From positions 19,964,001 to 20,028,000 of the forward strand of contig CM059449.1 in NCBI GenBank assembly GCA_030390025.1: a stretch of 64,000 nucleotides of DNA. The letters are read 5' to 3'. Within the stretch, counting starts at the first letter, position 1; every line of letters begins with the position of its first letter. The DNA comes from Squalus acanthias (Eukaryota). The translations under genes were made by a program, and so were the position numbers. Shown here in pieces: positions 1 to 64,000 of the stretch. A model generated the notes under the pieces. The model was not told the DNA's origin, made no database searches, and worked only from the letters and a program-made list of their open reading frames with translations.

Positions 1-915
1 ACCCTCTGCTTCCTGTCACCGAGCCAGTTTTGAATCCAACTTGACACTTTGCCCTGAATCCCAAGGGCTTTTAACTTTGTGACCAGTCTGCCATGTGGAA
101 CCTTATCAAAAGCCTTGCTAAAGGCCATATACACTACATCAAATGCACTACCCCCATCTACCCTCCTTGTTACCTCCTCAAAAAATTCAATCAAGTTTAT
201 CAGACATGACCTTCCCTTAACAAATCCGTGTTTTTCTAAATGAAGATTTATCCTGTCCTTCAGAATTCTTTCCAATAATTTTCCCACTACCGAGGTTAGG
301 CTGACTGGCCTGTAATTACTCGGTCTATCCTTTTCTCCCTTTTTAAACAAGGGTACCACATTAGCAGTCCTCCAGTCCTCCGGCACCACACCTGAAGCCA
401 GAGAGGATTGAAAAATGATGGTCAGGACCTCTGCTATTTCCTCTTTTGCTTCGCTTAACAGCCTGGGGTACATTCCATCCGGGCCTGGGGATTTATCTAC
501 TTTTAAAGCTGCTAAACCCCTTAATTCTTCCTCTCTCACTATGTTTATTTCATCTAATATTTCACACTCCTCCCCCCCCCCCCCGATAGCAATATCTGCT
601 TCGCCCCTCTCCTTTGTGAAAACAGACGCAAAGTATTCATTAAGAACCCTACCGATGTCTCCCGCCTCCTCACACAGATTACCCTCATGATCTCTAATAG
701 GCCCTACCCTTTCTTTAGTTATCCTCTTACTCTTAATATATTTATAAAACATCTTTGGGTTTTCCTTGACTTTACTTGCCAAGAATTTTTCATGCTCTCT
801 CTTTGCTTTCCTAATATCCTTTTTAATTGCACCCCTGCACTTTCTGTACTCCTCTAAAGATTCTGGAGTACTTAGCCCTCGGTATCTGTCATACGCCTCC
901 CTTTTTTTCCTTCTT
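1..915 (-). mobile_element. CR1-clade LINE, ORF2 fragment (RT region), running off the window start
   Basis: Minus strand reads RKKREAYDRYRGLSTPESLEEYRKCRGAIKKDIRKAKREHEKFLASKVKENPKMFYKYIKSKR, then LIEFFEEVTRRVDGGSAFDVVYMAFSKAFDKVPHGRLV, which are CR1 RT motifs. Confidence 0.92.
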
Positions 916-1600
916 TCCTTCTTTTACATCTCTACATTTCTCACAGAAAAAGACTTCAGGGATATTAGACTTTGGGATTTTGGCACAAGAACCGGCAGAT
1001 ACAGGTGTTCCGCTGGTTACATTCAGTCATCGGACTGCCTGCAAAGGGCTTCTGACAATAACATGTCACCAGGTCCCACCAGTCGCCATCTGCTTCCACC
1101 ATCATATCTTCATCCATTACCCGCCTTTCGCCTTCACTGGAGCAAGTTTCACCATCATAACCATTCCCCATACTGAGATTCTCTGAATCTCAATTGATAC
1201 TCAGTGTAAGTGACCCCTGGATTTGGTCTCACACTGTAAGTGGTCCCTGCATTTGGTCTCAGGGTGTAAGGGGTCCTTGGATTTAGTCTCTCGATGTAAG
1301 TGGTCCCTGGATTTGGTCTCAGGGTGCAAGTGGTCCCTGGATTTAGTCTCAGGGTGCAAGTGGTCCCTGGATTTGGTCTCAGAGAGGAATCTCGCAGTCA
1401 CCACCTCCTCATTCCAGTCCGCTTCACTCATCCAGCTGTTCATCTTTTTCTCAGCTACTTCATTTGCCAGCCTTAGCGTTTTGCTCCTTTTAATGTGGGC
1501 GAAGCGGGACCTCTCCCCGTCAAACGCTGTCTGCTTTTCCATTTCCCTGCTCCAATTTTTATCAGCAGCTATATCTAACTTTGATCGGTTTAAACACAAA
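916..1600 (-). pseudogene. PHF23: PHF23/PHF13-like PHD-finger gene, intronless frameshifted retrocopy (3' portion)
   Basis: Minus-strand frames give DGERSRFAHIKRSKTLRL...SEADWNEE..., then [59 protein letters not shown], then after a frameshift near 991 [21 protein letters not shown]. This matches the PHF23 C-terminus ([41 protein letters not shown]...SCAKIKKTNVPDFFYCQKC), recalled from memory. Zinc ligands are lost and the frame is broken. Confidence 0.8.
1201..1380. repeat. 30-bp minisatellite, 6 copies (consensus agggtgcaagtggtccctggatttggtctc; ETKSRDHLHP on the minus strand)
   Basis: Six adjacent 30-nt units start at 1201, 1231, 1261, 1291, 1321 and 1351. Confidence 0.95.
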
Positions 1601-1880
1601 GCGGAGGAGCACGATGTCCCGCTGCAGAGACTGAAGGCAGCTGAAGGACGGGCTCGAGCGGCAAAAAGTGAGGCTGTGATTGAAGGAGGGGAGAGCGCGA
1701 GCGGGAGGGGGCGCAAGTGGGGGGAGGGGGAAAGGTGCGAGCGGAGGGCGCAAGCTAAGCATCAATCCCTAACGGTAAAGACGCGAGCGGCTTGAGGGAG
1801 AGAGCGGGGAAAAGGTGAAGCTTTAATTGGAGTGGCGAGGGGGGAGGGGCTGAAGTGAGCGTGAGCGGATCATCAATCAA

Positions 1881-2803
1881 GAACAACTTGCATTTATATA
1901 GCGCCTTTAATGTAGTAAAACATCCCAAGGCGCTTCACAGGAGCATTATCAAACAAAATTTGACACCGAGCCATATAAGGAGATATTAGGGCAGATGACC
2001 AAAGGCCTGGTCAAAGAGGTAGGTTTTAAAGAGCATCTTAAAGGAGGAAAGGTAGAGAGGCGGAGAGGTTTAGGGAGGGAATTCCAGAGCTGGGGGCCTC
2101 GGCAGCTGAAGGCTCGGCCGCCAATGGTGGAGCGATTAAAATCAGGGATACGCAAGAGGCATTAATTGGAGGAACGCAGATATCTCGGAGGATTGTAGGA
2201 GGTTAGAGAGATAGGGAGGGGAGAGGCCATGGAGGGATTTGAAAACAAGGATGAGAATTTTAAAAGAGGCATTGCTCAACCGGGAGCCAACGTAGGTCAG
2301 CGAGCAGAGGGGTGATGGATGAGCGAGACTTGGTGCGAGTTAGGATACAGGTAGCAGAGTCTTGGATGAGCTTAAGTTTACAGAGGGTGGAAGAGGGGAG
2401 GCCGGCCAAGAGAGCTTTGGAATAGTCAAGTCGAGAGGCAACAAAGGCATGGGTGAGGGTTTCAGCAGCAGATGAGCTGAGGCAGGGGCGGAGTCGGGCG
2501 ATGCTGCAGTGATAGTGCGGATATGTGGTCAGAAGCTCATCTCGGGGTCAAACATGACACCAAGGTTGCGAATCATGTGGTTCAGCTTCAGACAGTTGCC
2601 AGGGAGAGGGATGGAGTCGGCGGCTAGAGAACGGAGTTTGTGGCGGGGACCGAAAACAATGGGTCTTCCCAATATTTAGTTGGAGAAAATTTCTGCTCAT
2701 CCAGTACTGGATGTCGGACAAACAGTCTGACAATGTAGAGACAGTGGAGGGGTCGCGAGAGGTGGTGGTGAGGTAGAGCTTGGCGTCGTCAGCGTGCATG
2801 TGA
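1881..2803 (-). mobile_element. L2-clade LINE 3' fragment
   Basis: Minus strand encodes FHMHADDAKLY...LSDCLSDIQYWMSRNFLQLNIGKT and GGRAFSCRGPQLWNSLP. It ends in the L2 tail ggcgctatataaatgcaagttgtt. Confidence 0.9.
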
Positions 2804-3302
2804 AACCCCAATGGTAAGACCACAAACGGCTTGAGAGAGAGCAGGAAAAAGGTGAAGCTTTGACTGGAGGAGTAGAGAGTGCGAGCAGGGCCGTGGCGGG
2901 GGGAGGCATGTACCGAACTCAGCAGCACGTGGCGAGAAGCAGGGGGTGAGGGGGAGCCCGGGAAAGGTCTCAGAGCCCAGGGAAAGACCGGTTTTAGAAA
3001 GCTCCAGTGCTCCGGATTCACCTATCTAGGTTTGGGTGGAGCACTTAGGAAAATTTACCGATTGGCAATCCGGCCTCTCAGGGGAAATCGGTCGGCCGGA
3101 TCCGACCCGCTTATCGTCCGTTTGACACCCCTGACACAGCACGTCCAGAAGCATCTGGAAAAAAATCAGTCAATATTGTGGGTAGAAACTCTTCATTGCA
3201 AATCAAAACAGGTGACAGGAGTCTCTGAAATCGTCAATTTTTTTGTCTCAATTTGTGCAGTTTTTCATTTTGTTAAACACCCAGAAACACGCCAATTAGC
3301 AC

Positions 3303-3740
3303 TTGGCTCAGTTGGTTGCACTCTCCTCTCTGAGTCAGACGGTCGTGGGTTCAAGTCCCCCCAGAGACTGGAGCACAAAAATCTAGGCTGACACTGCAGT
3401 GCAGTACTGAGGGAGTGCTGCACTGTCGGAGGTGCCGTCTTTTGGATGAGACGTTAAACCGAGGCCCCGTCTGCCCTCTCAGGTGAACATAAACGACCCC
3501 ATGGCACTATTTCGAAGAAGAGCAGGGGAGTTATCCCCGGTGTCCAAATCAACATCACTAAAATAACATTACCTGGTCATTATCATATGACTGTTTGTGG
3601 CAGCTTGCTGTGCGCAAATTGGCTGCCGTGTTTCCTACATTACAACTGCGACTACACTTTAAAAGTACTTCACTGGCTGTAAAGCACTTTGGGACGTCCT
3701 CAGTTCGTGAAAGGCGCTATATAAATGCAAGTTCTTTCTT
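3303..3740 (+). mobile_element. Deu-domain tRNA-derived SINE (SacSINE1-like) with L2-type tail
   Basis: Has an A-box (tggctcagttgg), a B-box (ggttcaagtcc), the Deu core gcagtactgagggagtgctgcactgtcggaggtgccgtc, and the tail gaaaggcgctatataaatgcaagtt. Confidence 0.9.
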
Positions 3741-3811
3741 TAAAACAGTTGTCGGGCCACTGACTTGTGATGCAACACTGCCACACACAGGGACTGGATG
3801 GTTCTGCATCT

Positions 3812-4207
3812 CAGATTCTACTCGGAGCTCCGACACAGCAAGAGAGCCCCAGGTGGGCAGAGGAAACGCTTCAAGGACACCCTCAAAGCCTCCTTGAAAA
3901 AGTGCAACATCCCCACCGACACCTGGGAATCCCTGGCCCAAGATCGCAGAAAGTGGAGGAGAAGCATCTGGGAAGGTGCCAAACACCTCAAGTTTCTTCG
4001 CCGGGAGCAAGCGGAAGCCAAGCGTAGGCAGCGCAAGGAGCGCACGTCAACCCAAGCACCCCACCCACCCGCCCATTCAACCACCGTCTGCCCCACCTGT
4101 GACAGAGACTGTAGGTCCCACATTGGACTCATCAGTCACCTGAGAAATCTTTTTTAATGTGGAAGCAAGTCATCCTCGGTTCCGAGGGACTGCCTAAGAA
4201 GAAGAGA
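3812..4207 (+). mobile_element. RTE-clade LINE 3' end
   Basis: ORF 3798-4157 reads YSELRHSKRAPGGQRKRFKDTLKASLKKCNI...CPTCDRDCRSHIGLISHLR (C-terminal C2H2 motif). It is followed by an (aag)n tail. Confidence 0.88.
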
Positions 4208-4392
4208 AGATCTCAGATTACACAAGCTCCACCTGCAGCCAGGCAGTAGTTCTACAGTGGACTCCCACAGCTACCTGGACTGCACTTCCTCCCACCCCGC
4301 TTCCTGTAAATAATCTATTCCGTTCTCCCAGTTTCTCCGTCTCTGCCGCATCTGTTGTGACGATGCCACCTTCCATACCAGTGCTGCCGATA

Positions 4393-5630
4393 TAGAGTCA
4401 TAACGGCACAGGAGGAGACCATTCGGCCCATCGAGTCCGTGCTGGCCCTTTGTAGAGCAATCCAGTCAGTCCCATTGCTCCGCTCTATCCCCGTAGCCCA
4501 GCAAGTTTATTTCCCTCAAGTGCCTATCCAGTCTCCCCTTGAAAACATTGAGGGTTGGATTTTCATTGACCCGTGGAGGCGGGTTTGGAGGCGTGTGGGG
4601 GGTTAAAGTTGCAGATTCGGGGGTCCCGACCCCATCCCGCCTCCATGCCAGTTTCGCTGGAGGCGGGTACCCGACCTGTGCTGGGACCCGCCTCTACGAG
4701 GCGGGAAGGGGATTAGTGACAATTAACTGCCTGTTAACAGGTAGTGAACAGGCATTTTTTGCCTAATCCCTATTTTGAAAGCTGCAATGTGGGCTTCCCG
4801 ACAGGTGCCAATCATGCCAAGTTAGCGAGGCGGACCGTGGGTCTGCAGGGGTTGGAGGGGTCGATATGTCCGGTGGGCAGGTGAGTGATGGGTGCATGTG
4901 TGTAGAGGTAAGTGTGTAAGGTAAGTGCAAAGTGTGGGGAAAAGTTTTACTTACCTTAACTTCCTCCTGCAGGTGTCAGCCCTTCAGTTCTCGGGAGTCA
5001 GAAATCTCACCGGCACAGAAAGCAGAACGGCCGTGGTGCTGTCAAAAGTTTCAACCTCTGCTTTCTGTGCTGGAATGATTTCTAACTCAGCCTGAGAGGA
5101 AGGACTCAAGTTTGAAGACAAATCGTCAGTGTTTGACAGCTTCACAGAGCTGTCAAACGCTGATATTTCATCTGTCAAAAGCTCTTGACAGATGAAATGT
5201 CAATCTGTGACGTCACCTGTTGCCGGGTGGCCCTTAATTGGCCTGCTGAGCTCACTGGGCGGGCTCAACAAGGTCAATCAAGGGAAAATACAGTGGGTTG
5301 GCCACAAGTCGATGGAGGCGGGTCTACAACCCAAAAAGTGGGATTCCCGACTCCATCACGTCCCCAGTATCAAAATCCAGCCCTGAGTGTCTCCGCTTCC
5401 ACTACTCCCGTCAGCAGCGAATTCCAGGTCATAACCACTCGCTGTGTAAAAAGGTTTTTCCTCACATCCCCCCGTATCTCTTGCCCAAAACCTTAAATCT
5501 GTGTCCCCTAGTCCTTGTACCATCAACGAGTGGGAACAGCCTTTCCATGTCTAGCCTATCCAAACCCGTCATAATCTTGTACACCTCGATCAAATCAACC
5601 CTCAACCTCCTTTGCTTTAATGAAAACAAA
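4393..5630 (-). mobile_element. CR1 LINE 3' fragment, unit-A specific, split by a MITE
   Basis: Minus-strand ORF reads LFSLKQRRLRVDLIEVYKIMTGLDRLDMERLFPLVDGTRTRGHRFK. The CR1 tail lies at 4393-4430. Confidence 0.88.
4552..5383. mobile_element. PIF/Harbinger-type non-autonomous DNA transposon (832 bp)
   Basis: TIRs are gggttggatttt (4552) and aaaatccagccc (ending 5383). A 3-bp TGA target-site duplication lies at 4549-4551 and 5384-5386, and CR1 sequence resumes on both sides. Confidence 0.8.
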
Positions 5631-6618
5631 TCTTCCTTTTCCCTCAACCGAGGATTCCCCTCTACCGTGGTTGACATGGCCCTCCATGTCCGTTCCATTT
5701 CCCACACTTCTGCTCTCACCCCTTCCCCTCCCTCCCAGAACCACGATAGTGTTCCTCTTGTCCACACCTTTCACCCCACCAGCCTCCACATTCAACGGAT
5801 CATCCATTTCCGTTACCACCAGCGTGATCCCACCAGAAAACACATCTTCCCCTCCCCTCCCCTTTCAGCATTCTGAAGGTACCGCTCCCTCCGTGACACC
5901 CTGGTCCACTCCTCAATCACCCCTATCACCCGCTCCCTGTCCCACGGCACCTTCCCGTGCAAGTGCAGGAGATGCAACACCTGCCCTTTTACCTCATCCC
6001 TTCCCACCGTCCAGGGCCCCAAACACTCCTTCCAGGTGAAACAGCGATTTACTTGTACTTCTTGCAATTTAGTATACTGTATTTGCTGCTCACGATGCGG
6101 TCTCCTCTACATTGGGGAGACCAAACGCAGATAGGGTGACCGCTTTGCGGAACACCTCCATTCAGTCCGTAAGCGTAACCCTGAGCTTCCGGTCGCCTGT
6201 CACTTTAATTCTCAGCTCCACTCCCACTCTGATCTCTCCATCCTCGGCCTCTTACACTGTTCCAACAAAGCTCGCGGAATAGCACCTCATCTTTCGATTA
6301 GGCACTTTACAGCCTTCTGGACTCAACATCGAGTTCAACAATTTCAGACTATAACCTCGGCCCCCATGTTTTCTTTTCTCTCTCACATGGCAGCTGCTGA
6401 TGATTCTGCCATTGTCATTTACACCTCATCTAGAGTCATCTTTTGTTTCTTAACTTGTCCCATTACCATCTCCTTTTGCCTTGCACCATCATCCCTTTTG
6501 TCTTTTAATCTCTCCTGCCTTCCAGCCCATCACAGACCTTCCCTTTGTTCTTTCCTCCACTCCCCCCTTTCCCTGCCCCTGCACTTGCTTAAAAATCTGT
6601 TACATCTCTAACTTTTTC

Positions 6619-6657
6619 CAGTTCTGACGAAGGGTCATCGACCTGAAACGTTAACTG
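6619..6657 (+). ncRNA. Minimal type-I hammerhead ribozyme in the Penelope LTR
   Basis: cagtt-CTGACGA-ag-ggtc-atc-gacc-t-GAAA-CG-TT-aactg: stem I cagtt/aactg, core CUGANGA...GAAA, palindromic stem III (aacgtt). Confidence 0.72.
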
Positions 6658-6756
6658 TTTCTCTCTCCACGATGCTTCCTGACCTGCTGAGTATTTCCAG
6701 CATTTTCTGCTGTTGTTTCAGTGGTTCTACAGTATTTATGTATCATTGCTACATTT

Positions 6757-7670
6757 TCAACAACTACTTGCATTTATAAAGCGCCTTTCATGTCGTAAAA
6801 CGTCCCAAGGCGCTTCACAGGAGCGTTATCAAACAAAATTTGACACCATGCCAAATAAGGAGATATTAGGACAGGTGACTAAAAGCTTGGTCAAAGAGGC
6901 AGGTTTTAAGGAGCTTCTGAAAGGAGGAGAGGTAGAGAGGCGGAGAGGTTTAGGGAGGGAATTCCGGAGATTTAGGCCTAGGCAGCTGAAGGCACGGCCG
7001 CCAATGGTGGGGCGATGAAAATCGGGGATGCGCAAGAGGCCAGAATTGGAGGAGCGCAGAGATTTCAGATGGTTCGAGGACAGGAGGAGGTTGCAGGGAT
7101 AGGGAGGGGCGACAACATGGAGGGAGTGGAAGACAAGGATGAAAATTTTAAAACTGAGGCGTTGCTGGACTGGGAGCCAATGTAAGGCAGCGAGGACAGG
7201 GGTGATGGGAGAAGGGACTTGGTGCGATTTGGGATCAGGGCAGCAGAAGTTTGGATGAGCTGAAGCTTATGAAGGGTGGAAGATAGGAGGCCAGCCAGGA
7301 GAGCATGGGAATAGTCAAGTCTAGAGGTAACAAAGGCATAGATGATGGTTTCAGCAGCAGATGAGCTGAGGCAGGAGCGGGGAGGGTGGTGTTACGGAGG
7401 TGGAAGTAGGGGGTCTAGGTGATGGAGCAGACATGTGTTCGGAAGGTCCTCTCGGGGTCAAATAGGATGCCAAGGTTGCAAACGGTCTGATTCAGCCTCA
7501 GACAGTGGCCAGGAAGAGGGATGGGGTCAATGGTTAGGTAACGGAGTTTGTGGCGGAGACCGAAGGCAATGGCTTCGGTCTTCCCAATATTTAGTCGGAG
7601 GAAATTTCTGCTGGTCGAACAAGCAGCGTGACAAATCAGGGACAGTGGAGGAGTCGAGAGTGGTGGAGAT
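6757..7670 (-). mobile_element. L2 LINE 3' fragment (unit B copy ~24818-25670)
   Basis: Encodes RNFLRLNIGKTEAI and GGRAFSCLGLNLRNSLP; L2 tail at ~6760. Confidence 0.87.
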
Positions 7671-10600
7671 TCCCAATGCACGATGGGGACGCAGATCACA
7701 GAACTGCCCAACCCAAAGAGAGGAACGCCAACCATAAAGAAATTTATCTATGCAACTTTCTATCTTTGAAATAATGGGAAGAATCACAGAGGTCAATCAC
7801 TTATAGCCGGAGGCTTCTCATTCACTGTGCCCAGTAGGGCTTAGCTGAGCAGACCTTTCTATATCTCAGGCTCCTACATCAAAAATGAGACAACTCAGAG
7901 TGGTAAATCCGATTGATGGCTTGACGGGCCAAACTCCACAATCTTAAAGGGAGTTTTATTCTCTCTCTTTTAGAGGAACAGCAACATGTCAGAGGAAGTC
8001 AATGCAACTGGTAACAGTAAACACAGAACCAGTCTGGATCAACTAGCTTGAAAGTTCGTTTCCACTCACAGTGTCAATAGAGAGTGCGTTTTTCTTATTT
8101 TTCATGAAACGAGGAGTGGTAAGAAATTGAGAGGTGTCACTGTGAGAACAGTACTCTGCTCGTTCACAGATTTCATGTAAAATAACCCCGTTTATTGGTT
8201 TTCAATTGTGCCTCGTTTTGCTAGAGTGCTTTTCAGTCTGCCTTCCATAGAACAAAACCATTTCAATAACATCCTACAACAGAGTGGAGATATGGCTAAT
8301 TTAAAGAGGCGGGTTCTTGCAGGGTTTATTTTTAGTGCAAAAATCCAGGAGAAAGCCAGTGGGGAAAACCGGACCCCCCAAAAAAGCCCAGGTAAATTTG
8401 GGAAGTAAGGGTCTCAAAAATATACAGTCAAGCCGATGGACAACTATTATTTACACCGTTCAGCGACACCACTTTTATGCGGCTCACCATCTAACTCCCA
8501 CTTAACCCACAGATAGATTTTTTTTAAACTAAAAGTAAAATTGAGGAATCTATGTTTACAGCTGTGCCTCCAGTTCACTATGATGGTGGGATGTTAAAAA
8601 TTGTTGGAGATTATGCAGAGGGGAATAGTTGCAATCTTCCTTTCAGTAAAAGATGCCTTTGGTGTGTGCCCGGTGTCAGCCTTTGATCGGTGACCTGAGG
8701 CTTGAAGGGACTAGTATTTATGCTACCTAGCAGTACACTGCTGTCCTTGCTCCATGCCTAACTAGGAATGAAAGACTGACATTTCATGCAGTATAAAGAA
8801 TACAGTCCTCTCACAGCAACATGTAACGTTCATCGAGGTCCCCTTAAAAACATCAAATTGCACAGCCTTCCATTTGTTTTCCTGCTGAAAATTGGACCCA
8901 GAGATGCACGTGCATCACATCACTGTGCACGCTGCATGACACAGACAGCATGCGGTGTGCACACGTGAGCAGGAGTGGGCCATTCAGCCCCCTCGAGCCT
9001 GCTCCGCCAATCAATGGCTCATCTGTGCCTCATCTCCACTGTCCCGCCTCAGCGCCATGTCCCTTGACAGTTGACACCCTTACAAACTGAGCGATTTGTG
9101 CATATTTCTACATCTAATATTTAGCAAAATAGAAGATGGTGAGAAATTTCAGTTTCTTTTTCCCCCAACAGGAAGTCAGTTTTTACAGAGCCTAAAAAAA
9201 TTACAGAATTTATCAGTGGAAGTCGGTAAAAGTCCCTAAATATTGGCCATGACACCAGAAGTGTTCCATACACGTCTTCAAATGGTGCCATTACATCTTT
9301 AATGTCCACCTGAACCCTCAGGGCCTCAGTGTAGCATCTCATCGAAGGACGATGTACAGTACAGCACTAGACCTAGAGTATAAGCACAAGTCCAGGAGCT
9401 GGCTTTCTCTAACTCACAAGGATCACTATAGAATCAGTAACAGGCGACGTGCTCTAGTTTAAAATAACTAACAGCGAGGTGGATGTGGGTTGAGGTCCCC
9501 ATTCTGCACCTCAGTAGCCTGTTGAGAGTTAAGCTCTCGTGCAAACGGCCAAACATGTAGAAAGCCAACCAGCTCACTGACCATTTCAAGGAATAGATAA
9601 GGAAACAGGTTTAGTCTGAAATATTCTGCGGTTTCTGATATCCTGTTGAGTAATGCCGTTTACAGAAGTAAAAACAAAAGGAAGAGCTCGTGCTGCTGAG
9701 CTGCGGCTCTCGGTGAATGTTGGGTGACGCTAACTCTGGTGACCATCACCGATTATCTTGACTGTGGCTTCTCCTTTAACTGCTTGCACAAGCTGCAGAA
9801 AATGACCAGCTTCAACCCACCCATCTGCTGCTGGTCAGTGCAGTAAATAGTTACCAAGTATAGTGAGAGAAACACAGACCAGATGGGCTGTGATGGATTT
9901 CCAGTGAAACCAGATCAACGCCCAGAGGATGCAGTACTGGATCTGATCGGGGTCATATTGTGAAGGCTCCTGTTCAGTACAACGTGATTTCCGAGCTCAC
10001 CCTGTCTGGAGAGACTGGATGATCCCTGTGTACTTGATGTGCATCGAGGTGTCTGATCATCTTCCAACACAGCAGCACCCCTTGTAAACTTGGAGCCATT
10101 GGGTAAGACCCTATTGTAGTTTCTTTGTTTCAATCTGTTGAGAAGAACAGTTTCCATTTGAGTTCAAGTATCTCTTGTCACTGATGAATAGAGTCCATGT
10201 CACTTTAGAGTGAATTCGGCCTTTCTCTCTTAATTCTCATGAGTTGAATTATTCCTGGTCGTGGTTTAACAATGAGAATTCCACTATCAGTTCAGGTCGC
10301 TGCTTCTGGTGGGGAAACCTCCCTCTTACTGCTTCCTAATGTTTGCTTTTCAACTCTTTAAGGTAATTTTAATCTAACTCGCCAGGCAGGATACCCACAG
10401 GTTCGGGGTAACACTGGTTTTAAACCCAGCCCAATATTACTCTCCACTGACATCGAATTATCGGTGGCCATAAATACCACCTCGTCCAATCTTCCGGTTA
10501 ACATGGGCGTTTGGTAAAAATAAAATCAGACAGTACATGTGCACCAGTCCAATTACACACGACTCAAAGGGGAATGCACAATTCCCCCTTCTGAAGAACG

Positions 10601-11021
10601 AGGGATGATTGCAGCGATCGGGAGCTCCCGGGCAGGGTGGCAATACAGCCCATAATATTGCAATCATTAAAAATTGGAAATTGGACGGAAAATCCTGAGT
10701 TACTGCCCCGCGAGTTTCTGATCTGTGCTCCCAGCCATCACCGACCCTGGCCGCGAGTGAGCAGTCAATGTACACGAACCAGCCAATCGGCTCTGACATC
10801 AGACACTATTTCAACAGTAAGTAGGAGGAAATGCTCGCTACAGACCCTACCGAGGTACTCCACTAATAAACCGAACTACAACCGATTGTTTTATACTAAA
10901 TCCTTTCTATCCAATACATTAAATGTGATTAATTTTTTGACATTTCATGTCTGATTTCTTCACACCCAGGAGATTTATTAAACTGTCTATTGGACTGTGG
11001 GAGACCCGTGGTTTCTCAGTC

Positions 11022-11490
11022 CCTTGTGTCAGCTGTGGCTCAGTTGGTAGCACATTCGCCTCAGTCAGAAGGTTCTGGGGTCAAGTCCCACTCCAGAGAC
11101 TTCAGCACAAAAATCTAGGCAGACACTCCAGTGCGATGCTAAGGGAGTGCTGCATTGTCGGAGGTGCCGTCTTTCGGATGAGACGTTAAAACGAGGTACC
11201 GTCTGCTCTCAGGTGGACGCAAAAGATCCCATGGCATTATTTCAAAAAAGAGCAGGGGAGGTATCCCCGGTGCCCTGGCCAATATTTATCCCTCAATCAA
11301 CATAACAAAACAGATTATTTGGTCATTATCACATTGCTGTTTGTGGGAGCTTGCTGTGCGCAAATTGGCTGCCGTGTTTCCCACATTACAAGAGACTACA
11401 CTTCAAAAAGTACTTCATTATCTGTAAAGCGCTTTGAGACGTCCGGTGGTCGTGAAAGGCGCTATATAAATGCAAGTCTTTCTTTCTTTC
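11022..11490 (+). mobile_element. Full-length Deu-SINE (unit B copy ~29487-29955)
   Basis: tRNA head, Deu core and L2-type tail ending in (tctt)n, directly upstream of the leader-exon acceptor. Confidence 0.9.
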
Positions 11491-11538
11491 TTCCTCTGAT
11501 CTCTCACTGATGAGCTTATGTCGTTTCTCTCCTAGAAC

Positions 11539-11611
11539 ATGTTTTTATTCCACTCACATTCCCTCACAGAGCAGTCCTGGTTAATACTGTTCCTGTTCAT
11601 CACTGACCCAG
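11539..11611 (+). CDS. CD2/SLAM-family receptor A, leader (signal peptide) exon
   Basis: Acceptor tttctctcctag|aacATG; encodes MFLFHSHSLTEQSWLILFLFITDP; phase-1 donor CCAG|gtagga; splices in frame to the V exon. Confidence 0.78.
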
Positions 11612-12342
11612 GTAGGAAAAAGTCTGCTTAATATCATTAGCACAATCATCAGAATACAACAGGGGTGAGTTACATTAAAATGTTTGTCTTGTCTGTTTAA
11701 AACAGTCAGCGATCGGGGACAAGATGTAGGTTTATTAATAAAAATTCAAGTGATTCTATCTCTATCTCAGTCTCCGTCTCCCCATATGTTGTCATAACTG
11801 TGTTAATGATCTGTTTGGGTTCTTTACTTTTTCAGTACAACAAATGGCCTTTCAGCCCATCATGCCCGTTCTATCTCGAATCCCATTTTTTTGCTCTGTC
11901 CCCATTCCTTTACACTTTTCAAATATTTTCTTCTGCCTTAAAGGTCATGACCACTTTTATACATTTATTATCTGTGTGTGTGTGTGTGCATGTACTTATG
12001 TATCTATCGTTGTTTGTGGCCTTATTTGTGTGTCTGTGTACTGATCTGTGTATCTGTTTGTCGCTCTTTTTGTACCTGCCCATGTCTCTCTGTTTATGTG
12101 TCAATGGGTCTATGTGTTAGGTAAATATTGAACTTTACATCTATTTGAATTTATTTGGGGCCAATTGATGAGAAAATTAAGACAGGTATAGGTAGAGCAA
12201 GAGTAGTACAGTTAAAGAGTGAATGGTGCCCAGTTAATTCTAGGGCAATAATGAGAGGTAAATTTGAGAGACGCCACAGACTGATTGGATGATGATTACA
12301 ATGTACAAGACCAGGAATATGGGCTGTAATCGCACTCTCCCC

Positions 12343-12790
12343 AACAACAACAACTTGTATTTATATAGTGCCTTTAACGTAGTAAGACGTCCCAAGGCGC
12401 TGCACTGGAGTATTTTAAGACAAAAAATTTGACACCGATCCACATAAGGATAAATTAGGGCAAATGACCAAAAGCTTGGTCAAAGAGATAGGTTTTAAGG
12501 AGCGTCTTAAAGGAGGAAAGAGAGGTAGCGAGGCGGACAGGTTTAGGCGGGGAATTCCAGAGCTTAGGGCCGAGGCAACAGAAGGCACGGCCACCAAAGG
12601 TTGAGCGATTATAATCAGGGATGCTCAAGAGGGCAGAATTAGAGGAGCGCAGATATCTCGGGGTGGGGGGTTGTGGGGCTGAAGGAGATTACAGAGATAG
12701 GAAGGCGCGAGGCCATGGAGGGATTTCAAAATAAGGATGAGAATTTTGAAATCGAGGCGCTGCTTAACCGGGAGCGCCAATGTAGGTCCA
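12343..12790 (-). mobile_element. L2 LINE 3' end (unit B copy ~30803-31245)
   Basis: L2 tail with (ttg)n and the usual 3' ORF sequence. Confidence 0.87.
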
Positions 12791-12812
12791 GAACCTTACC
12801 GACAGTTTGTTG

Positions 12813-12938
12813 GTCTCTGGCAAAGGTCAAAGGGATTCCGGCCCCTCGGCACCTGGTGAATGGGACTCTGGGACAGTCAGTAACTTGACCATCAATTATA
12901 TCCGAAGCCGAACCTCTGATAATTACTTGGCACTTCAG
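12813..12938 (+). pseudogene. Relic N-terminal half of an IgV exon (unit B copy ~31271-31396)
   Basis: KGIPAPRHLVNGTLGQSVT*PSIISEAEPLIITWHF aligns without gaps to VGNPVPRRLVNGTRGQSVTLPVNIPGTELESITWDF and contains an in-frame TGA. Confidence 0.82.
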
Positions 12939-13274
12939 CCCTCATCTACAGTCTCTGCAGCTCTATGAGATGTGACTCCCAATCAGGATGGAGAACAGAC
13001 TTCACAGGGCTGTTTATTAAAGAGCCCGAGGTTCTCCTTCCCATGCAATGATCCTGGGAAGGGGGAAGGTCTGAGGGGTCTTGTCAAAAGGCAGCTGCTC
13101 CCCACAAAAAGGAGCTTCACAAAATGTGCTGCACAAAGTTGGTGGAGAATATGTTCTGAAATGTTCGGCATCGGTTTAAAAAGTGCAGCAATAGATATCA
13201 CACAGTAAAACCGCAGGCACCAACACACCAGAACTAAAGGCACTAACGGGCTTGTCCTTCTGTTTCTGTTCCAG

Positions 13275-13613
13275 GTCTGGGAGAGGCTGTGGGTAATCCA
13301 GTCCCTCGACGCCTGGTGAATGGGACTCGGGGACAGTCAGTTACTTTACCAGTAAATATACCAGGAACAGAACTTGAGTCAATTACATGGGACTTCAGAA
13401 ACTTAATCACTGGGAAAAAGATTCAAGTATGTGGAAAAGTCCTAAACAAACCAGCAAAATGTAACAATGAGCTGGGAGAGAGGTTCAGGTTAATCCTCAC
13501 CGACTACAGCCTGGAAATACAGAGCCTGATAAAAAGTGACCAAGGTCTGTATGAAGTTAATGCAAGATCAGAACAAGATGTGCATGAAGAAGTGGTGGAA
13601 CTGCGAGTTTACG
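13275..13613 (+). CDS. CD2/SLAM-family receptor A, IgV exon
   Basis: tttctgttccag|...TACG|gtaatc, 339 nt, phase 1-1. Encodes VNGTRGQSVTLP...ITW...YSLEIQSLIKSDQGLYEV...ELRVY and lacks the canonical B/F-strand Cys pair, as in CD2/SLAM V domains. Confidence 0.93.
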
Positions 13614-13680
13614 GTAATCTCACTTTAATTAAAGAAGTACATTTTCTGATCTAACAATTTTTATGTAGTTAAAGATGATA

Positions 13681-13882
13681 GGGGAGATCTTCCTGGGTCT
13701 GTGCCCAAGTGCCCTGGGTCATGTGGGCGAAGTGAGTACTGGAAAATCGGACGGGTTGGAGCGCTTGCCTGTAAAGGAGCCTGCCATATTTCCCTCTATT
13801 TATATTAATGGAGGAAAATTGGGCTGGCTCCTCGAAGGGAGTGCGCTCCAACCCACCCGATTTTCTGTTGTGTGTTTGGGTC
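13681..13882. mobile_element. Hairpin MITE (~200 bp; unit B copy ~32139-32340)
   Basis: ggggagatcttcctgggtctgtgcccaa pairs with ttgggtcagacccaggaaaatcttcct; inner arms gggttggagcgc and gcgctccaaccc. Confidence 0.75.
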
Positions 13883-13927
13883 AGACCCAGGAAAATCTTC
13901 CTCGCTATTCTGAGTTTTGTTGTATGT

Positions 13928-14149
13928 ACTTCAGAAACTTAACCACTGGGAGAAAGATTCAAGTATGTAGGAAAGTCCTAAACAACCCAGCAAAATATAA
14001 CAATGAGCTGGGAGAGAGGTTCAGGTTAAACCTCAATGACTATAGCCTGGAAATACAGAGCCTGATAAAAAGTGACCAAGGTCTGTATGAGGTTAATGCA
14101 AGATCAGAACAGGACATATACGATGAAGCGGTGGAACTGCGAGTTTACG
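13928..14149 (+). pseudogene. Duplicated C-terminal half of the IgV exon with an intact donor (unit B copy 32386-32607)
   Basis: Encodes FRNLTTGRKIQVCRKVLNNPAKYNNELGERFRLNLNDYSLEIQSLIKSDQGLYEVNARSEQDIYDEAVELRVY, followed by G|gtaatc. About 91% identical to the V exon. I found no phase-1 acceptor upstream. Confidence 0.85.
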
Positions 14150-15164
14150 GTAATCACTTGTTCAGTAACGCAGGGATTCCTTGTGTCAGATTATTGCCCT
14201 CCTCCATGAATTGCGGGAGGGTAAAAGTTAGAGAATGCAAATGTCAGTGAGGAAACACTAGAAATGAGTGTGAAGTCAATTTGTAATTATTTAATTTAAC
14301 CGTTATTAATTACAGTTTTATGTTTAACAATTGGGATTACAAATCACTAATGATGCAACTCTCAGGCAGTTTCCATATTGGGGTAGTTATGGGCAATGTT
14401 CCTGCTCAGGTGCGCAGGCGTGCAGTAAACCGAATGGTCCCGCGCAGGCCGCTCACCGGCTTTTACATTGTAAAAACCACACATGCGCAGAAATTTAAAG
14501 TGACCACACAGTAAAAGAAACAGGCCGCACAGAACAAAGCGCCGCTTACAGCGAATATTGGATAGGGGATATTAACAGGCGGGAACATTGACAGCATCAT
14601 TGTAAGAACATAAGAAATAGGAGCAGGAGGAGGCCATTTGGCCCTTCGAGCCTGCTCCGCGATTCAACAAGATCACGGCTGATCTTCTACCACATCTCCA
14701 CTTTCCTGCACTATTGCGTCTACCTGTACAGTAGTTTGACAGACTGCCAGATTAATCGATCTCTGTGGTTCTTTACTCTAGAAACAGTGAGAACGGAGAG
14801 TGACTCCAAGTCGCCGGTTATTAAACAGAAATCCCACACACTCACGTGACATGAATTTGAAGTCAGGACAGAAGGGGAGCAAGATTATTATTTTGCCCCT
14901 CTATTGCCTAATTAGATTTAAACATGGGCCCTGCCTGCCTGGTCTGATGTTAAGGTGGATGTTAAAGATCCCACTAGACTATTTGAAGAAGAGCAAAGAG
15001 CTCGCGTGATATCCTGGCCAATATTTCTCCTTAAACCAACATCTCCAAAATCAGATTAACTAGTTATCTAACTCATTTGTCAGCTCCTGCTGTATCCAAA
15101 TTAGCTTCAGTGTTTACCTGCATAACAACAGTGACTGCAATTCAAAGACATTTATCTCTTTAAG

Positions 15165-15365
15165 GTCGGAGAGGAATTTCCCAGATTTTGTTCCCCCAAA
15201 ATTGGCCTGGGTTTTTAATGTTTTTTTGCCTCTCCCAGGAGATCACATGGCTTTGGATGGGGTGGAGAGTATATATTGCGATGCACAAGGTATCACAATT
15301 GTGTGGGATGGGTTGGATGGACCAGAGGGGTTTCTTCCTGTCTGGCATTGTTCGTATGTTCATAA
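15165..15365 (+). mobile_element. CR1-type LINE 3' UTR/tail fragment (also ~33625-33825, and on the minus strand at ~57540-57750)
   Basis: Shares ttttgcctctcccaggagatcacatggc...ggatggaccag...ttgttcgtatgttc with the other copies. Confidence 0.65.
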
Positions 15366-15508
15366 GTACTTTGAGACGTTTCTGGAGAGAAGTAACGAGG
15401 TGCTGGATATATGCAAAAGTTGTTATTTTAAAACCAGTTTCTTCAAAGTCTGTTCACCAAATATGTGGGCCACTGCACCGATGTTAACAAGATTTCATTC
15501 ATTTACAG

Positions 15509-15799
15509 AACGTGTATCAATTCCAAGAATACAGATCAGCGTCTCCTCTGATGGGATCTGTAATATTACCCTGAGCTGTTCAGTGGAGAGCGGCGATGAC
15601 CTGATCTACAGCTGGTGGAGAGGTGGAGGGGAGGTCACAGCTGACGGGTCACACAGTGTGACTGACGGTGGGAGGAGACTGGCAGTGTCCTTAAGTCCAC
15701 ACGATACCAGCACAGTGTACAACTGCACAGTGAGAAACCCCGTTAGTGAGAAGACTGGGAGCGTCGACCTCGCAGGCCCCTGTAACATCACCAATAAAG
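15509..15799 (+). CDS. CD2/SLAM-family receptor A, IgC2 exon
   Basis: tcatttacag|AA...AAAG|gtcatt, 291 nt, phase 1-1. Encodes ERVSIPRI...ICNITLSCSVESGDDLIYSW...YNCTVRNPVS...GPC, the 4-Cys SLAM C2 pattern with the NPVS motif. Confidence 0.93.
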
Positions 15800-16292
15800 G
15801 TCATTGTATCGGAGTTAATAGAGAGGTTACTCCAATTAATAATTAAAATGCAGGAATGGTTGTCTGATGTAATGGGAGCTGATAATAAATCTTCTTACTC
15901 GGAGGGTTAGATAAACAGCACCTTTCAAATTAGAGTTCTACCCAATTTAAACAGGTGGGGGTAGAAATTTGCCGTGGGCAGTTTTGCAAAACGGGCGACA
16001 TCACATCCGTTATAGATCCCGTTTGATACTGAGTTCAATTAAAGTCAATACATAGAATTACACAGTATTTACAGCACAGAAACAGACCATTCGGCCCAAA
16101 ACATCTACGCCGATGTTTCTGCTTCATACGAGCCTCCTCCCACCCTACTACATCTCACCCTTTCAGCATATCCTTCTATTCCTTTCGCCCTCATGTGCCT
16201 TCCCCTTGAATGCATCTACGCTATTCGCCTCAACTGCTCCATGTGGTAACGAGTTCCACATTCTCACCGCTCTCTGGGTAAAAAAAATAGAA

Positions 16293-17075
16293 ACATAGAA
16301 GATAGGAGCAAGAGTAGGCCATTCAGCCCCTCGAGCCTGCTCCGCCATTCAATGAGATCATGGCTGATCATCCAAACTCAGTACCCTGTACCTGCCTTCT
16401 CCCCATATCCCTTGATCCCTTTAGCTTTAAGAAATATATCTAATTCATTCTTGAATATATTTAATGACTTGGCCTCAACTACCTTCTGTGGTAGAGAATT
16501 CCACAGGTTCACCACTCTCTGGGTGAAGAAATTCTTCCTCATTTCTGTCCGAAATGGCTTACCCCTTATCCTTAGATTATGACCCCTGGTTCCGGACTCT
16601 CCGACCATCGGGAACATTCTTCCTGCATCTAGTTTGTCCAGACCTGTCAGAATTTTATATGTTTCGATGAGATCCGCTCTCATTCTTCTATACTCCAGCG
16701 AGTATAAGCCCAATCGACACAATCTCTCCTCATATGTCATTCCTGCCATCCCAGGTATCAGCCTGGTGAATCTACGCTGAACTCCCTCCATGGCAAGAAC
16801 ATCCTTCCTCAGATAAGGCGACCAAAACTGCACACAATACTCAAGGTGTGGTCTCACCAAGGCCCTGTACAACTGCAGCAGGACATCCTTGCTCCTGTAC
16901 TCAAACCCTTTCACTATGAAGGCCAACATACCATTTGCCTTCTTCATCGCCTGCTGCACCTGCATGCTTACCTTCAGCGACTGGTGCACAAGGACACCCA
17001 GGTCTCGTTGCACTTCCCCTTCTCCCAATCTATTGCCATTCAGATAATAGTCTGCCTTTCTGTTTTTGGCAGAAC
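16293..17075 (-). mobile_element. Young CR1 LINE 3' fragment, unit-A specific, TSD aaaatagaa
   Basis: Uninterrupted 216-aa ORF at 16378-17028 (LVRPHLEYCVQFWSPYLRKD...FFTQRVVNLWNSLP). TSD at 16284-16292 and 17076-17084; empty site at ~34750. Confidence 0.93.
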
Positions 17076-17438
17076 AAAATAGAACTGATTATTAAGCGGG
17101 TCGTGTAACGGGCCGGCAATGCTACACCACCCGATTTGGATAACCAGCCAAGATGAATTTCCACCTTGTGGTAAATGTTTCCAGGTTATTCAATGGAAAG
17201 TAACATTGGACAGGGTGTACAACAGGCAGACGATCCACTAACACCACTTTTCCACCCGACGGAGAAAGTTAAAATGACCCCCTCTTAAGAGTGTTTGTAA
17301 TAAAAACAATTATTTTAGATTTTTTTAGTAGATATATCAATATTCCACCAAATATTGCAGTAATATTAAGCTTGATTGTTGATCCCACAGCAAGGGGTTG
17401 AAAGCAGAGAGTTATTGTTTCTTTCTGTATGTTTCTAG

Positions 17439-17578
17439 GCAGTGGAAGAGATGAGGGAGACGGCACTCTGCACTCGGCTCAGATCCTGGGAATACGAGCT
17501 GCGATATTCATTGCTGCTGTCGTTACCACTATCACTGGGGTTTACATCTGGGAGCAAAGAACAGTTAAAGGAAACTGA
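17439..17578 (+). CDS. CD2/SLAM-family receptor A, stalk/TM/short-tail terminal exon (full protein 280 aa)
   Basis: tttctgtatgtttctag|GC, phase 1. Encodes GSGRDEGDGTLHSAQILGIRAAIFIAAVVTTITGVYIWEQRTVKGN*, with the TM Arg codon CGA at 17495-17497 and TGA at 17576-17578. Confidence 0.87.
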
Positions 17579-18329
17579 GAGACTGTTTACAGCTTTGTAC
17601 AGCAACAATCTAGTCTTTCAGAGGGAACTCTGGACACGGCAACAGGAGGGAAAATTAAAGTCACTGCTGAGGGTCAACGTTCAAAGACACTGACAACAGG
17701 ATTAATACAGCCACACGTCCAAGTTCATTCTTTATACTTCAGCTGTCCTTGATCACTGAGCCGGGAGACCACTTGAACCTGATTCCCACGTGTCATATCA
17801 AAAAACAATGCAGCATTGGAAGATGGAGAGCATAAAAGATCATGAAGCACGAACAAAGTTGTTCAGCCAACCCAGTCTGCTCGCTCCACAGACCCGGTAC
17901 AATCTACCCTCTCATGGTCTCTACCCGAATCCATTCCAATTGTTTTGGGAAGGTCCTGTAGTTGGTCCCTGCTTAACCATCAAACTGTCAAGTTTTTTTT
18001 CATGTTTATACCATCTGGACAGGAGCCTGTGTCAAGACGCATTGTTGGTGTATAATCTGATAATTTGTAGTTATAATTCTACAGTCAGTGAGATATGTTG
18101 TACAATATAAATTCACTGAACTTTGGACTGTGCAGGGACAAATGAGTTTGCTTTCCTCTCGGCAAAGAAGTGACAGATCATCACTGCTTGTTTAGTACAA
18201 TTTCTTACTGTTGTGTGCAGTAAATGTATTCCAGCCTTCCTGGCGAGCTGGTACCTCAGCAATAAGAAGATATTTACACTTTCACGGTTAACGCTTTACA
18301 ACTCAGAGCACGGAGTGGCCTTTAAAGAA

Positions 18330-18710
18330 AAACTTGCATTTATATAGCACCTTTCACGACCACAGGACATCCCAAAGCGCTTTGGAGCCAATGAAGTACT
18401 TTTGAAGTGTAGCCACTGTTGTAATGTAGGAAACGCGCAGCAAGATTCCAAAAACAGCCATGTGATGATAACCAGTTACTCTGTTTATTAAAGTGATGTT
18501 GGTTGAGGGGTAAATATTGGTCAGGACACCAGGGAGAACGCCCCTGCTCTTCAAAATAGTGTCATGGGATCTTTTACGCCCACTTTGAGGGGAGACGGGA
18601 CCTCGGTTTAACATCTCATCCTAGATTTTGTGCTGAAATCTCTGGAGTGGGACTTGAACCTACAACCTTCTGACCCAGAGGTGAGAGTGCTACCAGCTGA
18701 GCCACAGCCC
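18330..18710 (-). mobile_element. Deu-SINE (unit B copy ~35990-36368)
   Basis: Reverse-complement tRNA head, part of the Deu core and the L2 tail. Confidence 0.85.
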
Positions 18711-19679
18711 CAAGACTGGCTTTCACCTTTAAAAATCTGGATATTTATATCTATCTTCGAGACGAGCAAATGAAATGTTCACCTGTTGGAGTAACACTTA
18801 CAAAGTGTAACTTTCAACTGATGTTTAAGCTTAGTTTTTAAACTTAAAAACTTGCAAGTCAGTTGGCAGTGAACGGTCAGTGAGCTGTAAGTAGGTCAGC
18901 TGTTAAGTACACATTGTGTGGTTGGGGGCTGACTAATTAGTTGAGATTGGTTTGTGTCTGAAAGGTTTAGAAAGGGGGATACTTGCAAGAGCCCAGCAGT
19001 TAACTGGGAACGGAGTGAGGACTTCTAAAACGGGAATTTGATGAGAGTGGCAATTCAGTGCAGAAGGGGAGGGAGGTGCTCAGTAAATTAACCGAGGAAC
19101 AAAAGCTACGTTTTCTCCTTTTATTCACACTTTAATAAAGGGTGTCAAACTCAATTTACATGGCGGGCCAGATCAGACATCCTGGAACTTCGCATTGACA
19201 ACACTGGGGTAGAAATTGTTGTGCGTTTTGCCCATTTGTTGGGCGCAATGTATACCAATTTCTGGGCACGAGGTCCGGCACCTATTCTGCGCTGGCAGCA
19301 TGGCCATATTGGTCCTCACTGTTTTTAGGTGTCCCTGGCTGTTGCCCGAGATCAGCGGTGGATCAATTTAAATAGGAACATCGGAACAAGAGTAGGCCAT
19401 TCAGCCCCTCGATCTTGTTCCGCCATTCAATGAGATCATGGCTGATCTGTATCCCAACTCCATTCACCTGCCTTGGCTCCATATCCCTTACTACACTTGG
19501 CTAGGAAAGATTTATCGAGCTCAGATGAAAAATTATTGGCCTGGATTTTGCAGTCGGCGGCATAACTACGGATTACACGCCGGCATCTGAATGGGAACCT
19601 ACCTGATGGGGACCCTCCTCCGTGAACTTGCTGGTAGGCGCTGCGTAGTAGAGGGCAGCGTATTGGCCCACAGATCTCT

Positions 19680-20005
19680 GGGGCGTATTGCATATCCGAT
19701 GCCAGGGTAAAGGATATCTCGAAGCACAAGAAAGTAACTTGGAAAGGGAGTGGGAAGAACCAGTTGTCCTGATCCATGTCAGAAACAGCGACATGGAAAG
19801 AAAGCGAGGAGGTCGTTAAGGGAGTATCAGGAGCTCAATTAAAAAGCAGGACCTCGAGAGTGATGATCTCCGGAGTCTAAACAAGTGGTGTGACGAGTTA
19901 TGGCAGCAGTACTGGAACAGGAAGGAGCTGGGACGGGCTGCACCTGAGACCAAGATCCTCACGGAAAGGATAAACAGGACTGTAGAATGGACTTTAAACC
20001 AGCAT
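19680..20005 (+). mobile_element. CR1 ORF1 (esterase) relic with internal deletions (unit B copy ~37775-38100)
   Basis: DARVKDIS...LEREWEEPVVLIHV...GAQLKSRTS...WQQYWNRKEL...RINRTVEWTLN resembles the CR1 ORF1 SGNH-esterase C-terminus. Confidence 0.7.
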
Positions 20006-20887
20006 GGCATCTAACGGCATCTCTGGCCCTTATTGCGGAAGATGTTAGAGGCTTAAATTTTCTTCTCTGCTACCTCACTGGTGTATCCCATGTAGAAATC
20101 CCAAGCATTGTGGAGCCTCACATCCAGCTCTGTAAGGTAGTTACGCCTGCTTCATGCAGTCATAGTTACGACTGGTAGGATCCCACTAGTCGTGCCCTCA
20201 AAAAGTGACGGCAGGACACAGGAAGTAATGAACGGAAGAAGAAGCGCCCGCGCTCCTCTGTTGGAAGATCCCGTCAGGGCAGAAATCGGCTCCTGCCCCT
20301 TCGCTCGCACTACACCAGACTTCTTCCCCGCAGAACAGTCAAACTTTTGGTCTGTTTCCTCTAGTTACAGCTCCTGACCACCCACCCCATCCATCCTCAC
20401 TAGGCTAACGAACATTAATCCACCAGGTCTCTCTACCCCTCCATTCTGAGTTTCACGTCCCTCACACAGCCCCATCTCACTTCTGGTATTTGTACCAGTC
20501 AAAGCTCAGTGCCCCATCTGGACATTTATTCTGTATCAGTCTTATTTCATTTTCCACTCATTTCTGTGCCAGCTTCCTCTCCTGTGTATAGTTCTGTCCT
20601 ACCTACATTTGTGACCTCTCCAACCTTGCAATGTTAACACGTTTGTCCAGAGTTGTGGGCTGAAGGCCCTAGCCAGTGTGCCTGGAGTATCTTACTTTGC
20701 ATGATCAACTGTGAATTTCTGCAATCTTGGTGGTGTAAGGTAATAGTAAAACTTGTCCAGTAAATATTGGCATTTCCAATACTCATTATACATACATTGA
20801 AGGCTATTGGATCAAGCTCTGTCCCTTTTTCCTGATATATGCACAAGGGAACTGAACAGAATGCTACCATACACAGCTATGGTGATT

Positions 20888-21185
20888 GTGCACTGTCGGA
20901 GGTGCCATCTTTCGGATGAGACATTAAACAGAGGCCCCATCTGCCCTCTCAGGTAGGTGTAAAAGATCCCATGACACTATTTCAAAGAAGAGCAGGGGAG
21001 ATCGCCCCCCAGTGTCCTGGCTAATATTTATCTGTCATCCAACATTACTACAAAAAAGATTATCTGCCACGTTTCCTACATAAAAGTGACTATACTTCAA
21101 AAGTACTTCATTGGCTGTAAAACGCTTTGGGACGTTGTGACGTCGCGGAAGGCGCTATATAAATGCAAGTTCCTTCTTTTCTTTT
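20888..21185 (+). mobile_element. 5'-truncated Deu-SINE (unit B copy ~38980-39330, with an internal ~53-bp tandem duplication)
   Basis: Deu core plus L2 tail. Confidence 0.85.
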
Positions 21186-22037
21186 AAGATGAACTGGCTT
21201 ATAAGTACAATCCAGCGTAATTTGATATTTAACTGCAGTGCAATCACATGATTACAGTACAACCGTTACTGGCACAGACATAACTTAAGGGTATCGTAGT
21301 ATCTCAGCATTGGCTTGGTTCGCTTGATTACAGTGTAGCAAAGATTAATGTGCATGCCATATTTCAAGATTTTTCTTGTCTATTTTGACAGGGCGGTGGG
21401 GGCGGGGAGGGGGAGATGGTGTTTCTTTAAGCAAAGAATATTTTCAGAACTTCAAAAGAAAAGCACCTGGATGAAAGGTGGTTAATATACTAAGTGGAAG
21501 TGGCTTTCCCCAAGAGACTAAATAATAAGTCTTAGCATATCTAGGTAATCAAAAAACAGCTTATCCCCATTGCGTTGGGAAGCCCTTTAATCTCGTGTCT
21601 GCCTGGATACAGGGGGAGCTAAAAAGAAAGAGACAGGCTTTTTGAAACAGGAAGGTTGCAAGGGCAGTCCAATTTTATTCAAGGGAAAACTGAGGGCTTT
21701 CACTGAATGAGGCAAAGAGGTTCGAAATGCTGGAGGCTAGTGAGCAGCCAGCTTGTTCAAGTCAACCAAGACAAGCCACTGATGTCGTCCTGCATGGCAT
21801 GTTCTTTATTTTGTATTATTACACAAAGATGAATTTTACGGATTGAATTAATTAAGTCTGATTGATCATAAAGGCTGTTCTGTATGCTCAACTTTCTATG
21901 AAATAAAGCAGCTTAAAAATTCACATCTGGCCTCATCTTACCAAGTGTTTGTTCAATCCGCCTTCAGAAAAATTGAAGAGGTGCACTTGCAAATGACAAT
22001 AATTTCCATTTCAGGTCGCAATGGGTACTATTATTAT

Positions 22038-22268
22038 TGAGAGGTCGCACAACACCAGGTTATAGTCCAACAGTTTTATTTTAAATCACAAGCTTTCGGA
22101 GCTATCGACTGCCCCTTCCTCAGGTGTTTTTACTTCACCTGAGGAATGGGCAATCGATAGCTCCGAAAGCTTGTGATTTAAAATAAAACTGTTGGACTAT
22201 AACCTGGTGTTGTGCGACCTCTCAATTTTGTCCACCCCAGTCCAACACCGGCATCTCCGCATCATGAC
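22038..22268. mobile_element. Penelope-derived foldback insertion carrying hammerhead ribozymes on both strands, unit-A specific
   Basis: 91-bp inverted repeat (22036-22126 and 22136-22226, 2 mismatches) plus a 42-nt tail. 12-bp TSD tactattattat at 22026-22037 and 22269-22280; empty site at ~40161. Confidence 0.88.
22135..22176 (+). ncRNA. Minimal hammerhead ribozyme (mirror copy on the minus strand at 22086-22126)
   Basis: tcac-CTGAGGA-a-tgggc-aatcgata-gctcc-GAAA-GC-TT-gtga; the minus-strand copy has stem II ggggc/gctcc. Confidence 0.72.
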
Positions 22269-22334
22269 TACTATTATTATGCCCATGTACAAACAGATAC
22301 AGGGCAATAGGAGTCAACTCACACAAAAGTAAAA

Positions 22335-22690
22335 AATAAAAACAGAAAATGCTGAAGATACTCAGCAGGTCAGGCAGCATCTGTGAAGACAGAAACAGAG
22401 TTAACGTTTCAGGTTGATGACCTTTCGTCAGAATTGGAAAAAAGCAGGAAATGGAACAGATTTTTAAGCAAGTGCAGGGGCTGGGAAAGAGGGGAGGGGA
22501 TGAAAGAACAAAAGGGAAGGTCTGTGATAGGATAGAAGGCAGGAGAGGTTAAGAGACATTCAAGGCAAAAGGAGATGGTAATGGGACAGGTTAAGAAACA
22601 CAAAAGTAAGATGCTTGCACCACTAACAGGAGCAAATGATGTCATTATACCCCAGAAGGGATCTATGGCAGACTTGTTGCAGTCCAAGGC
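22335..22690 (-). mobile_element. Penelope 3'/LTR fragment with hammerhead motif at 22399-22435 (unit B copy ~40220-40580, motif at 40288-40324)
   Basis: Reverse complement of the 6440-6720 tail; the unit B copy reads agtt-CTGACGA-aaggtc-atc-gacct-GAAACGTT-aact. Confidence 0.82.
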
Positions 22691-23676
22691 TACCATATGG
22701 CTCAGTGAGGTTTAGGATTGCAGTTCTTATTTAATGATTTGCTGACAAGATAACGGCTTCGAACATACGGACTGTTCCTGTGATGTGAATGCAGAGATAT
22801 CTGCTCCCTCAGGCAGATTGAATGACTACCGGGGGGTTCTACACTTCTGGAAATACCCAAGGCAGGTCTGCAGCCTTCTTTGTTCAGTGGTTTCTTCGCA
22901 TCCAGGGTCTTAGCTAACCTTGCATATGCACATTTTTCTGTATTGCTATACGATCAATAAAATCTCACACATTGCTCAGAAACATGAGTGATTAAATAGT
23001 GGGAATACACTTCACAAATTCCGTTTAACCAGTTTTTAATCTTATACTTTCACTCTTAATCCTCTTTCTGCAGAACTATTTTGAGGACTCATTACATCCA
23101 GTCTAACTTCTGTACTTTCTAGAAGTTCAGGGCACTCTTTGGAAACTATCTAGATAGCTCCTTCGCTCTTTATCTCTCCTGCTCTCTGCTTTCCTTCTAA
23201 CTTTTCTCTTCCTTTCTGCCTCAGTTTCTATGATTTTGGGGTGGTGAATAGCACAGGTTTGATATCTAAAATCCCACTTACAAAACAAACCTTTTTGGAA
23301 CCAAATCTGAGCGATAGAGTTAAAAAGGATTATCTGTCATAGGGATCGCTTCAGAAATGCCAATTATTTGGATAGGCATGTGTCAAATTATGACAGCCAC
23401 ATTTGAAAACTTGTCAAAAACCAAATCTTGATCAGTTCGTATTGTTTAATAGTCCATAGCAATTAGCTACAGCTATTCGCCACCATGCTGAGAGTGACAT
23501 CATCTTAAAAGCCTCTGTTTATCTCAGAGCTGTGTTCCCAAACAAGTTGACTCATCAATGTCCATTTCAGCCTGTTACAGGACACTAGCGGCCCCAATTT
23601 AAATCTCACAAAATGGTTCCCACCCCTGCCAAAGCACTGGAATGGTCCAAATCAAAGTCACAAATGTCATCCAATG

Positions 23677-24780
23677 TTCCATACCAGTGCTGCCGATATG
23701 TCTTCCTTTTTCCTCAACCGAGGATTCCCCTCTACCGTGGTTGACATGGCCCTCCGTGTCCGTTCCATTTCAGGCACTTCTGCTCTCACCCCTTCCCCTC
23801 CTTCCCAGAATCACGATAGGGTTCCCCTTGTCCTCACCTTTCACCCCACCAGCCTCCACATTCAACGGATCATCCTCCGCCATTTCCGCTACCTCCTGTG
23901 TGATCCCACCAGCAAACACATCTTCCCCTCCCCTTTCAGCATTCCGAAGGTACCACTCCCTCCGTGACACCCTGGTCCACTCCTCAATCACCCCCAACAT
24001 CCGCTCCGTGTCCCACGGCACCTTCCCGCGCAAGTGCAACACCTGCCCTTTTACCTCCTCCCTTCCCACCGTCCAGGGCTCCAAACACTCCTTCCAGGTG
24101 AAACAGCGATTTACTTGTACTTCTTGCAATCTAGTATACTGTATTCACTGCTCACGATGCGGACTCCTCTACATTAGGGAGACCAAACGCAGATTGGGTG
24201 ACCGCTTTGCGGAACACCTCCGTTCAGTCCGTAAGCGTAACCCTGAGCTTCCGGTCGCCTGTCACTTTAATTCTCAGCTCCACTCCCACTCTGATCTCTC
24301 CATCCTCGGCCTCTTACACTGTTCCAACAAAGCTCGAGGAATAGCACCTCATCTTTCGATTAGGCACTTTACAGCCTTCTGGACTCAACATCGAGTTCAA
24401 CAGTTTCAGACTATAACCTCGGCCCCTATGTTTTCTTTTTCTCTCACATGGCAGCTGTTGATGATTCTGCCATTGTCATTTACACCTCATCTAGAGTCAT
24501 CTTTTGTTTCTTAACTTGTCCCCTTACCATCTCCTTTTGCCTTGCACCATCATCCCTTTTGTCTTTTCATCTCCCCTGCCTTCCACCCAATCACAGATCT
24601 TCCCTTTGTTCTTTCCTCCACTCCCCCCTTTCCCTGCCCCTGCACTTGCTTAAAAATCTGTTACATCTCTAACTTTTTCCAGTTCTGACGAAGGGTCATC
24701 GACCTGAAACGTGAACTGTTTCTCTCTCCACGACACTTCCTGACCTGCTGAGTATTTCCAGCATTTTCTGGTGTTGTTTC
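23677..24780 (+). mobile_element. Penelope-like element with GIY-YIG endonuclease, 5'-truncated at the duplication junction
   Basis: Encodes FQVKQRFTCTSCNLVYCIHCSRCGLLYIRETKRRLGDRFAEHLRSVRKRNPELPVACHFNS; LTR hammerhead at 24680-24718. Confidence 0.9.
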
Positions 24781-27402
24781 AGTGGTTCTACAGTATTTAT
24801 GTATCATTGCTACATTTTCAACAACTACTTGTATTTATAAAGCACCTTTCATGTCGTAAAACGTCCCAAGGCGTTTCACAGGTGCGTTATCAAACAAAAT
24901 TTGACACCATGCCACATAAGGAGATATTAGGACAGGTGACTAAAAGCTTGGTCAAAGAGGTAGAGAGGCGGAGAGGTTTAGGGAGGGACTTCCGGAGATT
25001 TAGGCCTAGGCAGCTGAAGGCACAGCCGCCAATGGTGGGGCGATGAAAATCGGGGATGTGCAAGAGGCCAGAATTGGAGGAGCGCAGAGATTTCAGATGG
25101 TTCGAGGACAGGAGGAGGTTACAGGGATAGGGAGGGGCGACAACATGGAGGGAGTGGAAGACAAGGAATAAAATGTTAAAACTGAGGCATTGCCAGACCG
25201 GGAGCCAATGTAAGGCAGCGAGCATAGGGGTGATGTAAGAAGGGACTTGGTGCAATTTAGGATCAGGGCAGCAGAATTTTGGATGAGCTCAAGCTTATGA
25301 AGGGTGGAAGATAGGAGGCCAGCCAGGAGAGCATTGGAATAGTGAAGTCTAGAGGTAACAAAGGCGTAGATGATGGTTTCAGCAGCAGATGAGCTGAAGC
25401 AGGAGCGGAGACGGGTGGTGATGGAGCAGAAACGTGGTCGGAAGGTCCTCTCGGGGTCAAATAGGACGCCAAGGTTCCAAACGGTCTGAATCAGCCTCAG
25501 ACAGTGGCCAGGAAGAGGGATGGAGTCGATGGTTAGGTAACGGAGTTTGGGGCAGGGACCGAAGACAATGGCTTCGGTCTTCCCAGTATTTAGTCGGAGG
25601 AAGTTTCTGCTGGTCGAACAAGCAGCGTGACAAATCAGAGACAGTGGAGGAGTCGAGAGTGGTGGTGATTCACAATGCACGATGGGGACGCAGACCTCAG
25701 AACTGCCCAACCCAAAGAGAGGAACGCCAACCATAAAGAAATTTATCTATGCAACTTTCTATCTTTGAGATAATGGGAAGGATCACAGAGGTCAATCACT
25801 TATAGCCGGAGGCTTCTCATTCACTGTGCCCAGTAGGGCTTAGCTGGGCAGACGTTTCCATATCTCAGGCTCCTACATCAAAAATGAGATGACTCAATCA
25901 GAGTGGTAAATCCGATTGATGGCTTGGCGGACTAAACTCCACAATCTTAAAGGGAGTTTTATTCTCTCTCTTTTACAGGAACAGCAACATGACAGTAAAC
26001 ACAGAACCAGTCTGGATCAACTAGCTTGAAAGTTAGTTTCCACTCACAATGTCAATAGAGAGTGCGTTTTTGTTATTTTTCATGACACGAGGAGTGGTAA
26101 GAAATTGAGAGGTCTCACTGTGAACAGTACTCTGCTCGTTCACAGATTTCATGTAAAATAACCCCGTTTATTGGTTTTCAATTGTGCCTCGTTTTGCTGG
26201 AGTGCTTTTCAGTCTGCCTTCCATAAAACAAAACCATTTCAACAACATCCTACAACAGAGTGGAGATATGGCCAATTTAAAGAGCCGGGTTCTTGCAGGG
26301 TTTATTTTTAGTGCAAAAATCCAGGAGAAAACCAGTGGCGAAAACCGGACCTCCCAAAAAAGCCCAGGTAAATTTGGGAAGTAAGGGTCTCAAAAATATA
26401 GTCAAGCTGATTGACAACTATTATTTACACAATTCAGTGACACCACTTTTATGCAGCTCACCATCTGACTTCCACTTAACCCGTAGATAGATTTTTTTTC
26501 AAACTAAAAGTAAAATTGAGGAATCTATGTTTACAGCTGTGCCTCCAGTTAACTATGATGGTGGGATGTTAAAAATTGTTGGAGATTATGCAGAGCGGAA
26601 TAGTTGCAATCTTGCTTTCAGTAAACGGTGCCTTTGGTGTGTGCCCGGTGTCAGCCTTTGATCGGTGACCTGAGGCTTGAAGGGACTAGTATTTATGCTA
26701 CCTAGCAGTACACTGCTGTTCTTGCTCCATGCTTGACTAGGAATGAAAGACTGACATTTCATGCAGCATAAAGAATAGTCCTCACAGCAACTTGTAACGT
26801 TCATCGAGGTCCCCTTAAAAACATCAAATTGCACAGCCTTCCATTTGTTTTCCTGCTGAAAATTGGACCCAGAGATGCACGTGCATCACATCACTGTGCA
26901 CGCTGCCTGACACAGACAGCATGCGGTGTGCACACGTGAACAGGAGTGGGCCATTCAGCCCCCTCGAGCCTGCTCCGCCAATCAATGGCTCATCTGTGCC
27001 TCATCTCCACTGTCCCGCCTCAGCGCCATGTCCCTTGACAGTTGACACCCTTACAAACTGAGCGATTTGTGCATATTTCTACATCTAATTTTTAGCAAAA
27101 TAGAAGACGGGGAGAAATTTCGGTTTGTTTTTCCCCAACAGGAAGTCAGTTTTTACAGATCCTAAAAAATAACTGAGAATTTATCAGTGGAAGTCGGTAA
27201 AAGTCCCTAAATATTGGCCATGACACCAGAAGTGTTCCATCCACGACTTCAAATGGTGCCATTACATCTTTAATATCCACCTGAACCCTCAGGGCCTCAG
27301 TGTAGCATCTCATCAAAGGACGATGTACAGTACAGCACTAGACCTAGAGTATAAGCACAAGTCCAGGAGCTGGCTTTCTCTAACTCACAAGGATCACTAT
27401 AG

Positions 27403-27884
27403 GAAGGACGTGGAAGCATTGGAAAGAGTGCAAAGGAGATTTACCAGGATGCTGCCTGGTTTGGGGGGGAGGTCTTATGAGGAAAGATTGAGGGAGTTAG
27501 GGCTTTTCTCTTTAGAGCGGAGGAGGATGAGAGGCGACTTAATAGAGGTTTATAAGATGATGAGGGGGATAGATAGAGTGGATGTTCAGAGACTATTTCC
27601 TCGGGTGGAGGTAGCTGTTACAAGGGGGCATAACTATAAGGTGCATGGGGGGAGATATAGAAGGGATGTCCGAGGTAGATTCTTTACTCAGAGAGTGGTT
27701 GGGGTGTGGAATGGACTGCCTGCTGTGATAGTGGAGTCGGACACTTTAGGAACTTTCAAGCGGTTATTGGATAAGCACATGGAGCACACCAGAATGATAG
27801 GGAGTGGGATAGCTTGATCTTGGTTTCGGACAATGCTCGGCACAACATCGAGGGCCGAAGGGCCTGTACTGTTCTATGTTCTAT
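27403..27884 (+). mobile_element. Young CR1 LINE 3' fragment, unit-B specific
   Basis: Encodes RKDVEALERVQRRFTRMLPGL...FFTQRVVGVWNGLP, with a (ttctatg)n tail. TSD gatcactatag / gatcacgatag at 27392-27402 and 27885-27895; empty site at ~9421. Confidence 0.93.
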
Positions 27885-30003
27885 GATCACGATAGAATCA
27901 GTAACAGGCGACGTGCTCTAGTTTAAAATAACTAACAGCGAGGTGGATGTGGGTTGAGGTCCCCATTCTGCACCTCAGTAGCCTGTTGAGAGTTAAGCTC
28001 TCGTGCAAATGGCCAAACATGTAGAAAGCCAACCAGCTCACTGACCATTTCAAGGAATAGATAAGGAAACAGGTTTAGTCTGAAATATTCTGCTGTATCT
28101 CATATTCTATTGAGAAATGCCGTTTACAGAAGTAAAAACAAAAGGAAGGGCTCGTGCTGCTGAGCTGCGGCTCTCGGTGAATGTTGGGTGACGCTAACTC
28201 TGGTGACCATCACCGATTATCTTGACTGTGGCTTCTCCTTTAACTGCTTGCACAAGCTGCAGGAAATGACCAGCTTCAACCCACCCATCTGCTGCTGATC
28301 AGTGCAGTAAATAGTTACCAAGTATAGTGAGAGAAACACAGACCAGATGGGCTGTGATGGATTTCCAGTGAAACCAGATCAACGCCCAGAGGATGCGGTG
28401 CTGGATCTGATCGGGGTCATATTGTGAAGGCTCCTGTTCAGTACAACGTGATTTCCGAGCTCACCCTGTCTGGAGAGACCGGATGATCCCTGTGTACTTG
28501 ATGTGCATCGAGGTGTCTGATCATCTTCCAACACAGCTGCACCCCTTGTAAACTTGGAGCCATTGGGTAAGACCTTATTGTAGTCTCTTTGTTTGAATCT
28601 GTTGAGAAGAACAGTTTCCATTTGAGTTCAAGTATCTCTTGTCACTGATGAATAGAGTCCATGTCACTTTAAAGTGAATTCGGCCTTTCTCTCTTCCTTC
28701 TCATGAGTTGAATTATTCCTGGTCGTGGTTTAACAATGAGAATTCCACTATCAGTTCAGGTCGCTGCTTCTGGTGGGGAAACCTCCCTCTTACTAGCTCC
28801 TAATGTTTGCTTTTCAACTCTTTAAGGTCATTTTAATCTAACTCGCCAGGCAGGATACCCACGGGATCGGGGTAACACTGGTTTTAAACCCAGCCCAATA
28901 TTACTCTCCACTGACGTCGAATATCGGTGGCCATCAAATACCACCTCATCCAATCTTCCGGTTAACATGGGCGTTTGGTAAAAATAAAATCAGACAGTAC
29001 ATGTGCACCAGTCCAATTACACACAGCTCAAAGGGGAATGCACAATTCCCCCTTCGGAGGAACGAGGGATGATTGCAGCAATCGGGAGCTCCCGGGCAGG
29101 GTGGGCAATACAGCCCATAATATTGCAATCATTAAAAATTGGAAATTGGACGGAAAATCCTGAGTTACTGCCCCACGAGTTTCTGTTCTGTGCTCCCAGC
29201 CATCACCGACCCTGGCTGCGAGTGAGCAGTCAATGTACACGAACCAGCCAATCGGCTCTGACATCAGACACTATTTCAACAGTAAGTTGGAGGAAATGTT
29301 CGCTACAGGCCCTACCGAGGCACTCCACCAATAAACTGAACCACAACCAATTGTTTTATACTAAATCCTTTCTATCCAATACATTAAATGTGATTAATTT
29401 TTTGACATTTCATGTCTGATTTCTTCACACCCAGGAGATTTATTAAACTGTCTATTGGACTGTGGGAGACCCGTGGTTTCTCAGTCCCTTGTGTCAGCTG
29501 TGGCTCAGTTGGTAGCACACTCGCCTGAGTCAGAAGTTTCTGGGGTCAAGTCCCACTCCAGAGATTTCAGCACAAAAATCTAGGCAGACACTCCAGTGCA
29601 GTGCTAAGGGAGTGCTGCATTGTCGGAGGTGCCGTCTTTCGGATGAGACGTTAAAACGAGGTCCCGTCTGCTCTCAGGTGGACGCAAAAGATCCCATGGC
29701 ACTATTTCAAAAAAGAGCAGGGGAGGTATCCCCGGTGTCCTGGCCAATATTTATCCCTCGATCAACATAACAAAACAGATTATTTGGTCATTATCACATT
29801 GCTGTTTGTGGGAGCTTGCTGTACACAAATTGGCTGCCGTGTTTCCCACATTACAAGAGACTACACTTCAAAAAGTACTTCATTATCTGTAAAGCGCTTT
29901 GAGACGTCTGGTGGTCGTGAAAGGCGCTATATAAATGCAAGTCTATCTTTCTTTCTTCCTCTGATCTCTCACTGATGAGCTTATGTCGTTTCTCTCCTAG
30001 AAC

Positions 30004-30076
30004 ATGTTTTTGTTCCACTCACATTCCCTCACAGAGCAGTCCTGGTTAATACTGTTCCTATTCATCACTGACCCAG
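30004..30076 (+). CDS. CD2/SLAM-family receptor B, leader exon
   Basis: Same acceptor, ATG and donor as receptor A; encodes MFLFHSHSLTEQSWLILFLFITDP. Confidence 0.78.
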
Positions 30077-31732
30077 GTAGGAAAATCTCTGCTTAATATC
30101 ATTAGCACAATTATCAGAATACAACAGGGGTGAGTTACATTAAAATGTTTGTCTTGTCTGTTTAAAACAGTCAGCGATCGGGGGCAAGATGTAGGTTTAT
30201 TAATAAAAATTCAAGCGATTCTATCTCTATCTCAGTCTCCGTCTCCCCATATGTTGTTGTAACTGTGTTAATGATCTGTTTGTCTTTACTTTTTCAGTAC
30301 AACAGATGGCCTTTCAGCCCATCATGCCCGTTCTATCTCGAATCCCATTTTTTTGCTCTGTCCCCATTCCTTTACACTTTTCAAATGTTTACTTCTGCCT
30401 TAAAGGTCATGACCACTTTTATACATTTATTATCTGTGTGTGTGTGTGCATGTACTTATGTATCTATCGTTGTTTGTGGCCTTATTCGTGTGTCTGTGTA
30501 CTGATCTGTGTATCTGTTTGTCGCTCTTTTTGTACCTGCCCATGTCTCTCTGTTTATGTGTCAATGGGTATATATGTTAGGTAAATATTGAACTTTACAT
30601 CTATTTGAATTTATTTGGGGCCAATTGATGAGAAAATTAAGACAGATATAGGTAGAGCAAGAGTAGTACAGTTAAAGAGTGAATGGTGCCCAGTTAGTTC
30701 TAGGGCAATAATGAGAGGTCAGTTTGGGAGATGTCACAGACTGATTGGATGATGATTACAATGTACAAGACCAGGAATATGGGCTGTAATCGCACTCTCC
30801 CCAACAACAACAACTTGTATTTATATAGCGCCTTTAATGTAGTAAAACATCCCAAGGCGCTGCACAGGAGTATTTCAAGACAAAAAATTTGACACCGAGC
30901 CACATAAGGATAAATTAGGGCAGATGACCAAAAGTTTGGTCAAAGAGATAGGTTTTAAGGAGCGTCTTAAAGGAGGAAAGAGAGGTAGCGAGGCGGACAG
31001 GTTTAGGCGGGGAATTCCAGAGCTTAGGGCCTAGGCAACAGGAGGCACGGCCACCAAAGGTTGAGCGATTATAATCAGGGATGCTCAAGAGGGCAGAATT
31101 ATAGGAGCGCAGATATCTCGGGGTGGGGGGTTGTGGGGCTGAAGGAGATTACAGAGATAGGAAGGGGCGAGGCCATGGAGGGATTTCAAAACAAGGATGA
31201 GAAGTTTGAAATCGAGGTGCTGCTTAACCGGGAGCCAATGTAGGTCCAGAACCTTACCGACAGTTTGTTGGTCTCTGGCAAAGGTTAAAGGGATTCCGGC
31301 CCCTCGGCACCTGGTGAATAGGACTCTGGGACAGTCAGTAACTTGACCATCAATTATATCCGAAGCCGAACCTCTGATAATTACTTGGCACTTCTGCCCT
31401 CATCTACAGTCTCTGCAGCTCTATGAGATGTGACTCCCAATCAGGATGGAGAACAGACTTCACAGGGCTGTTTATTAAAGAGCCCGAGGTTCTCCTTCCC
31501 ATGCAATGATCCTGGGAAGGGGGAATGTCTGAGGGGTCTTGTCAAAAGGCAGCTGCTCCCCACAAAAAGGAGCTTCACAAAATGTGCTGCACAAAGTTAG
31601 TGGAGAATATGTTCTGAAATGTTCGGCATCGGTTTAAAAACCACAGCAATAGATATCACACGGTAAAACCGCAGACACCAACACACCAGAACTAAAGACA
31701 CTAATGGGCTTGTCCTTCTGTTTCTGTTCCAG

Positions 31733-32071
31733 GTCTGGGAGAGGCTGTTCGTAATCCAGTCCCTCGACGCCTGGTGAATGGGACTCTGGGACAGTCAGTT
31801 ACTTTACCAGTAAATATACCAGGAACAGAACTTGAGACAATTACCTGGGACTTCAGAAACTTAATCACTGGGAAAAAGATTCAAGTATGTAGGAGATTAC
31901 TAAAGAACCCAGCAGTCTGTGAAAGTGAGCTGGGAGACAGGTTCAGGTTAAACCTCACCGACTACAGCCTGGAAATACAGAGCCTGATAAAAAGTGACCA
32001 AGGTCTGTATGAAGTTAATGCAAGATTAGGACAAGGTGTGCATGAAGAAGTGGTGGAACTACGAGTTTACG
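31733..32071 (+). CDS. CD2/SLAM-family receptor B, IgV exon
   Basis: 339 nt, phase 1-1; encodes VNGTLGQSVTLP...VCRRLLKNPAVCESELGDRF...ARLGQGVHEEVVELRVY. Confidence 0.93.
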
Positions 32072-33970
32072 GTAATCTCACTTTAATTAAAGTAGTACAT
32101 TTTCTGATCTAACAATTTTTATGTAGTTAAAGATGATAGGGGAGATCTTCCTGGATCTGTGCCCAAGTGGCCTGGGTCATGTGGGCGAAGTGAGTACTGG
32201 AAAATCGGACGGGTTGGAGCGCTTGCCTGTAAAGGAACCTGCCATATTTTCCTCTATTTATATTAATGGAGGAAAATTGGGCTGGCTCCTCCAAGGGAGT
32301 GCGCTCCAACCCACCCGATTTTCTGTTATGTGTTTGGGTCAGACCCAGGAAAATCTTCCTCGCTATTCTGAGTTTTATTGTATGTACTTCAGAAACTTAA
32401 TCACTGGGAGAAAGATTCAAGTATGTAGGAAAGTCCTAAACAACCCAGCAAAATATAACAATGAGCTGGGAGAGAGGTTCAGGTTAAACCTCAATGACTA
32501 TAGCCTGGAAATACAGAGCCTGATAAAAAGTGACCAAGGTCTGTATGAGGTTAATGCAAGATCAGAACAGGACATATACGATGAAGCGGTGGAACTGCGA
32601 GTTTACGGTAATCACTTGTTCAGTAACGCAGGGATTCCTTGTGTTAGATTATTGCCCTCCTCCATGAATTGCGGGAGGGTAAAAGTTACAGAGAATGCAA
32701 ATGTCAGTGAGGAAACACTAGAAATGAGTGTGAAGTCAATTTGTAATTATTTAATTTAACCGTTATTAATTACAGTTTTATGTTTAACAATTGGGATTAC
32801 AAATCACTAACGATGCAACTCTCAGGCAGTTTCCATATTGGGGTAGTTATGGGCAATGTTCCTGCTGAGGTGCGCGGGCGCGCAGTAATCCGAAAGGTCC
32901 CGCGCAGGCCGCTCAACGGCTTCTGCATTGTAAAAACCGCGCATGCGCAGAAATTTAAAGTGACCACACATTAAAAGAAACAGGCCGCACAAAACAAAGC
33001 GCAGCTTACAGCGAACATTGGATAGGGGATATTTACAGGCGGGAACATTGACAACATCATTGTAAGAACATAAGAAATAGGAGCAGGAGTAGGCCATTTG
33101 GCCCTTCGAGCCTGCTCCGCCATTCAACAAGATCACGATTGATCTTCTACCACATCTCCACTTTCCTGCACTATTGTGTCTATCTGTACAGTAGTTTGAC
33201 AGACTGTCAGATTAATCGATCTCTGTGGTTCTTTACTGTTGAAACAGTGAGAACGGAGAGCGACTCCAAGTCACAGTTTGTTAAACAGAAATCCCACACA
33301 CTCACGTGATATGAATTTGAAGTCAGGACAGAAGGGGAGCAAGATTATTATTTTGCCCCTCTATTGCCTAATTAGATTTAAACATGGGCCCTGCCTGCCT
33401 GTCTGATGTGGTGTTAAGGTGGATGTTAAAGATCCCACGAGACTATTTGAAGAAGAGCAAAGAGCTCGCGTGATATCCTGGCCAATATTTCTCCTTAAAC
33501 CAACATCTCCAAAATCAGATTAACTAGTTATCTAACTCATTTGTCAGCTCCTGCTATATCCAAATTAGCTTCAGTGTTTACCTGCATAACAACAGTGACT
33601 GCACTTCAAAGACATTTATCTCTTTGGGGTCGGAGAGGAATTTCCCCGATTTTGTTCCCCCAAAATTGGCCTGGGTTTTTAATGTTTTTTTGCCTCTCCC
33701 AGGAGATCACATGGCTTTGGGTGGGGTGGAGAATATATATTGCGATGCACAAGGTATCACAATTGTGTGGGATGGGTTGGATGGACCAGAGGGTTTTTTC
33801 GGTCTGGCATTGTTCGTATGTTCATAAGTACTTTGAGACGTTTCTGGAGAGAAGTAACGAGGTGCTGGATATATGCAAAAGTTGTTATTTTAAAACCAGT
33901 TTCTTCAAAGTCTGTTCACCAAAAATGTGGGCCACTACACCAATGTTAACAAGATTTAATTCATTTACAG

Positions 33971-34264
33971 AACGTGCGTCAAGTCCTACAATACAGATCA
34001 GCGACGTGTCCTCTGATGGTATCTGTAATGTTACCCTGAGCTGTTCAGTGGAGAGCGGCGATGACCTGATCTACAGCTGGTGGAGAGAAGGAGGGGAGGT
34101 CACAGCTGACGGGTCACACAGTGTGACTGACAGTGGGAGGAGACTGGCAGTGTCCTTAAGCCCACACGATACCAGCACAGTGTACAACTGCACAGTGAGA
34201 AACCCTGTTAGTGAGGAGACTGGGAGCGTCGACATCGCAGGCCCCTGTAACATCACCAATAAAG
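33971..34264 (+). CDS. CD2/SLAM-family receptor B, IgC2 exon
   Basis: 294 nt, phase 1-1; encodes ERASSPTIQISDVSSDGICNVTLSC...YNCTVRNPVS...GPCNITNK. Confidence 0.93.
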
Positions 34265-35103
34265 GTTATTGTATCGGAGTTAATAGAGAGGTTACTCCAA
34301 TTAATAATTAAAATGCAGGAATGGTTGTCTGATGTAATGGGAGCTGATAATAAATCTTCTTACTTGGAGGGTTAGATTAACAGCACCTTTCAAATTAGAG
34401 TTCTACCCAATTTAAACAGGTGGGGGTAGAAATTCGCCGTGGGCAGTTTTGCAAAACGGGCGACATCACATCCGTTATAGATCCCGTTTGATACTGAGTT
34501 CAATTAAAGTCAATACATAGAATTACACAGTATTTACAGCACAGAAACAGACCATTCGGCCCAAAACATCTACGCCGATGTTTCTGCTTCATACGAGCCT
34601 CCTCCCACCCTACTACATCCCACCCTTTCAGCATATCCTTCCATTCCTTTCTCCCTCATGTGCCTTCCCCTTGAATGCATCTACGCTATTCGCCTCAACT
34701 GCTCCATGTGGTAACGAGTTCCACATTCTCACCGCCCTCTGGGTAAATAAAATAGAACTGATTATTAAGCGGGGCATGTAACGGGCCGGCAATGACATAC
34801 CGCCCGATTTGGCCAAGATGAATTTCCACCTTGTGGTAAATGTTCCCAGGTTATTCAATGGAAAGTAACATTGGACAGTGTGTACAACAGGCAGACGATC
34901 CACTACCGCCACTTTTCCAGCCGACGGAGAAAGTTAAAATGACCCCCTCTTAAGAGTGTTTGTAATGAAAACAATTATGATAGATTTTTTTAGTAGATAT
35001 AGCAATATTACAACAAATATTGCAGTAATATTAAGCTTGATTGTTGATCCCACAGCAAGGGGTTGAAAGCAGAGAGTTATTGTTTCTTTCTGTATGTTTC
35101 TAG

Positions 35104-35243
35104 GCAGTGAAAGAGAGAAGGGAGACGGCACTTTGCACTCGGCTCGGATCCTGGGAATACGAGCTGCGATATTCATTGCTGCTGTCGTTACCACTATCAC
35201 TGGGGTTTACATCTGGGAGCAAAGAACAGTTAAAGGAAACTGA
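35104..35243 (+). CDS. CD2/SLAM-family receptor B, TM/short-tail terminal exon (full protein 281 aa)
   Basis: Encodes GSEREKGDGTLHSARILGIRAAIFIAAVVTTITGVYIWEQRTVKGN*, with the TM Arg at 35160-35162. Confidence 0.87.
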
Positions 35244-37084
35244 GAGACTGTTTACAGCTTTGTACAGCAACAATCTAGTCTTTCAGAGGGAACTCTGGAC
35301 ACGGCAACAGGAGGGAAAATTAAAGTCACTGCTGAGGGTCAACATTCAAAGACACTGACAACAGGATTAATACAGCCACACGTCCAAGTTCATTCTTTGT
35401 ACTTCAGCTGTCCTTGATCTCTGAGCCGGGAGACCACTTGCACCTGATTCCCACGTGTCATATCAAAAAACAATGCAGCATTGGAAGATGGAGAGCATAA
35501 AAGATCATGAAGCACGAACAAAGTTGTTCAGCCAACCCAGTCTGCTCGCTCCACAGACCCGGTACAATCTACCCTCTCATGGTCTCCACCCGAATCCATT
35601 CCAATTCTTTTGGGAAGGTCCTGTAGTTGGTCCCTGCTTAACCATCAAAATGTCAAGTTTTTTTTCATGTTTATACCATCTGGACAGGAGCCCGTGTCAA
35701 GACGCATTGTTGGTGTATAATCTGATAATTTGTAGTTATAATTCTAGTCAGTGAGATATGTTGTACAATATAAATTCACTTAACTTTGGACTGTGCAGGG
35801 ACAAATGAGTTTGCTTTCCTCTCGGCAAAGAAGTGAAAGATCATCACTACTTGTTTAGTACAATTTCTTACTATTGTGTGCAGGAAATGTATTCCAGCCT
35901 TCCTGGCGAGCTGGTACCTCAGCAATAAGATATTTACACTTTCACGGTTAACGCTTTACAACTCAGAGCACGGAGTGGCCTTTAAAGAAAGACTTGCATT
36001 TATATAGCACCTTTCACAACCATAGGACGTCCCAAAGCGCTTTGCAGCCAATGAAGTACTTTTGAACTTTAGCCACTGTTGTAATGTAGGAAACACGCAG
36101 CAAGATTCCAAAAACAGCCATGTGATGATAACCAGTTACTCTGTTTATTAAAGTGATGTTGGTTGAGGGGTAAATATTGGTCAGGACACCAGGGAGAACG
36201 CCCCTACTCTTCAAAATAGTGTCATGGGATCTTTTACGCCCACTTTGAGAGGGCAGACGGGACCTCGGTTTAACATCTCATCCTAGATTTTGTGCTGAAA
36301 TCTCTGGAGTGGGACTTGAACCTACAACCTTCTGACCCAGAGGTGAGAGTGCTACCAGCTGAGCCACGGCCCCAAGACTGGCTTTCACCTTTAAAAATCT
36401 GGATATTTATATCTATCTTCGAGACGAGCACATGAAATGTTCAGCTATTGGAGTAACACTTACAAAGTGTAACTTTCAACTGATGTTTAAGTTAATTTTT
36501 AAACTTAAAAACTTGCAAGTCAGTTGGCAGTTAACGGTCAGTGAGCTGTAAGTAGGTCAGCTGTTAAGTACACATTGTGGTTGGGGGCTGACTAATCAGT
36601 TGAGATTGGTTTGTGTCTGAAAGGTATAGAAAGGGGGATACTTGCAAGAGCCCAGCAGTGAACTGGGAATGGAGTGGGGACTTCTAAAACGAGAATTTGA
36701 TGAGAGTGGCAATTCAGTGCAGAAGGGGAGGGAGGTGCTCAGTAAATTAACCGAGGAACAAAAGCTACGTTTTCTCCTTTTATTCACACTTTAATAAAGG
36801 GTGTCAAACTCAATTTACATGGCGGGCCAGATCAGACATCCTGGAACTTCGCATTGACAACACTGGGGTAGAAATTGTTGTGCGTTTTGCCCATTTGTTG
36901 GGCGCAATGTATACCAATTTCTGGGCACGAGGTCCGGCACCTATTCTGCGCTGGCAGCATGGCCACTGCCATATTGGTCCTCACTGTTTTTAGGTGTCCC
37001 TGGCTGTTGCCCGAGATCAGCGGTGGATCAATTTAAATAGGAACATCGGAACAAGAGTAGGCCATTCAGCCCCTCGATCTTGTT

Positions 37085-37524
37085 AAACATAGAAACATAG
37101 AAACATAGAATCTAGGAGCAGGAGTAGGCCATTCGGCCCGTCGAGCCTGCGCCGCCATTTAATACGATCATGGCTGATCATCCAAATCCAGTACCCTGTC
37201 CCTGCTTTAATCCCCACAGTACACATATCCCACCCTACCCCCGTAACACCACGTATTTAATTCCCCCTAACATATCCCATCCTATCCCCATAACCCCACA
37301 TATTTAATCCCCCCTAACACTAAGGGTCAATTTATCATAGCCAAATCAACCTAACCCACACATTTTTGGACTGTGGGAGGAAACCGGAGCACCCGGAGGA
37401 AACCCACGCAGACACGGGGAGAATGTGCAAACTCCACACAGACAGTCACCCGAGGTCAGATTCGAACCCGGGTCTCTGGCGCTGTGAGGCACCAGTGCTA
37501 ACCACTATGCCACCGTGTTGCCCC
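37085..37524 (-). mobile_element. Full-length HE1-type V-SINE with CR1 tail, unit-B specific
   Basis: Minus strand has a tRNA head (ggtggcatagtggttagcac...gggttcgaatc), the V-domain gtggagtttgcacattctccccgtgtctgcgtgggtttcctccgggtgctccggtttcctccc, and a (ttctatgt)n tail. Absent from unit A at ~19418. Confidence 0.9.
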
Positions 37525-40500
37525 TGAGATCATGGCTGATCTGTATCCCAACTCCATTCACCTGCCTTGGCTCCATATCCCTTACTACACTTGGCTAGGA
37601 AAGATTTATCGAGCTCAGATGAAAAATTATTGGCCTGGATTTTGCAGTCGGCGGCATAACTACGGATTACACGCCGGCATCTGAATGGGAACCTACCTGA
37701 TGGGGACCCTCCTCCGTGAACCTGCTGGTAGGCGCTGCGTAGTAGAGGGCAGCGTATTGGCTCACAGATCTCTGGGGCGTATTGCATACCCGATGCCAGG
37801 GTAAAGGATATCTCGAAGCACAAGAAAGTAACTTGGAAAGGGAGTGGGAAGAACCAGTTGTCCTGATCCATGTCAGAAACAGCGGCATGGAAAGAACAGC
37901 GAGGAGGTCATTAAGGGAGTATCAGGAGCTCAATTAAAAAGCAGGACCTCGAGTGATGATCTCCGGAGTCTAAACAAGTGGTGTGACGAGTTGTGGCACC
38001 AGTACTGGAATAGGAAGGAGCTGGGACAGGCTGCACCTGAGAGCAAGATCCTCGCGGAAAGGATAAACAGGACTGTGGAATGGACTTTAAACCAGCATGG
38101 CATCTAACGGCATCTCTGGCCCTTATTGCGGAAGATGTTAGAGGCTTAAATTTTCTTCTCTGCTACCTCACTGGTGTATCCCATGTAGAAATCCCAAGCA
38201 TTGTGGAGCCTCACATCCAGCTCTGTAAGGTAGTTACGCCTGCTTCATGCAGTCATAGTTACGACTGGTAGGATCCCACTAGTCGTGCCCTCAAAAAGTG
38301 ACGGCAGGACACAGGAAGTAATGAACGGAAGAAGAAGCGCCCACGCTCCTCTGTTGGAAGATCCCGTCAGGGCAGAAATCGGCTCCTGCCCCTTCGCTCG
38401 CACTACACCAGACTTCTTCCCCACAGAACAGTCAAACTTTTGGTCTGTTTCCTCTAGTTACAGCTCCTGACCACCCACCCCATCCATCCTCACTAGGCTA
38501 ACGAACATTAATCCACCAGGTCTCTCTACCCCTCCATTCTGAGTTTCACGTCCCTCACACAGCCCCATCTCACTTCTGGTATTTGTACCAGTCAAAGCTC
38601 AGTGCCCCATCTGGACATTTATTCTGTATCAGTCTTATTTCATTTTCCACTCATTTCTGTGCCAGCTTCCTCTCCTGTGTATAGCTCTGTCCTACCTACA
38701 TTTGTGACCTCTCCAACCTTGCAACATTAACACGTTTGTCCAGAGCTGCGGGCTGAAGGCCCTAGCCAATGTGCCTGGAGTATCTTACTTTGCATGAGCA
38801 ACTGTGATTTTCTGCAATCTTGGTGGTGTAAGGTAATAGTAAAACATGTCCAGTAAATATTGGCATTTCCAATACTCATTATACATACATTGAAGGCTAT
38901 TGGATCAAGCTCTGTCCCTTTTTCCTGATATATGCACAAGGGAACTGAACAGAATGCTACCATACACGGCTATGGTGATTGTGCACTGTCGGAGGTGCCA
39001 TCTTTCGGATGAGACGTCAAACCGAGGCCCCATCTGCACTGTTGGAGGTGCCATCTTTCGGATGAGACATTAAACAAGAGGCCCCATCTGCCCTCTCAGG
39101 TAGGTGTAAAAGATCCCATGACACTATTTCAAAGAAGAGCAGGGGAGATCGCCCCCCAGTGTCCTGGCTAATATTTATCTGTCATCCAACATTACTACAA
39201 AAAAGATTATCTGCCACGTTTCCTACATAACAGTGACTATACTTCAAAAGTACTTCATTGGCTGTAAAGCGCTTTGGGACGTTGTGAGGTCGCAGAAGGC
39301 GCTATATAAATGCAAGTTCCTTCTTTTCTTTTAAGATGAACTGACTTACAAGTACAATCCAGTGTAATTTGATATTTAACTGCAGTGCAATCACATGATT
39401 ACAGTACAACCGTTACTGGCACAGACATAACTTAAGGGTATCGTAGTATCTCAGCATTGGCTTGGTTCGCTTGATTACAGTGTAGCAAAGATTAATGTGC
39501 GTGCCATATTTCAAGATTTTTCTTATCTATTTTGACGGGGCAGTGGGGGCGGGGAGGGGGAAGATGGTGTTTCTTTAAGCAAAGAATATTTTCAGAACTT
39601 CAAAAGAAAAGCACCTGGATGAAAGGTGGTTAATATACTAAGTGGAAGTGGCTTTCCCCAAGAGACTAAATAATAAGTCTTAGCATATCTAGGTAATCAA
39701 AAAACAGCTTATACCCATTGCGTTGGGAAGCCCTTTAATCTCTGTCTGCCTGGATACAGGGGGAGCTAAAAAGAGACAGGCTTTTTGAAACAGGAAGGTT
39801 GCAAGGGCAGTCCAATTTTATTCAAGGGAAAACTGAGGGCTTTCACTGAATGAGCTTACAAATGCTGGAGGCTAGTGAGCAGCCTGCTTGTTCAAGTCAA
39901 CCAAGACAAGCCACTGATGTCGTCCTGCATGGCATGTTCTTTATTTTGTATTATTACACAAAGATAAATTTTACGGATTGAATTAATTAAGTCTGATTGA
40001 TCATAAAGGCTGTTCTGTATGCTCAACTTTCTATGAAATAAAGCAGCTTAAAAATTCACATCTGGCCTCATCTTACCAAGTGTTTGTTCAATCCGCCTTC
40101 AGAAAAATTGAAGAGGTGCACGTGCAAATGACAATAATTTCCATTTCAGGTCGCAATGGGTACTATTATTATGCCCATGTACAAACAGATACAGGGCAAT
40201 AGGAGTCAACTCACAAAAGTAAAAATAAAAACAGAAAATGCTGGAGATACTCAACAGGTCAGGCAGCATCTGTGAAGAGAGAAATAGAGTTAACGTTTCA
40301 GGTCGATGACCTTTCGTCAGAACTGGAAAAAGGCAGGAAATGGAACAGATTTTGAAGCAAGTGCAGGGGCTGGGAAAGGGGGGAGGGGATGAAAGAACAA
40401 AAGGGAAGGTCTGTGATAGGATAGAAGGCAGGAGAGGTTAAGAGACATTAAGAGATATTCAAGGCAAAAGGAGATGGTAATGGGACAGGTTAAGAAACAC

Positions 40501-41074
40501 AAAAGTAAGATGCTCGCACCACTAACAGGAGCAAATGATGAAGGGATCTATGGCAGACTTGTTGCAGTCCAAGGCTACCATATGGCTCAGTGAGGTTTAG
40601 GATTGCAGTTCTTATTTAATGATTTGCTGACAAGTTAACGGCTTCGAACATACGGACTGTTCCTGTGATGTGAATGCAGAGATACCTGCTCCCTCAGGTT
40701 GATTGAATGACTACCGGGGGGTTCTACACTTCTGGAAATACCCAAGGCAGGTCTGCAGCCTTCTTTGTTCAGTGGTTTCTTCGCATCCAGGGTCTTAGCT
40801 AACCTTGCATATGCACATTTTTCTGTATTGCTATATGATCAATAAAATCTCACACATTGCTCAGAAACATGAGTGATTAAATACAGTGGGAATACACTTC
40901 ACAAAATCCGTTTAACCAGTTTTTAATCTTTCACTCTTAATCCTCTTTCTGCAGAACTATTTTGAGGACTCATTACATCCAGTCTAACTTCTGTACTTTC
41001 TAGAAGTTCAGGTCATTCTTTGGAAACTATCTAGATAGCTCCTTCGCTCTTTATCTCTCCTGCTCTCTTCTTTT

Positions 41075-41415
41075 AACATAACATAAGAACATAAGAAATA
41101 GGAGCAGGAGTAGGCCAATCGGCCCCTCGAGCCTGCTCCGCCATTCAATAAGATCATGGCTGTTCTGATCCTAACCGCCAATCTACTATCTACTATCACA
41201 GAACCATCTCCTGCATCTAACAGAATTGCACACACGAAATAGGAGCAGAATCAGGCTACACGGTCCCTGGGCCCGCTCCACTACCCACAGGGCCATGACC
41301 AATCCGAACCTAGACTCATGTCCAAATTCCTGCCCGCTCCCCGTAACCCTTAATGCCCTTTACTTCTAGGAAACTGTCTATTTCTGTTTTAAATTTATTT
41401 AATTTAATGATGTAG
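41075..41415 (-). mobile_element. CR1 3' end, unit-B specific
   Basis: Encodes FKTEIDSFLEVKGIKGYGERAGIW, with tail (ttcttatg)n. Absent from unit A at ~23190. Confidence 0.85.
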
Positions 41416-41859
41416 CTTCTAACTTTTCTCTTCCTTTCTGCCTCAGTTTCTATGATTTTGGGGTGGTGAATAGCACAGGTTTGATATCTAAAATCCCATT
41501 TACAAAACAAACCTTTTTGGAACCAAATCGAGTTAAAAAGGATTATCTGTCATAGGGATCACTTCAGAAATGCCAATCAATTGGATAGGCATGTGTCAAA
41601 TTATGTCAGCCACATTTGAAAACTTGTCAAAAACCAAATCTTGATCAGTTTGTATTGTTTAATAGTCCATAGCAATTAACTACAGCTATTCGCCGCCATG
41701 CTGAGAGTGACATCATTTTAAAAGCCTCTCTGTTTACCTCAGAGGTGCGTTCCCAAACAAGTTGACTCATCAATGTCCATTTCAGCCTGTTGCAGGACAC
41801 TTGCGGCCCCAATTTAAATCTCTCAAAATGGTTCCTACCTCCGCCAAAGCATTGAAACG

Positions 41860-43000
41860 GCCCAAATCAAAGTCACAAATGACATCCACTGTGACCGTGG
41901 TGCATTTTTCCTTCTCCACGTCTGCAGCCTTTGACATGGTCAACCACACCATCCTCAACACCTTTCCTTTGTTGTGCATCTCAGTGGGACTGCTGTTGTT
42001 TGGTTCAAATCTTACCTATGAAATAATGGCTAGAGCATCTCCAGCAATGGCTCCTCTTCCCGCCCTGGCAGCGTTACCTCTGCCGTTCACCAAGGATCTT
42101 CTCTTCCTCATCTACAAGCTTCCCATTGGCGACATCTGCAGACATGTTGTAAGCTTCCACATGTATGCTGATAACACCAAGCTCTACCTCTCCCCCACCT
42201 CTCGACCCCTCCACTGCCTCTGTGTTGTCAGACTGCTGGTCCAACATCAAGTCCTGGATGAACCGCAAATTCCTCCAGTTAAACACTGGCAAGACGCAAG
42301 CCATCATATTCGCCCCGTCACAAACTCCATACCCTTGTCACTGATTTCATCCCCCTCCCTGGCCATAGTCTCACGCTAAACCAGACTGTTTGCAATCTTG
42401 GTGTCCTATTGGACCTCGAGCTAAACTTCCGACCCCATATCTCCATTAGCAAGGCTGCCTACTTCCACCTCAATAACACTGCCTTCCTCCACCACTATTC
42501 CAATACTTCCCTAGCCGACCTCCCTTCTTCCAGGCTCTGCAAATTTCAGCTCATCCAAAACTCTACTGCCCATATCCTATCTCGCACACCCTTCACTCCT
42601 GTCCTTGCAGACTTGCATTGGCTCTCAGTCCTCCAACGCTTCTAATTTAAAACTCTCATCCTCCTGTTTAAATCCCTTCATGGCCTTGCTCCTCCCTGTC
42701 TTTATAATCTCCTCCAGCCCCACTTCACCCAACCCACCCCAGATCACTCTATTCTGCCCTCCTCTGCAATCCTCCCTTCCTTCACCCCAGTGCCTTCAGC
42801 CACCTAGGCCCCAGATGGGAATTTCCTCCCTAAACTCCTGCTCCTCTCCACCTCCGTCTCCTTCTTGAAGACCATCTTTGAAATCCACCGTTTTACCAAA
42901 TATTTAGTCACATCCCCTAATATTTGATCACGTCCCTGTGAAGCGCCTTGGGACGTTTTCCCATGTTAAAGGTGCTATATAAATGCAAGGTGGTGTTGCT
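41860..43000 (+). mobile_element. L2 LINE, degenerate RT and 3' end
   Basis: Encodes SAAFDMVNHTIL and SFHMYADNTKLYLS; ends in the L2 tail. Confidence 0.87.
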
Positions 43001-44814
43001 CTAGTTGTTTAATTGGCCTTTTCTTGTTTGTCTGTGAGATTCTCTTCAGCTCCTTGTCATTTTTTCATTCTTTTGATAATTTCTTCATGGAAAGGAATTG
43101 GGAATGAGTTATAGCTGAGTGTTTGTGAATTTGCACAATTAAAAAAAAACACAGGCTGAAGAAATTGAAGGTGTATACGAAACCTGGAGGAGCCAGTCTG
43201 TGGAATGTCGCGGCTCACAGTCAAGTTCAAACAGACAGTGAGCATTCACTGTATCTTCCCAGGCCCAGCAAGACAGGATGGCCCCCAATTCATTTTGAAA
43301 ACAACAAACGTTTTCTTTAAATCTGCTTTGCAAGGGGGTAGAAGAGGTAAGCTGGTTTATTGACAAGCCTACCGGTGAATCATTTAACAGGCAACATAGC
43401 AACAAGAGTAGGCAATACATCCCCTCAAGCCTGTTCTGGTATTCAATTACAGCGTGGCTATTCTGTACCTCAACCAACGTTCTGTTTAAGCTGCGCAGCT
43501 CTCTGCTGGTCCTGCACAGCCCAGGACCAGCTTTTCCAATGTAAAATTCCGCGCATGCACAAATCTGTGAATGAGCCGCGCACCCAAAAACAAAATTAGT
43601 GGGAACATTGACCTCAACTCCATTTACCCGCCTTTGTTGCATACCCCTTGATGCCCTTACCTAATAAAAATCTATTAATCTCAGTCTTAAAAATTTCAGT
43701 TGACCCCCCAGCATCCACAGCCTTTTTGGGGGAGCGAGTTCCAGAGTTCCACTAACCTGTGTGTGATAAAAAGTCCTTTCTGATTCCACTCCTAAATGGC
43801 CTGGCTCTAATTTTAAAATTATAACTTATCAAATCCCTTCAGGAGGAGTCAGAGCGATAGCTCTCCCACTTGATGGAATACAGAAGGGATAGAGACGCAT
43901 GGGCCATCCGGCAGCCAGCTATGTCTGGGAAGGAAGTCCATCCCTGCAAGGGTAAACTCACTCATCAATCCGCAGTTCATGTTGTGAACCAAAGGACCAA
44001 TTTACTGAATACTGAACAGGTAAATGAACAGTACGCAGTACAAAGAGCATATTTACAGTCATTGCAAATTTTGCTTCTCTTCAAAGTGTCAGAAACAACA
44101 AAGAAGCTTCTCCTGTGCTAATCGACAGCAGAAAATTGACTTTTGAAACATGGTTGCTTACTTCTCATGTGAATTTTCAGTCTTCTGGCTAGCCCCTTCA
44201 CTACTGGCTTCAGATTGACTGCTGCCTTGTTGCAACGCAGACAAGATATAGCTTCCAATTTCTCAGAATAAAGAGATTTAAAAATGGACATTTTCCCCAA
44301 ATCAAATACAACCCTCTGACTGTTGCGTTTCCCTCCTATAGCTATATTCATTTCCAGTTCCCTCGTTGCCCCTCTGACTGTTGAGGGGTAAAGTCTAGAC
44401 CTACCCCCCTGACAGACAGTTGAATTACTGTACTTCATACAGAGAGTGATAAATGCATGGAACACAAACACAATACCTAGGGAGAAAGCAGAGGCAGATG
44501 GTGTCAGAAAACTCAAGGAGCTGGGTGTTTTTTTGGTGAAGAAGTGATTGAGAATTACAAGACAACAGTGTGGTAACATACTTTTGGAAAAGGCCCGATA
44601 GTTTACAATGGTATTTTTCCAGTCCTGTTCATTCAAAACTTTCTATATTTCTGAAATGTGGAAGGGAATAATTCACATTGTATCTGCCCGCATTTCATCT
44701 ATTAGCTGCCACACACTTTCACTGAGTAATTAAGAGCTTAGATGCCATCTCACCTATACTAAACCTGACCTGGGAAGAACTGAGATCAGGAGTTTGATGT
44801 TATCAAAAAAAATC

Positions 44815-45010
44815 TCCCCATAAAGCATTCCCAAGGCAAGCACATCACGGGTTAGATGCAGAGTAAAGCTCCTTCCACAATGCCCCATTGAGCATTCCCA
44901 AATTAGGTACATTGTGGATTAGGTGCAGAGTAAAGCATCCCTTTACACTGTCCATCAAGCACTCCCATGTTGGGTACAGCAGGGGTTAATGTAAGCTAAA
45001 GCTCCTTCCA
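44815..45010 (+). repeat. Degenerate ~66-bp tandem repeat, about 3 copies
   Basis: Recurrent unit cccatt-aagcattccca...gggttagatgcagagtaaagctccttccaca. Confidence 0.65.
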
Positions 45011-46437
45011 TGTTACTCAGGAATTAACATTAAGACTTTCCGATGAGCAGCTTTCCAGTGTGATGTTTCAACCAGCCTGATCACCTTCTCTTTTGAGTTG
45101 CACTGCCAATTTAGTGCTCAAATTGGTGGTAGGCTGCTGTTGTGCGAGCCCTTGCCCTGAAGGAGCCGGGGTAAGGTTTGACCAACTCGTTTCACATGCG
45201 ACTTTTACAGCCAGCAGAGAAAATACATCAGCAGTCTGGATTGGTACCTAGGACCTAGTTGTAAAAGGATAACATTTGACCCACTGCACCTCCTAATCCT
45301 TCACCAGAGTGGCAGAACATTCTCCATCTGGGCAATTTGAATTCATGTCCTAAAGACAAAACTGCAGTGTCTAATGTAATGTGACACCTGGTTTCCCATG
45401 GGTTGCACTTGATCCCAGGTTCCAGATGTGAATGAACAGTGTCTAAGATATTGTGGCAACTGGTTCCCAGTTTGCTTTGTTGTTCACAGCCTGTCATCTC
45501 AGATGTCAAGGATTTCCACATGGTGAAATGGAAGTAGACATGCATCAAATGGTTGGGTAGCTATAATTCTCGGTGAGAATAACTCCACCTCCGCAAGATT
45601 CATACTACATCCTTTTGTACTCAAGTTTTTAGGCAATAAATGGAAAATATGTACCCACTGCTATCATTGTATTTTTCTTTGTGCTCAGTGTCGGTCTCAA
45701 AACAGAATGAAGGTACAAGCCCAAAAATCGTTGCCAAAGATATCAAGGATAAAGGCAAGAGGATCCCACAGGAAGAGATTGGAAACTGGAGCTCAATGTA
45801 AGGAATCTGTAACCTGTAGCAACATTTCCCAGAATGTGGAATTTCAGGCTTGTTCCTCATAGCATTTCATACTGCCCTAGGGTTGAACTGTCTCCAACTG
45901 CAAATAATTTTGCTATTGATACAAGAGGAGATCACTAAATCACACCATTAGTTTGGCCGTTAGGAGTAAGATGGGAAGTCAGGTGGAATTGCTTGCCCCC
46001 AATATTTGCTCTCGCATTCGCAACTAGAAAACAGTTTCCATAAGCATACCAAGTTATTTATGAAACTAAACAGGCATCCAAGCTTGTGCCATGTATGGGT
46101 GAGCGCACCCAGATTCAACAATTAATCCCAAATCATGGTAACTTGCTCAGTGAATTCGTACCACATTCTCTTGTCACTTCTGACTTGTCACCAGACCAAG
46201 GAATACAGGCAAAAAGTACTTGTTACATTTAGTTAAAGGTTAAATATACAAAAGCCTAGACACAACAAGATCCTCAAACAGCACAATACTTAAAAACCTT
46301 ATACCCACAGAGTCATTCCACAAGCAGTTACATACTCTTTTTTGAACAGCTGGGTAATATTTGCTGAACCCATGGACCCAACGTGGAGCCACGCTCAAAA
46401 GGGACTGAGAGTTGCAGATAGGGATACAACATGAATG

Positions 46438-46608
46438 GAGGCCATTTTAACCTAAACCATCCACTGGGAGTGAGGTGGAAATGGATTGGATGCCCGATTT
46501 TACCCTCTGTTGAAGTCGATGGAGAGTAAAATTGGGAGGAGTGTGAAATGGGCGTCCAACCTGAACCTGCCCCATTTCCACCGGGCCGGTTGGGTTAAAA
46601 TTACCCCC
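46438..46608. mobile_element. Degenerate hairpin MITE
   Basis: ggccattttaacctaaacc pairs with ggttgggttaaaattacc; inner arms cccgattttaccctc and gagagtaaaattggg. Confidence 0.6.
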
Positions 46609-46873
46609 TAAATCTTTGACCCAAGCAATCTTTGAACGAAGCTGCCTATTGAGCGTGCAGGAACGGTGAAAACTCTACAGGTCCTAACAAACAACAGGAT
46701 CTTTGGATGATCAGTTAGTTTTGTCTCTTAATAGACGTTCAAGCTCTGTGGAGGAACTGGATTTCGCACTATTGTACTGCAAAGTCCAATTCCCCCCCAC
46801 AGAGCTTGGGTACCTCTGCTAGAATTAAAAAATAGTGGCTTAAGCTGCAATTTACTCCATAGTCCATAGGATG

Positions 46874-47390
46874 CCTTGAGGTCATCCAAAACTCGGCTGC
46901 CCGTGTGCTAACTCACACTAAGTTCCGTTCACCCATCACCCCTGTGCTCAAGGACCTACATGGCTCCCGATTAAGCAACGCATCGATTTCAAAATTCTCA
47001 TCCTTGTTTTCAAATCCCCCCATATCTCTTGTAATCTCCTCCAGCTCCACAACCTCCCACCCCCCCACCGCCCCGAGATATCTGCACTCCTCTAATTCTG
47101 CCCTCTTGAGCATCCCTGATTATAATCGCTCAACCATTGGTGGCCATGCCTTCAGCTGCCAAGGCCTTAAGCTTTGGAATTCCCTCCCTAAACCTCTCCG
47201 CCACTCTATCTCTCATTCCTCCTTTAAGACACTCCTTAAAACCTACCTCTTTGACCAAGCTTTTGGTCATCTGCCCTAATTTCTCCTTATGTGGTTCAGT
47301 GTCAAATTTTTTGTCTTATAAGATTCCTGTGAAGCACCTTGGGACGTTTTACTACGTTAACGGTGCTATATAAATACAAATTGTTGTTGT
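46874..47390 (+). mobile_element. L2 LINE 3' end
   Basis: Encodes RSPITPVLKDLH...GGHAFSCQGLKLWNSLP, with a (ttg)n tail. Confidence 0.88.
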
Positions 47391-47679
47391 TTTTTCACGT
47401 TATAGCTACTTATTTTCAATTAAACCAATATAGTGAGTGTTTAACAGATTTACAGCTTCTGAGTTGAGGTTCTCTGAGAATAGCCTTTTCCTTCATACAT
47501 TCCACTTCGGGTTTCAACCCTCAATGAATTTCTCCTTTAATGGCTCAGTATTCAAACCCAACACTGCCCTCTTCTGTTGTAGTCGTTAGGTTACGATTAA
47601 CGTTTTGAATATGCTGTTCCAGCCACCAAAGCAACTTCTAACTTAATTGGTTTTGAGGCAATCTGTTTTAGTTTCAAAC

Positions 47680-48130
47680 AGCAACTTGCACCTAACATCA
47701 TAAATTTGTCTTTAATCTAATTAAAAGGTCCCAAAATGCTTCACAGAGGTAAAGAGCACTGGACACCAAGTGGTGGGAAGATTGGGATGATGGCTGAAGA
47801 CATGATCAAAGAAGTAGATTTTCAGAAGCCTCTTGAAAGAGGGAAGAGAGGCAGCAAAGTGTCGGAGTTTAGAGAGTGTGGCCACGAAAACTGATGGTGG
47901 AGTGAAGGGAGGAAAGGGAAGCAAATGAAAGCAGTGGAGAGAGTGGAGGGCATGTGTAGGAACAAAGAGCTGAAGAAGGTTAAAGATGATGGGAGAGGCC
48001 AAGCTAATGGAAGGACTTGTAGATGAGCCAAGGATTTTGAGATTAATCCATTGGGCAATAGAGAGCCAATAAATCTTGTTGAGGACAACGACAGGGAGTG
48101 GACTTAATGGACAAGTAGCAAATTGTGACA
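47680..48130 (-). mobile_element. Old, degenerate L2 3' fragment
   Basis: Encodes FKRLLKIYFFDHVF and resembles the L2 tail. Confidence 0.65.
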
Positions 48131-49494
48131 GTGAAATTCAGACAGCTAGCAAGGAGCACGCAGAAGCAATCAATTCTGGCGGTACGGGCAAGCAATTGTG
48201 GCAGTGGGGGAGGTAGGGGTGCAGTGGACACTAGTTTTTATGCTGAATATACTGCTTGGGTTTAACATCCATGGTCCCTCCCATAGGAGCCAGAGTATGG
48301 CTGTATCTGCCAGATATCTAGGTAAATATAGCGAGACACAGGGAATGAGCAGAGAACTCTTGCCAGTTTTGGATTCTGCATTACTGGAAAGTATCACCAC
48401 ACGATCCCTTCACCTTTTAGTACGTGGATGAATGTGCACAATAATACCAAGGCTCAGGTTATGAATCAGCAGTCAAATTTACCTAAACATTAAACAGGTC
48501 CAACAAACAATATTCAGTGCAACCGTTTTCTTCCAATATTTATAAACTTCTCCTGTGCCACCTTTCAAATATAACACTGGTCTTTGAAACACAGTCAGTC
48601 ACTCACCTCTTAAGGGAGTAAATGGTACCATGGAGCCATATGTAGCTAGGTCGACATGCTGGCTTTAGGTTGACTCCTGAACTGAGCCTATGTAGCCTAC
48701 TATAAGACCGCAATCGGTAGCTCCTAGGCACAGAACTGTCAAAAGGGAGAGTAAGGAATTGGTCATACCTCCTACGAAGCTGTTAATCAAAATTCATTAA
48801 GTGACTCCCAGATTGACAGTCACAAAGGATGTTTCTCCCAACTCACGTTGCTTGATCTGCGGTGACTGCTAATTAATTCTTAGTGCAGCCGGCTATCAAC
48901 AACACTCTGACAGATTGACCCCAATGATTCAGAAATTGGCAGCACATGATACTCCCTTTTGCCCGATACCAGCCAAGCCTCAGATGTACAGCAAACCTTT
49001 TGCTTACCAGAGAATAATGTATATTCCTTTGCTTGCAAGAACAGCCAGCAGAAACCAATTATTAACTCTGAGCGTGCTGTGACCAGCAAGAAAGGATCTG
49101 AGCGATAACCTTAAAAAAGACAATAATCCACAATTAGAAATGATTTATATTGTTTGTTAGGCCAATTGCTTACGTCTGGCCTCTGTAGCTGCTCCATCAG
49201 GGCTGCATGTCTGATTTCTTGAAAACCACTAATACCTGATGGACCAACTTTGATTGAGTTTTATTTAATGTGAGGATAACTTTTGATCTCCCATCATAAG
49301 CTTGGATTTCAAATGGTAGCGAAACATTTCACCCAGGTCAGCAATCTAGTCTTTAGTATTTTCCTACCTGGCTATGCTACTATACATGCCAAGAGCAGGT
49401 AGGGCATTCCGCAGATTAAACATTTCCAGACACATAATTCAAGTTACACGAATTACTGTGGCTCTGAGAATTTTACTCTTTTGAAATGATTTTA

Positions 49495-50370
49495 ACTCCC
49501 CAAAGCCTCTCCACCACCTAGAAGGCATAAGTCTGGACTGTGATGGAATACACTCCACTTGCCTGGATACCTACAGCTGCTACACACAAGAATTACAGCA
49601 CCATTCAGGGCAAAGCAATCTACTTGATTGGCACTTTATCCCCGAGCCTAACCATCCACCCCCATCATCACCGGCGTACTGTGGCTGCAGTGTGCAATAT
49701 CTACAGGATCTACTGCAGCAACTCGGCAAGGCTTCTTCGACAGCACCTCCCAAACCCGCGACCGTCATCATCTAGAAGGACAAGGGCAGCAGGTGCATGG
49801 GAACACCATCTCCTCCAAATCACAAAGCATTCGGACTTGGAAATAGATCGCTGATCCTTGCTGGTCAAAATTCTGTAATGGATACGGTACTATTGTAGTT
49901 ATGTCACTGGACTAATTATCCAAAGAAAGTGAGTTCAAATCCCACTATAGCAGTTGAGAATTTGAATTCCGTTTTTTTTATATCTGGAAATAAAAAGCTA
50001 GTATTAGTCAAAGTGACGAAGAAGTCGTCAGATTTTCGTAAAAACCCAACTGGTGCACTAATGTAGGGAATTAAAACTGCCGTCCTTACTCCGATTGGAC
50101 TACATGTGACTTCAGTCCCACGCCAACATGATTAACTCTTAATGCTCCCTGAAGTATCAAACAGAAGATCCATCACCTTCTCAGGGCAACTAGGAATGGG
50201 CAATAAATGTTAGCCTTGCCAGCGACACTCATACCAACAACGAAAAAAAAACCTCCCTACCTATTAACATTGTGAGCACCTTCACACCGACTGCAGCAGT
50301 TCAAAAAGGTGATCCGCCACCACCTTCTCAAGGGCAATTTGGGGTGGGCAATAAATGCCCACATGCCGAG
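49495..50370 (+). mobile_element. CR1/L2-group LINE 3' end with a nested tRNA-SINE (~49880-50250) sharing its tail
   Basis: Encodes MEYTPLAWI...TIQGKAIYLIG...HHRRTVAAVCNIY. The tail caccttctcaagggcaa...gggcaataaatg occurs twice here and again at ~61570-61620. Confidence 0.7.
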
Positions 50371-50439
50371 AAAGAATTTCTTGAAAAGTGCAGGTGATAA
50401 ACCTTTTTTAATCTGCTTTATTTTAAATCATGATCTTCG

Positions 50440-51005
50440 TAACATCGTCCCGACTCCACCCCTGCCTCAGCTCATCTGCTGCTGAAACCCTCATCACTGC
50501 CTTTGTTACTACTCGACTTGACTATTCTAACGCACTCCCGGCTGGCTTCCCAACTTCCACCCTCCATAAACTTGAGCTCATCCAAAACTCAGCTGTCCGT
50601 ATCCTAACTCGCACCAAGTCCCGTTCACCCATCACCCCCGTGCTCGCTGACCTACATTGGCTCCAGGTTGAGCAACGTCTCCATTTTAAAATTCTCATCC
50701 TTGTTTTCGAATCCCTCCATGGCCTCGCCCCCTCCCTATGTCTGTAACCTGCTCCAGCCGTACAACCCTCCGAAGTATCTGCACTCCTCCAATTCTGGCC
50801 TCTTGCGCATCCCTGATTTTAATTGCTCCAACATTGGCGGCCATGCCTTCAGCTGCCAAGTCCCCAAGCTCTGGAATTCCCTCCCTAAACCTCTCCGCCT
50901 CTCTACCTCCTTTAAGACTCTCCTTCAAATCTACCTTTGTCATCTGCCCTAATATCACCTCATGTGGCTCGGTGTCAAATTTTGTTTGGTAACGCTCCTG
51001 TGATC
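50440..51005 (+). mobile_element. L2 LINE 3' end
   Basis: Encodes AETLITAFVTTRLDYSNAL...LELIQNSAVRILTRTKSRSPITPVLADLHWL. Confidence 0.9.
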
Positions 51006-51468
51006 ACTTTTTAATAAGTTTGATTATAGATTTTAGTCTAAGATATTACGAGGAGCGTTTCCAATCCTGTACATGCCAGGAGCGCATATTGGGAAACTGC
51101 GCAACCAAAGGTCATACTTGTGTCCTTTAATCTTAATGGATGCAAAATCATGGAATAGAAGAGCACAATTTGCCAATATACACTCCCAGCATATGCTTGG
51201 GCAGAAAATCTCCCCTCTCTACAATCTATCAGAGCTTTACTTTGTGCACAAGGTTACCTTTTAATTCATAGGGAGTGAAGGCTTACTTACTTGAACTGAA
51301 TTTTGCATTGGAAAAGAAAAAGAGATCGAAAGTGTATGGAGGTAGTCTGTCAGAGAAATCAGAAAGGTATGTTGATCGTTCATACTGCTGCCAATGTATG
51401 TGTTAAAAGCAAAAATAGTCTTATCGTTTACCTTGTGTCCTTTCAGATTACTTCACAATGTCGTTTCG

Positions 51469-51502
51469 GTTCCTAGGGAACAACAGCTTGCCTACGGAAG
51501 TG
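51469..51502. promoter_or_regulatory. Candidate promoter: RFX X-box-like gttcctagggaac next to ETS/GABP site cggaagtg
   Basis: Motif pair seen in unique sequence, with minus-strand splice donors immediately to the left. Confidence 0.3.
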
Positions 51503-51599
51503 CGCTATTGTGTTAGGCATGAGGAAGATTACTGAATAAACTTGCAACAACCTATTTGTCACTCTCCTCTCCCCACTTCGCTTCCCTATTTGCTCCCTT

Positions 51600-51810
51600 C
51601 TTCTGCCGAAGGTACTGATTATTGCTGGAGTACTGTCCCACGTATCCATTTAACCATTCTTCACGCATGAGCCTAGGCAGAGTGTTGGCAGATTATTCAA
51701 CGATAGGGGGTGTCACAGCCAAAGCAGATTTTGCGCTTGCCTAACATTCCCGCACACGGTTATGAGGGTCGCTGCTTAGCTATAAGGAGTAGGAACGACA
51801 GTTAATTTTT
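51600..51810 (-). mobile_element. LF-SINE-like relic (3' half)
   Basis: Reverse complement resembles the LF-SINE segment ...ggctgtgatgccccc...gaatagcctgccgacact...ctaggctca...gaagaatgg, recalled from memory. Confidence 0.6.
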
Positions 51811-52169
51811 TCCAGACAAAGCTATTGAAGCAGACAATGGTTCAAGGGATAGATAAGTAAATAGATTGCTGGAGATAGAAAGGATTGAAGGGCACGGCAA
51901 GTAGGTGGAATAAACTATTAAAGAGAGACGGGCTTGTTGGGCAAGCCAATGGACTTCTCCTGTTCCTAAAATAGCACGCGACAGAAATCCGACAATGGCA
52001 CAGCACAGCATCTGTAGAGGTCAATAATAAACTCTCGTACAGACTCAAGACCCTCCGGCTAAGTACAGACCGTTAATTGAAGCTGTGTATAAATACACCT
52101 GATAATGACACTGCACAGTGCCTGTACAGGTCGGTGGGTCAGTATTAAAGATTCACATGGACGCAACAC

Positions 52170-52503
52170 GCTCAGGCTGAATACTGATCGTTTATTGTAA
52201 ATCGTATTACAGGAAATCTGAACGCTTCAGATTTAAACGGTTGACAATTAGGTGAGCCATTTCCCGCCGAGCAAAGAAGAAACCCAGAAAGAGAAATTAA
52301 AACTTAAAAAAAAAACAATTGATTAAAAAATACTTGGTCACAGTTTGTTGAGAAGATAGTCGAGTCAGCAGCTAATTAACACCGATATTTAGGTTTAGTG
52401 TCTCGCTAACGTCTTCCACGCTAAAACCAATAAGCAAAACATATGACCCGAGTTTCTGCACGTACCAAGGGACCCGCGGCTCTCGTCACGATGCAAAGCA
52501 AAC
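52170..52503 (-). other. Probable RBM4 non-coding terminal (3' UTR) exon
   Basis: Minus-strand acceptor tttttaatcaatctgcactgtcccttctttcgcag|g at 52504/52503, AATAAA at 52196-52191, and unique U-rich sequence between them. Confidence 0.55.
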
Positions 52504-53199
52504 CTGCGAAAGAAGGGACAGTGCAGATTGATTAAAAACAGGCCTTTCAACTCAATCGCCGCACAGGTGCAAACCACTCAAAGCACGTCACCTCGAGACC
52601 AGAGCTCCCTTCCCTGCTCTCAGCCAGCCAGCAAATCTTTTCTGAACCACGTGATATCCAATGGGCGACTGCACACGGGACGCGACAACATATCGATCCT
52701 GATTACCGACATTAGGACCCATCCCGCAGTACGCATACACCAACAGTGACGGGCGCAACCAGGAAGGAGTCAGAACACCTACTTTCCAAGGCTCAAGACC
52801 CTGCTGCACATCAGTGATCGCTGCTCCCAGACACTGTCTGGAAGAGGGAGACCGCTTCGCTTGAAAGAGCGCCATGCCTCACTGTTTGAATCTTCTACGT
52901 ACAATGGTTCAGTAGCTAATGCAAATAGGATACGACGACAAACATAACTTTCTTTTTAAATAGACTTCAGCTGAGGGAGGTGGGCACATTATCACAAGGT
53001 AACGTGATGAGAGCCTATACCCATTTCCCCAATTCATACGGTTAATTTGCACATATACAGGCTGTCTGTCAAACAGATAAGCAGAAATAAGAAAGACAAA
53101 GTTAACTGATCTGAAGCTCAGCGTGTTAATCCAGTATGTAGCTGAGCCACACAGGTCCCAGGCTGAGGCTCAGTCAGGGTAGAGTTAGCTGATCTCAGC

Positions 53200-53900
53200 T
53201 GGGGCTAGTGGCACTTCAAATATTTAGTGCCACTGTGATGGTGACACTTCTGTACGATGCTCAAACTTGGACCAACTGTAGTGAAGTAACCATCAGCCGT
53301 CAACACGGGAAATCAACAAAGTCTACTCGGCATCAACTGGCAACATTTCCGAAACTTCGCGGTTTTTCAACCAATGAACCGACGCTGATCCATTACCTGC
53401 AGCGTTAGGCAAGTGATCATCAGGCTACCTTGGACACATCACTCGACAAAGCCCAAAGAGTCTTAGCCAGGTGTTTTTTTTTGTTGCTAACCCACGACTA
53501 CGTAGAATGGAAGCATCCACATGGATAACCATGTGCTCACTGGGCGGAACAACAGCTCCCGACTGTCAGATACACCGACGGGACTTAATTCTGCGAGCCA
53601 CCTGATCAACATCACACAGCTCAGAAGCGCAGAGCATCGATTTTATTCGAGGCACGTGGAATTGGTACGGTGTTTGACTGCTTACGGCACAAGACTGGCT
53701 GCGGCACAGTTCACGGGCGCTGGTCACTATCCATTCCCTGATCCGTTTTGCAAGCGCGAGCCTAAACCGCAGCTGTCGGCATGGAATGCGACCAAAGCTA
53801 GCATCAGAGCCAAACTTGACCACGCCCTTCACGCAACACATCCCAGCAGGAATCACGAGATCATGATCAAGAGTGGCGGGGTGGGGTCTCCTCCCTAATC
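53200..53900 (+). mobile_element. Degenerate RTE-type LINE fragment
   Basis: IFSATVMVTLLYDAQTWT resembles the RTE LLYGAETWT motif. Confidence 0.55.
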
Positions 53901-54399
53901 CTAGGGGCACTTAGATGAATTGAATCTCCCTTACCAGTGCCCTACTTGAGATCAACAAACTCCACACAAAACAACGACTGATCCCAGGGACCTTTCTGGT
54001 CAGCGCACCAATGGGTCCTTGGCCAAAGACTGTAATCTACCAGAGATGTTAACTCATCTTTTTTCTTTCAGATGTTGACCGACCTGTTGTGTGTTTTCAG
54101 CACGGTCAGTTTTACATTTAAGATTTCCAGCCCTCAAGTTTTTGTGTTTTGTTCTTCAATAATTCCATACTCCTGGTGATTTCGATACACCCAATTAATT
54201 GCAATTGTATTTACACCCATTTGCTTTAGTGAGATGCAGTTATCAGGCCATGTATTCTCCTGCAGCGCACCTGTTCTGAAGCAAATTGTGGACAGACTCT
54301 TGACATCCCCCCCTCGTTTCACTTCTTACTTTTTATCTTTAACATTAATGCGGTCATATAAAAATTATTCACCTGCACACATGCCTTACTAGGTCCTTT

Positions 54400-54640
54400 A
54401 CTGTGGGACTGAGCCACACACAGGAGGTCCCAGGTTCTAGCCCAGCTCTGTGCAGAGTTAGTTGATCTCACCCCAGTGGAAGTCGGGGCACTACAATTGG
54501 CCTCGGAATCCCTGCGCTAGTAAGGGAGGAAACATTTTAAATATCAATCACGGTTCCTGCGCCTGATCACAATCCAGTAACTATTGGAACGTGTGGACTT
54601 CGAGTGCGAGCACGATGGGGTTCGGCTGCGATAAGGTGCG
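54400..54640 (+). mobile_element. LF-SINE-like relic (a shorter relic lies at ~53140-53210)
   Basis: actgagccac...ggtcccaggttc...gagttagttgatctca...ggggcactacaattggcctc...ggttcctgcgcctgatcacaatccagtaac resembles LF-SINE, recalled from memory. Confidence 0.68.
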
Positions 54641-54732
54641 CAGAATACCAACGGGTGCTTGGTCTCAGCAACCTCCTTATTGAGGGATTGAGAAACGCGG
54701 ACTGAATTGCATTGAGGAGAGTTGCTGACCGA

Positions 54733-55325
54733 GCATCGCCCGACTCCGCCCCTGCCTCAGCTTATCCGCTGCTGAAACCCTCATCCATGCCTTTGCAACC
54801 TCTAGATTTAACTATTTCAACGCACTCCTGGCCGGCCTCCCACGTTCTACCCTCCGTAAACTTGAGGTCATCGAAAACTCTGCTGCTGCCCGTGTCCTAA
54901 CTCACACCCAAGTCCCGTTCACCTACCACCCTGTACTCGCTGACCTACACTGGCTCTGATTTTAAAATTCTCATCTCTTTTTTCAAATCCCTCCATGGCC
55001 TCGCCCCACCCTATCTCTAGTCATCCAGCCCTACAACCCCCCCACCCAGAGTACTCTGCGCTCCTCCAATTCTGGCCTCTTGAGCAACCCCAATTTTAAT
55101 CGCTCCACCATTGACGGCCGTACCTTCAGCTGCCAAGGCCCTAAGTGCTGAAATTCCCTCCCTAAATCTCCAACCCTCTCTTTGCTCCTTAAAACCTACC
55201 TCTTTCATCTGCCCTAATATCTCATGTGGCTCGGCGTCAAACTTTGTTTGATAATGCTCCTGTGAAGCGCCTTGGGACGTTTTACTGCATTAAAGGCGCC
55301 ATATAAATGCAAGTTGTTGTTGTTG
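54733..55325 (+). mobile_element. L2 LINE 3' end
   Basis: Same family as 50440-51005, with a (ttg)n tail. Confidence 0.88.
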
Positions 55326-56469
55326 AAGCATTGCTCAGCTGTGGAGAATCACTGGGTTTTGCTTGGGTAGTACAACATCCAATAGATGTTGTAAAAGACA
55401 CAGATGTTCCACTGCCATAGGTGACTTCCCCAGACCCTTGTATTAAGCTCCTCTTTCTCACTCCTCTGTTTTAAGCCTCTCTCTCTCTTTCTCTTCCCCA
55501 CCCCGCACCCCAGTTCTCCGATGTTTAAGCCCCTATCTCCTGGATCCTCTTTTAATCCTGCGTCTCCTATCTATCTATTCCCCCGGTCACATTCTAACAA
55601 TCTCTTAATGGCTTTTAAAACGTGACCTTGGTGTCACCTATCCACTGCTTCCCAAGTTCCCTCGTCTTCGCTCCTACTCTTTCCAACCTTATGGTGTCCT
55701 GCACTATGGGCCAATGCCCTTTAGATGGAGTTTTCTCAACTTGATAAAAAATAAAAGGGATCATTGTGTATGGATTTGGGGCTGGAGAAAAAAAGGTAAA
55801 CTGTGTCTCCCTGGTACTATGTTTCCTCCAAGATGTGCCTGGCAATGGAAGATGGGCCACAGATGGTTGACTGGACCACAGAAGTCCACATTACTCCAGG
55901 GCACAGTTGATGTTTGACCAGTCCGCCTGGCTCACTAATTAGGACCTTGAGGTGTACAACGGTCACCAGAGCCTGGTATTCTTCCTACTCTGCTCCAAAT
56001 AACCATGCAAGTCTATGCCCTGATGAGTAGGGCGACCATGGCTGTAACGCAGCAGGAAGCATACTAGTGCTCTGTCGTGATAAGCTGCGCAGTTTTAGTT
56101 AATCAAAGTCCACCAGTGTCTCTGCAGACATTTGGGACTTCCTAAGCCTCAGCTTTCCGCCCATTAGCTCTCTGTCCTTACGAGGAAAAGAGTGGGCGCT
56201 GCGTACGAGGCAAGCGCAAACTCTACCTGCGTGGATTTGTGGCAGTGTGCTTTGGACACTCCCAAGCACAACGACGGCATTTTTTTTGCCATCGTTGTGC
56301 TTGGGAGTGTCCAAAAAAACTGTGTGGCCGGGAGGTAGATAGACTGTATGCACACAGCGTTAGATCGGATTGTAACTCACGTTCATCGGCCCTTGAATGA
56401 GGTCGACGCTTCTACAGCTAATGAGAATACGGACTGCGTTATCAAAGATAAATGGTCCTCACCTTTCAG

Positions 56470-57158
56470 TTAGTACGCAGGGTACTGGGCGGCGGGGTAC
56501 TGGGCGGCGGCGGCGGCGGCAGCAGCAGAGTACTGAGCGGCAGAGTACTGGGCGGCAGAGTACTGGGTGGCAGAGTACTGGGCGGCAGAGTACTGGGCGG
56601 CAGAGTACTGGGCGGTCGCGTACGGATCTCTTGCTGCATTTGTTGGGTCATACACAGTGGTAGAAACTGCTGTGCGCTCAAACCCATATCCAGTGCTCAA
56701 GGCAGGCATGGGTGGTGGACGTCGTAAAGGGCTCCTGTCGCGACCGTAATAGGTAGTGGGAGTCGCCATTGGCCGCCGCTCGTATGGGTTTACCGCACCG
56801 GGGATACGATCTCGCAGGGAAGTGCCGAGAGGCGAAAATGGAGCAGCCCGTCCGTAAGGATCTCCCACGGCTCCGTATGTTCCTGCCCGATACTTCTCGT
56901 AGTAATCGACGACCCCATATCGCTCGTCGTAAAGAGGGCGCTCTCCGTACCCGGTTATAGGCCGCGCGGTCATCGAATAGGGATCTATGTAATCGCGTGA
57001 GTAGCCGCCATCAAAATTGCCATCGAGACCGCCGCGATCTTTGGGACACTCTTTAGACCAGTGGCCTTCTTTACCGCAGCGGAAACAGCCGTTTTTTTCG
57101 CCCATCCCGGGTTGCATCCGCAGCCGACTCTTGGACAGTTCAACTTGCATCCGTTTGC
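56470..57158 (-). CDS. RBM4: RNA-binding protein 4 (RBM4/Lark) last coding exon: end of RRM2, CCHC zinc knuckle, low-complexity C-terminus
   Basis: Acceptor ctccttttaaag|GC AAA CGG ATG. Encodes GKRMQVELSKSRLRMQPGMGEKNGCFRCGKEGHWSKECP...YGVVDYYEKYRA...RDRSPLRR, with TAA at 56472-56470 and donor AAG|gtgagg 7 nt after the stop. I found no RRM-coding exon in the window, so it is presumably beyond the right end. Confidence 0.93.
56476..56614 (-). repeat. Coding 15-bp tandem repeat (AQYSA/AQYPA) with a poly-Ala interruption
   Basis: About six gcccagtactctgcc units, then (gcn)n, then two gcccagtacccy units. Confidence 0.92.
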
Positions 57159-57289
57159 CTTTAAAAGGAGACGCAATACATTATCAGTACCAAGTGCATT
57201 AACCAGCTGTACTGGCAGACAGATCAGAATCAAGGTGGACCCTTGCTTCGTTTCTCAATACAATATATAGGAATCACAGCTTAATGAAC

Positions 57290-58090
57290 GGCTCTGTGTG
57301 AACTCACTGTGGTACTGAGCCAGGCCAGGAAAGTACGAGGTTCATTTCCTGATCTGCGATGAGTTAGGTTACCTCAGCCAGAGCTGTTATACAAGCACTA
57401 CAAGTGCCCTCAGTGGCCCCGAGCTATGGAGTGCAAAATTCAAACGGGGGCAATTCTGATTTTGGATGATGGTGCAAACCAGGCGATATCGGATGGGCCA
57501 CCCATTGATCATCTCTCCTGATTTTCATTTCCAGTGACTTGCACACAAAAGTGGCGGGCAGGAAAAGACCAGCTGGTCCATCAAGCCTCCCCCACACTCA
57601 TGATGGCTTCCTACCCCCGCAGCCATGTAATCTCCTGGGAGAGGCAAAAGAAAACAGAAAAAAACCCAGGCCCAATAAAAGAATACTCTCGAAAATGCCT
57701 CTCCAATGTCCTCAGGCAATCAAAACCAGCCCAGGAGATCACATGGACCAAATGTTATTTATAAAGACACTTAATACTCAACAGACACGGGCTACTCTTC
57801 TCCACATGGCGCGATGGAACCGAAAATCAGGAGAGATGTATAATGGCTGGCTGATCCGATATCGTCCATTATACACTACAGCCTAAAGTCAAAACTACTC
57901 CCAAACAACAGGGGTAATAACAGTGTTCCTGCTCCCGATCGCTACCCAAAAAAAGACTCCTGTTGCAAATTGTGACATTCGGCAAAGGCAGGATCAGACT
58001 CGGTTGTGATGCCCCCACAATCAAATAGTCTGCCGAACACTGGCTGTCTTGGCTCTATTATGAAGAGTGGCCATTTGAATAAGATACTGG
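57290..58090 (+). mobile_element. LF-SINE-like relic split by a palindromic MITE (57446-57903), which itself contains a CR1-tail insertion
   Basis: LF-SINE-like 5' half at 57290-57440 and 3' half at 57920-58090. MITE arms gcgatatcggat...catctctcctgattttc and gaaaatcaggagagatg...atccgatatcgtc. Confidence 0.65.
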
Positions 58091-61000
58091 ATAGATTAAG
58101 TGGTGGCACAAAGGCAGATGCATCTCATCATATTAAAGTGTGAGGAAATACACTTGCTCATTAAGAACAGAAGATGGGATTACAGTCTAAATGCGGATGT
58201 GCTGAGGTGTAGATGAACAAGGGGATGCAAGTGTCATTAAAAGTTAGCTCACAGGGTACAAGACGCAATTAAAAAGGCACATGGCATTTGGGCTTCATCC
58301 CAAGAGGTACAGAATATGAAAGCAAAGAAGCAGCACTGCAATGATAGAGTGATCACATTTAATTTAGAATAGAGGTTCCCAAATTTTTTGATGAGTCACC
58401 CTTCTGAGGTTCATGTCCCATGCACGGCCCCCTCCTTCTGGGGAAACAGTATTTTTTGCATAATTAATGTTAGCGTGGATATAGCTGGTAACCCAGAATA
58501 CTTCAGTTTTATCATTCTATCTGCTTTAATTCCGCTCCCCTACACATTTGGGTTTCTTTACGAACTCTAATCATATCACTGGAACTCACTGGCCAGGAAG
58601 TTTCTTGGAGCTGCTCTCGCTTGCTGCCGTTGCTTTGCCAGAAGTGCGCCGGGTGGCCCTTTTACACGTTTCAATGGCGTACCCACCACACTTACGGTGA
58701 AGTAACACCAGCGAAGCATTTCCCAGCCACTATGACAGTACAAACAAACTCACTGAAAGGAAGACTACTGGCTGCTCCTCTCTTCCGAGTTAGGGATGCG
58801 GGCCGGGTGCAGGATAAACAATCCTCTGCAGATGGAACTTGAAAGGGTCAGTGGTTACATTGTTTGGGGATGGAACAGGGAGTAATGAATCGTTAGCTTG
58901 CTTTGGAGGAGGTAAATTACAAGTTTGATTTTTTTCCCCTGCAAACATCGAGAACCCTCGAGACTATTATTAATTTATTTGCTGAATTTAAGCAGCAACA
59001 CTAAATACAAGTAGGGCAAAATAGACTTTCTGGAAAGGTGTAGAGCACTGGGCAATAAAGTAAATTTTTGAGGCCAAGACAAGTTTTTAAAAGGAGGGCT
59101 ATTTATCTATTCCATCTAAACATCACGGGCTCACGAGGACACGGATGGGACAAAAAAAAAGGAATGGATGGTCCACAGAGCTGCAGAACTCGTGGCAAAG
59201 AACCTTTTAGCAGATTTTGAAGCCGAGTCGGATGGGGCACCGACTGCTGCTGTTTATTTCCCCCGAGAGCAGCGGGGATCCCAGGGCTCACGGGCACTTC
59301 CAAAACAAAATTTATGCTGTACAGAGGTATGGGCCAGAAGGCAAATAGCCTTATTATTAACTGGACGAAACACATTTAAACGGAGAAGTCTTGAAACATT
59401 ATTTGCATGGATGCTTGAATTTTGAAGAGAGCAGAGGTGGGAATCACACAGAGTTGAGAAGTGTGCTGCAGCGCACATGGAGAAAATACAGATTGCAGGC
59501 ATTACGAGTTAGTGAGTTACAGCTATCGTCATCCTCGTGCCCCCCAGATATCTGTGTTGCGCCCCCCCAGTTTGGGAACCTCAGATTTAAAGTATTGTAT
59601 TCAATTTTGGGCACAGCAACCACCCCCCCACCCGCCCCCGAATATCACCCAAGCCGAAATGTCCAAAACGGAAAGGAGTCCAAAGATTAACTGGGACTAT
59701 GTGACAATGGGCAAATATTGGTTATATTCTCTAGAGATGGGTTGGTTCGAGTTGATCTGACTGAAATAATGAAGCGGCTTAAAGGTGTATATAACAAATG
59801 GCTCTTCCATTTCATAAGGCAACCCAGATCAAGGGACACAATTTAGCTAAGCTGGTTAAAAGTGAATCCAGAAAAATGTTTGCGCGTATGTGGAATGCAC
59901 TGCCCCAAAAGGGCATAGATGCAAAATCAATTAAAGTGTTTGGAAGTAGGACATCAGGAGGGTTAAAATAAAATGTTGCTCAGCAGGCTTGATGAGCTGA
60001 ATGGCTCACTCCGGTTGCAACTTACTGGAGGGTGACTGGCACCCACTGACTGGACACCAGCAAGAGGCAAAATGTCAGGAAATGAAGGAAATTGGGATAT
60101 ACTGAATTATATAAGTATAGAGGAAGCAACGCGACAGGACACAAAGTAGGAAAGAAGCAAATTTCAGACTAAACAGACAGAGATTGTCGCCTCCCATGGG
60201 CCAATCTCAGAGTCACCCCACCCCCACCCTGATCAAAGAAGGACACAAGATTCTTTACGGTGGGATTTTAACTGGGTTGCTTCCTCTATAGAAGTTGGCA
60301 TCCAGCAAAGTGAATGCGGGAGCTCAGAAGCAACAGGGGAATTCACCTACCAACAATTATGGCATTTAAAAGAGGAGTGCACCAGACGCCTCCCAAGGGG
60401 GGTCACAGGTACTGTACTAGCAGCTTTAGAAATAGAGGCGAGAATCCCATTTCAGCAAAGTTAAGCTGCGCCACCGATGTCCACGAGCTCCCTGAAGCTC
60501 GCGGGCTGCCCGACTCATCGATGTTAGTCAGTGTACGATGCCCACATTAGTGGCGTCATTCTGCCAACTCCAGTCATATTGCCCCACTAATGCAGGCAAC
60601 TCAAATCCTTGCTGCAATGTAGCAGCGCGATCAGCAGAACCCCCCCATAGAAATGATGGATCCTCTGCAAGGAACATCAGTCCAGGAGGGGAATCAACAT
60701 GGCAACCGTCAGGGTTTTGGAGTATAATTTTCTATGGTGCTTGAAGAGAGATGCACTCAGCCATAAAAGTCAGTTCTGGCAAGATCCAGGCGACCTATTG
60801 ACTCGAGCATCTGATGATCGACCTCCCCAAGCAATACCGTTACTAGGATTTCAATAGCACAACAGCAGGTTTATAAAATTTTCATACCTGTGTCCACTTG
60901 AATATTAAAACATCCAGCAGTACAATTCCAGTTTCTGTCCTTCCAAATATGGGTTATGTCTAAAAAGGAATATTTTGAACACTGAACACCAGGGTTGTAA

Positions 61001-61659
61001 GGTCTATTATTTGTGGTGGAAGCAATTGGAGGGGATGAATTAAGAGTAGCACACAAGAGATATGACACAAAACATTAAAGGCATTGGTTAACTGTGACTT
61101 TTCCTGTAATGGTTACTACAAATATGTACTCTCTTTGATCTAGCTACATAAAAAAAAAATCGTGCAGACTTCCCATTCTCAAACTTTACTTCCTGCTATT
61201 CCAAGTTTTTGGTCAAACTTTTGTGCCACCATTTCCCAAACTAAATTGCCATATCAACATTTCCTGTTATCTATCACGATGCAATTGCAGGCTCTGCCCA
61301 ATAAGTAGCCCTATGAATCAAAATTCTTAAGTCTGGTACCCAACCAGGTCACCATCTTGCACACACTTTATTCAACAACTGACCATGGGTACGGCCACAG
61401 GGAATTTATAAAATCCATGCAAGTTCGCCTCCAAGTTACACACCATCCTGACTTGGAAGTATATCGCCATTCCTTCATCGTCGCTGGGTTAAAATCCTGG
61501 AACTCCCTCCCTAACAGCACAGTGGGAGTAACTTCAACACACGGACTGCAGCCGTTCAAGGCGGCTCACCACCACCTTCTCGAGGGCAATAAATGCTGGC
61601 CTTGCCAGTGACGCCCACATCCCAGGAAAGAATAAAAAAACATTTTAAATGTTGTCGCT

Positions 61660-62140
61660 TTCTAACAATCAGATTGGCCCGTGTGCACCACATGCTGATA
61701 CTGTGTCTAATTCTAACAGAGATCATGTGCTTCCCATGGATCACTATCACTCCTCTGGCTGGTCCATCGAAAACATGAACAGATGCTTCTGCCACATTCC
61801 TGGGCCACAGCAACCCTGTGCTTTGCCAGATTCTCCATGCTCTCCCCCGCCCCCCCTCTGCTATTCTGCTGTAACCATCTGGACTCATCTTTTGTTTCTA
61901 TACTTGTCTCATTATCACCTCCGTTTGCCTTGCACCATCACCCCTTTTGTCATTTAATCACTCCTGCCCTCCACCGTATCACAGACATTTCCCCTTCTGT
62001 TATTTTCCCAGGCTCTGTATAAGCTTAAAAGCTGTTCATACCTAACATCTTCCAGTTCCGATTAAAGTTCATTTATCTGATACGTTAACTCTTGTTTCAC
62101 TCTCCACAGATGTTGCCTAACCCATCGAGTGTTACAAGCA
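61660..62140 (+). mobile_element. Old Penelope 3'/LTR relic with a degenerate hammerhead
   Basis: Homologous to 6440-6710; the core has decayed to ccgattaa...gatacgttaact. Confidence 0.65.
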
Positions 62141-63619
62141 CTTTTTTTTTTAATAACAGATGGCTCTGTTCCCCTTGTAGCAGTCGGATTTGGACTACAG
62201 GAACCACAGGACCAGCAGAGCCAAAAGTTTGGGGAACTTGCCATCAGTAATGACCGCCACGCTTGTCATTTCAATACAATCAGCCTGGAGCCAAACCGCC
62301 CATCCACCCCCTCTCCAAAGCTGCGGTCACATTCTCCCTGGCCTCTAAATACTTGCGCACAAGTTCCAGTTTAACCGTACTCCCGACTCTCACTGCTTGA
62401 GCCGAGCTACAAAAGCAACAGGAACTCTGCCTTCTGTGCTTCACGCACTATTCCTAGTTACCTAGCTCGCTCCTTCCCAGCCTGGCCTTTTGCTCAATTT
62501 CTCTCACGCAACTGTAACTTTCAAGGCCCAGTCTCCCAAAGACCCTGGGTTCCACTTCCAGCCCAGGTGCCTCACCTACCAAGTCCTTCAGCTGCAGAGC
62601 AACTTCAATGGGCATCTCCTGGGCTTAACCCCACAAACATCTTGGTGCATTTTGCCAGACTACTTGATTCACTGGCCCCCAAACTCTACCCACCCATCTC
62701 TCACTCCCCAGGTGTTCAAATACTGCAAATTTCCCTACATTCTCCCGGTGGAGCTTGACGCTTCACTGCTGAGACACCAGTAACTCCCTGCTCAAGATCT
62801 ACATTGTTTGGCTTATTCCCTGCTGGGTCTCACCCCAGACTCCACACTTAGCACCCACTCCCTTCCAGCCCCCTTCAGGATCACTCCTGCTGGGTCCCAT
62901 CCACAGTCTCCCAAGCCATCTCCCACTTCATCTTATCGTCTTCCGGTGTTAATTCTCAGGCAATAGTGAAACTACAATCTTTCATGTAATTTATCTTCAG
63001 TCATTTAAAGTATTTGAGTCTGAGAATAAGGTGCAAGTGTGAATATAAACCCCAAACCACTGATCCTGCATATAGTTTCTCTGAAGACAAAAATGTAATT
63101 CCAGTGACTGGCTCCTTTTCCTACGGACATTTCAAGTTTTACAAACTCTAACCTGGTTTTATTTACTTACAAGATATGCTCCCCCCACCCCATGACTCCT
63201 TCCTAGCACTAGATCCCACCAATACCTTCCCACTTATCAACTCCAATCCCTCCTGGCCCAAGTCCCCCATTCCACATGAACCCTACCCCATTTTCCTCAC
63301 TCATTCAAACATGTTGAAGCATCTCCAGAATGCCCTCTTCCCTCAAGGCCCCCCATTTCTTCTCACCCTGTCCAGTACTCACTTCCGGCATATTGCTGCA
63401 TGCCGTAAGCTTTCAAAGAGATGTAAAATCAGCAAATGAACATGTAGGAGAGGCATAAAGGAAACAGTATGGAGGGAGACAAAGGGAAGATGAGACAAAG
63501 AGCAAAAAGACAGATTGAGAGGTAGAAAGACAGCATATGTTACACATGCAGAGACAGTTACAGCAAAGACAATCAACTTATTATCTGAATTTTTTTTGTT
63601 TGTGAGCAACTTGCATAAG

Positions 63620-63980
63620 GTGTCAGCCTTGGCTCAGCGGTCGCACTCTCACCTCTGAGTTTGAAGGTTGTGGGTTCAAGTCCCACTTCAGAGACTAGAG
63701 CACATAATCCAGGCTGACAATTCAGTACAGTACTAAGGGAGCGCTGCACTGTTGGAGATGGCGTCATTCGGATGAGACGTTAAACCGAGGCCCTGTCTGC
63801 TCTCAGGTGGCACTATTTCGAAGAGCAGGAGTTCTCCCCGGTGTCCTAGCCAATATGTATCCCTCAACCTACATCACAAAAACAGATTACCTGGTCATTA
63901 TGTTTCTTGGAGTTTGCTGTGCGCTAATTGGCTGCCGCGTTTCCTACATTACAACAGTGACTACACTTCAAAAGTACTTA
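63620..63980 (+). mobile_element. Deu-SINE
   Basis: tRNA head tggctcagcggt...gggttcaagtccc followed by the Deu core. Confidence 0.87.
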
Positions 63981-64000
63981 TACGATAGCAAAATACTGCG

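What the first reader, a model, noticed from the sequence alone, without database searches (positions are those of the whole stretch)
11539..35243. Two CD2/SLAM-family receptors with a transmembrane arginine and no signalling tail: predicted FcRgamma-coupled activating SLAM-like receptors in a shark
Seen in the sequence: both genes splice cleanly (all phase 1) into leader-IgV-IgC2-TM proteins of 280 and 281 aa. The TM is ILGIRAAIFIAAVVTTITGVYIW, with Arg near its extracellular end, followed only by EQRTVKGN and a stop, so there is no cytoplasmic Tyr, ITSM or ITIM. The TM and tail are identical in both copies although the ectodomains diverge. Established: mammalian SLAMs signal through ITSM with SAP/EAT-2, while an N-proximal TM Arg with a short tail marks FcRgamma/CD3zeta-associated activating receptors (LILRA, NKp46, FcalphaRI, GPVI, OSCAR). 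From memory, FcRgamma-type TMs also occur in the expanded amphibian CD2/SLAM family. Inference: these are activating members of a paired-receptor system built on the SLAM scaffold in cartilaginous fish. The ORF track misses this because it translates the TM exon in another frame.
Basis: partly seen in the sequence, partly recalled or inferred. Interest (0 to 1): 0.85.

Follow-up and report, generated by a model that had tools for sequence, protein, structure and literature searches.

The report
Shark SLAM-like receptors with arginine anchor
Two neighbouring shark genes encode SLAM-like immune receptors with a charged arginine in the membrane anchor and almost no inner tail, probably the activating partners of inhibitory SLAM-like receptors.

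Summary
An 18.4-kb unit is duplicated in tandem. Each copy carries a four-exon, all-phase-1 gene for leader, IgV, IgC2 and TM, of 280 and 281 aa. The TM is ILGIRAAIFIAAVVTTITGVYIW, followed by EQRTVKGN and a stop.

The V-to-C2 splice appears in public run contigs. Other contigs read through the stop into the 3'UTR. The C2-to-TM junction was not among the rows shown.

The same leader, ILGIR-type TM and short tail recur in four other sharks. The TM core also occurs in an elephant shark protein. Partner proteins in sharks, rays and the elephant shark have ordinary TMs and long tails with an xQYAxI motif plus a TIYDEI ITSM.

Leader and TM follow the receptor type, but V domains group by lineage. 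That is the mosaic expected of paired receptors.

The paired, activating reading is therefore supported. The specific FcRgamma claim is not. The NxxR motif is absent, a 2014 screen found no shark FcRgamma (PMC4016189), and cd247 is expressed in bamboo shark T cells (PMC11372145). No adaptor was tested here.

First-stage notes on other pieces of this genome describe similar genes (s1-889056); I did not check them. I file this as a new member of a known kind.

The parts
5631..23677 (.). Tandem duplication unit 1, which holds gene A
   Evidence: Self-BLASTN gives colinear blocks at 93-98% identity with unit 2. Non-coding divergence around the genes is 225 of 8230, or 2.73%.
23701..41892 (.). Tandem duplication unit 2, which holds gene B
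11539..11611 (+). Gene A exon 1: start codon and leader MFLFHSHSLTEQSWLILFLFITDP, ending in phase 1
   Evidence: Sequence and donor CAG|gtagg. Matches the N-termini of Arg-type proteins from other sharks at 16 of 24 (P0004, P0005) and 14 of 24 (P0009), against 2-6 of 24 for long-tail proteins.
13275..13613 (+). Gene A exon 2: IgV domain without the canonical disulfide
   Evidence: Pfam V-set E 8.6e-9. PDB sequence search: SLAMF6 2if7 E 4.7e-4 and CD84 2pkd E 8.6e-3. AF2 model pLDDT 89.2. Best fold match is 2B4, 2ptt_B, E 1.4e-8.
15509..15799 (+). Gene A exon 3: IgC2 domain with four Cys
   Evidence: Pfam Ig_3 E 3.9e-7. Four Cys are invariant in 23 aligned sequences. AF2 model pLDDT 86.8.
17439..17578 (+). 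Gene A exon 4: stalk, TM, 8-aa tail and stop. The TM is 17483-17551 and the Arg codon CGA is 17495-17497.
   Evidence: Translation. Kyte-Doolittle maximum of 1.96 over ILGIR...TITG. No usable internal donor.
30004..30076 (+). Gene B exon 1: leader with the same protein sequence as in gene A
   Evidence: There are 2 nt differences, both synonymous.
31733..32071 (+). Gene B exon 2: IgV domain
   Evidence: Differs from gene A at 16 of 112 aa. In run X4 a 740-nt contig covers 31732-32071. In run X3 a joint 32070>33970 with GT..AG ends is seen at depth 65.9.
33971..34264 (+). Gene B exon 3: IgC2 domain, one codon longer than in gene A
   Evidence: Spliced contigs in runs X3 and X4.
35104..35243 (+). 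Gene B exon 4: stalk, TM (35148-35216), tail and stop. The Arg codon is 35160-35162.
   Evidence: Contigs 35147-35302 (X1) and 35148-35479 (X3) run through the stop colinear with the genome.
35244..35677 (+). Gene B 3'UTR, minimum extent
   Evidence: Contigs 35148-35479 (X3) and 35252-35677 (X2). ATTAAA lies at 35319 and 36147, AATAAA at 36793.

Best explanation
Each of the two tandem duplicates encodes a type-I membrane protein of the CD2/SLAM family. It has a ligand-binding IgV domain, an IgC2 domain, a short stalk, a TM helix with an Arg five residues into the hydrophobic stretch, and an 8-residue tail with no tyrosine.

Shown: the genes are intact. At least the V-to-C2 splice and the read-through into the 3'UTR are seen in RNA-like contigs. 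The leader plus Arg-TM plus short-tail module is conserved in distant sharks, and its TM core also in an elephant shark protein. The same animals carry sister receptors with ordinary TMs and ITIM-like plus ITSM tails. V domains stay similar to those sisters within each lineage.

Inferred: the Arg pairs in the membrane with the twin Asp of a disulfide-linked signalling dimer of the zeta/gamma family. CD3zeta is the only one documented in sharks in the papers I saw. That pairing would be needed for export from the ER and would turn ligand binding into an ITAM signal. The genes would then be the activating half of a paired system whose inhibitory or switch half signals through ITIM/ITSM. Because SLAM receptors usually bind one another, the shared V domains suggest that both halves see the same SLAM-like ligand. 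The fast change on the C'-C'' and FG face between the two copies suggests ongoing diversification of that recognition.
For: - Gene structure and TM.
- Expression: X3 has the joint 32070>33970 with GT..AG ends at depth 65.9. X4 has a 740-nt contig holding the V and C2 exons. X1, X2 and X3 have contigs through the stop to 35677.
- Family.
- Conserved module: the Arg-TM pattern matched 5 of 45 proteins scanned (P0004 S. canicula, P0005 S. torazame, P0006 Mustelus asterias, P0009 Hemiscyllium ocellatum, P0020 Callorhinchus milii). Against the four shark proteins the window's TM plus tail is identical at 17-20 of 31 positions. It is 13 of 31 against Callorhinchus and 3-11 of 31 against long-tail types. 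The leader is 14-16 of 24 against 2-6 of 24.
- Partners: TIYDEI is found in 9 of the 45 tails and TVYNEI in 1.
- Mosaic evolution: in the V tree the Arg and long types pair within lineages, with support 100/100, 100/99, 99/96 and 100/97. Holding the Arg-type V domains as one clade costs 367 lnL, p-AU 0.0011. For C2 the p-AU is 0.022.
- Rule for the Arg position: CD89 binds the FcRgamma dimer through an Arg near the top of its TM. NKp30 and NKp46 use zeta or gamma. DAP12 partners use a central Lys (passages in PMC13107469).
- cd247 is expressed in bamboo shark T cells (passages in PMC11372145).
Against: - No adaptor was examined, so activation is pure inference.
- The NxxR motif is absent in all 7 sequences.
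- FcRgamma was reported as not found in sharks (passage in PMC4016189; 2014, older genomes).
- The Arg is residue 5 of 23. A 19-residue helix could begin at the Arg (Kyte-Doolittle 1.65), which would leave it at the interface rather than buried.
- The Callorhinchus protein P0020 has the ILGIRA TM but a roughly 50-residue tail with SVYENV, so the module is not always tail-less.
- The C2-to-TM junction was not seen in the rows shown.
- The runs are only guessed to be RNA, and they also hold intron sequence.
- The long-tail partner of this species is not in the window.
Confidence: 0.58

Rival explanations
1. The proteins are tail-less ligands or decoys, working like CD48 or SLAMF8/9. They sit on the surface unaided and serve only as binding partners for the ITSM-bearing SLAM-like receptors on other cells. 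The Arg snorkels at the outer membrane interface and needs no partner.
For: NCBI's pipeline names the relatives 'SLAM family member 9-like'. The Arg lies only five residues into the hydrophobic stretch, and a 19-residue helix can start at it. V domains kept alike with the long-tail type are also what a dedicated ligand would show. No adaptor has been shown.
Against: An outer-side Arg and the surrounding ILGIRA.IF core are conserved from sharks to Callorhinchus. The long-tail type never has this Arg. A mere anchor should drift. The conserved, type-specific leader and RTVK(G/E)N tail also point to a constrained module.
Confidence: 0.25
2. The C-terminal hydrophobic stretch is a GPI-attachment signal that is cut off, giving a GPI-anchored protein as with CD48 or CD58.
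For: The tail is very short, and small residues (G, S, D) lie in the stalk just before the hydrophobic stretch. GPI-linked members exist in the mammalian family (recalled).
Against: The removed part of a GPI signal is normally poorly conserved. Here both the TM core and the charged 8-residue tail are conserved across sharks. No GPI predictor was available, so this was not formally tested.
Confidence: 0.07
3. One or both copies are young, decaying duplicates without function. The RNA contigs come from other paralogues.
For: Only 15 of the 40 listed read differences match copy A, and the rest match neither copy. Other paralogues or alleles are therefore being read. Half-exon relics show that the locus is turbulent.
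Against: Both reading frames and all splice sites are intact. Non-synonymous change in V runs above the neutral rate rather than showing frame decay. Contigs nearly identical to copy B cover its exon 4 and 3'UTR, with 1 other letter in 156 and 2 in 332.
Confidence: 0.07

Closest known systems
Xenopus CD2/SLAM-family members with NxxR transmembrane segments (Guselnikov et al. 2011, seen only as cited in a passage of PMC4536121)
   Same: A SLAM-type ectodomain is joined to an Arg-bearing TM and a short tail. These are predicted activating members beside ITSM-bearing ones in an expanded family.
   Different: The shark TM lacks the Asn of NxxR and reads (Q/H/V)IL(G/V)IR. The shark module is conserved across cartilaginous fishes. 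The 2011 paper itself is not held in the library, so finer comparison was not possible.
Mammalian SLAM-family receptors SLAMF6/NTB-A, CD84 and 2B4
   Same: The V domain lacks the canonical disulfide and has the VNG.LG.SVTLP start. These are the best sequence matches and 2B4 is the best fold match. There is a C2 domain with four Cys. The shark partner genes carry the ITSM TIYDEI.
   Different: The window genes have no cytoplasmic ITSM at all and carry a TM Arg. To my knowledge (recalled) no mammalian SLAMF member has that combination.
Arg-TM receptors that assemble with FcRgamma or zeta dimers: CD89, NKp46, NKp30
   Same: The Arg lies in the top part of the TM and the tail is short with no signalling motif (passages in PMC13107469).
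   Different: The ectodomain family is unrelated. The NxxR motif of the LRC-type TM is absent. No assembly data exist.
SLAMF8, SLAMF9 and CD48: family members without an ITSM
   Same: Two-domain SLAM ectodomain without a signalling tail. NCBI names the shark relatives 'SLAM family member 9-like'.
   Different: Those names are automatic. A conserved TM Arg and a partner gene with matched V domains are not features I know for SLAMF8, SLAMF9 or CD48 (recalled).

Membership tests
CD2/SLAM family | N-terminal V-set domain lacking the canonical B-F disulfide | tested here: met
   Pfam V-set E 8.6e-9. In the alignments to SLAMF6 and CD84 the B-strand position is Pro (SVTLPVN) and the F strand reads YEV without Cys. 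The only invariant Cys in the V domain is C52, in the C' strand.
CD2/SLAM family | Membrane-proximal C2 domain with four conserved Cys | tested here: met
   C17, C23, C72 and C91 are invariant in 23 sequences. The disulfide pairing itself was not tested.
CD2/SLAM family | Closest sequence and fold relatives are SLAM-family proteins | tested here: met
   For the V domain, SLAMF6 and CD84 rank first by sequence, and 2B4 ranks first by fold with CD48, NTB-A, SLAM and CD2 also listed. For C2 taken alone the result is inconclusive: CEACAM, NCAM and titin rank above NTB-A.
CD2/SLAM family | ITSM (TxYxxV/I) in the cytoplasmic tail, as in the SAP-binding members | tested here: not met
   The tail is EQRTVKGN with no Tyr. 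The motif is present in the long-tail relatives of other species: TIYDEI in 9 and TVYNEI in 1 of 45 proteins scanned.
CD2/SLAM family | Position in the SLAM gene cluster | not testable with these tools
A figure legend in PMC10751288 places slamf in the white shark MHC region.
NxxR-type FcRgamma-coupled transmembrane receptors | Asn three residues before the TM Arg | tested here: not met
   The residue is Leu at that position in window A and B and in P0004, P0005, P0006, P0009 and P0020, so 0 of 7 carry Asn. The motif definition comes from a passage in PMC4536121.
NxxR-type FcRgamma-coupled transmembrane receptors | Basic residue in the N-terminal part of the TM, and a short tail without motifs | tested here: met
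   The Arg is residue 5 of 23 and the tail is 8 aa. The exception among relatives is P0020, whose tail has SVYENV.
NxxR-type FcRgamma-coupled transmembrane receptors | Surface expression and signalling depend on the adaptor | not testable with these tools
   This needs co-expression experiments.
Paired activating/inhibitory receptors | Closely related ectodomains joined to opposite signalling modules in one genome | tested here: met
   Shown in other species. S. canicula P0004 (Arg) groups with P0070 (long). Callorhinchus P0020 groups with P0061. The V trees place them as nearest kin. For the window's own genome the long-tail partner lies outside the window, so it was not shown there.
Paired activating/inhibitory receptors | Genetic linkage of the two types | tested here: inconclusive
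   The two types sit on contigs of equal length, and therefore probably the same chromosome, in three species: 163,470,629 for P0004 and P0070, 140,552,254 for P0006 and P0071, and 74,466,956 for P0003 and P0012. The distances between them are unknown.
GPI-anchored CD48/CD58-like members | C-terminal hydrophobic signal that is removed, with no conserved tail | tested here: inconclusive
   The conserved TM core and RTVK(G/E)N tail argue against it. No GPI predictor was run.

The most novel reading that the evidence does not exclude
An activating SLAM lineage with its own non-NxxR Arg TM arose before sharks and chimaeras split. It couples to a zeta-type dimer in animals where FcRgamma has been reported missing. 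Its V domain is repeatedly copied from, or to, the ITSM-bearing sister so that activating and inhibitory SLAMs keep recognising the same SLAM-like self ligand. That would make it a paired system for self-recognition rather than for MHC or pathogens, later lost in mammals.
Probability: 0.3. Interest if true: 0.7.

Novelty: new member of a known kind. Interest (0 to 1): 0.5.

Why it matters
Mammalian SLAM receptors signal only through their own ITSM tails. Adaptor-coupled SLAMs have been described only in frogs.

A conserved Arg-TM SLAM type in sharks and an elephant shark would put paired activating and inhibitory SLAM receptors at the base of jawed vertebrates. It would imply later loss in the mammalian line. 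It would also give a concrete receptor for asking which ITAM chains early vertebrates used.

The lineage-wise matching of V domains offers a natural test of how self-binding receptor pairs co-evolve.

Tried and rejected
- TM exon against solved structures. Only two chance-level hits, PsaM at E 1.2 and the DAP12-NKG2C TM construct at E 2.6. No weight given.
- TM exon in the ESM Atlas. Best score 0.88, unnamed clusters, recognition below the useful level. No lead.
- Word-index search with the TM region of P0009. It found only itself, among 3 candidates.
- A weak leader-like match at 62093-62161. It has no ATG and no donor, so I rejected it.
- Search for ITSM or long-tail exons in the window. None were found.
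- C2 fold search. It returned generic Ig folds and does not discriminate.
- Literature. Ten searches found no paper describing Arg-TM SLAM-like receptors in cartilaginous fish. The library lacks most subscription journals, and Guselnikov 2011 is not held. Supplements were not opened and could hold gene lists that bear on novelty, for example those of PMC10751288 or PMC11372145.
- First-stage notes searched by the words FcRgamma, DAP12 and ITAM. These gave only further predictions and no adaptor gene.
- 'TM identical between copies' as evidence of constraint. Rejected, because P = 0.07 by chance.

Full report
**What is in the sequence.**
A self-comparison shows two tandem copies of an 18.4-kb unit, about 5631-23677 and 23701-41892, at 93-98% identity. 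Each copy holds one four-exon gene on the + strand.

- Gene A: 11539-11611, 13275-13613, 15509-15799, 17439-17578.
- Gene B: 30004-30076, 31733-32071, 33971-34264, 35104-35243.

All introns are GT..AG and all junctions are phase 1. The coding lengths are 843 and 846 nt, giving 280 and 281 aa. The window has no N.

Exon 4 reads a stalk, then ILGIRAAIFIAAVVTTITGVYIW, then EQRTVKGN and a stop, in both copies. Each exon was searched by itself, and full-length natural relatives served for the whole.

**Is exon 4 really the last exon?**
No GT inside it before the stop resembles a donor on my crude position matrix. These score -3.2 to -8.8, against +0.6 to +4.5 for the six real donors. tblastn with four long-tail shark proteins found their V and C2 parts in the window but nothing for their TM or tails.

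**Read evidence.**
Eight public runs hold parts of the stretch. All are only guessed to be RNA and are kept as contigs. Four runs were laid on 29900-35800.

- X3 has a 393-nt contig at depth 65.9 with a joint 32070>33970 and GT..AG ends. This is the V-to-C2 splice.
- X4 has a 740-nt contig covering 31732-32071 and 34009-34256. In that contig, 35 other letters replace the first 38 nt of the C2 exon.
- Contigs 35147-35302 (X1), 35148-35479 (X3) and 35252-35677 (X2) pass through the stop colinear with the genome. The 3'UTR is therefore at least 434 nt.

The joint 34264>35104 was not among the 15 joints listed, and 23 more were not shown. Intron contigs are present too, at depths of about 3-15. 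One X2 contig crosses the intron 3/exon 4 border unspliced. The runs therefore hold unspliced RNA or some DNA as well.

Of the 40 listed letter differences, 15 equal copy A and 25 equal neither copy. Copy A or further paralogues or alleles are also being read.

**Family.**

| Test | V exon | C2 exon |
|---|---|---|
| Pfam | V-set, E 8.6e-9 | Ig_3, E 3.9e-7 |
| Solved structures by sequence | SLAMF6 E 4.7e-4, CD84 E 8.6e-3 | CEA and CEACAM1 first, SLAMF6 at E 0.14 |
| AF2 model | pLDDT 89.2 | pLDDT 86.8 |
| Fold search | 2B4 first (E 1.4e-8, TM 0.80-0.85); CD48, NTB-A, SLAM and CD2 also listed among general IgV folds | Generic Ig folds |

The V domain has Pro and Val where the canonical Cys pair would sit. 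The C2 domain has four invariant Cys.

**Relatives.**
Three searches were run.

- The C2 exon inside its unspliced open frame, scored on the exon only: 9 hits at E 0.001 or better among 81 candidates.
- The V exon against all cluster representatives: 51 hits at E 0.001 or better, 14 at 1e-10 or better, 4 at 1e-30 or better.
- A profile of 11 relatives: 27 hits at E 1e-10 or better among 6350 candidates.

These returned proteins of sharks, rays and the elephant shark, auto-named SLAM-like, 'SLAM family member 9-like' or '5-like'. The best identity to the window is 77-80%, to Heptranchias and Pristiophorus. The window's own species is therefore not among them.

**Two receptor types.**
I scanned the C-termini of 45 of these proteins.

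- Five carry the Arg TM: P0004 (S. canicula, 283 aa), P0005 (S. torazame), P0006 (Mustelus asterias), P0009 (Hemiscyllium ocellatum, 278 aa) and P0020 (Callorhinchus milii).
- P0004, P0005 and P0009 end 8 residues after the TM with RTVKEN or ITVKGN. P0006 ends EQNS.
- P0004 and P0009 align with the window's four exons from the first Met to the last residue.
- P0020 differs. It has a V domain only, then VILGIRAVVFVASLL, then a tail of about 50 residues with SVYENV.
- P0012 (Heterodontus) ends in a string that looks like the TM exon read in the wrong frame. That is my inference, and I labelled it accordingly.
- The long-tail type has an uncharged TM and a tail with xQYAxI. It then carries TIYDEI in 9 of the 45 proteins, or TVYNEI in 1.

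**Mosaic evolution.**
Identity of the window's gene A modules to other proteins:

| Module | Arg-type sharks | Long-tail proteins | Other |
|---|---|---|---|
| Leader | 14-16 of 24 | 2-6 of 24 | |
| TM plus tail | 17-20 of 31 | 3-11 of 31 | 13 of 31 to Callorhinchus P0020 |
| V | 62-70 of 112 (galeomorph sharks) | 78-87 of 112 (the two squalomorph long-tail proteins); 67-76 of 112 (galeomorph sharks) | |

- V tree: 22 rows. P0005 and P0006 were dropped for partial V domains.
- In it the Arg and long types are nearest kin within Callorhinchus (100/100), Heterodontus (100/99), hemiscylliids (99/96) and Scyliorhinus (100/97).
- Forcing the 6 Arg-type rows into one clade costs 367 lnL, p-AU 0.0011.
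- The TM type changes 5 times on that tree. Leri_short was not counted.
- C2 tree: 23 rows. P0020 was dropped because it has no C2 domain.
- In it the carcharhiniform Arg-type C2s do form a group (98/98). The window's C2s sit with the squalomorph long types (93/88).
- One Arg clade is rejected at p-AU 0.022.

I defined the groups by TM motif, but I ran the tests after seeing the trees. Both tests include the inferred P0012 row. I did not repeat them without it.

The pattern is a type-specific leader and TM with lineage-specific ectodomains. That is what repeated exchange between paired receptor genes gives.

**The two copies compared.**

| Region | Differences | Note |
|---|---|---|
| Non-coding DNA | 225 of 8230 (2.73%) | baseline |
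| V exon | 24 of 339 | P = 2.8e-5 against the non-coding rate |
| C2 exon | 15 of 291 | P = 0.015 |
| Exon 4 | 5 of 140 | all in the first 44 nt |

In the V exon pN is 0.074 and pS is 0.062. The ratio of 1.2 is not significantly above 1, but the non-synonymous rate exceeds the non-coding rate (P = 1e-4).

Eleven of the 16 V replacements lie at residues 53-64 and 98-101. In the model these are the end of strand C', the C'-C'' stretch and the FG turn. From established structures of this family (recalled: 2B4-CD48 and NTB-A) that is the ligand face.

The identity of the TM and tail between the two copies is not in itself remarkable (P = 0.07).

**How it most likely works.**
Passages of a 2026 review (PMC13107469) give the assembly rules.

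- CD89 binds the FcRgamma dimer through an Arg near the top of its TM and needs both Asp residues.
- NKp30 and NKp46 use zeta or zeta-gamma on the same basis.
- All DAP12 partners have a central Lys.
- Unassembled chains are held back in the ER.

The shark Arg is residue 5 of a 23-residue stretch. This fits the zeta/gamma rule and not the DAP12 rule.

The shark TM has Leu where NxxR has Asn, in 7 of 7 sequences.

A passage of PMC4016189 (2014) reports that no FcRgamma homologue was found in sharks. Passages of PMC11372145 use cd247 as a T-cell marker in bamboo shark.

I therefore read these genes as adaptor-coupled activating SLAM-like receptors. A zeta-family dimer is the best candidate partner. 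I treat 'FcRgamma' as unproven. Nothing here tests the coupling.

**Rivals.**
The rivals are a tail-less ligand or decoy with an interfacial Arg, a GPI-anchored form, and decaying duplicates. Their weights and the evidence are given in the Rival explanations section.

**Novelty.**
Relatives are already in public databases under automatic names. A figure legend of PMC10751288 places slamf genes in the white shark MHC region. Ten full-text searches found no description of an Arg-TM SLAM type or of SLAM paired receptors in cartilaginous fish. Subscription journals and supplements were not seen.

First-stage notes on other pieces of this genome report similar genes (s1-889056). I did not check them. 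The finding is a new member of a known kind, namely paired, adaptor-type IgSF receptors on a SLAM scaffold as in frogs. It has its own TM motif and deep conservation.

Noticed in passing
window 12817-12936 and 13930-14148; also 31275-31394 and 32388-32606: Each V exon lies between two relics. Upstream is a 5' half-exon with an in-frame stop. Downstream is a 3' half-exon (V residues 40-112, 85-86% identical to gene A's V exon) that keeps its donor site. In run X3 a contig at depth 82.8 goes from 31861 to 32401 at nearly homologous places. It is probably a further expressed paralogue whose 3' half resembles the relic.
   Followed up: partly
window 13275-13613 versus 31733-32071: Replacement changes between the two V exons exceed the non-coding rate (19 in 255.5 sites against 2.73%, P = 1e-4). 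They cluster at residues 53-64 and 98-101 of the exon, which hold 11 of the 16 changes.
   Followed up: partly
window 16293-17072: A 780-bp insertion in intron 3 of gene A only, carrying most of a 216-aa minus-strand ORF (16378-17028). Pfam gave no match. A similar ORF lies at 27323-27817. From recall it looks like a retroelement reverse-transcriptase tail.
   Followed up: partly
window 56470-57150, minus strand: A 226-aa ORF with a CCHC zinc knuckle (Pfam zf-CCHC, E 2.7e-7) and a Tyr/Gly/Ala-rich tail ending in AQYS repeats. From recall it resembles RBM4.
   Followed up: partly
window 23642-24514 and 5620-6039: ORFs rich in Cys and His (CNTCPF...CTSCNLVYCIHCSRCGLLYIRETKRRLGDRFAEH) sit at the junction of the two duplication units. 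Pfam gave no match. They may be a mobile-element endonuclease domain (recalled resemblance only).
   Followed up: no
proteins P0080 and P0081 (skates): Skates have another short-tail form. Its TM starts with SSRVLITAATIIF and its Tyr-free tail is KRTSSAQGN.... It may be a separate solution to the same role.
   Followed up: no

Follow-up and report, generated by a model that had tools for sequence, protein, structure and literature searches.

Tandem short-tailed CD2/SLAM-type genes in a shark carry a ligand-binding exon probably copied from a long-tailed neighbour

Two tandemly duplicated short-tailed genes of Squalus acanthias, here called A and B, probably owe their ligand-binding V exon to an inserted copy from gene C, an upstream gene with an ITSM in its tail. 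The difference between the binding faces of A and B is likely to result from conversion with two versions of C, themselves likely driven by selection, and not from independent divergence of the duplicates. The locus is best read as a paired-receptor locus, in which A and B receive the diversifying binding face of C by conversion. It has the features of such loci, with a near-identical ligand domain placed on different signalling ends and concerted evolution of the ligand exons.

Layout of the locus and origin of the V exon

The window, the whole stretch of 64,000 nt that was analysed, contains two tandem units revealed by self-BLAST, unit A at 5631..23677 and unit B at 23701..41892. They arose by an 18.5-kb duplication and differ at 478/15979 non-coding positions (3.0%). 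All features in the window lie on the forward strand. Gene A comprises a leader exon (11539..11611) that resembles the leaders of the short-tailed P0011 of a catshark and P0009 of the epaulette shark, a V exon (13275..13613), a C2 exon (15509..15799) with one codon fewer than those of B and C, and a transmembrane exon (17439..17578) encoding an arginine near the outer end, a tail of ~9 residues and a stop. The corresponding exons of gene B are at 30004..30076, 31733..32071, 33971..34264 and 35104..35243; the last again encodes an arginine, a short tail and a stop, and has homologues on contigs C17 (two) and C3542 (six). Both V exons are 339 nt long and bounded by AG and GT. The two short-tailed genes are intact, with open frames and products of 280 (A) and 281 (B) amino acids. 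Gene C has the same transcriptional orientation, its V exon lying upstream of the window and outside it (G000:C26:19931304-19931639). Its product of 356 amino acids has the tail motifs AMYAEI and TIYDEI. The consensus of the ITSM is TxYxxI/V; TIYDEI is such a motif, and A and B have none.

Judged by sequence, A and B are short-tailed genes of CD2/SLAM type. Both have the architecture of that family, a distal IgV domain and a proximal IgC2 domain followed by anchor and tail. The V domain has no cysteine in strands B and F (Cys52 is invariant and Cys62 variable), and a missing B–F disulfide in the V domain is a feature of the CD2/SLAM family. A sequence search against solved structures gave NTB-A as its sole match (E 7e-6), and in a fold search with the predicted model 2B4 and NTB-A occupied ranks 1–4, with identities of 20–26% that do not establish one-to-one orthology between the shark genes and those of the mammalian SLAM family. 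Of 15 V matches in the genome, the 10 besides the five within this locus are 33–39% identical.

On the evidence of its sequence, the V exon of A and B is a transplanted copy of that of gene C together with intron flanks. In copy A an insert of ~990 bp (12939..13927), homologous to C over 12956–13929, separates the halves of an older V exon: a dead 5′ half (12817..12938) that has a stop codon and lacks a clear acceptor, and a 3′ half (13928..14149). The same arrangement is present in copy B, where the halves at 31275..31396 and 32386..32607 enclose an insert at 31397..32385. The halves join at codon 39–40, and a 7-bp direct repeat borders the insert on each side, in copy A at 12932 and at the beginning of the 3′ half. 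The idea that these relics are partial tandem duplicates was rejected, since the two pieces complement each other to make up a single exon, the short gene's own V exon, which the insertion has split. The insert is 88.8% identical to gene C over 974 columns. The similarity of gene C to A and B is confined to the insert and to the C2 exon, with exactly the bounds of the latter, and the insert flank has just three matches in the genome, which are A, B and C.

We infer that the transfer ran from C to the short gene. The flanks differ by 2.7% between A and B and by 9.4–9.9% from gene C, so that the duplication is later than the insertion. Thus the locus preserves a legible record of direction and order, in an insertion with a short direct repeat and the old halves still in place. 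Long-tailed genes and short-tailed, arginine-anchored genes would have coexisted since before the main shark groups split, because their transmembrane exons are shared. The V exon of the short gene was then split and replaced by a copy of the exon of gene C with its flanks, and a subsequent duplication, evident in the two units, gave A and B.

Two versions of the binding face

The A and B exons differ at 24 nt, with 16 replacement codons and three purely silent ones, exactly as counted in the sequence-only reading of this DNA. Its positions are equally sound, with eight replacements in codons 53–64 and three at codons 98, 99 and 101 in the F–G loop, as is its comparison over 222 nt, which gives 19 differing sites between the intact exons against 1 between the 3′ half-exons. 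It had assigned the changes to the ligand-binding face, and the predicted structure bears this out: 13 of the 15 replacements between residues 11 and 112 lie in the C-C′-C″-D-link and F–G segments (p 0.018). In the model strand C′ spans residues 48–55, F 90–98 and G 101–111, and the short strand 61–62 is taken as C″. Front-face loops of Ig domains generally vary more than core strands. A putative gain of a sequon in copy B proves to be a loss from A; gene C retains N73, as do at least 90% of the 30 sequences aligned.

The differences are concentrated in a cluster at codons 53–68 (13433..13480 in A, 31891..31938 in B) that covers the end of C′, the C′–C″ loop, C″ and the link to D. It includes 13 differences within 36 nt, the top window of the A/B alignment, the runner-up having seven. 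The best of 300 permutations reached nine, and none of 20000 within-exon shuffles equalled the observed window; the cluster is real and beyond chance. It is not divergence of two duplicates after their split. At the cluster sites A has the letter of C and not that of B in 14 of 14 cases, and in the flanks A agrees with B at 48 of 62 variable sites, a switch of tree with Fisher p 7.5e-10. Because A is identical to gene C at all 14 sites, it has the conversion tract from another paralogue that the sequence-only reading had set against selection.

Other individuals carry the B version on spliced contigs, in all four runs from one related organism (organism A), in a comparison covering eight of the 20 listed runs (X1, X5–X10 and X12). 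All 14 B letters are present in X7 and in one X8 contig, and 12 of 14 in a second X8 contig. A 402-nt contig of X6 joins the gene C leader to a V sequence with eight differences from B, and is the one contig to bridge leader and cluster in a single piece among graph assemblies that may be chimeric; the X8 leader is also that of gene C. No viewed contig reaches the transmembrane exon, so it is the leader and the starts of C2 that assign the B version to the long-tailed gene. The A/C version is carried by both runs of organism B and by an X5 DNA contig, and X12 is identical to gene C at 23 of 23 listed sites. Codon 57 occurs in four states, and intermediates are seen at codon 61 (K, D, V) and at codon 63 (N, D, E). 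Among six runs guessed to be RNA the gene C leader is present in four and the short-gene leader in none; rare forms are lost from contigs, and the result therefore speaks neither for nor against expression of A or B.

These data are consistent with diversification of the C-C′-C″ and F–G segments through repeated replacements at the same codons, probably under selection. Short tracts would have been exchanged between C and the short genes, such that each short gene now resembles a different version of C; for A the match to C is seen directly, and for B it is suggested by the leader-joined contigs.

Selection and the alternative explanations

Is selection required? The sequence-only reading proposed diversifying selection or patchwork conversion, and both appear to be at work. 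The replacement excess on which it relied holds above the non-coding background, and does not amount to a dN/dS significantly above 1. With 19 changes at 252 N sites and 5 at 84 S sites, the exon has a dN/dS of 1.27 (1.61 at kappa 3), which is not significant (Fisher p 0.42–0.24). The 16:3 ratio of replacement to silent codons is close to the neutral site ratio. Whole-exon dN/dS was therefore rejected as proof of selection, and the relic pair was rejected as a neutral control, being atypically quiet (only 6.9% of 228-nt windows are equally so). Measured against intronic divergence, pN is 2.5-fold above the 3.0% non-coding level (p 2.5e-4). In codons 53–68, a window picked post hoc, B and C differ at 14 of 48 nt, and 12 of the 37 N sites have changed; each value exceeds the divergence of the flanks, 9.9%, by which the insert is dated (p 1.5e-4). 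Outside these codons pN is 0.032 and pS 0.041, the background level. Silent changes are raised too in the front segments (pS 0.095), which is what old tracts would yield without selection.

The same positions vary elsewhere. The listed variants among X6–X9, runs of a single study whose RNA status is guessed (no listed run is recorded as RNA), comprise 13 replacements and 2 silent changes, all within front-face segments, a ratio not significantly above a dN/dS of 1 (p 0.24). Six of their 11 variable codons coincide with A/B sites (p 0.001). Ten other fish pairs have 96 front and 28 back changes, and the A/B sites have changed more than the remaining front sites (p 0.04, for pairs that are not independent). 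Selection is the likely source of the two cluster versions.

Alternatively, copy B might have evolved its new patch by selection after the duplication, A having been reset from C and the B patch having later entered the long-tailed gene in some populations. We think this unlikely, given that the patch is highly polymorphic with intermediates, that the only leader seen on contigs is that of gene C, and that 11 changes in 48 nt would be needed while introns gained ~1.5% per branch; in its favour, the relic is further from B (30 differing sites) than from A (19), B has the derived letter at 11 of the 14 cluster sites, and a search of the assembly for another donor of the B patch gave five matches, all within this locus. 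Neutral patchwork, by conversion among old paralogues or alleles together with relaxed surface loops and no positive selection, A and B perhaps being unexpressed reservoirs, would suit the non-significant dN/dS, the background-level pN and pS outside the cluster, the loss of a conserved glycan site from A, and the absence of the B letter at codon 98 from all eight runs examined. It is quite improbable in view of the B–C cluster differences, which surpass those of the flanks, the change of identical codons among individuals and in the ten other fish pairs, and the open frames retained by both short genes.

That A and B represent a single short gene, its two haplotypes misassembled in tandem, is highly improbable; the comparison would then be one of alleles. 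The locus is indeed highly polymorphic, and no contig among those listed spans the unit junction, but there is no N in 184 kb, and the abutting units diverge by 3.0% and, across their 18 kb, also by indels several hundred bases long. Were it so, the conversion reading would still hold at the level of alleles.

Returning to conversion between the short genes and two versions of C, A and B are predicted to signal via an adaptor of FcR-gamma/zeta type, as activating counterparts recognising whatever exploits C; the TCR-zeta/FcR-gamma family has two matches in the genome. A receptor pair of on and off type chased by pathogens would be expected to give such a pattern. More tentatively, an ancient activating SLAM module of sharks, its transmembrane exon common with Siglec-like genes, might take up ligand exons copied from its ITSM partner and so be re-armed, in one instance through insertion into the module's own exon. 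The duplicates might then form a fixed library of partner allele families, so that a single chromosome holds activating sensors of each face, to which a pathogen may have adapted. That one face is common to two organisms would hint at trans-species balancing selection. About a dozen codons are singled out as candidates for testing a microbial ligand.

Other sharks and known paired receptors

Identity to the V domain of gene C is 94% for A and 85% for B, while the anchors are 34% identical. In V trees, built without the partial V domains P0018 and P0022, isoform duplicates and P0001, the short V groups with the long V of its own lineage in the horn shark, bamboo and epaulette sharks, catsharks and skates. 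A single clade of short V domains is rejected with p-AU 2e-45, in a test of 19 rows without skate short forms or chimaera, run after the first tree had been inspected and with the groups defined by tail type. P0005 was counted as short, its end matching the short anchor exon in another frame. The short C2 domains of catshark and smooth-hound form a clade. When only the anchor exon served as query, a protein search, though a weak one, gave no match. The locus places such pairing, in which the V domain is reset separately in each lineage, across sharks, the oldest group having adaptive immunity.

Conversion keeps the activating binding domain matched to a pathogen-exploited partner in Siglec-5/14 and SIRP-alpha/beta. 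The same is described for CEACAM1/3 (CEACAM3 as cited in PMC5112662, in excerpt). These three systems differ from the shark locus in their known microbial ligands and tested adaptors. There is a close likeness to the Xenopus CEACAM pairs where, according to excerpts of PMC5112662, partners of long- and short-signal type have introns that are unrelated but exchange the ligand-binding exon by conversion, and later replacements accumulate on the CC′C″FG face, both shared with the shark locus. Relative to that excerpted account, the shark family is CD2/SLAM, its activating side has an arginine anchor and not its own ITAM, and all genes point the same way. The exon was initially transferred by an insertion that landed within the exon of the partner, and there are two short copies, each mirroring a different version of the long gene.

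CD2/SLAM genes with NxxR anchors are reported in Xenopus (Guselnikov 2011, as cited in the excerpted PMC4536121). These and the FcR-like genes (PMC4536121, PMC2413239, in excerpt) resemble the shark genes in their short tail, outer-end arginine and position beside tyrosine-motif partners. In contrast, the A/B anchor has leucine in place of the asparagine of NxxR, and four other shark short forms have no asparagine three residues before the arginine; association with FcR-gamma was tested, in the excerpted sources, for the Xenopus FcR-like proteins. A and B would not be classed as FcR-gamma-associated NxxR receptors from these residues, and may work alike.

Conversion and binding-face selection in CEACAM and other paired receptors are already known, as are arginine-anchored SLAM genes in Xenopus. 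No paper on shark paired SLAM genes was found in an open-access library that covers few subscription papers. What this locus adds is the insertion record, the spread of pairing across sharks and the suggestion that activating duplicates may each follow a different allele family of the partner.

The mammalian SLAM family (NTB-A/SLAMF6, 2B4/CD244, CD84) has V, C2 and anchor in common with the shark genes, with the ITSM in gene C. We know of no short-tailed mammalian member that is a converted twin of an ITSM member. Excerpts of PMC4718992 describe SLAMF8/9 as short-tailed and without an ITSM, and ITSM tails as able to activate as well as inhibit, so that inhibition alone would not describe gene C. 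Names given in databases, 'SLAMF9-like' for example, come from automatic annotation.

The replacement cluster in the V exons of A and B

The V exons of the short-tailed genes A and B (13275-13613 and 31733-32071) lie within an 18.5-kb tandem duplication, and both encode V-set domains. The counts of the sequence-only reading are reproduced: 24 nucleotide differences give 16 replacement and 3 silent codons, with codons 53-64 holding eight of the replacements and codons 98-101 three, and over 222 nt the intact exons differ at 19 positions vs one in the adjacent 3′ half-exons. The strong replacement excess proved modest per site (19 replacement changes on 252 sites, 5 silent on 84; dN/dS 1.27, or 1.61 with transition bias, p 0.42-0.24), while pN, at 0.075, does exceed the non-coding divergence between the units (478 of 15979 sites, 3.0%; p 2.5e-4). 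Measured by that divergence, the half-exon pair has changed unusually little (p 0.009). The excess comes down to a single cluster. Thirteen differences fall within 36 nt (second-best window 7; maximum over 300 permutations 9), and beyond codons 53-68 the exon matches the background (pN 0.032, pS 0.041). The sequon difference, previously taken as a gain of NLT in B, is a loss in A.

The closest proteins are shark ‘SLAM-like’ entries (top identity 74%, sawshark), and the predicted V-domain model (pLDDT 85.9) best matches 2B4 and NTB-A. On this model the sites map, as had been proposed, to the front face: the end of C′, the C′-C″ loop, C″, the link to D and the F-G loop. CD2/SLAM receptors bind ligand by this face of the V domain.

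The Leu98 letter of B (32027) is present in none of the contigs covering the position in eight sequencing runs, and is either a private change or an assembly error. Loss of one codon from the C-C′ loop (31862-31866) occurs with both cluster versions, in gene C and in runs X12, X1, X5, X7 and X8.

Three genes and a transplanted exon

A search of the genome revealed one more close V exon, upstream of the window, and three genes were resolved once the adjoining sequence was added. Gene C (356 aa) runs from a leader through V and C2 to a neutral anchor, and its two tail exons carry AMYAEI and TIYDEI. In genes A (280 aa) and B (281 aa) the leader is unlike that of C, and a single exon encodes both the anchor, with Arg close to the outer end, and the tail of ~9 residues. 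The frames of A and B are open, with GT-AG introns. The first intron of C spans 42 kb (G000:C26:19889314-19931304). Its anchor exon (region G000:C26:19934962-19947100) has GC and GT donors 4 nt apart; the GC donor leads to the ITSM tail, and the GT donor, combined with exon skipping, shifts the frame of the last exon, whose tail then ends in DIYINW (YxN). The identical second frame is found in isoforms annotated for a number of sharks and skates, making a splice switch between two signalling motifs possible.

The similarity of A and B to C is limited to ~970 bp around V and the C2 exon proper. The C2 exons (15509-15799, 33971-34264) are 94-95% identical to that of C, with introns unrelated right up to the splice sites, and thus C2 was also converted here. 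The same holds for skates, whereas the C2 of catsharks, smooth-hound and epaulette shark was not converted.

A copy of C's V exon took the place of the one that the short gene originally had. In unit A the 5′ half (12817-12938) and 3′ half (13928-14149) of the original exon meet at one codon, each bearing an identical 7-bp word (one mismatch in the first copy of B), and the segment between them, 88.8% like C, contains the intact V exon. The original exon was therefore split by the incoming copy. The donor may instead have been a third gene, since lost; the flank of the insert matches the genome at A, B and C only. Flank divergence (9.4-9.9% to C vs 2.7% between A and B) makes the insertion from C older than the A/B duplication. 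Self-inverted elements lie at 22036-22226 (94%) and 13742-13865 (76%).

In the flanks A groups with B at 48 of 62 variable sites, whereas within the cluster (13433-13480) 14/14 sites unite A with C (tree switch p 7.5e-10). The single conversion tract raised earlier as an alternative to selection thus accounts for A; the B version still exceeds the flank level, differing from C at 14 of 48 nt vs 9.9% (p 1.5e-4, for a window picked post hoc), with 12 of the 14 being replacements. At three of the 14 sites A and C share a letter that both B and the relic lack, and at the other 11 the letter of B is its own. The simplest account is that a conversion tract passed between A and C once the duplication had taken place. 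Of the earlier ‘diversifying selection or patchwork conversion’, conversion is seen as the A=C tract, and selection is inferred.

Cluster versions in other individuals

The B exon was compared with 8 of 20 listed runs, among them runs of organisms A and B (letters unrelated to the genes), all as assembled contigs, which may be chimeric. The cluster is B-type in 4/4 organism-A runs X6-X9, which come from one study and are guessed to be RNA. One 402-nt contig of X6 joins the leader of C to a V differing from B at 8 positions, X8 likewise has C's leader, and X6 and X7 run on into a C2 start nearest that of C; no contig listed extends to an anchor exon, so the tail type of this V rests on leader and C2 start. 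In organism B the cluster is A/C-type in 2/2 runs; X12 has 26 differences from the B exon plus a 3-nt gap, as in C, agreeing with C at all 23 listed sites. Both types are present in X5, an organism-A DNA run. The variants listed for X6-X9 (positions close to the ends of contigs, and 12 rows, fall outside the listing) comprise 13 replacements and 2 silent changes (p 0.24), all in codons 35-65 and 94-110, and A/B sites make up 6 of their 11 replaced codons. Codon 61 is K, D or V and codon 63 N, D or E among individuals, so intermediates exist.

We consider it probable that the A/B difference arose by conversion, with versions of C's V exon copied into the short genes. Late tracts would have moved between C and the short genes in a direction that we infer, the B type would be an allele family of C, and the front face of C would be under selection. 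Selection acting on B first seems rather unlikely. A neutral patchwork is somewhat less likely again, and a false duplication, given units diverged by 3.0%, is very improbable.

Short partners in other species and known systems

Short Arg-anchored forms occur in catsharks, smooth-hound and epaulette shark (49-63% to the anchor exon of B vs 34% for C), and that of horn shark matches when read in another frame. The V domains of these short genes match that of their own long partner at 77-94% and those of the remaining short genes at no more than 65%, and the V tree groups short forms by lineage; a clade of short-gene V domains was rejected by tree test. The short C2 domains of catshark and smooth-hound form one clade. 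Ten pairs from other fishes, mutually dependent and with Ig loops variable anyway, have 96 front-segment vs 28 back-segment differences (expected front share 0.58). In skates, the anchor of the short forms P0013 and P0015 is of another kind (31% to that of B), which makes more than one origin of short partners possible.

The cluster is real, and a pattern of evolution already known elsewhere explains it, here in a family new to the pattern, CD2/SLAM. Frog CEACAM pairs underwent exon-limited conversion and then replacement build-up on the CC′C″FG face (PMC5112662). The shark locus records with unusual clarity both the transplant of an exon and the match of each short gene to a different version of a single partner. 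No publication on shark paired SLAM genes was found in the literature searched, mainly open-access. A and B are predicted to couple to an adaptor, and the genome has two zeta/FcR-gamma family matches. Xenopus CD2/SLAM and FcR-like genes have NxxR anchors according to PMC4536121 and PMC2413239, whereas the anchors of A and B lack the Asn. A microbial ligand is predicted; in mammals SLAMF1 binds morbillivirus H as well as porins of E. coli, according to PMC4718992, which also sets out the plan of the SLAM family.

Eight homologues of the Arg anchor exon and a piece of the intron before it (34610-35262) lie elsewhere (protein 63-72%, DNA 70-81%), at G000:C17:54123813-54123941 and 54396331-54396459 and at six places on G000:C3542. 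A Siglec-like V exon lies ~8 kb upstream of an anchor homologue on C17, on the same strand, and an Ig exon ~2 kb upstream of one on C3542. Judged by position only, two receptor families may share a single activating-type anchor exon. Ten further distant V exons (33-39%) on G000:C5, C323, C487, C3550 and C3668 may represent other CD2/SLAM clusters.
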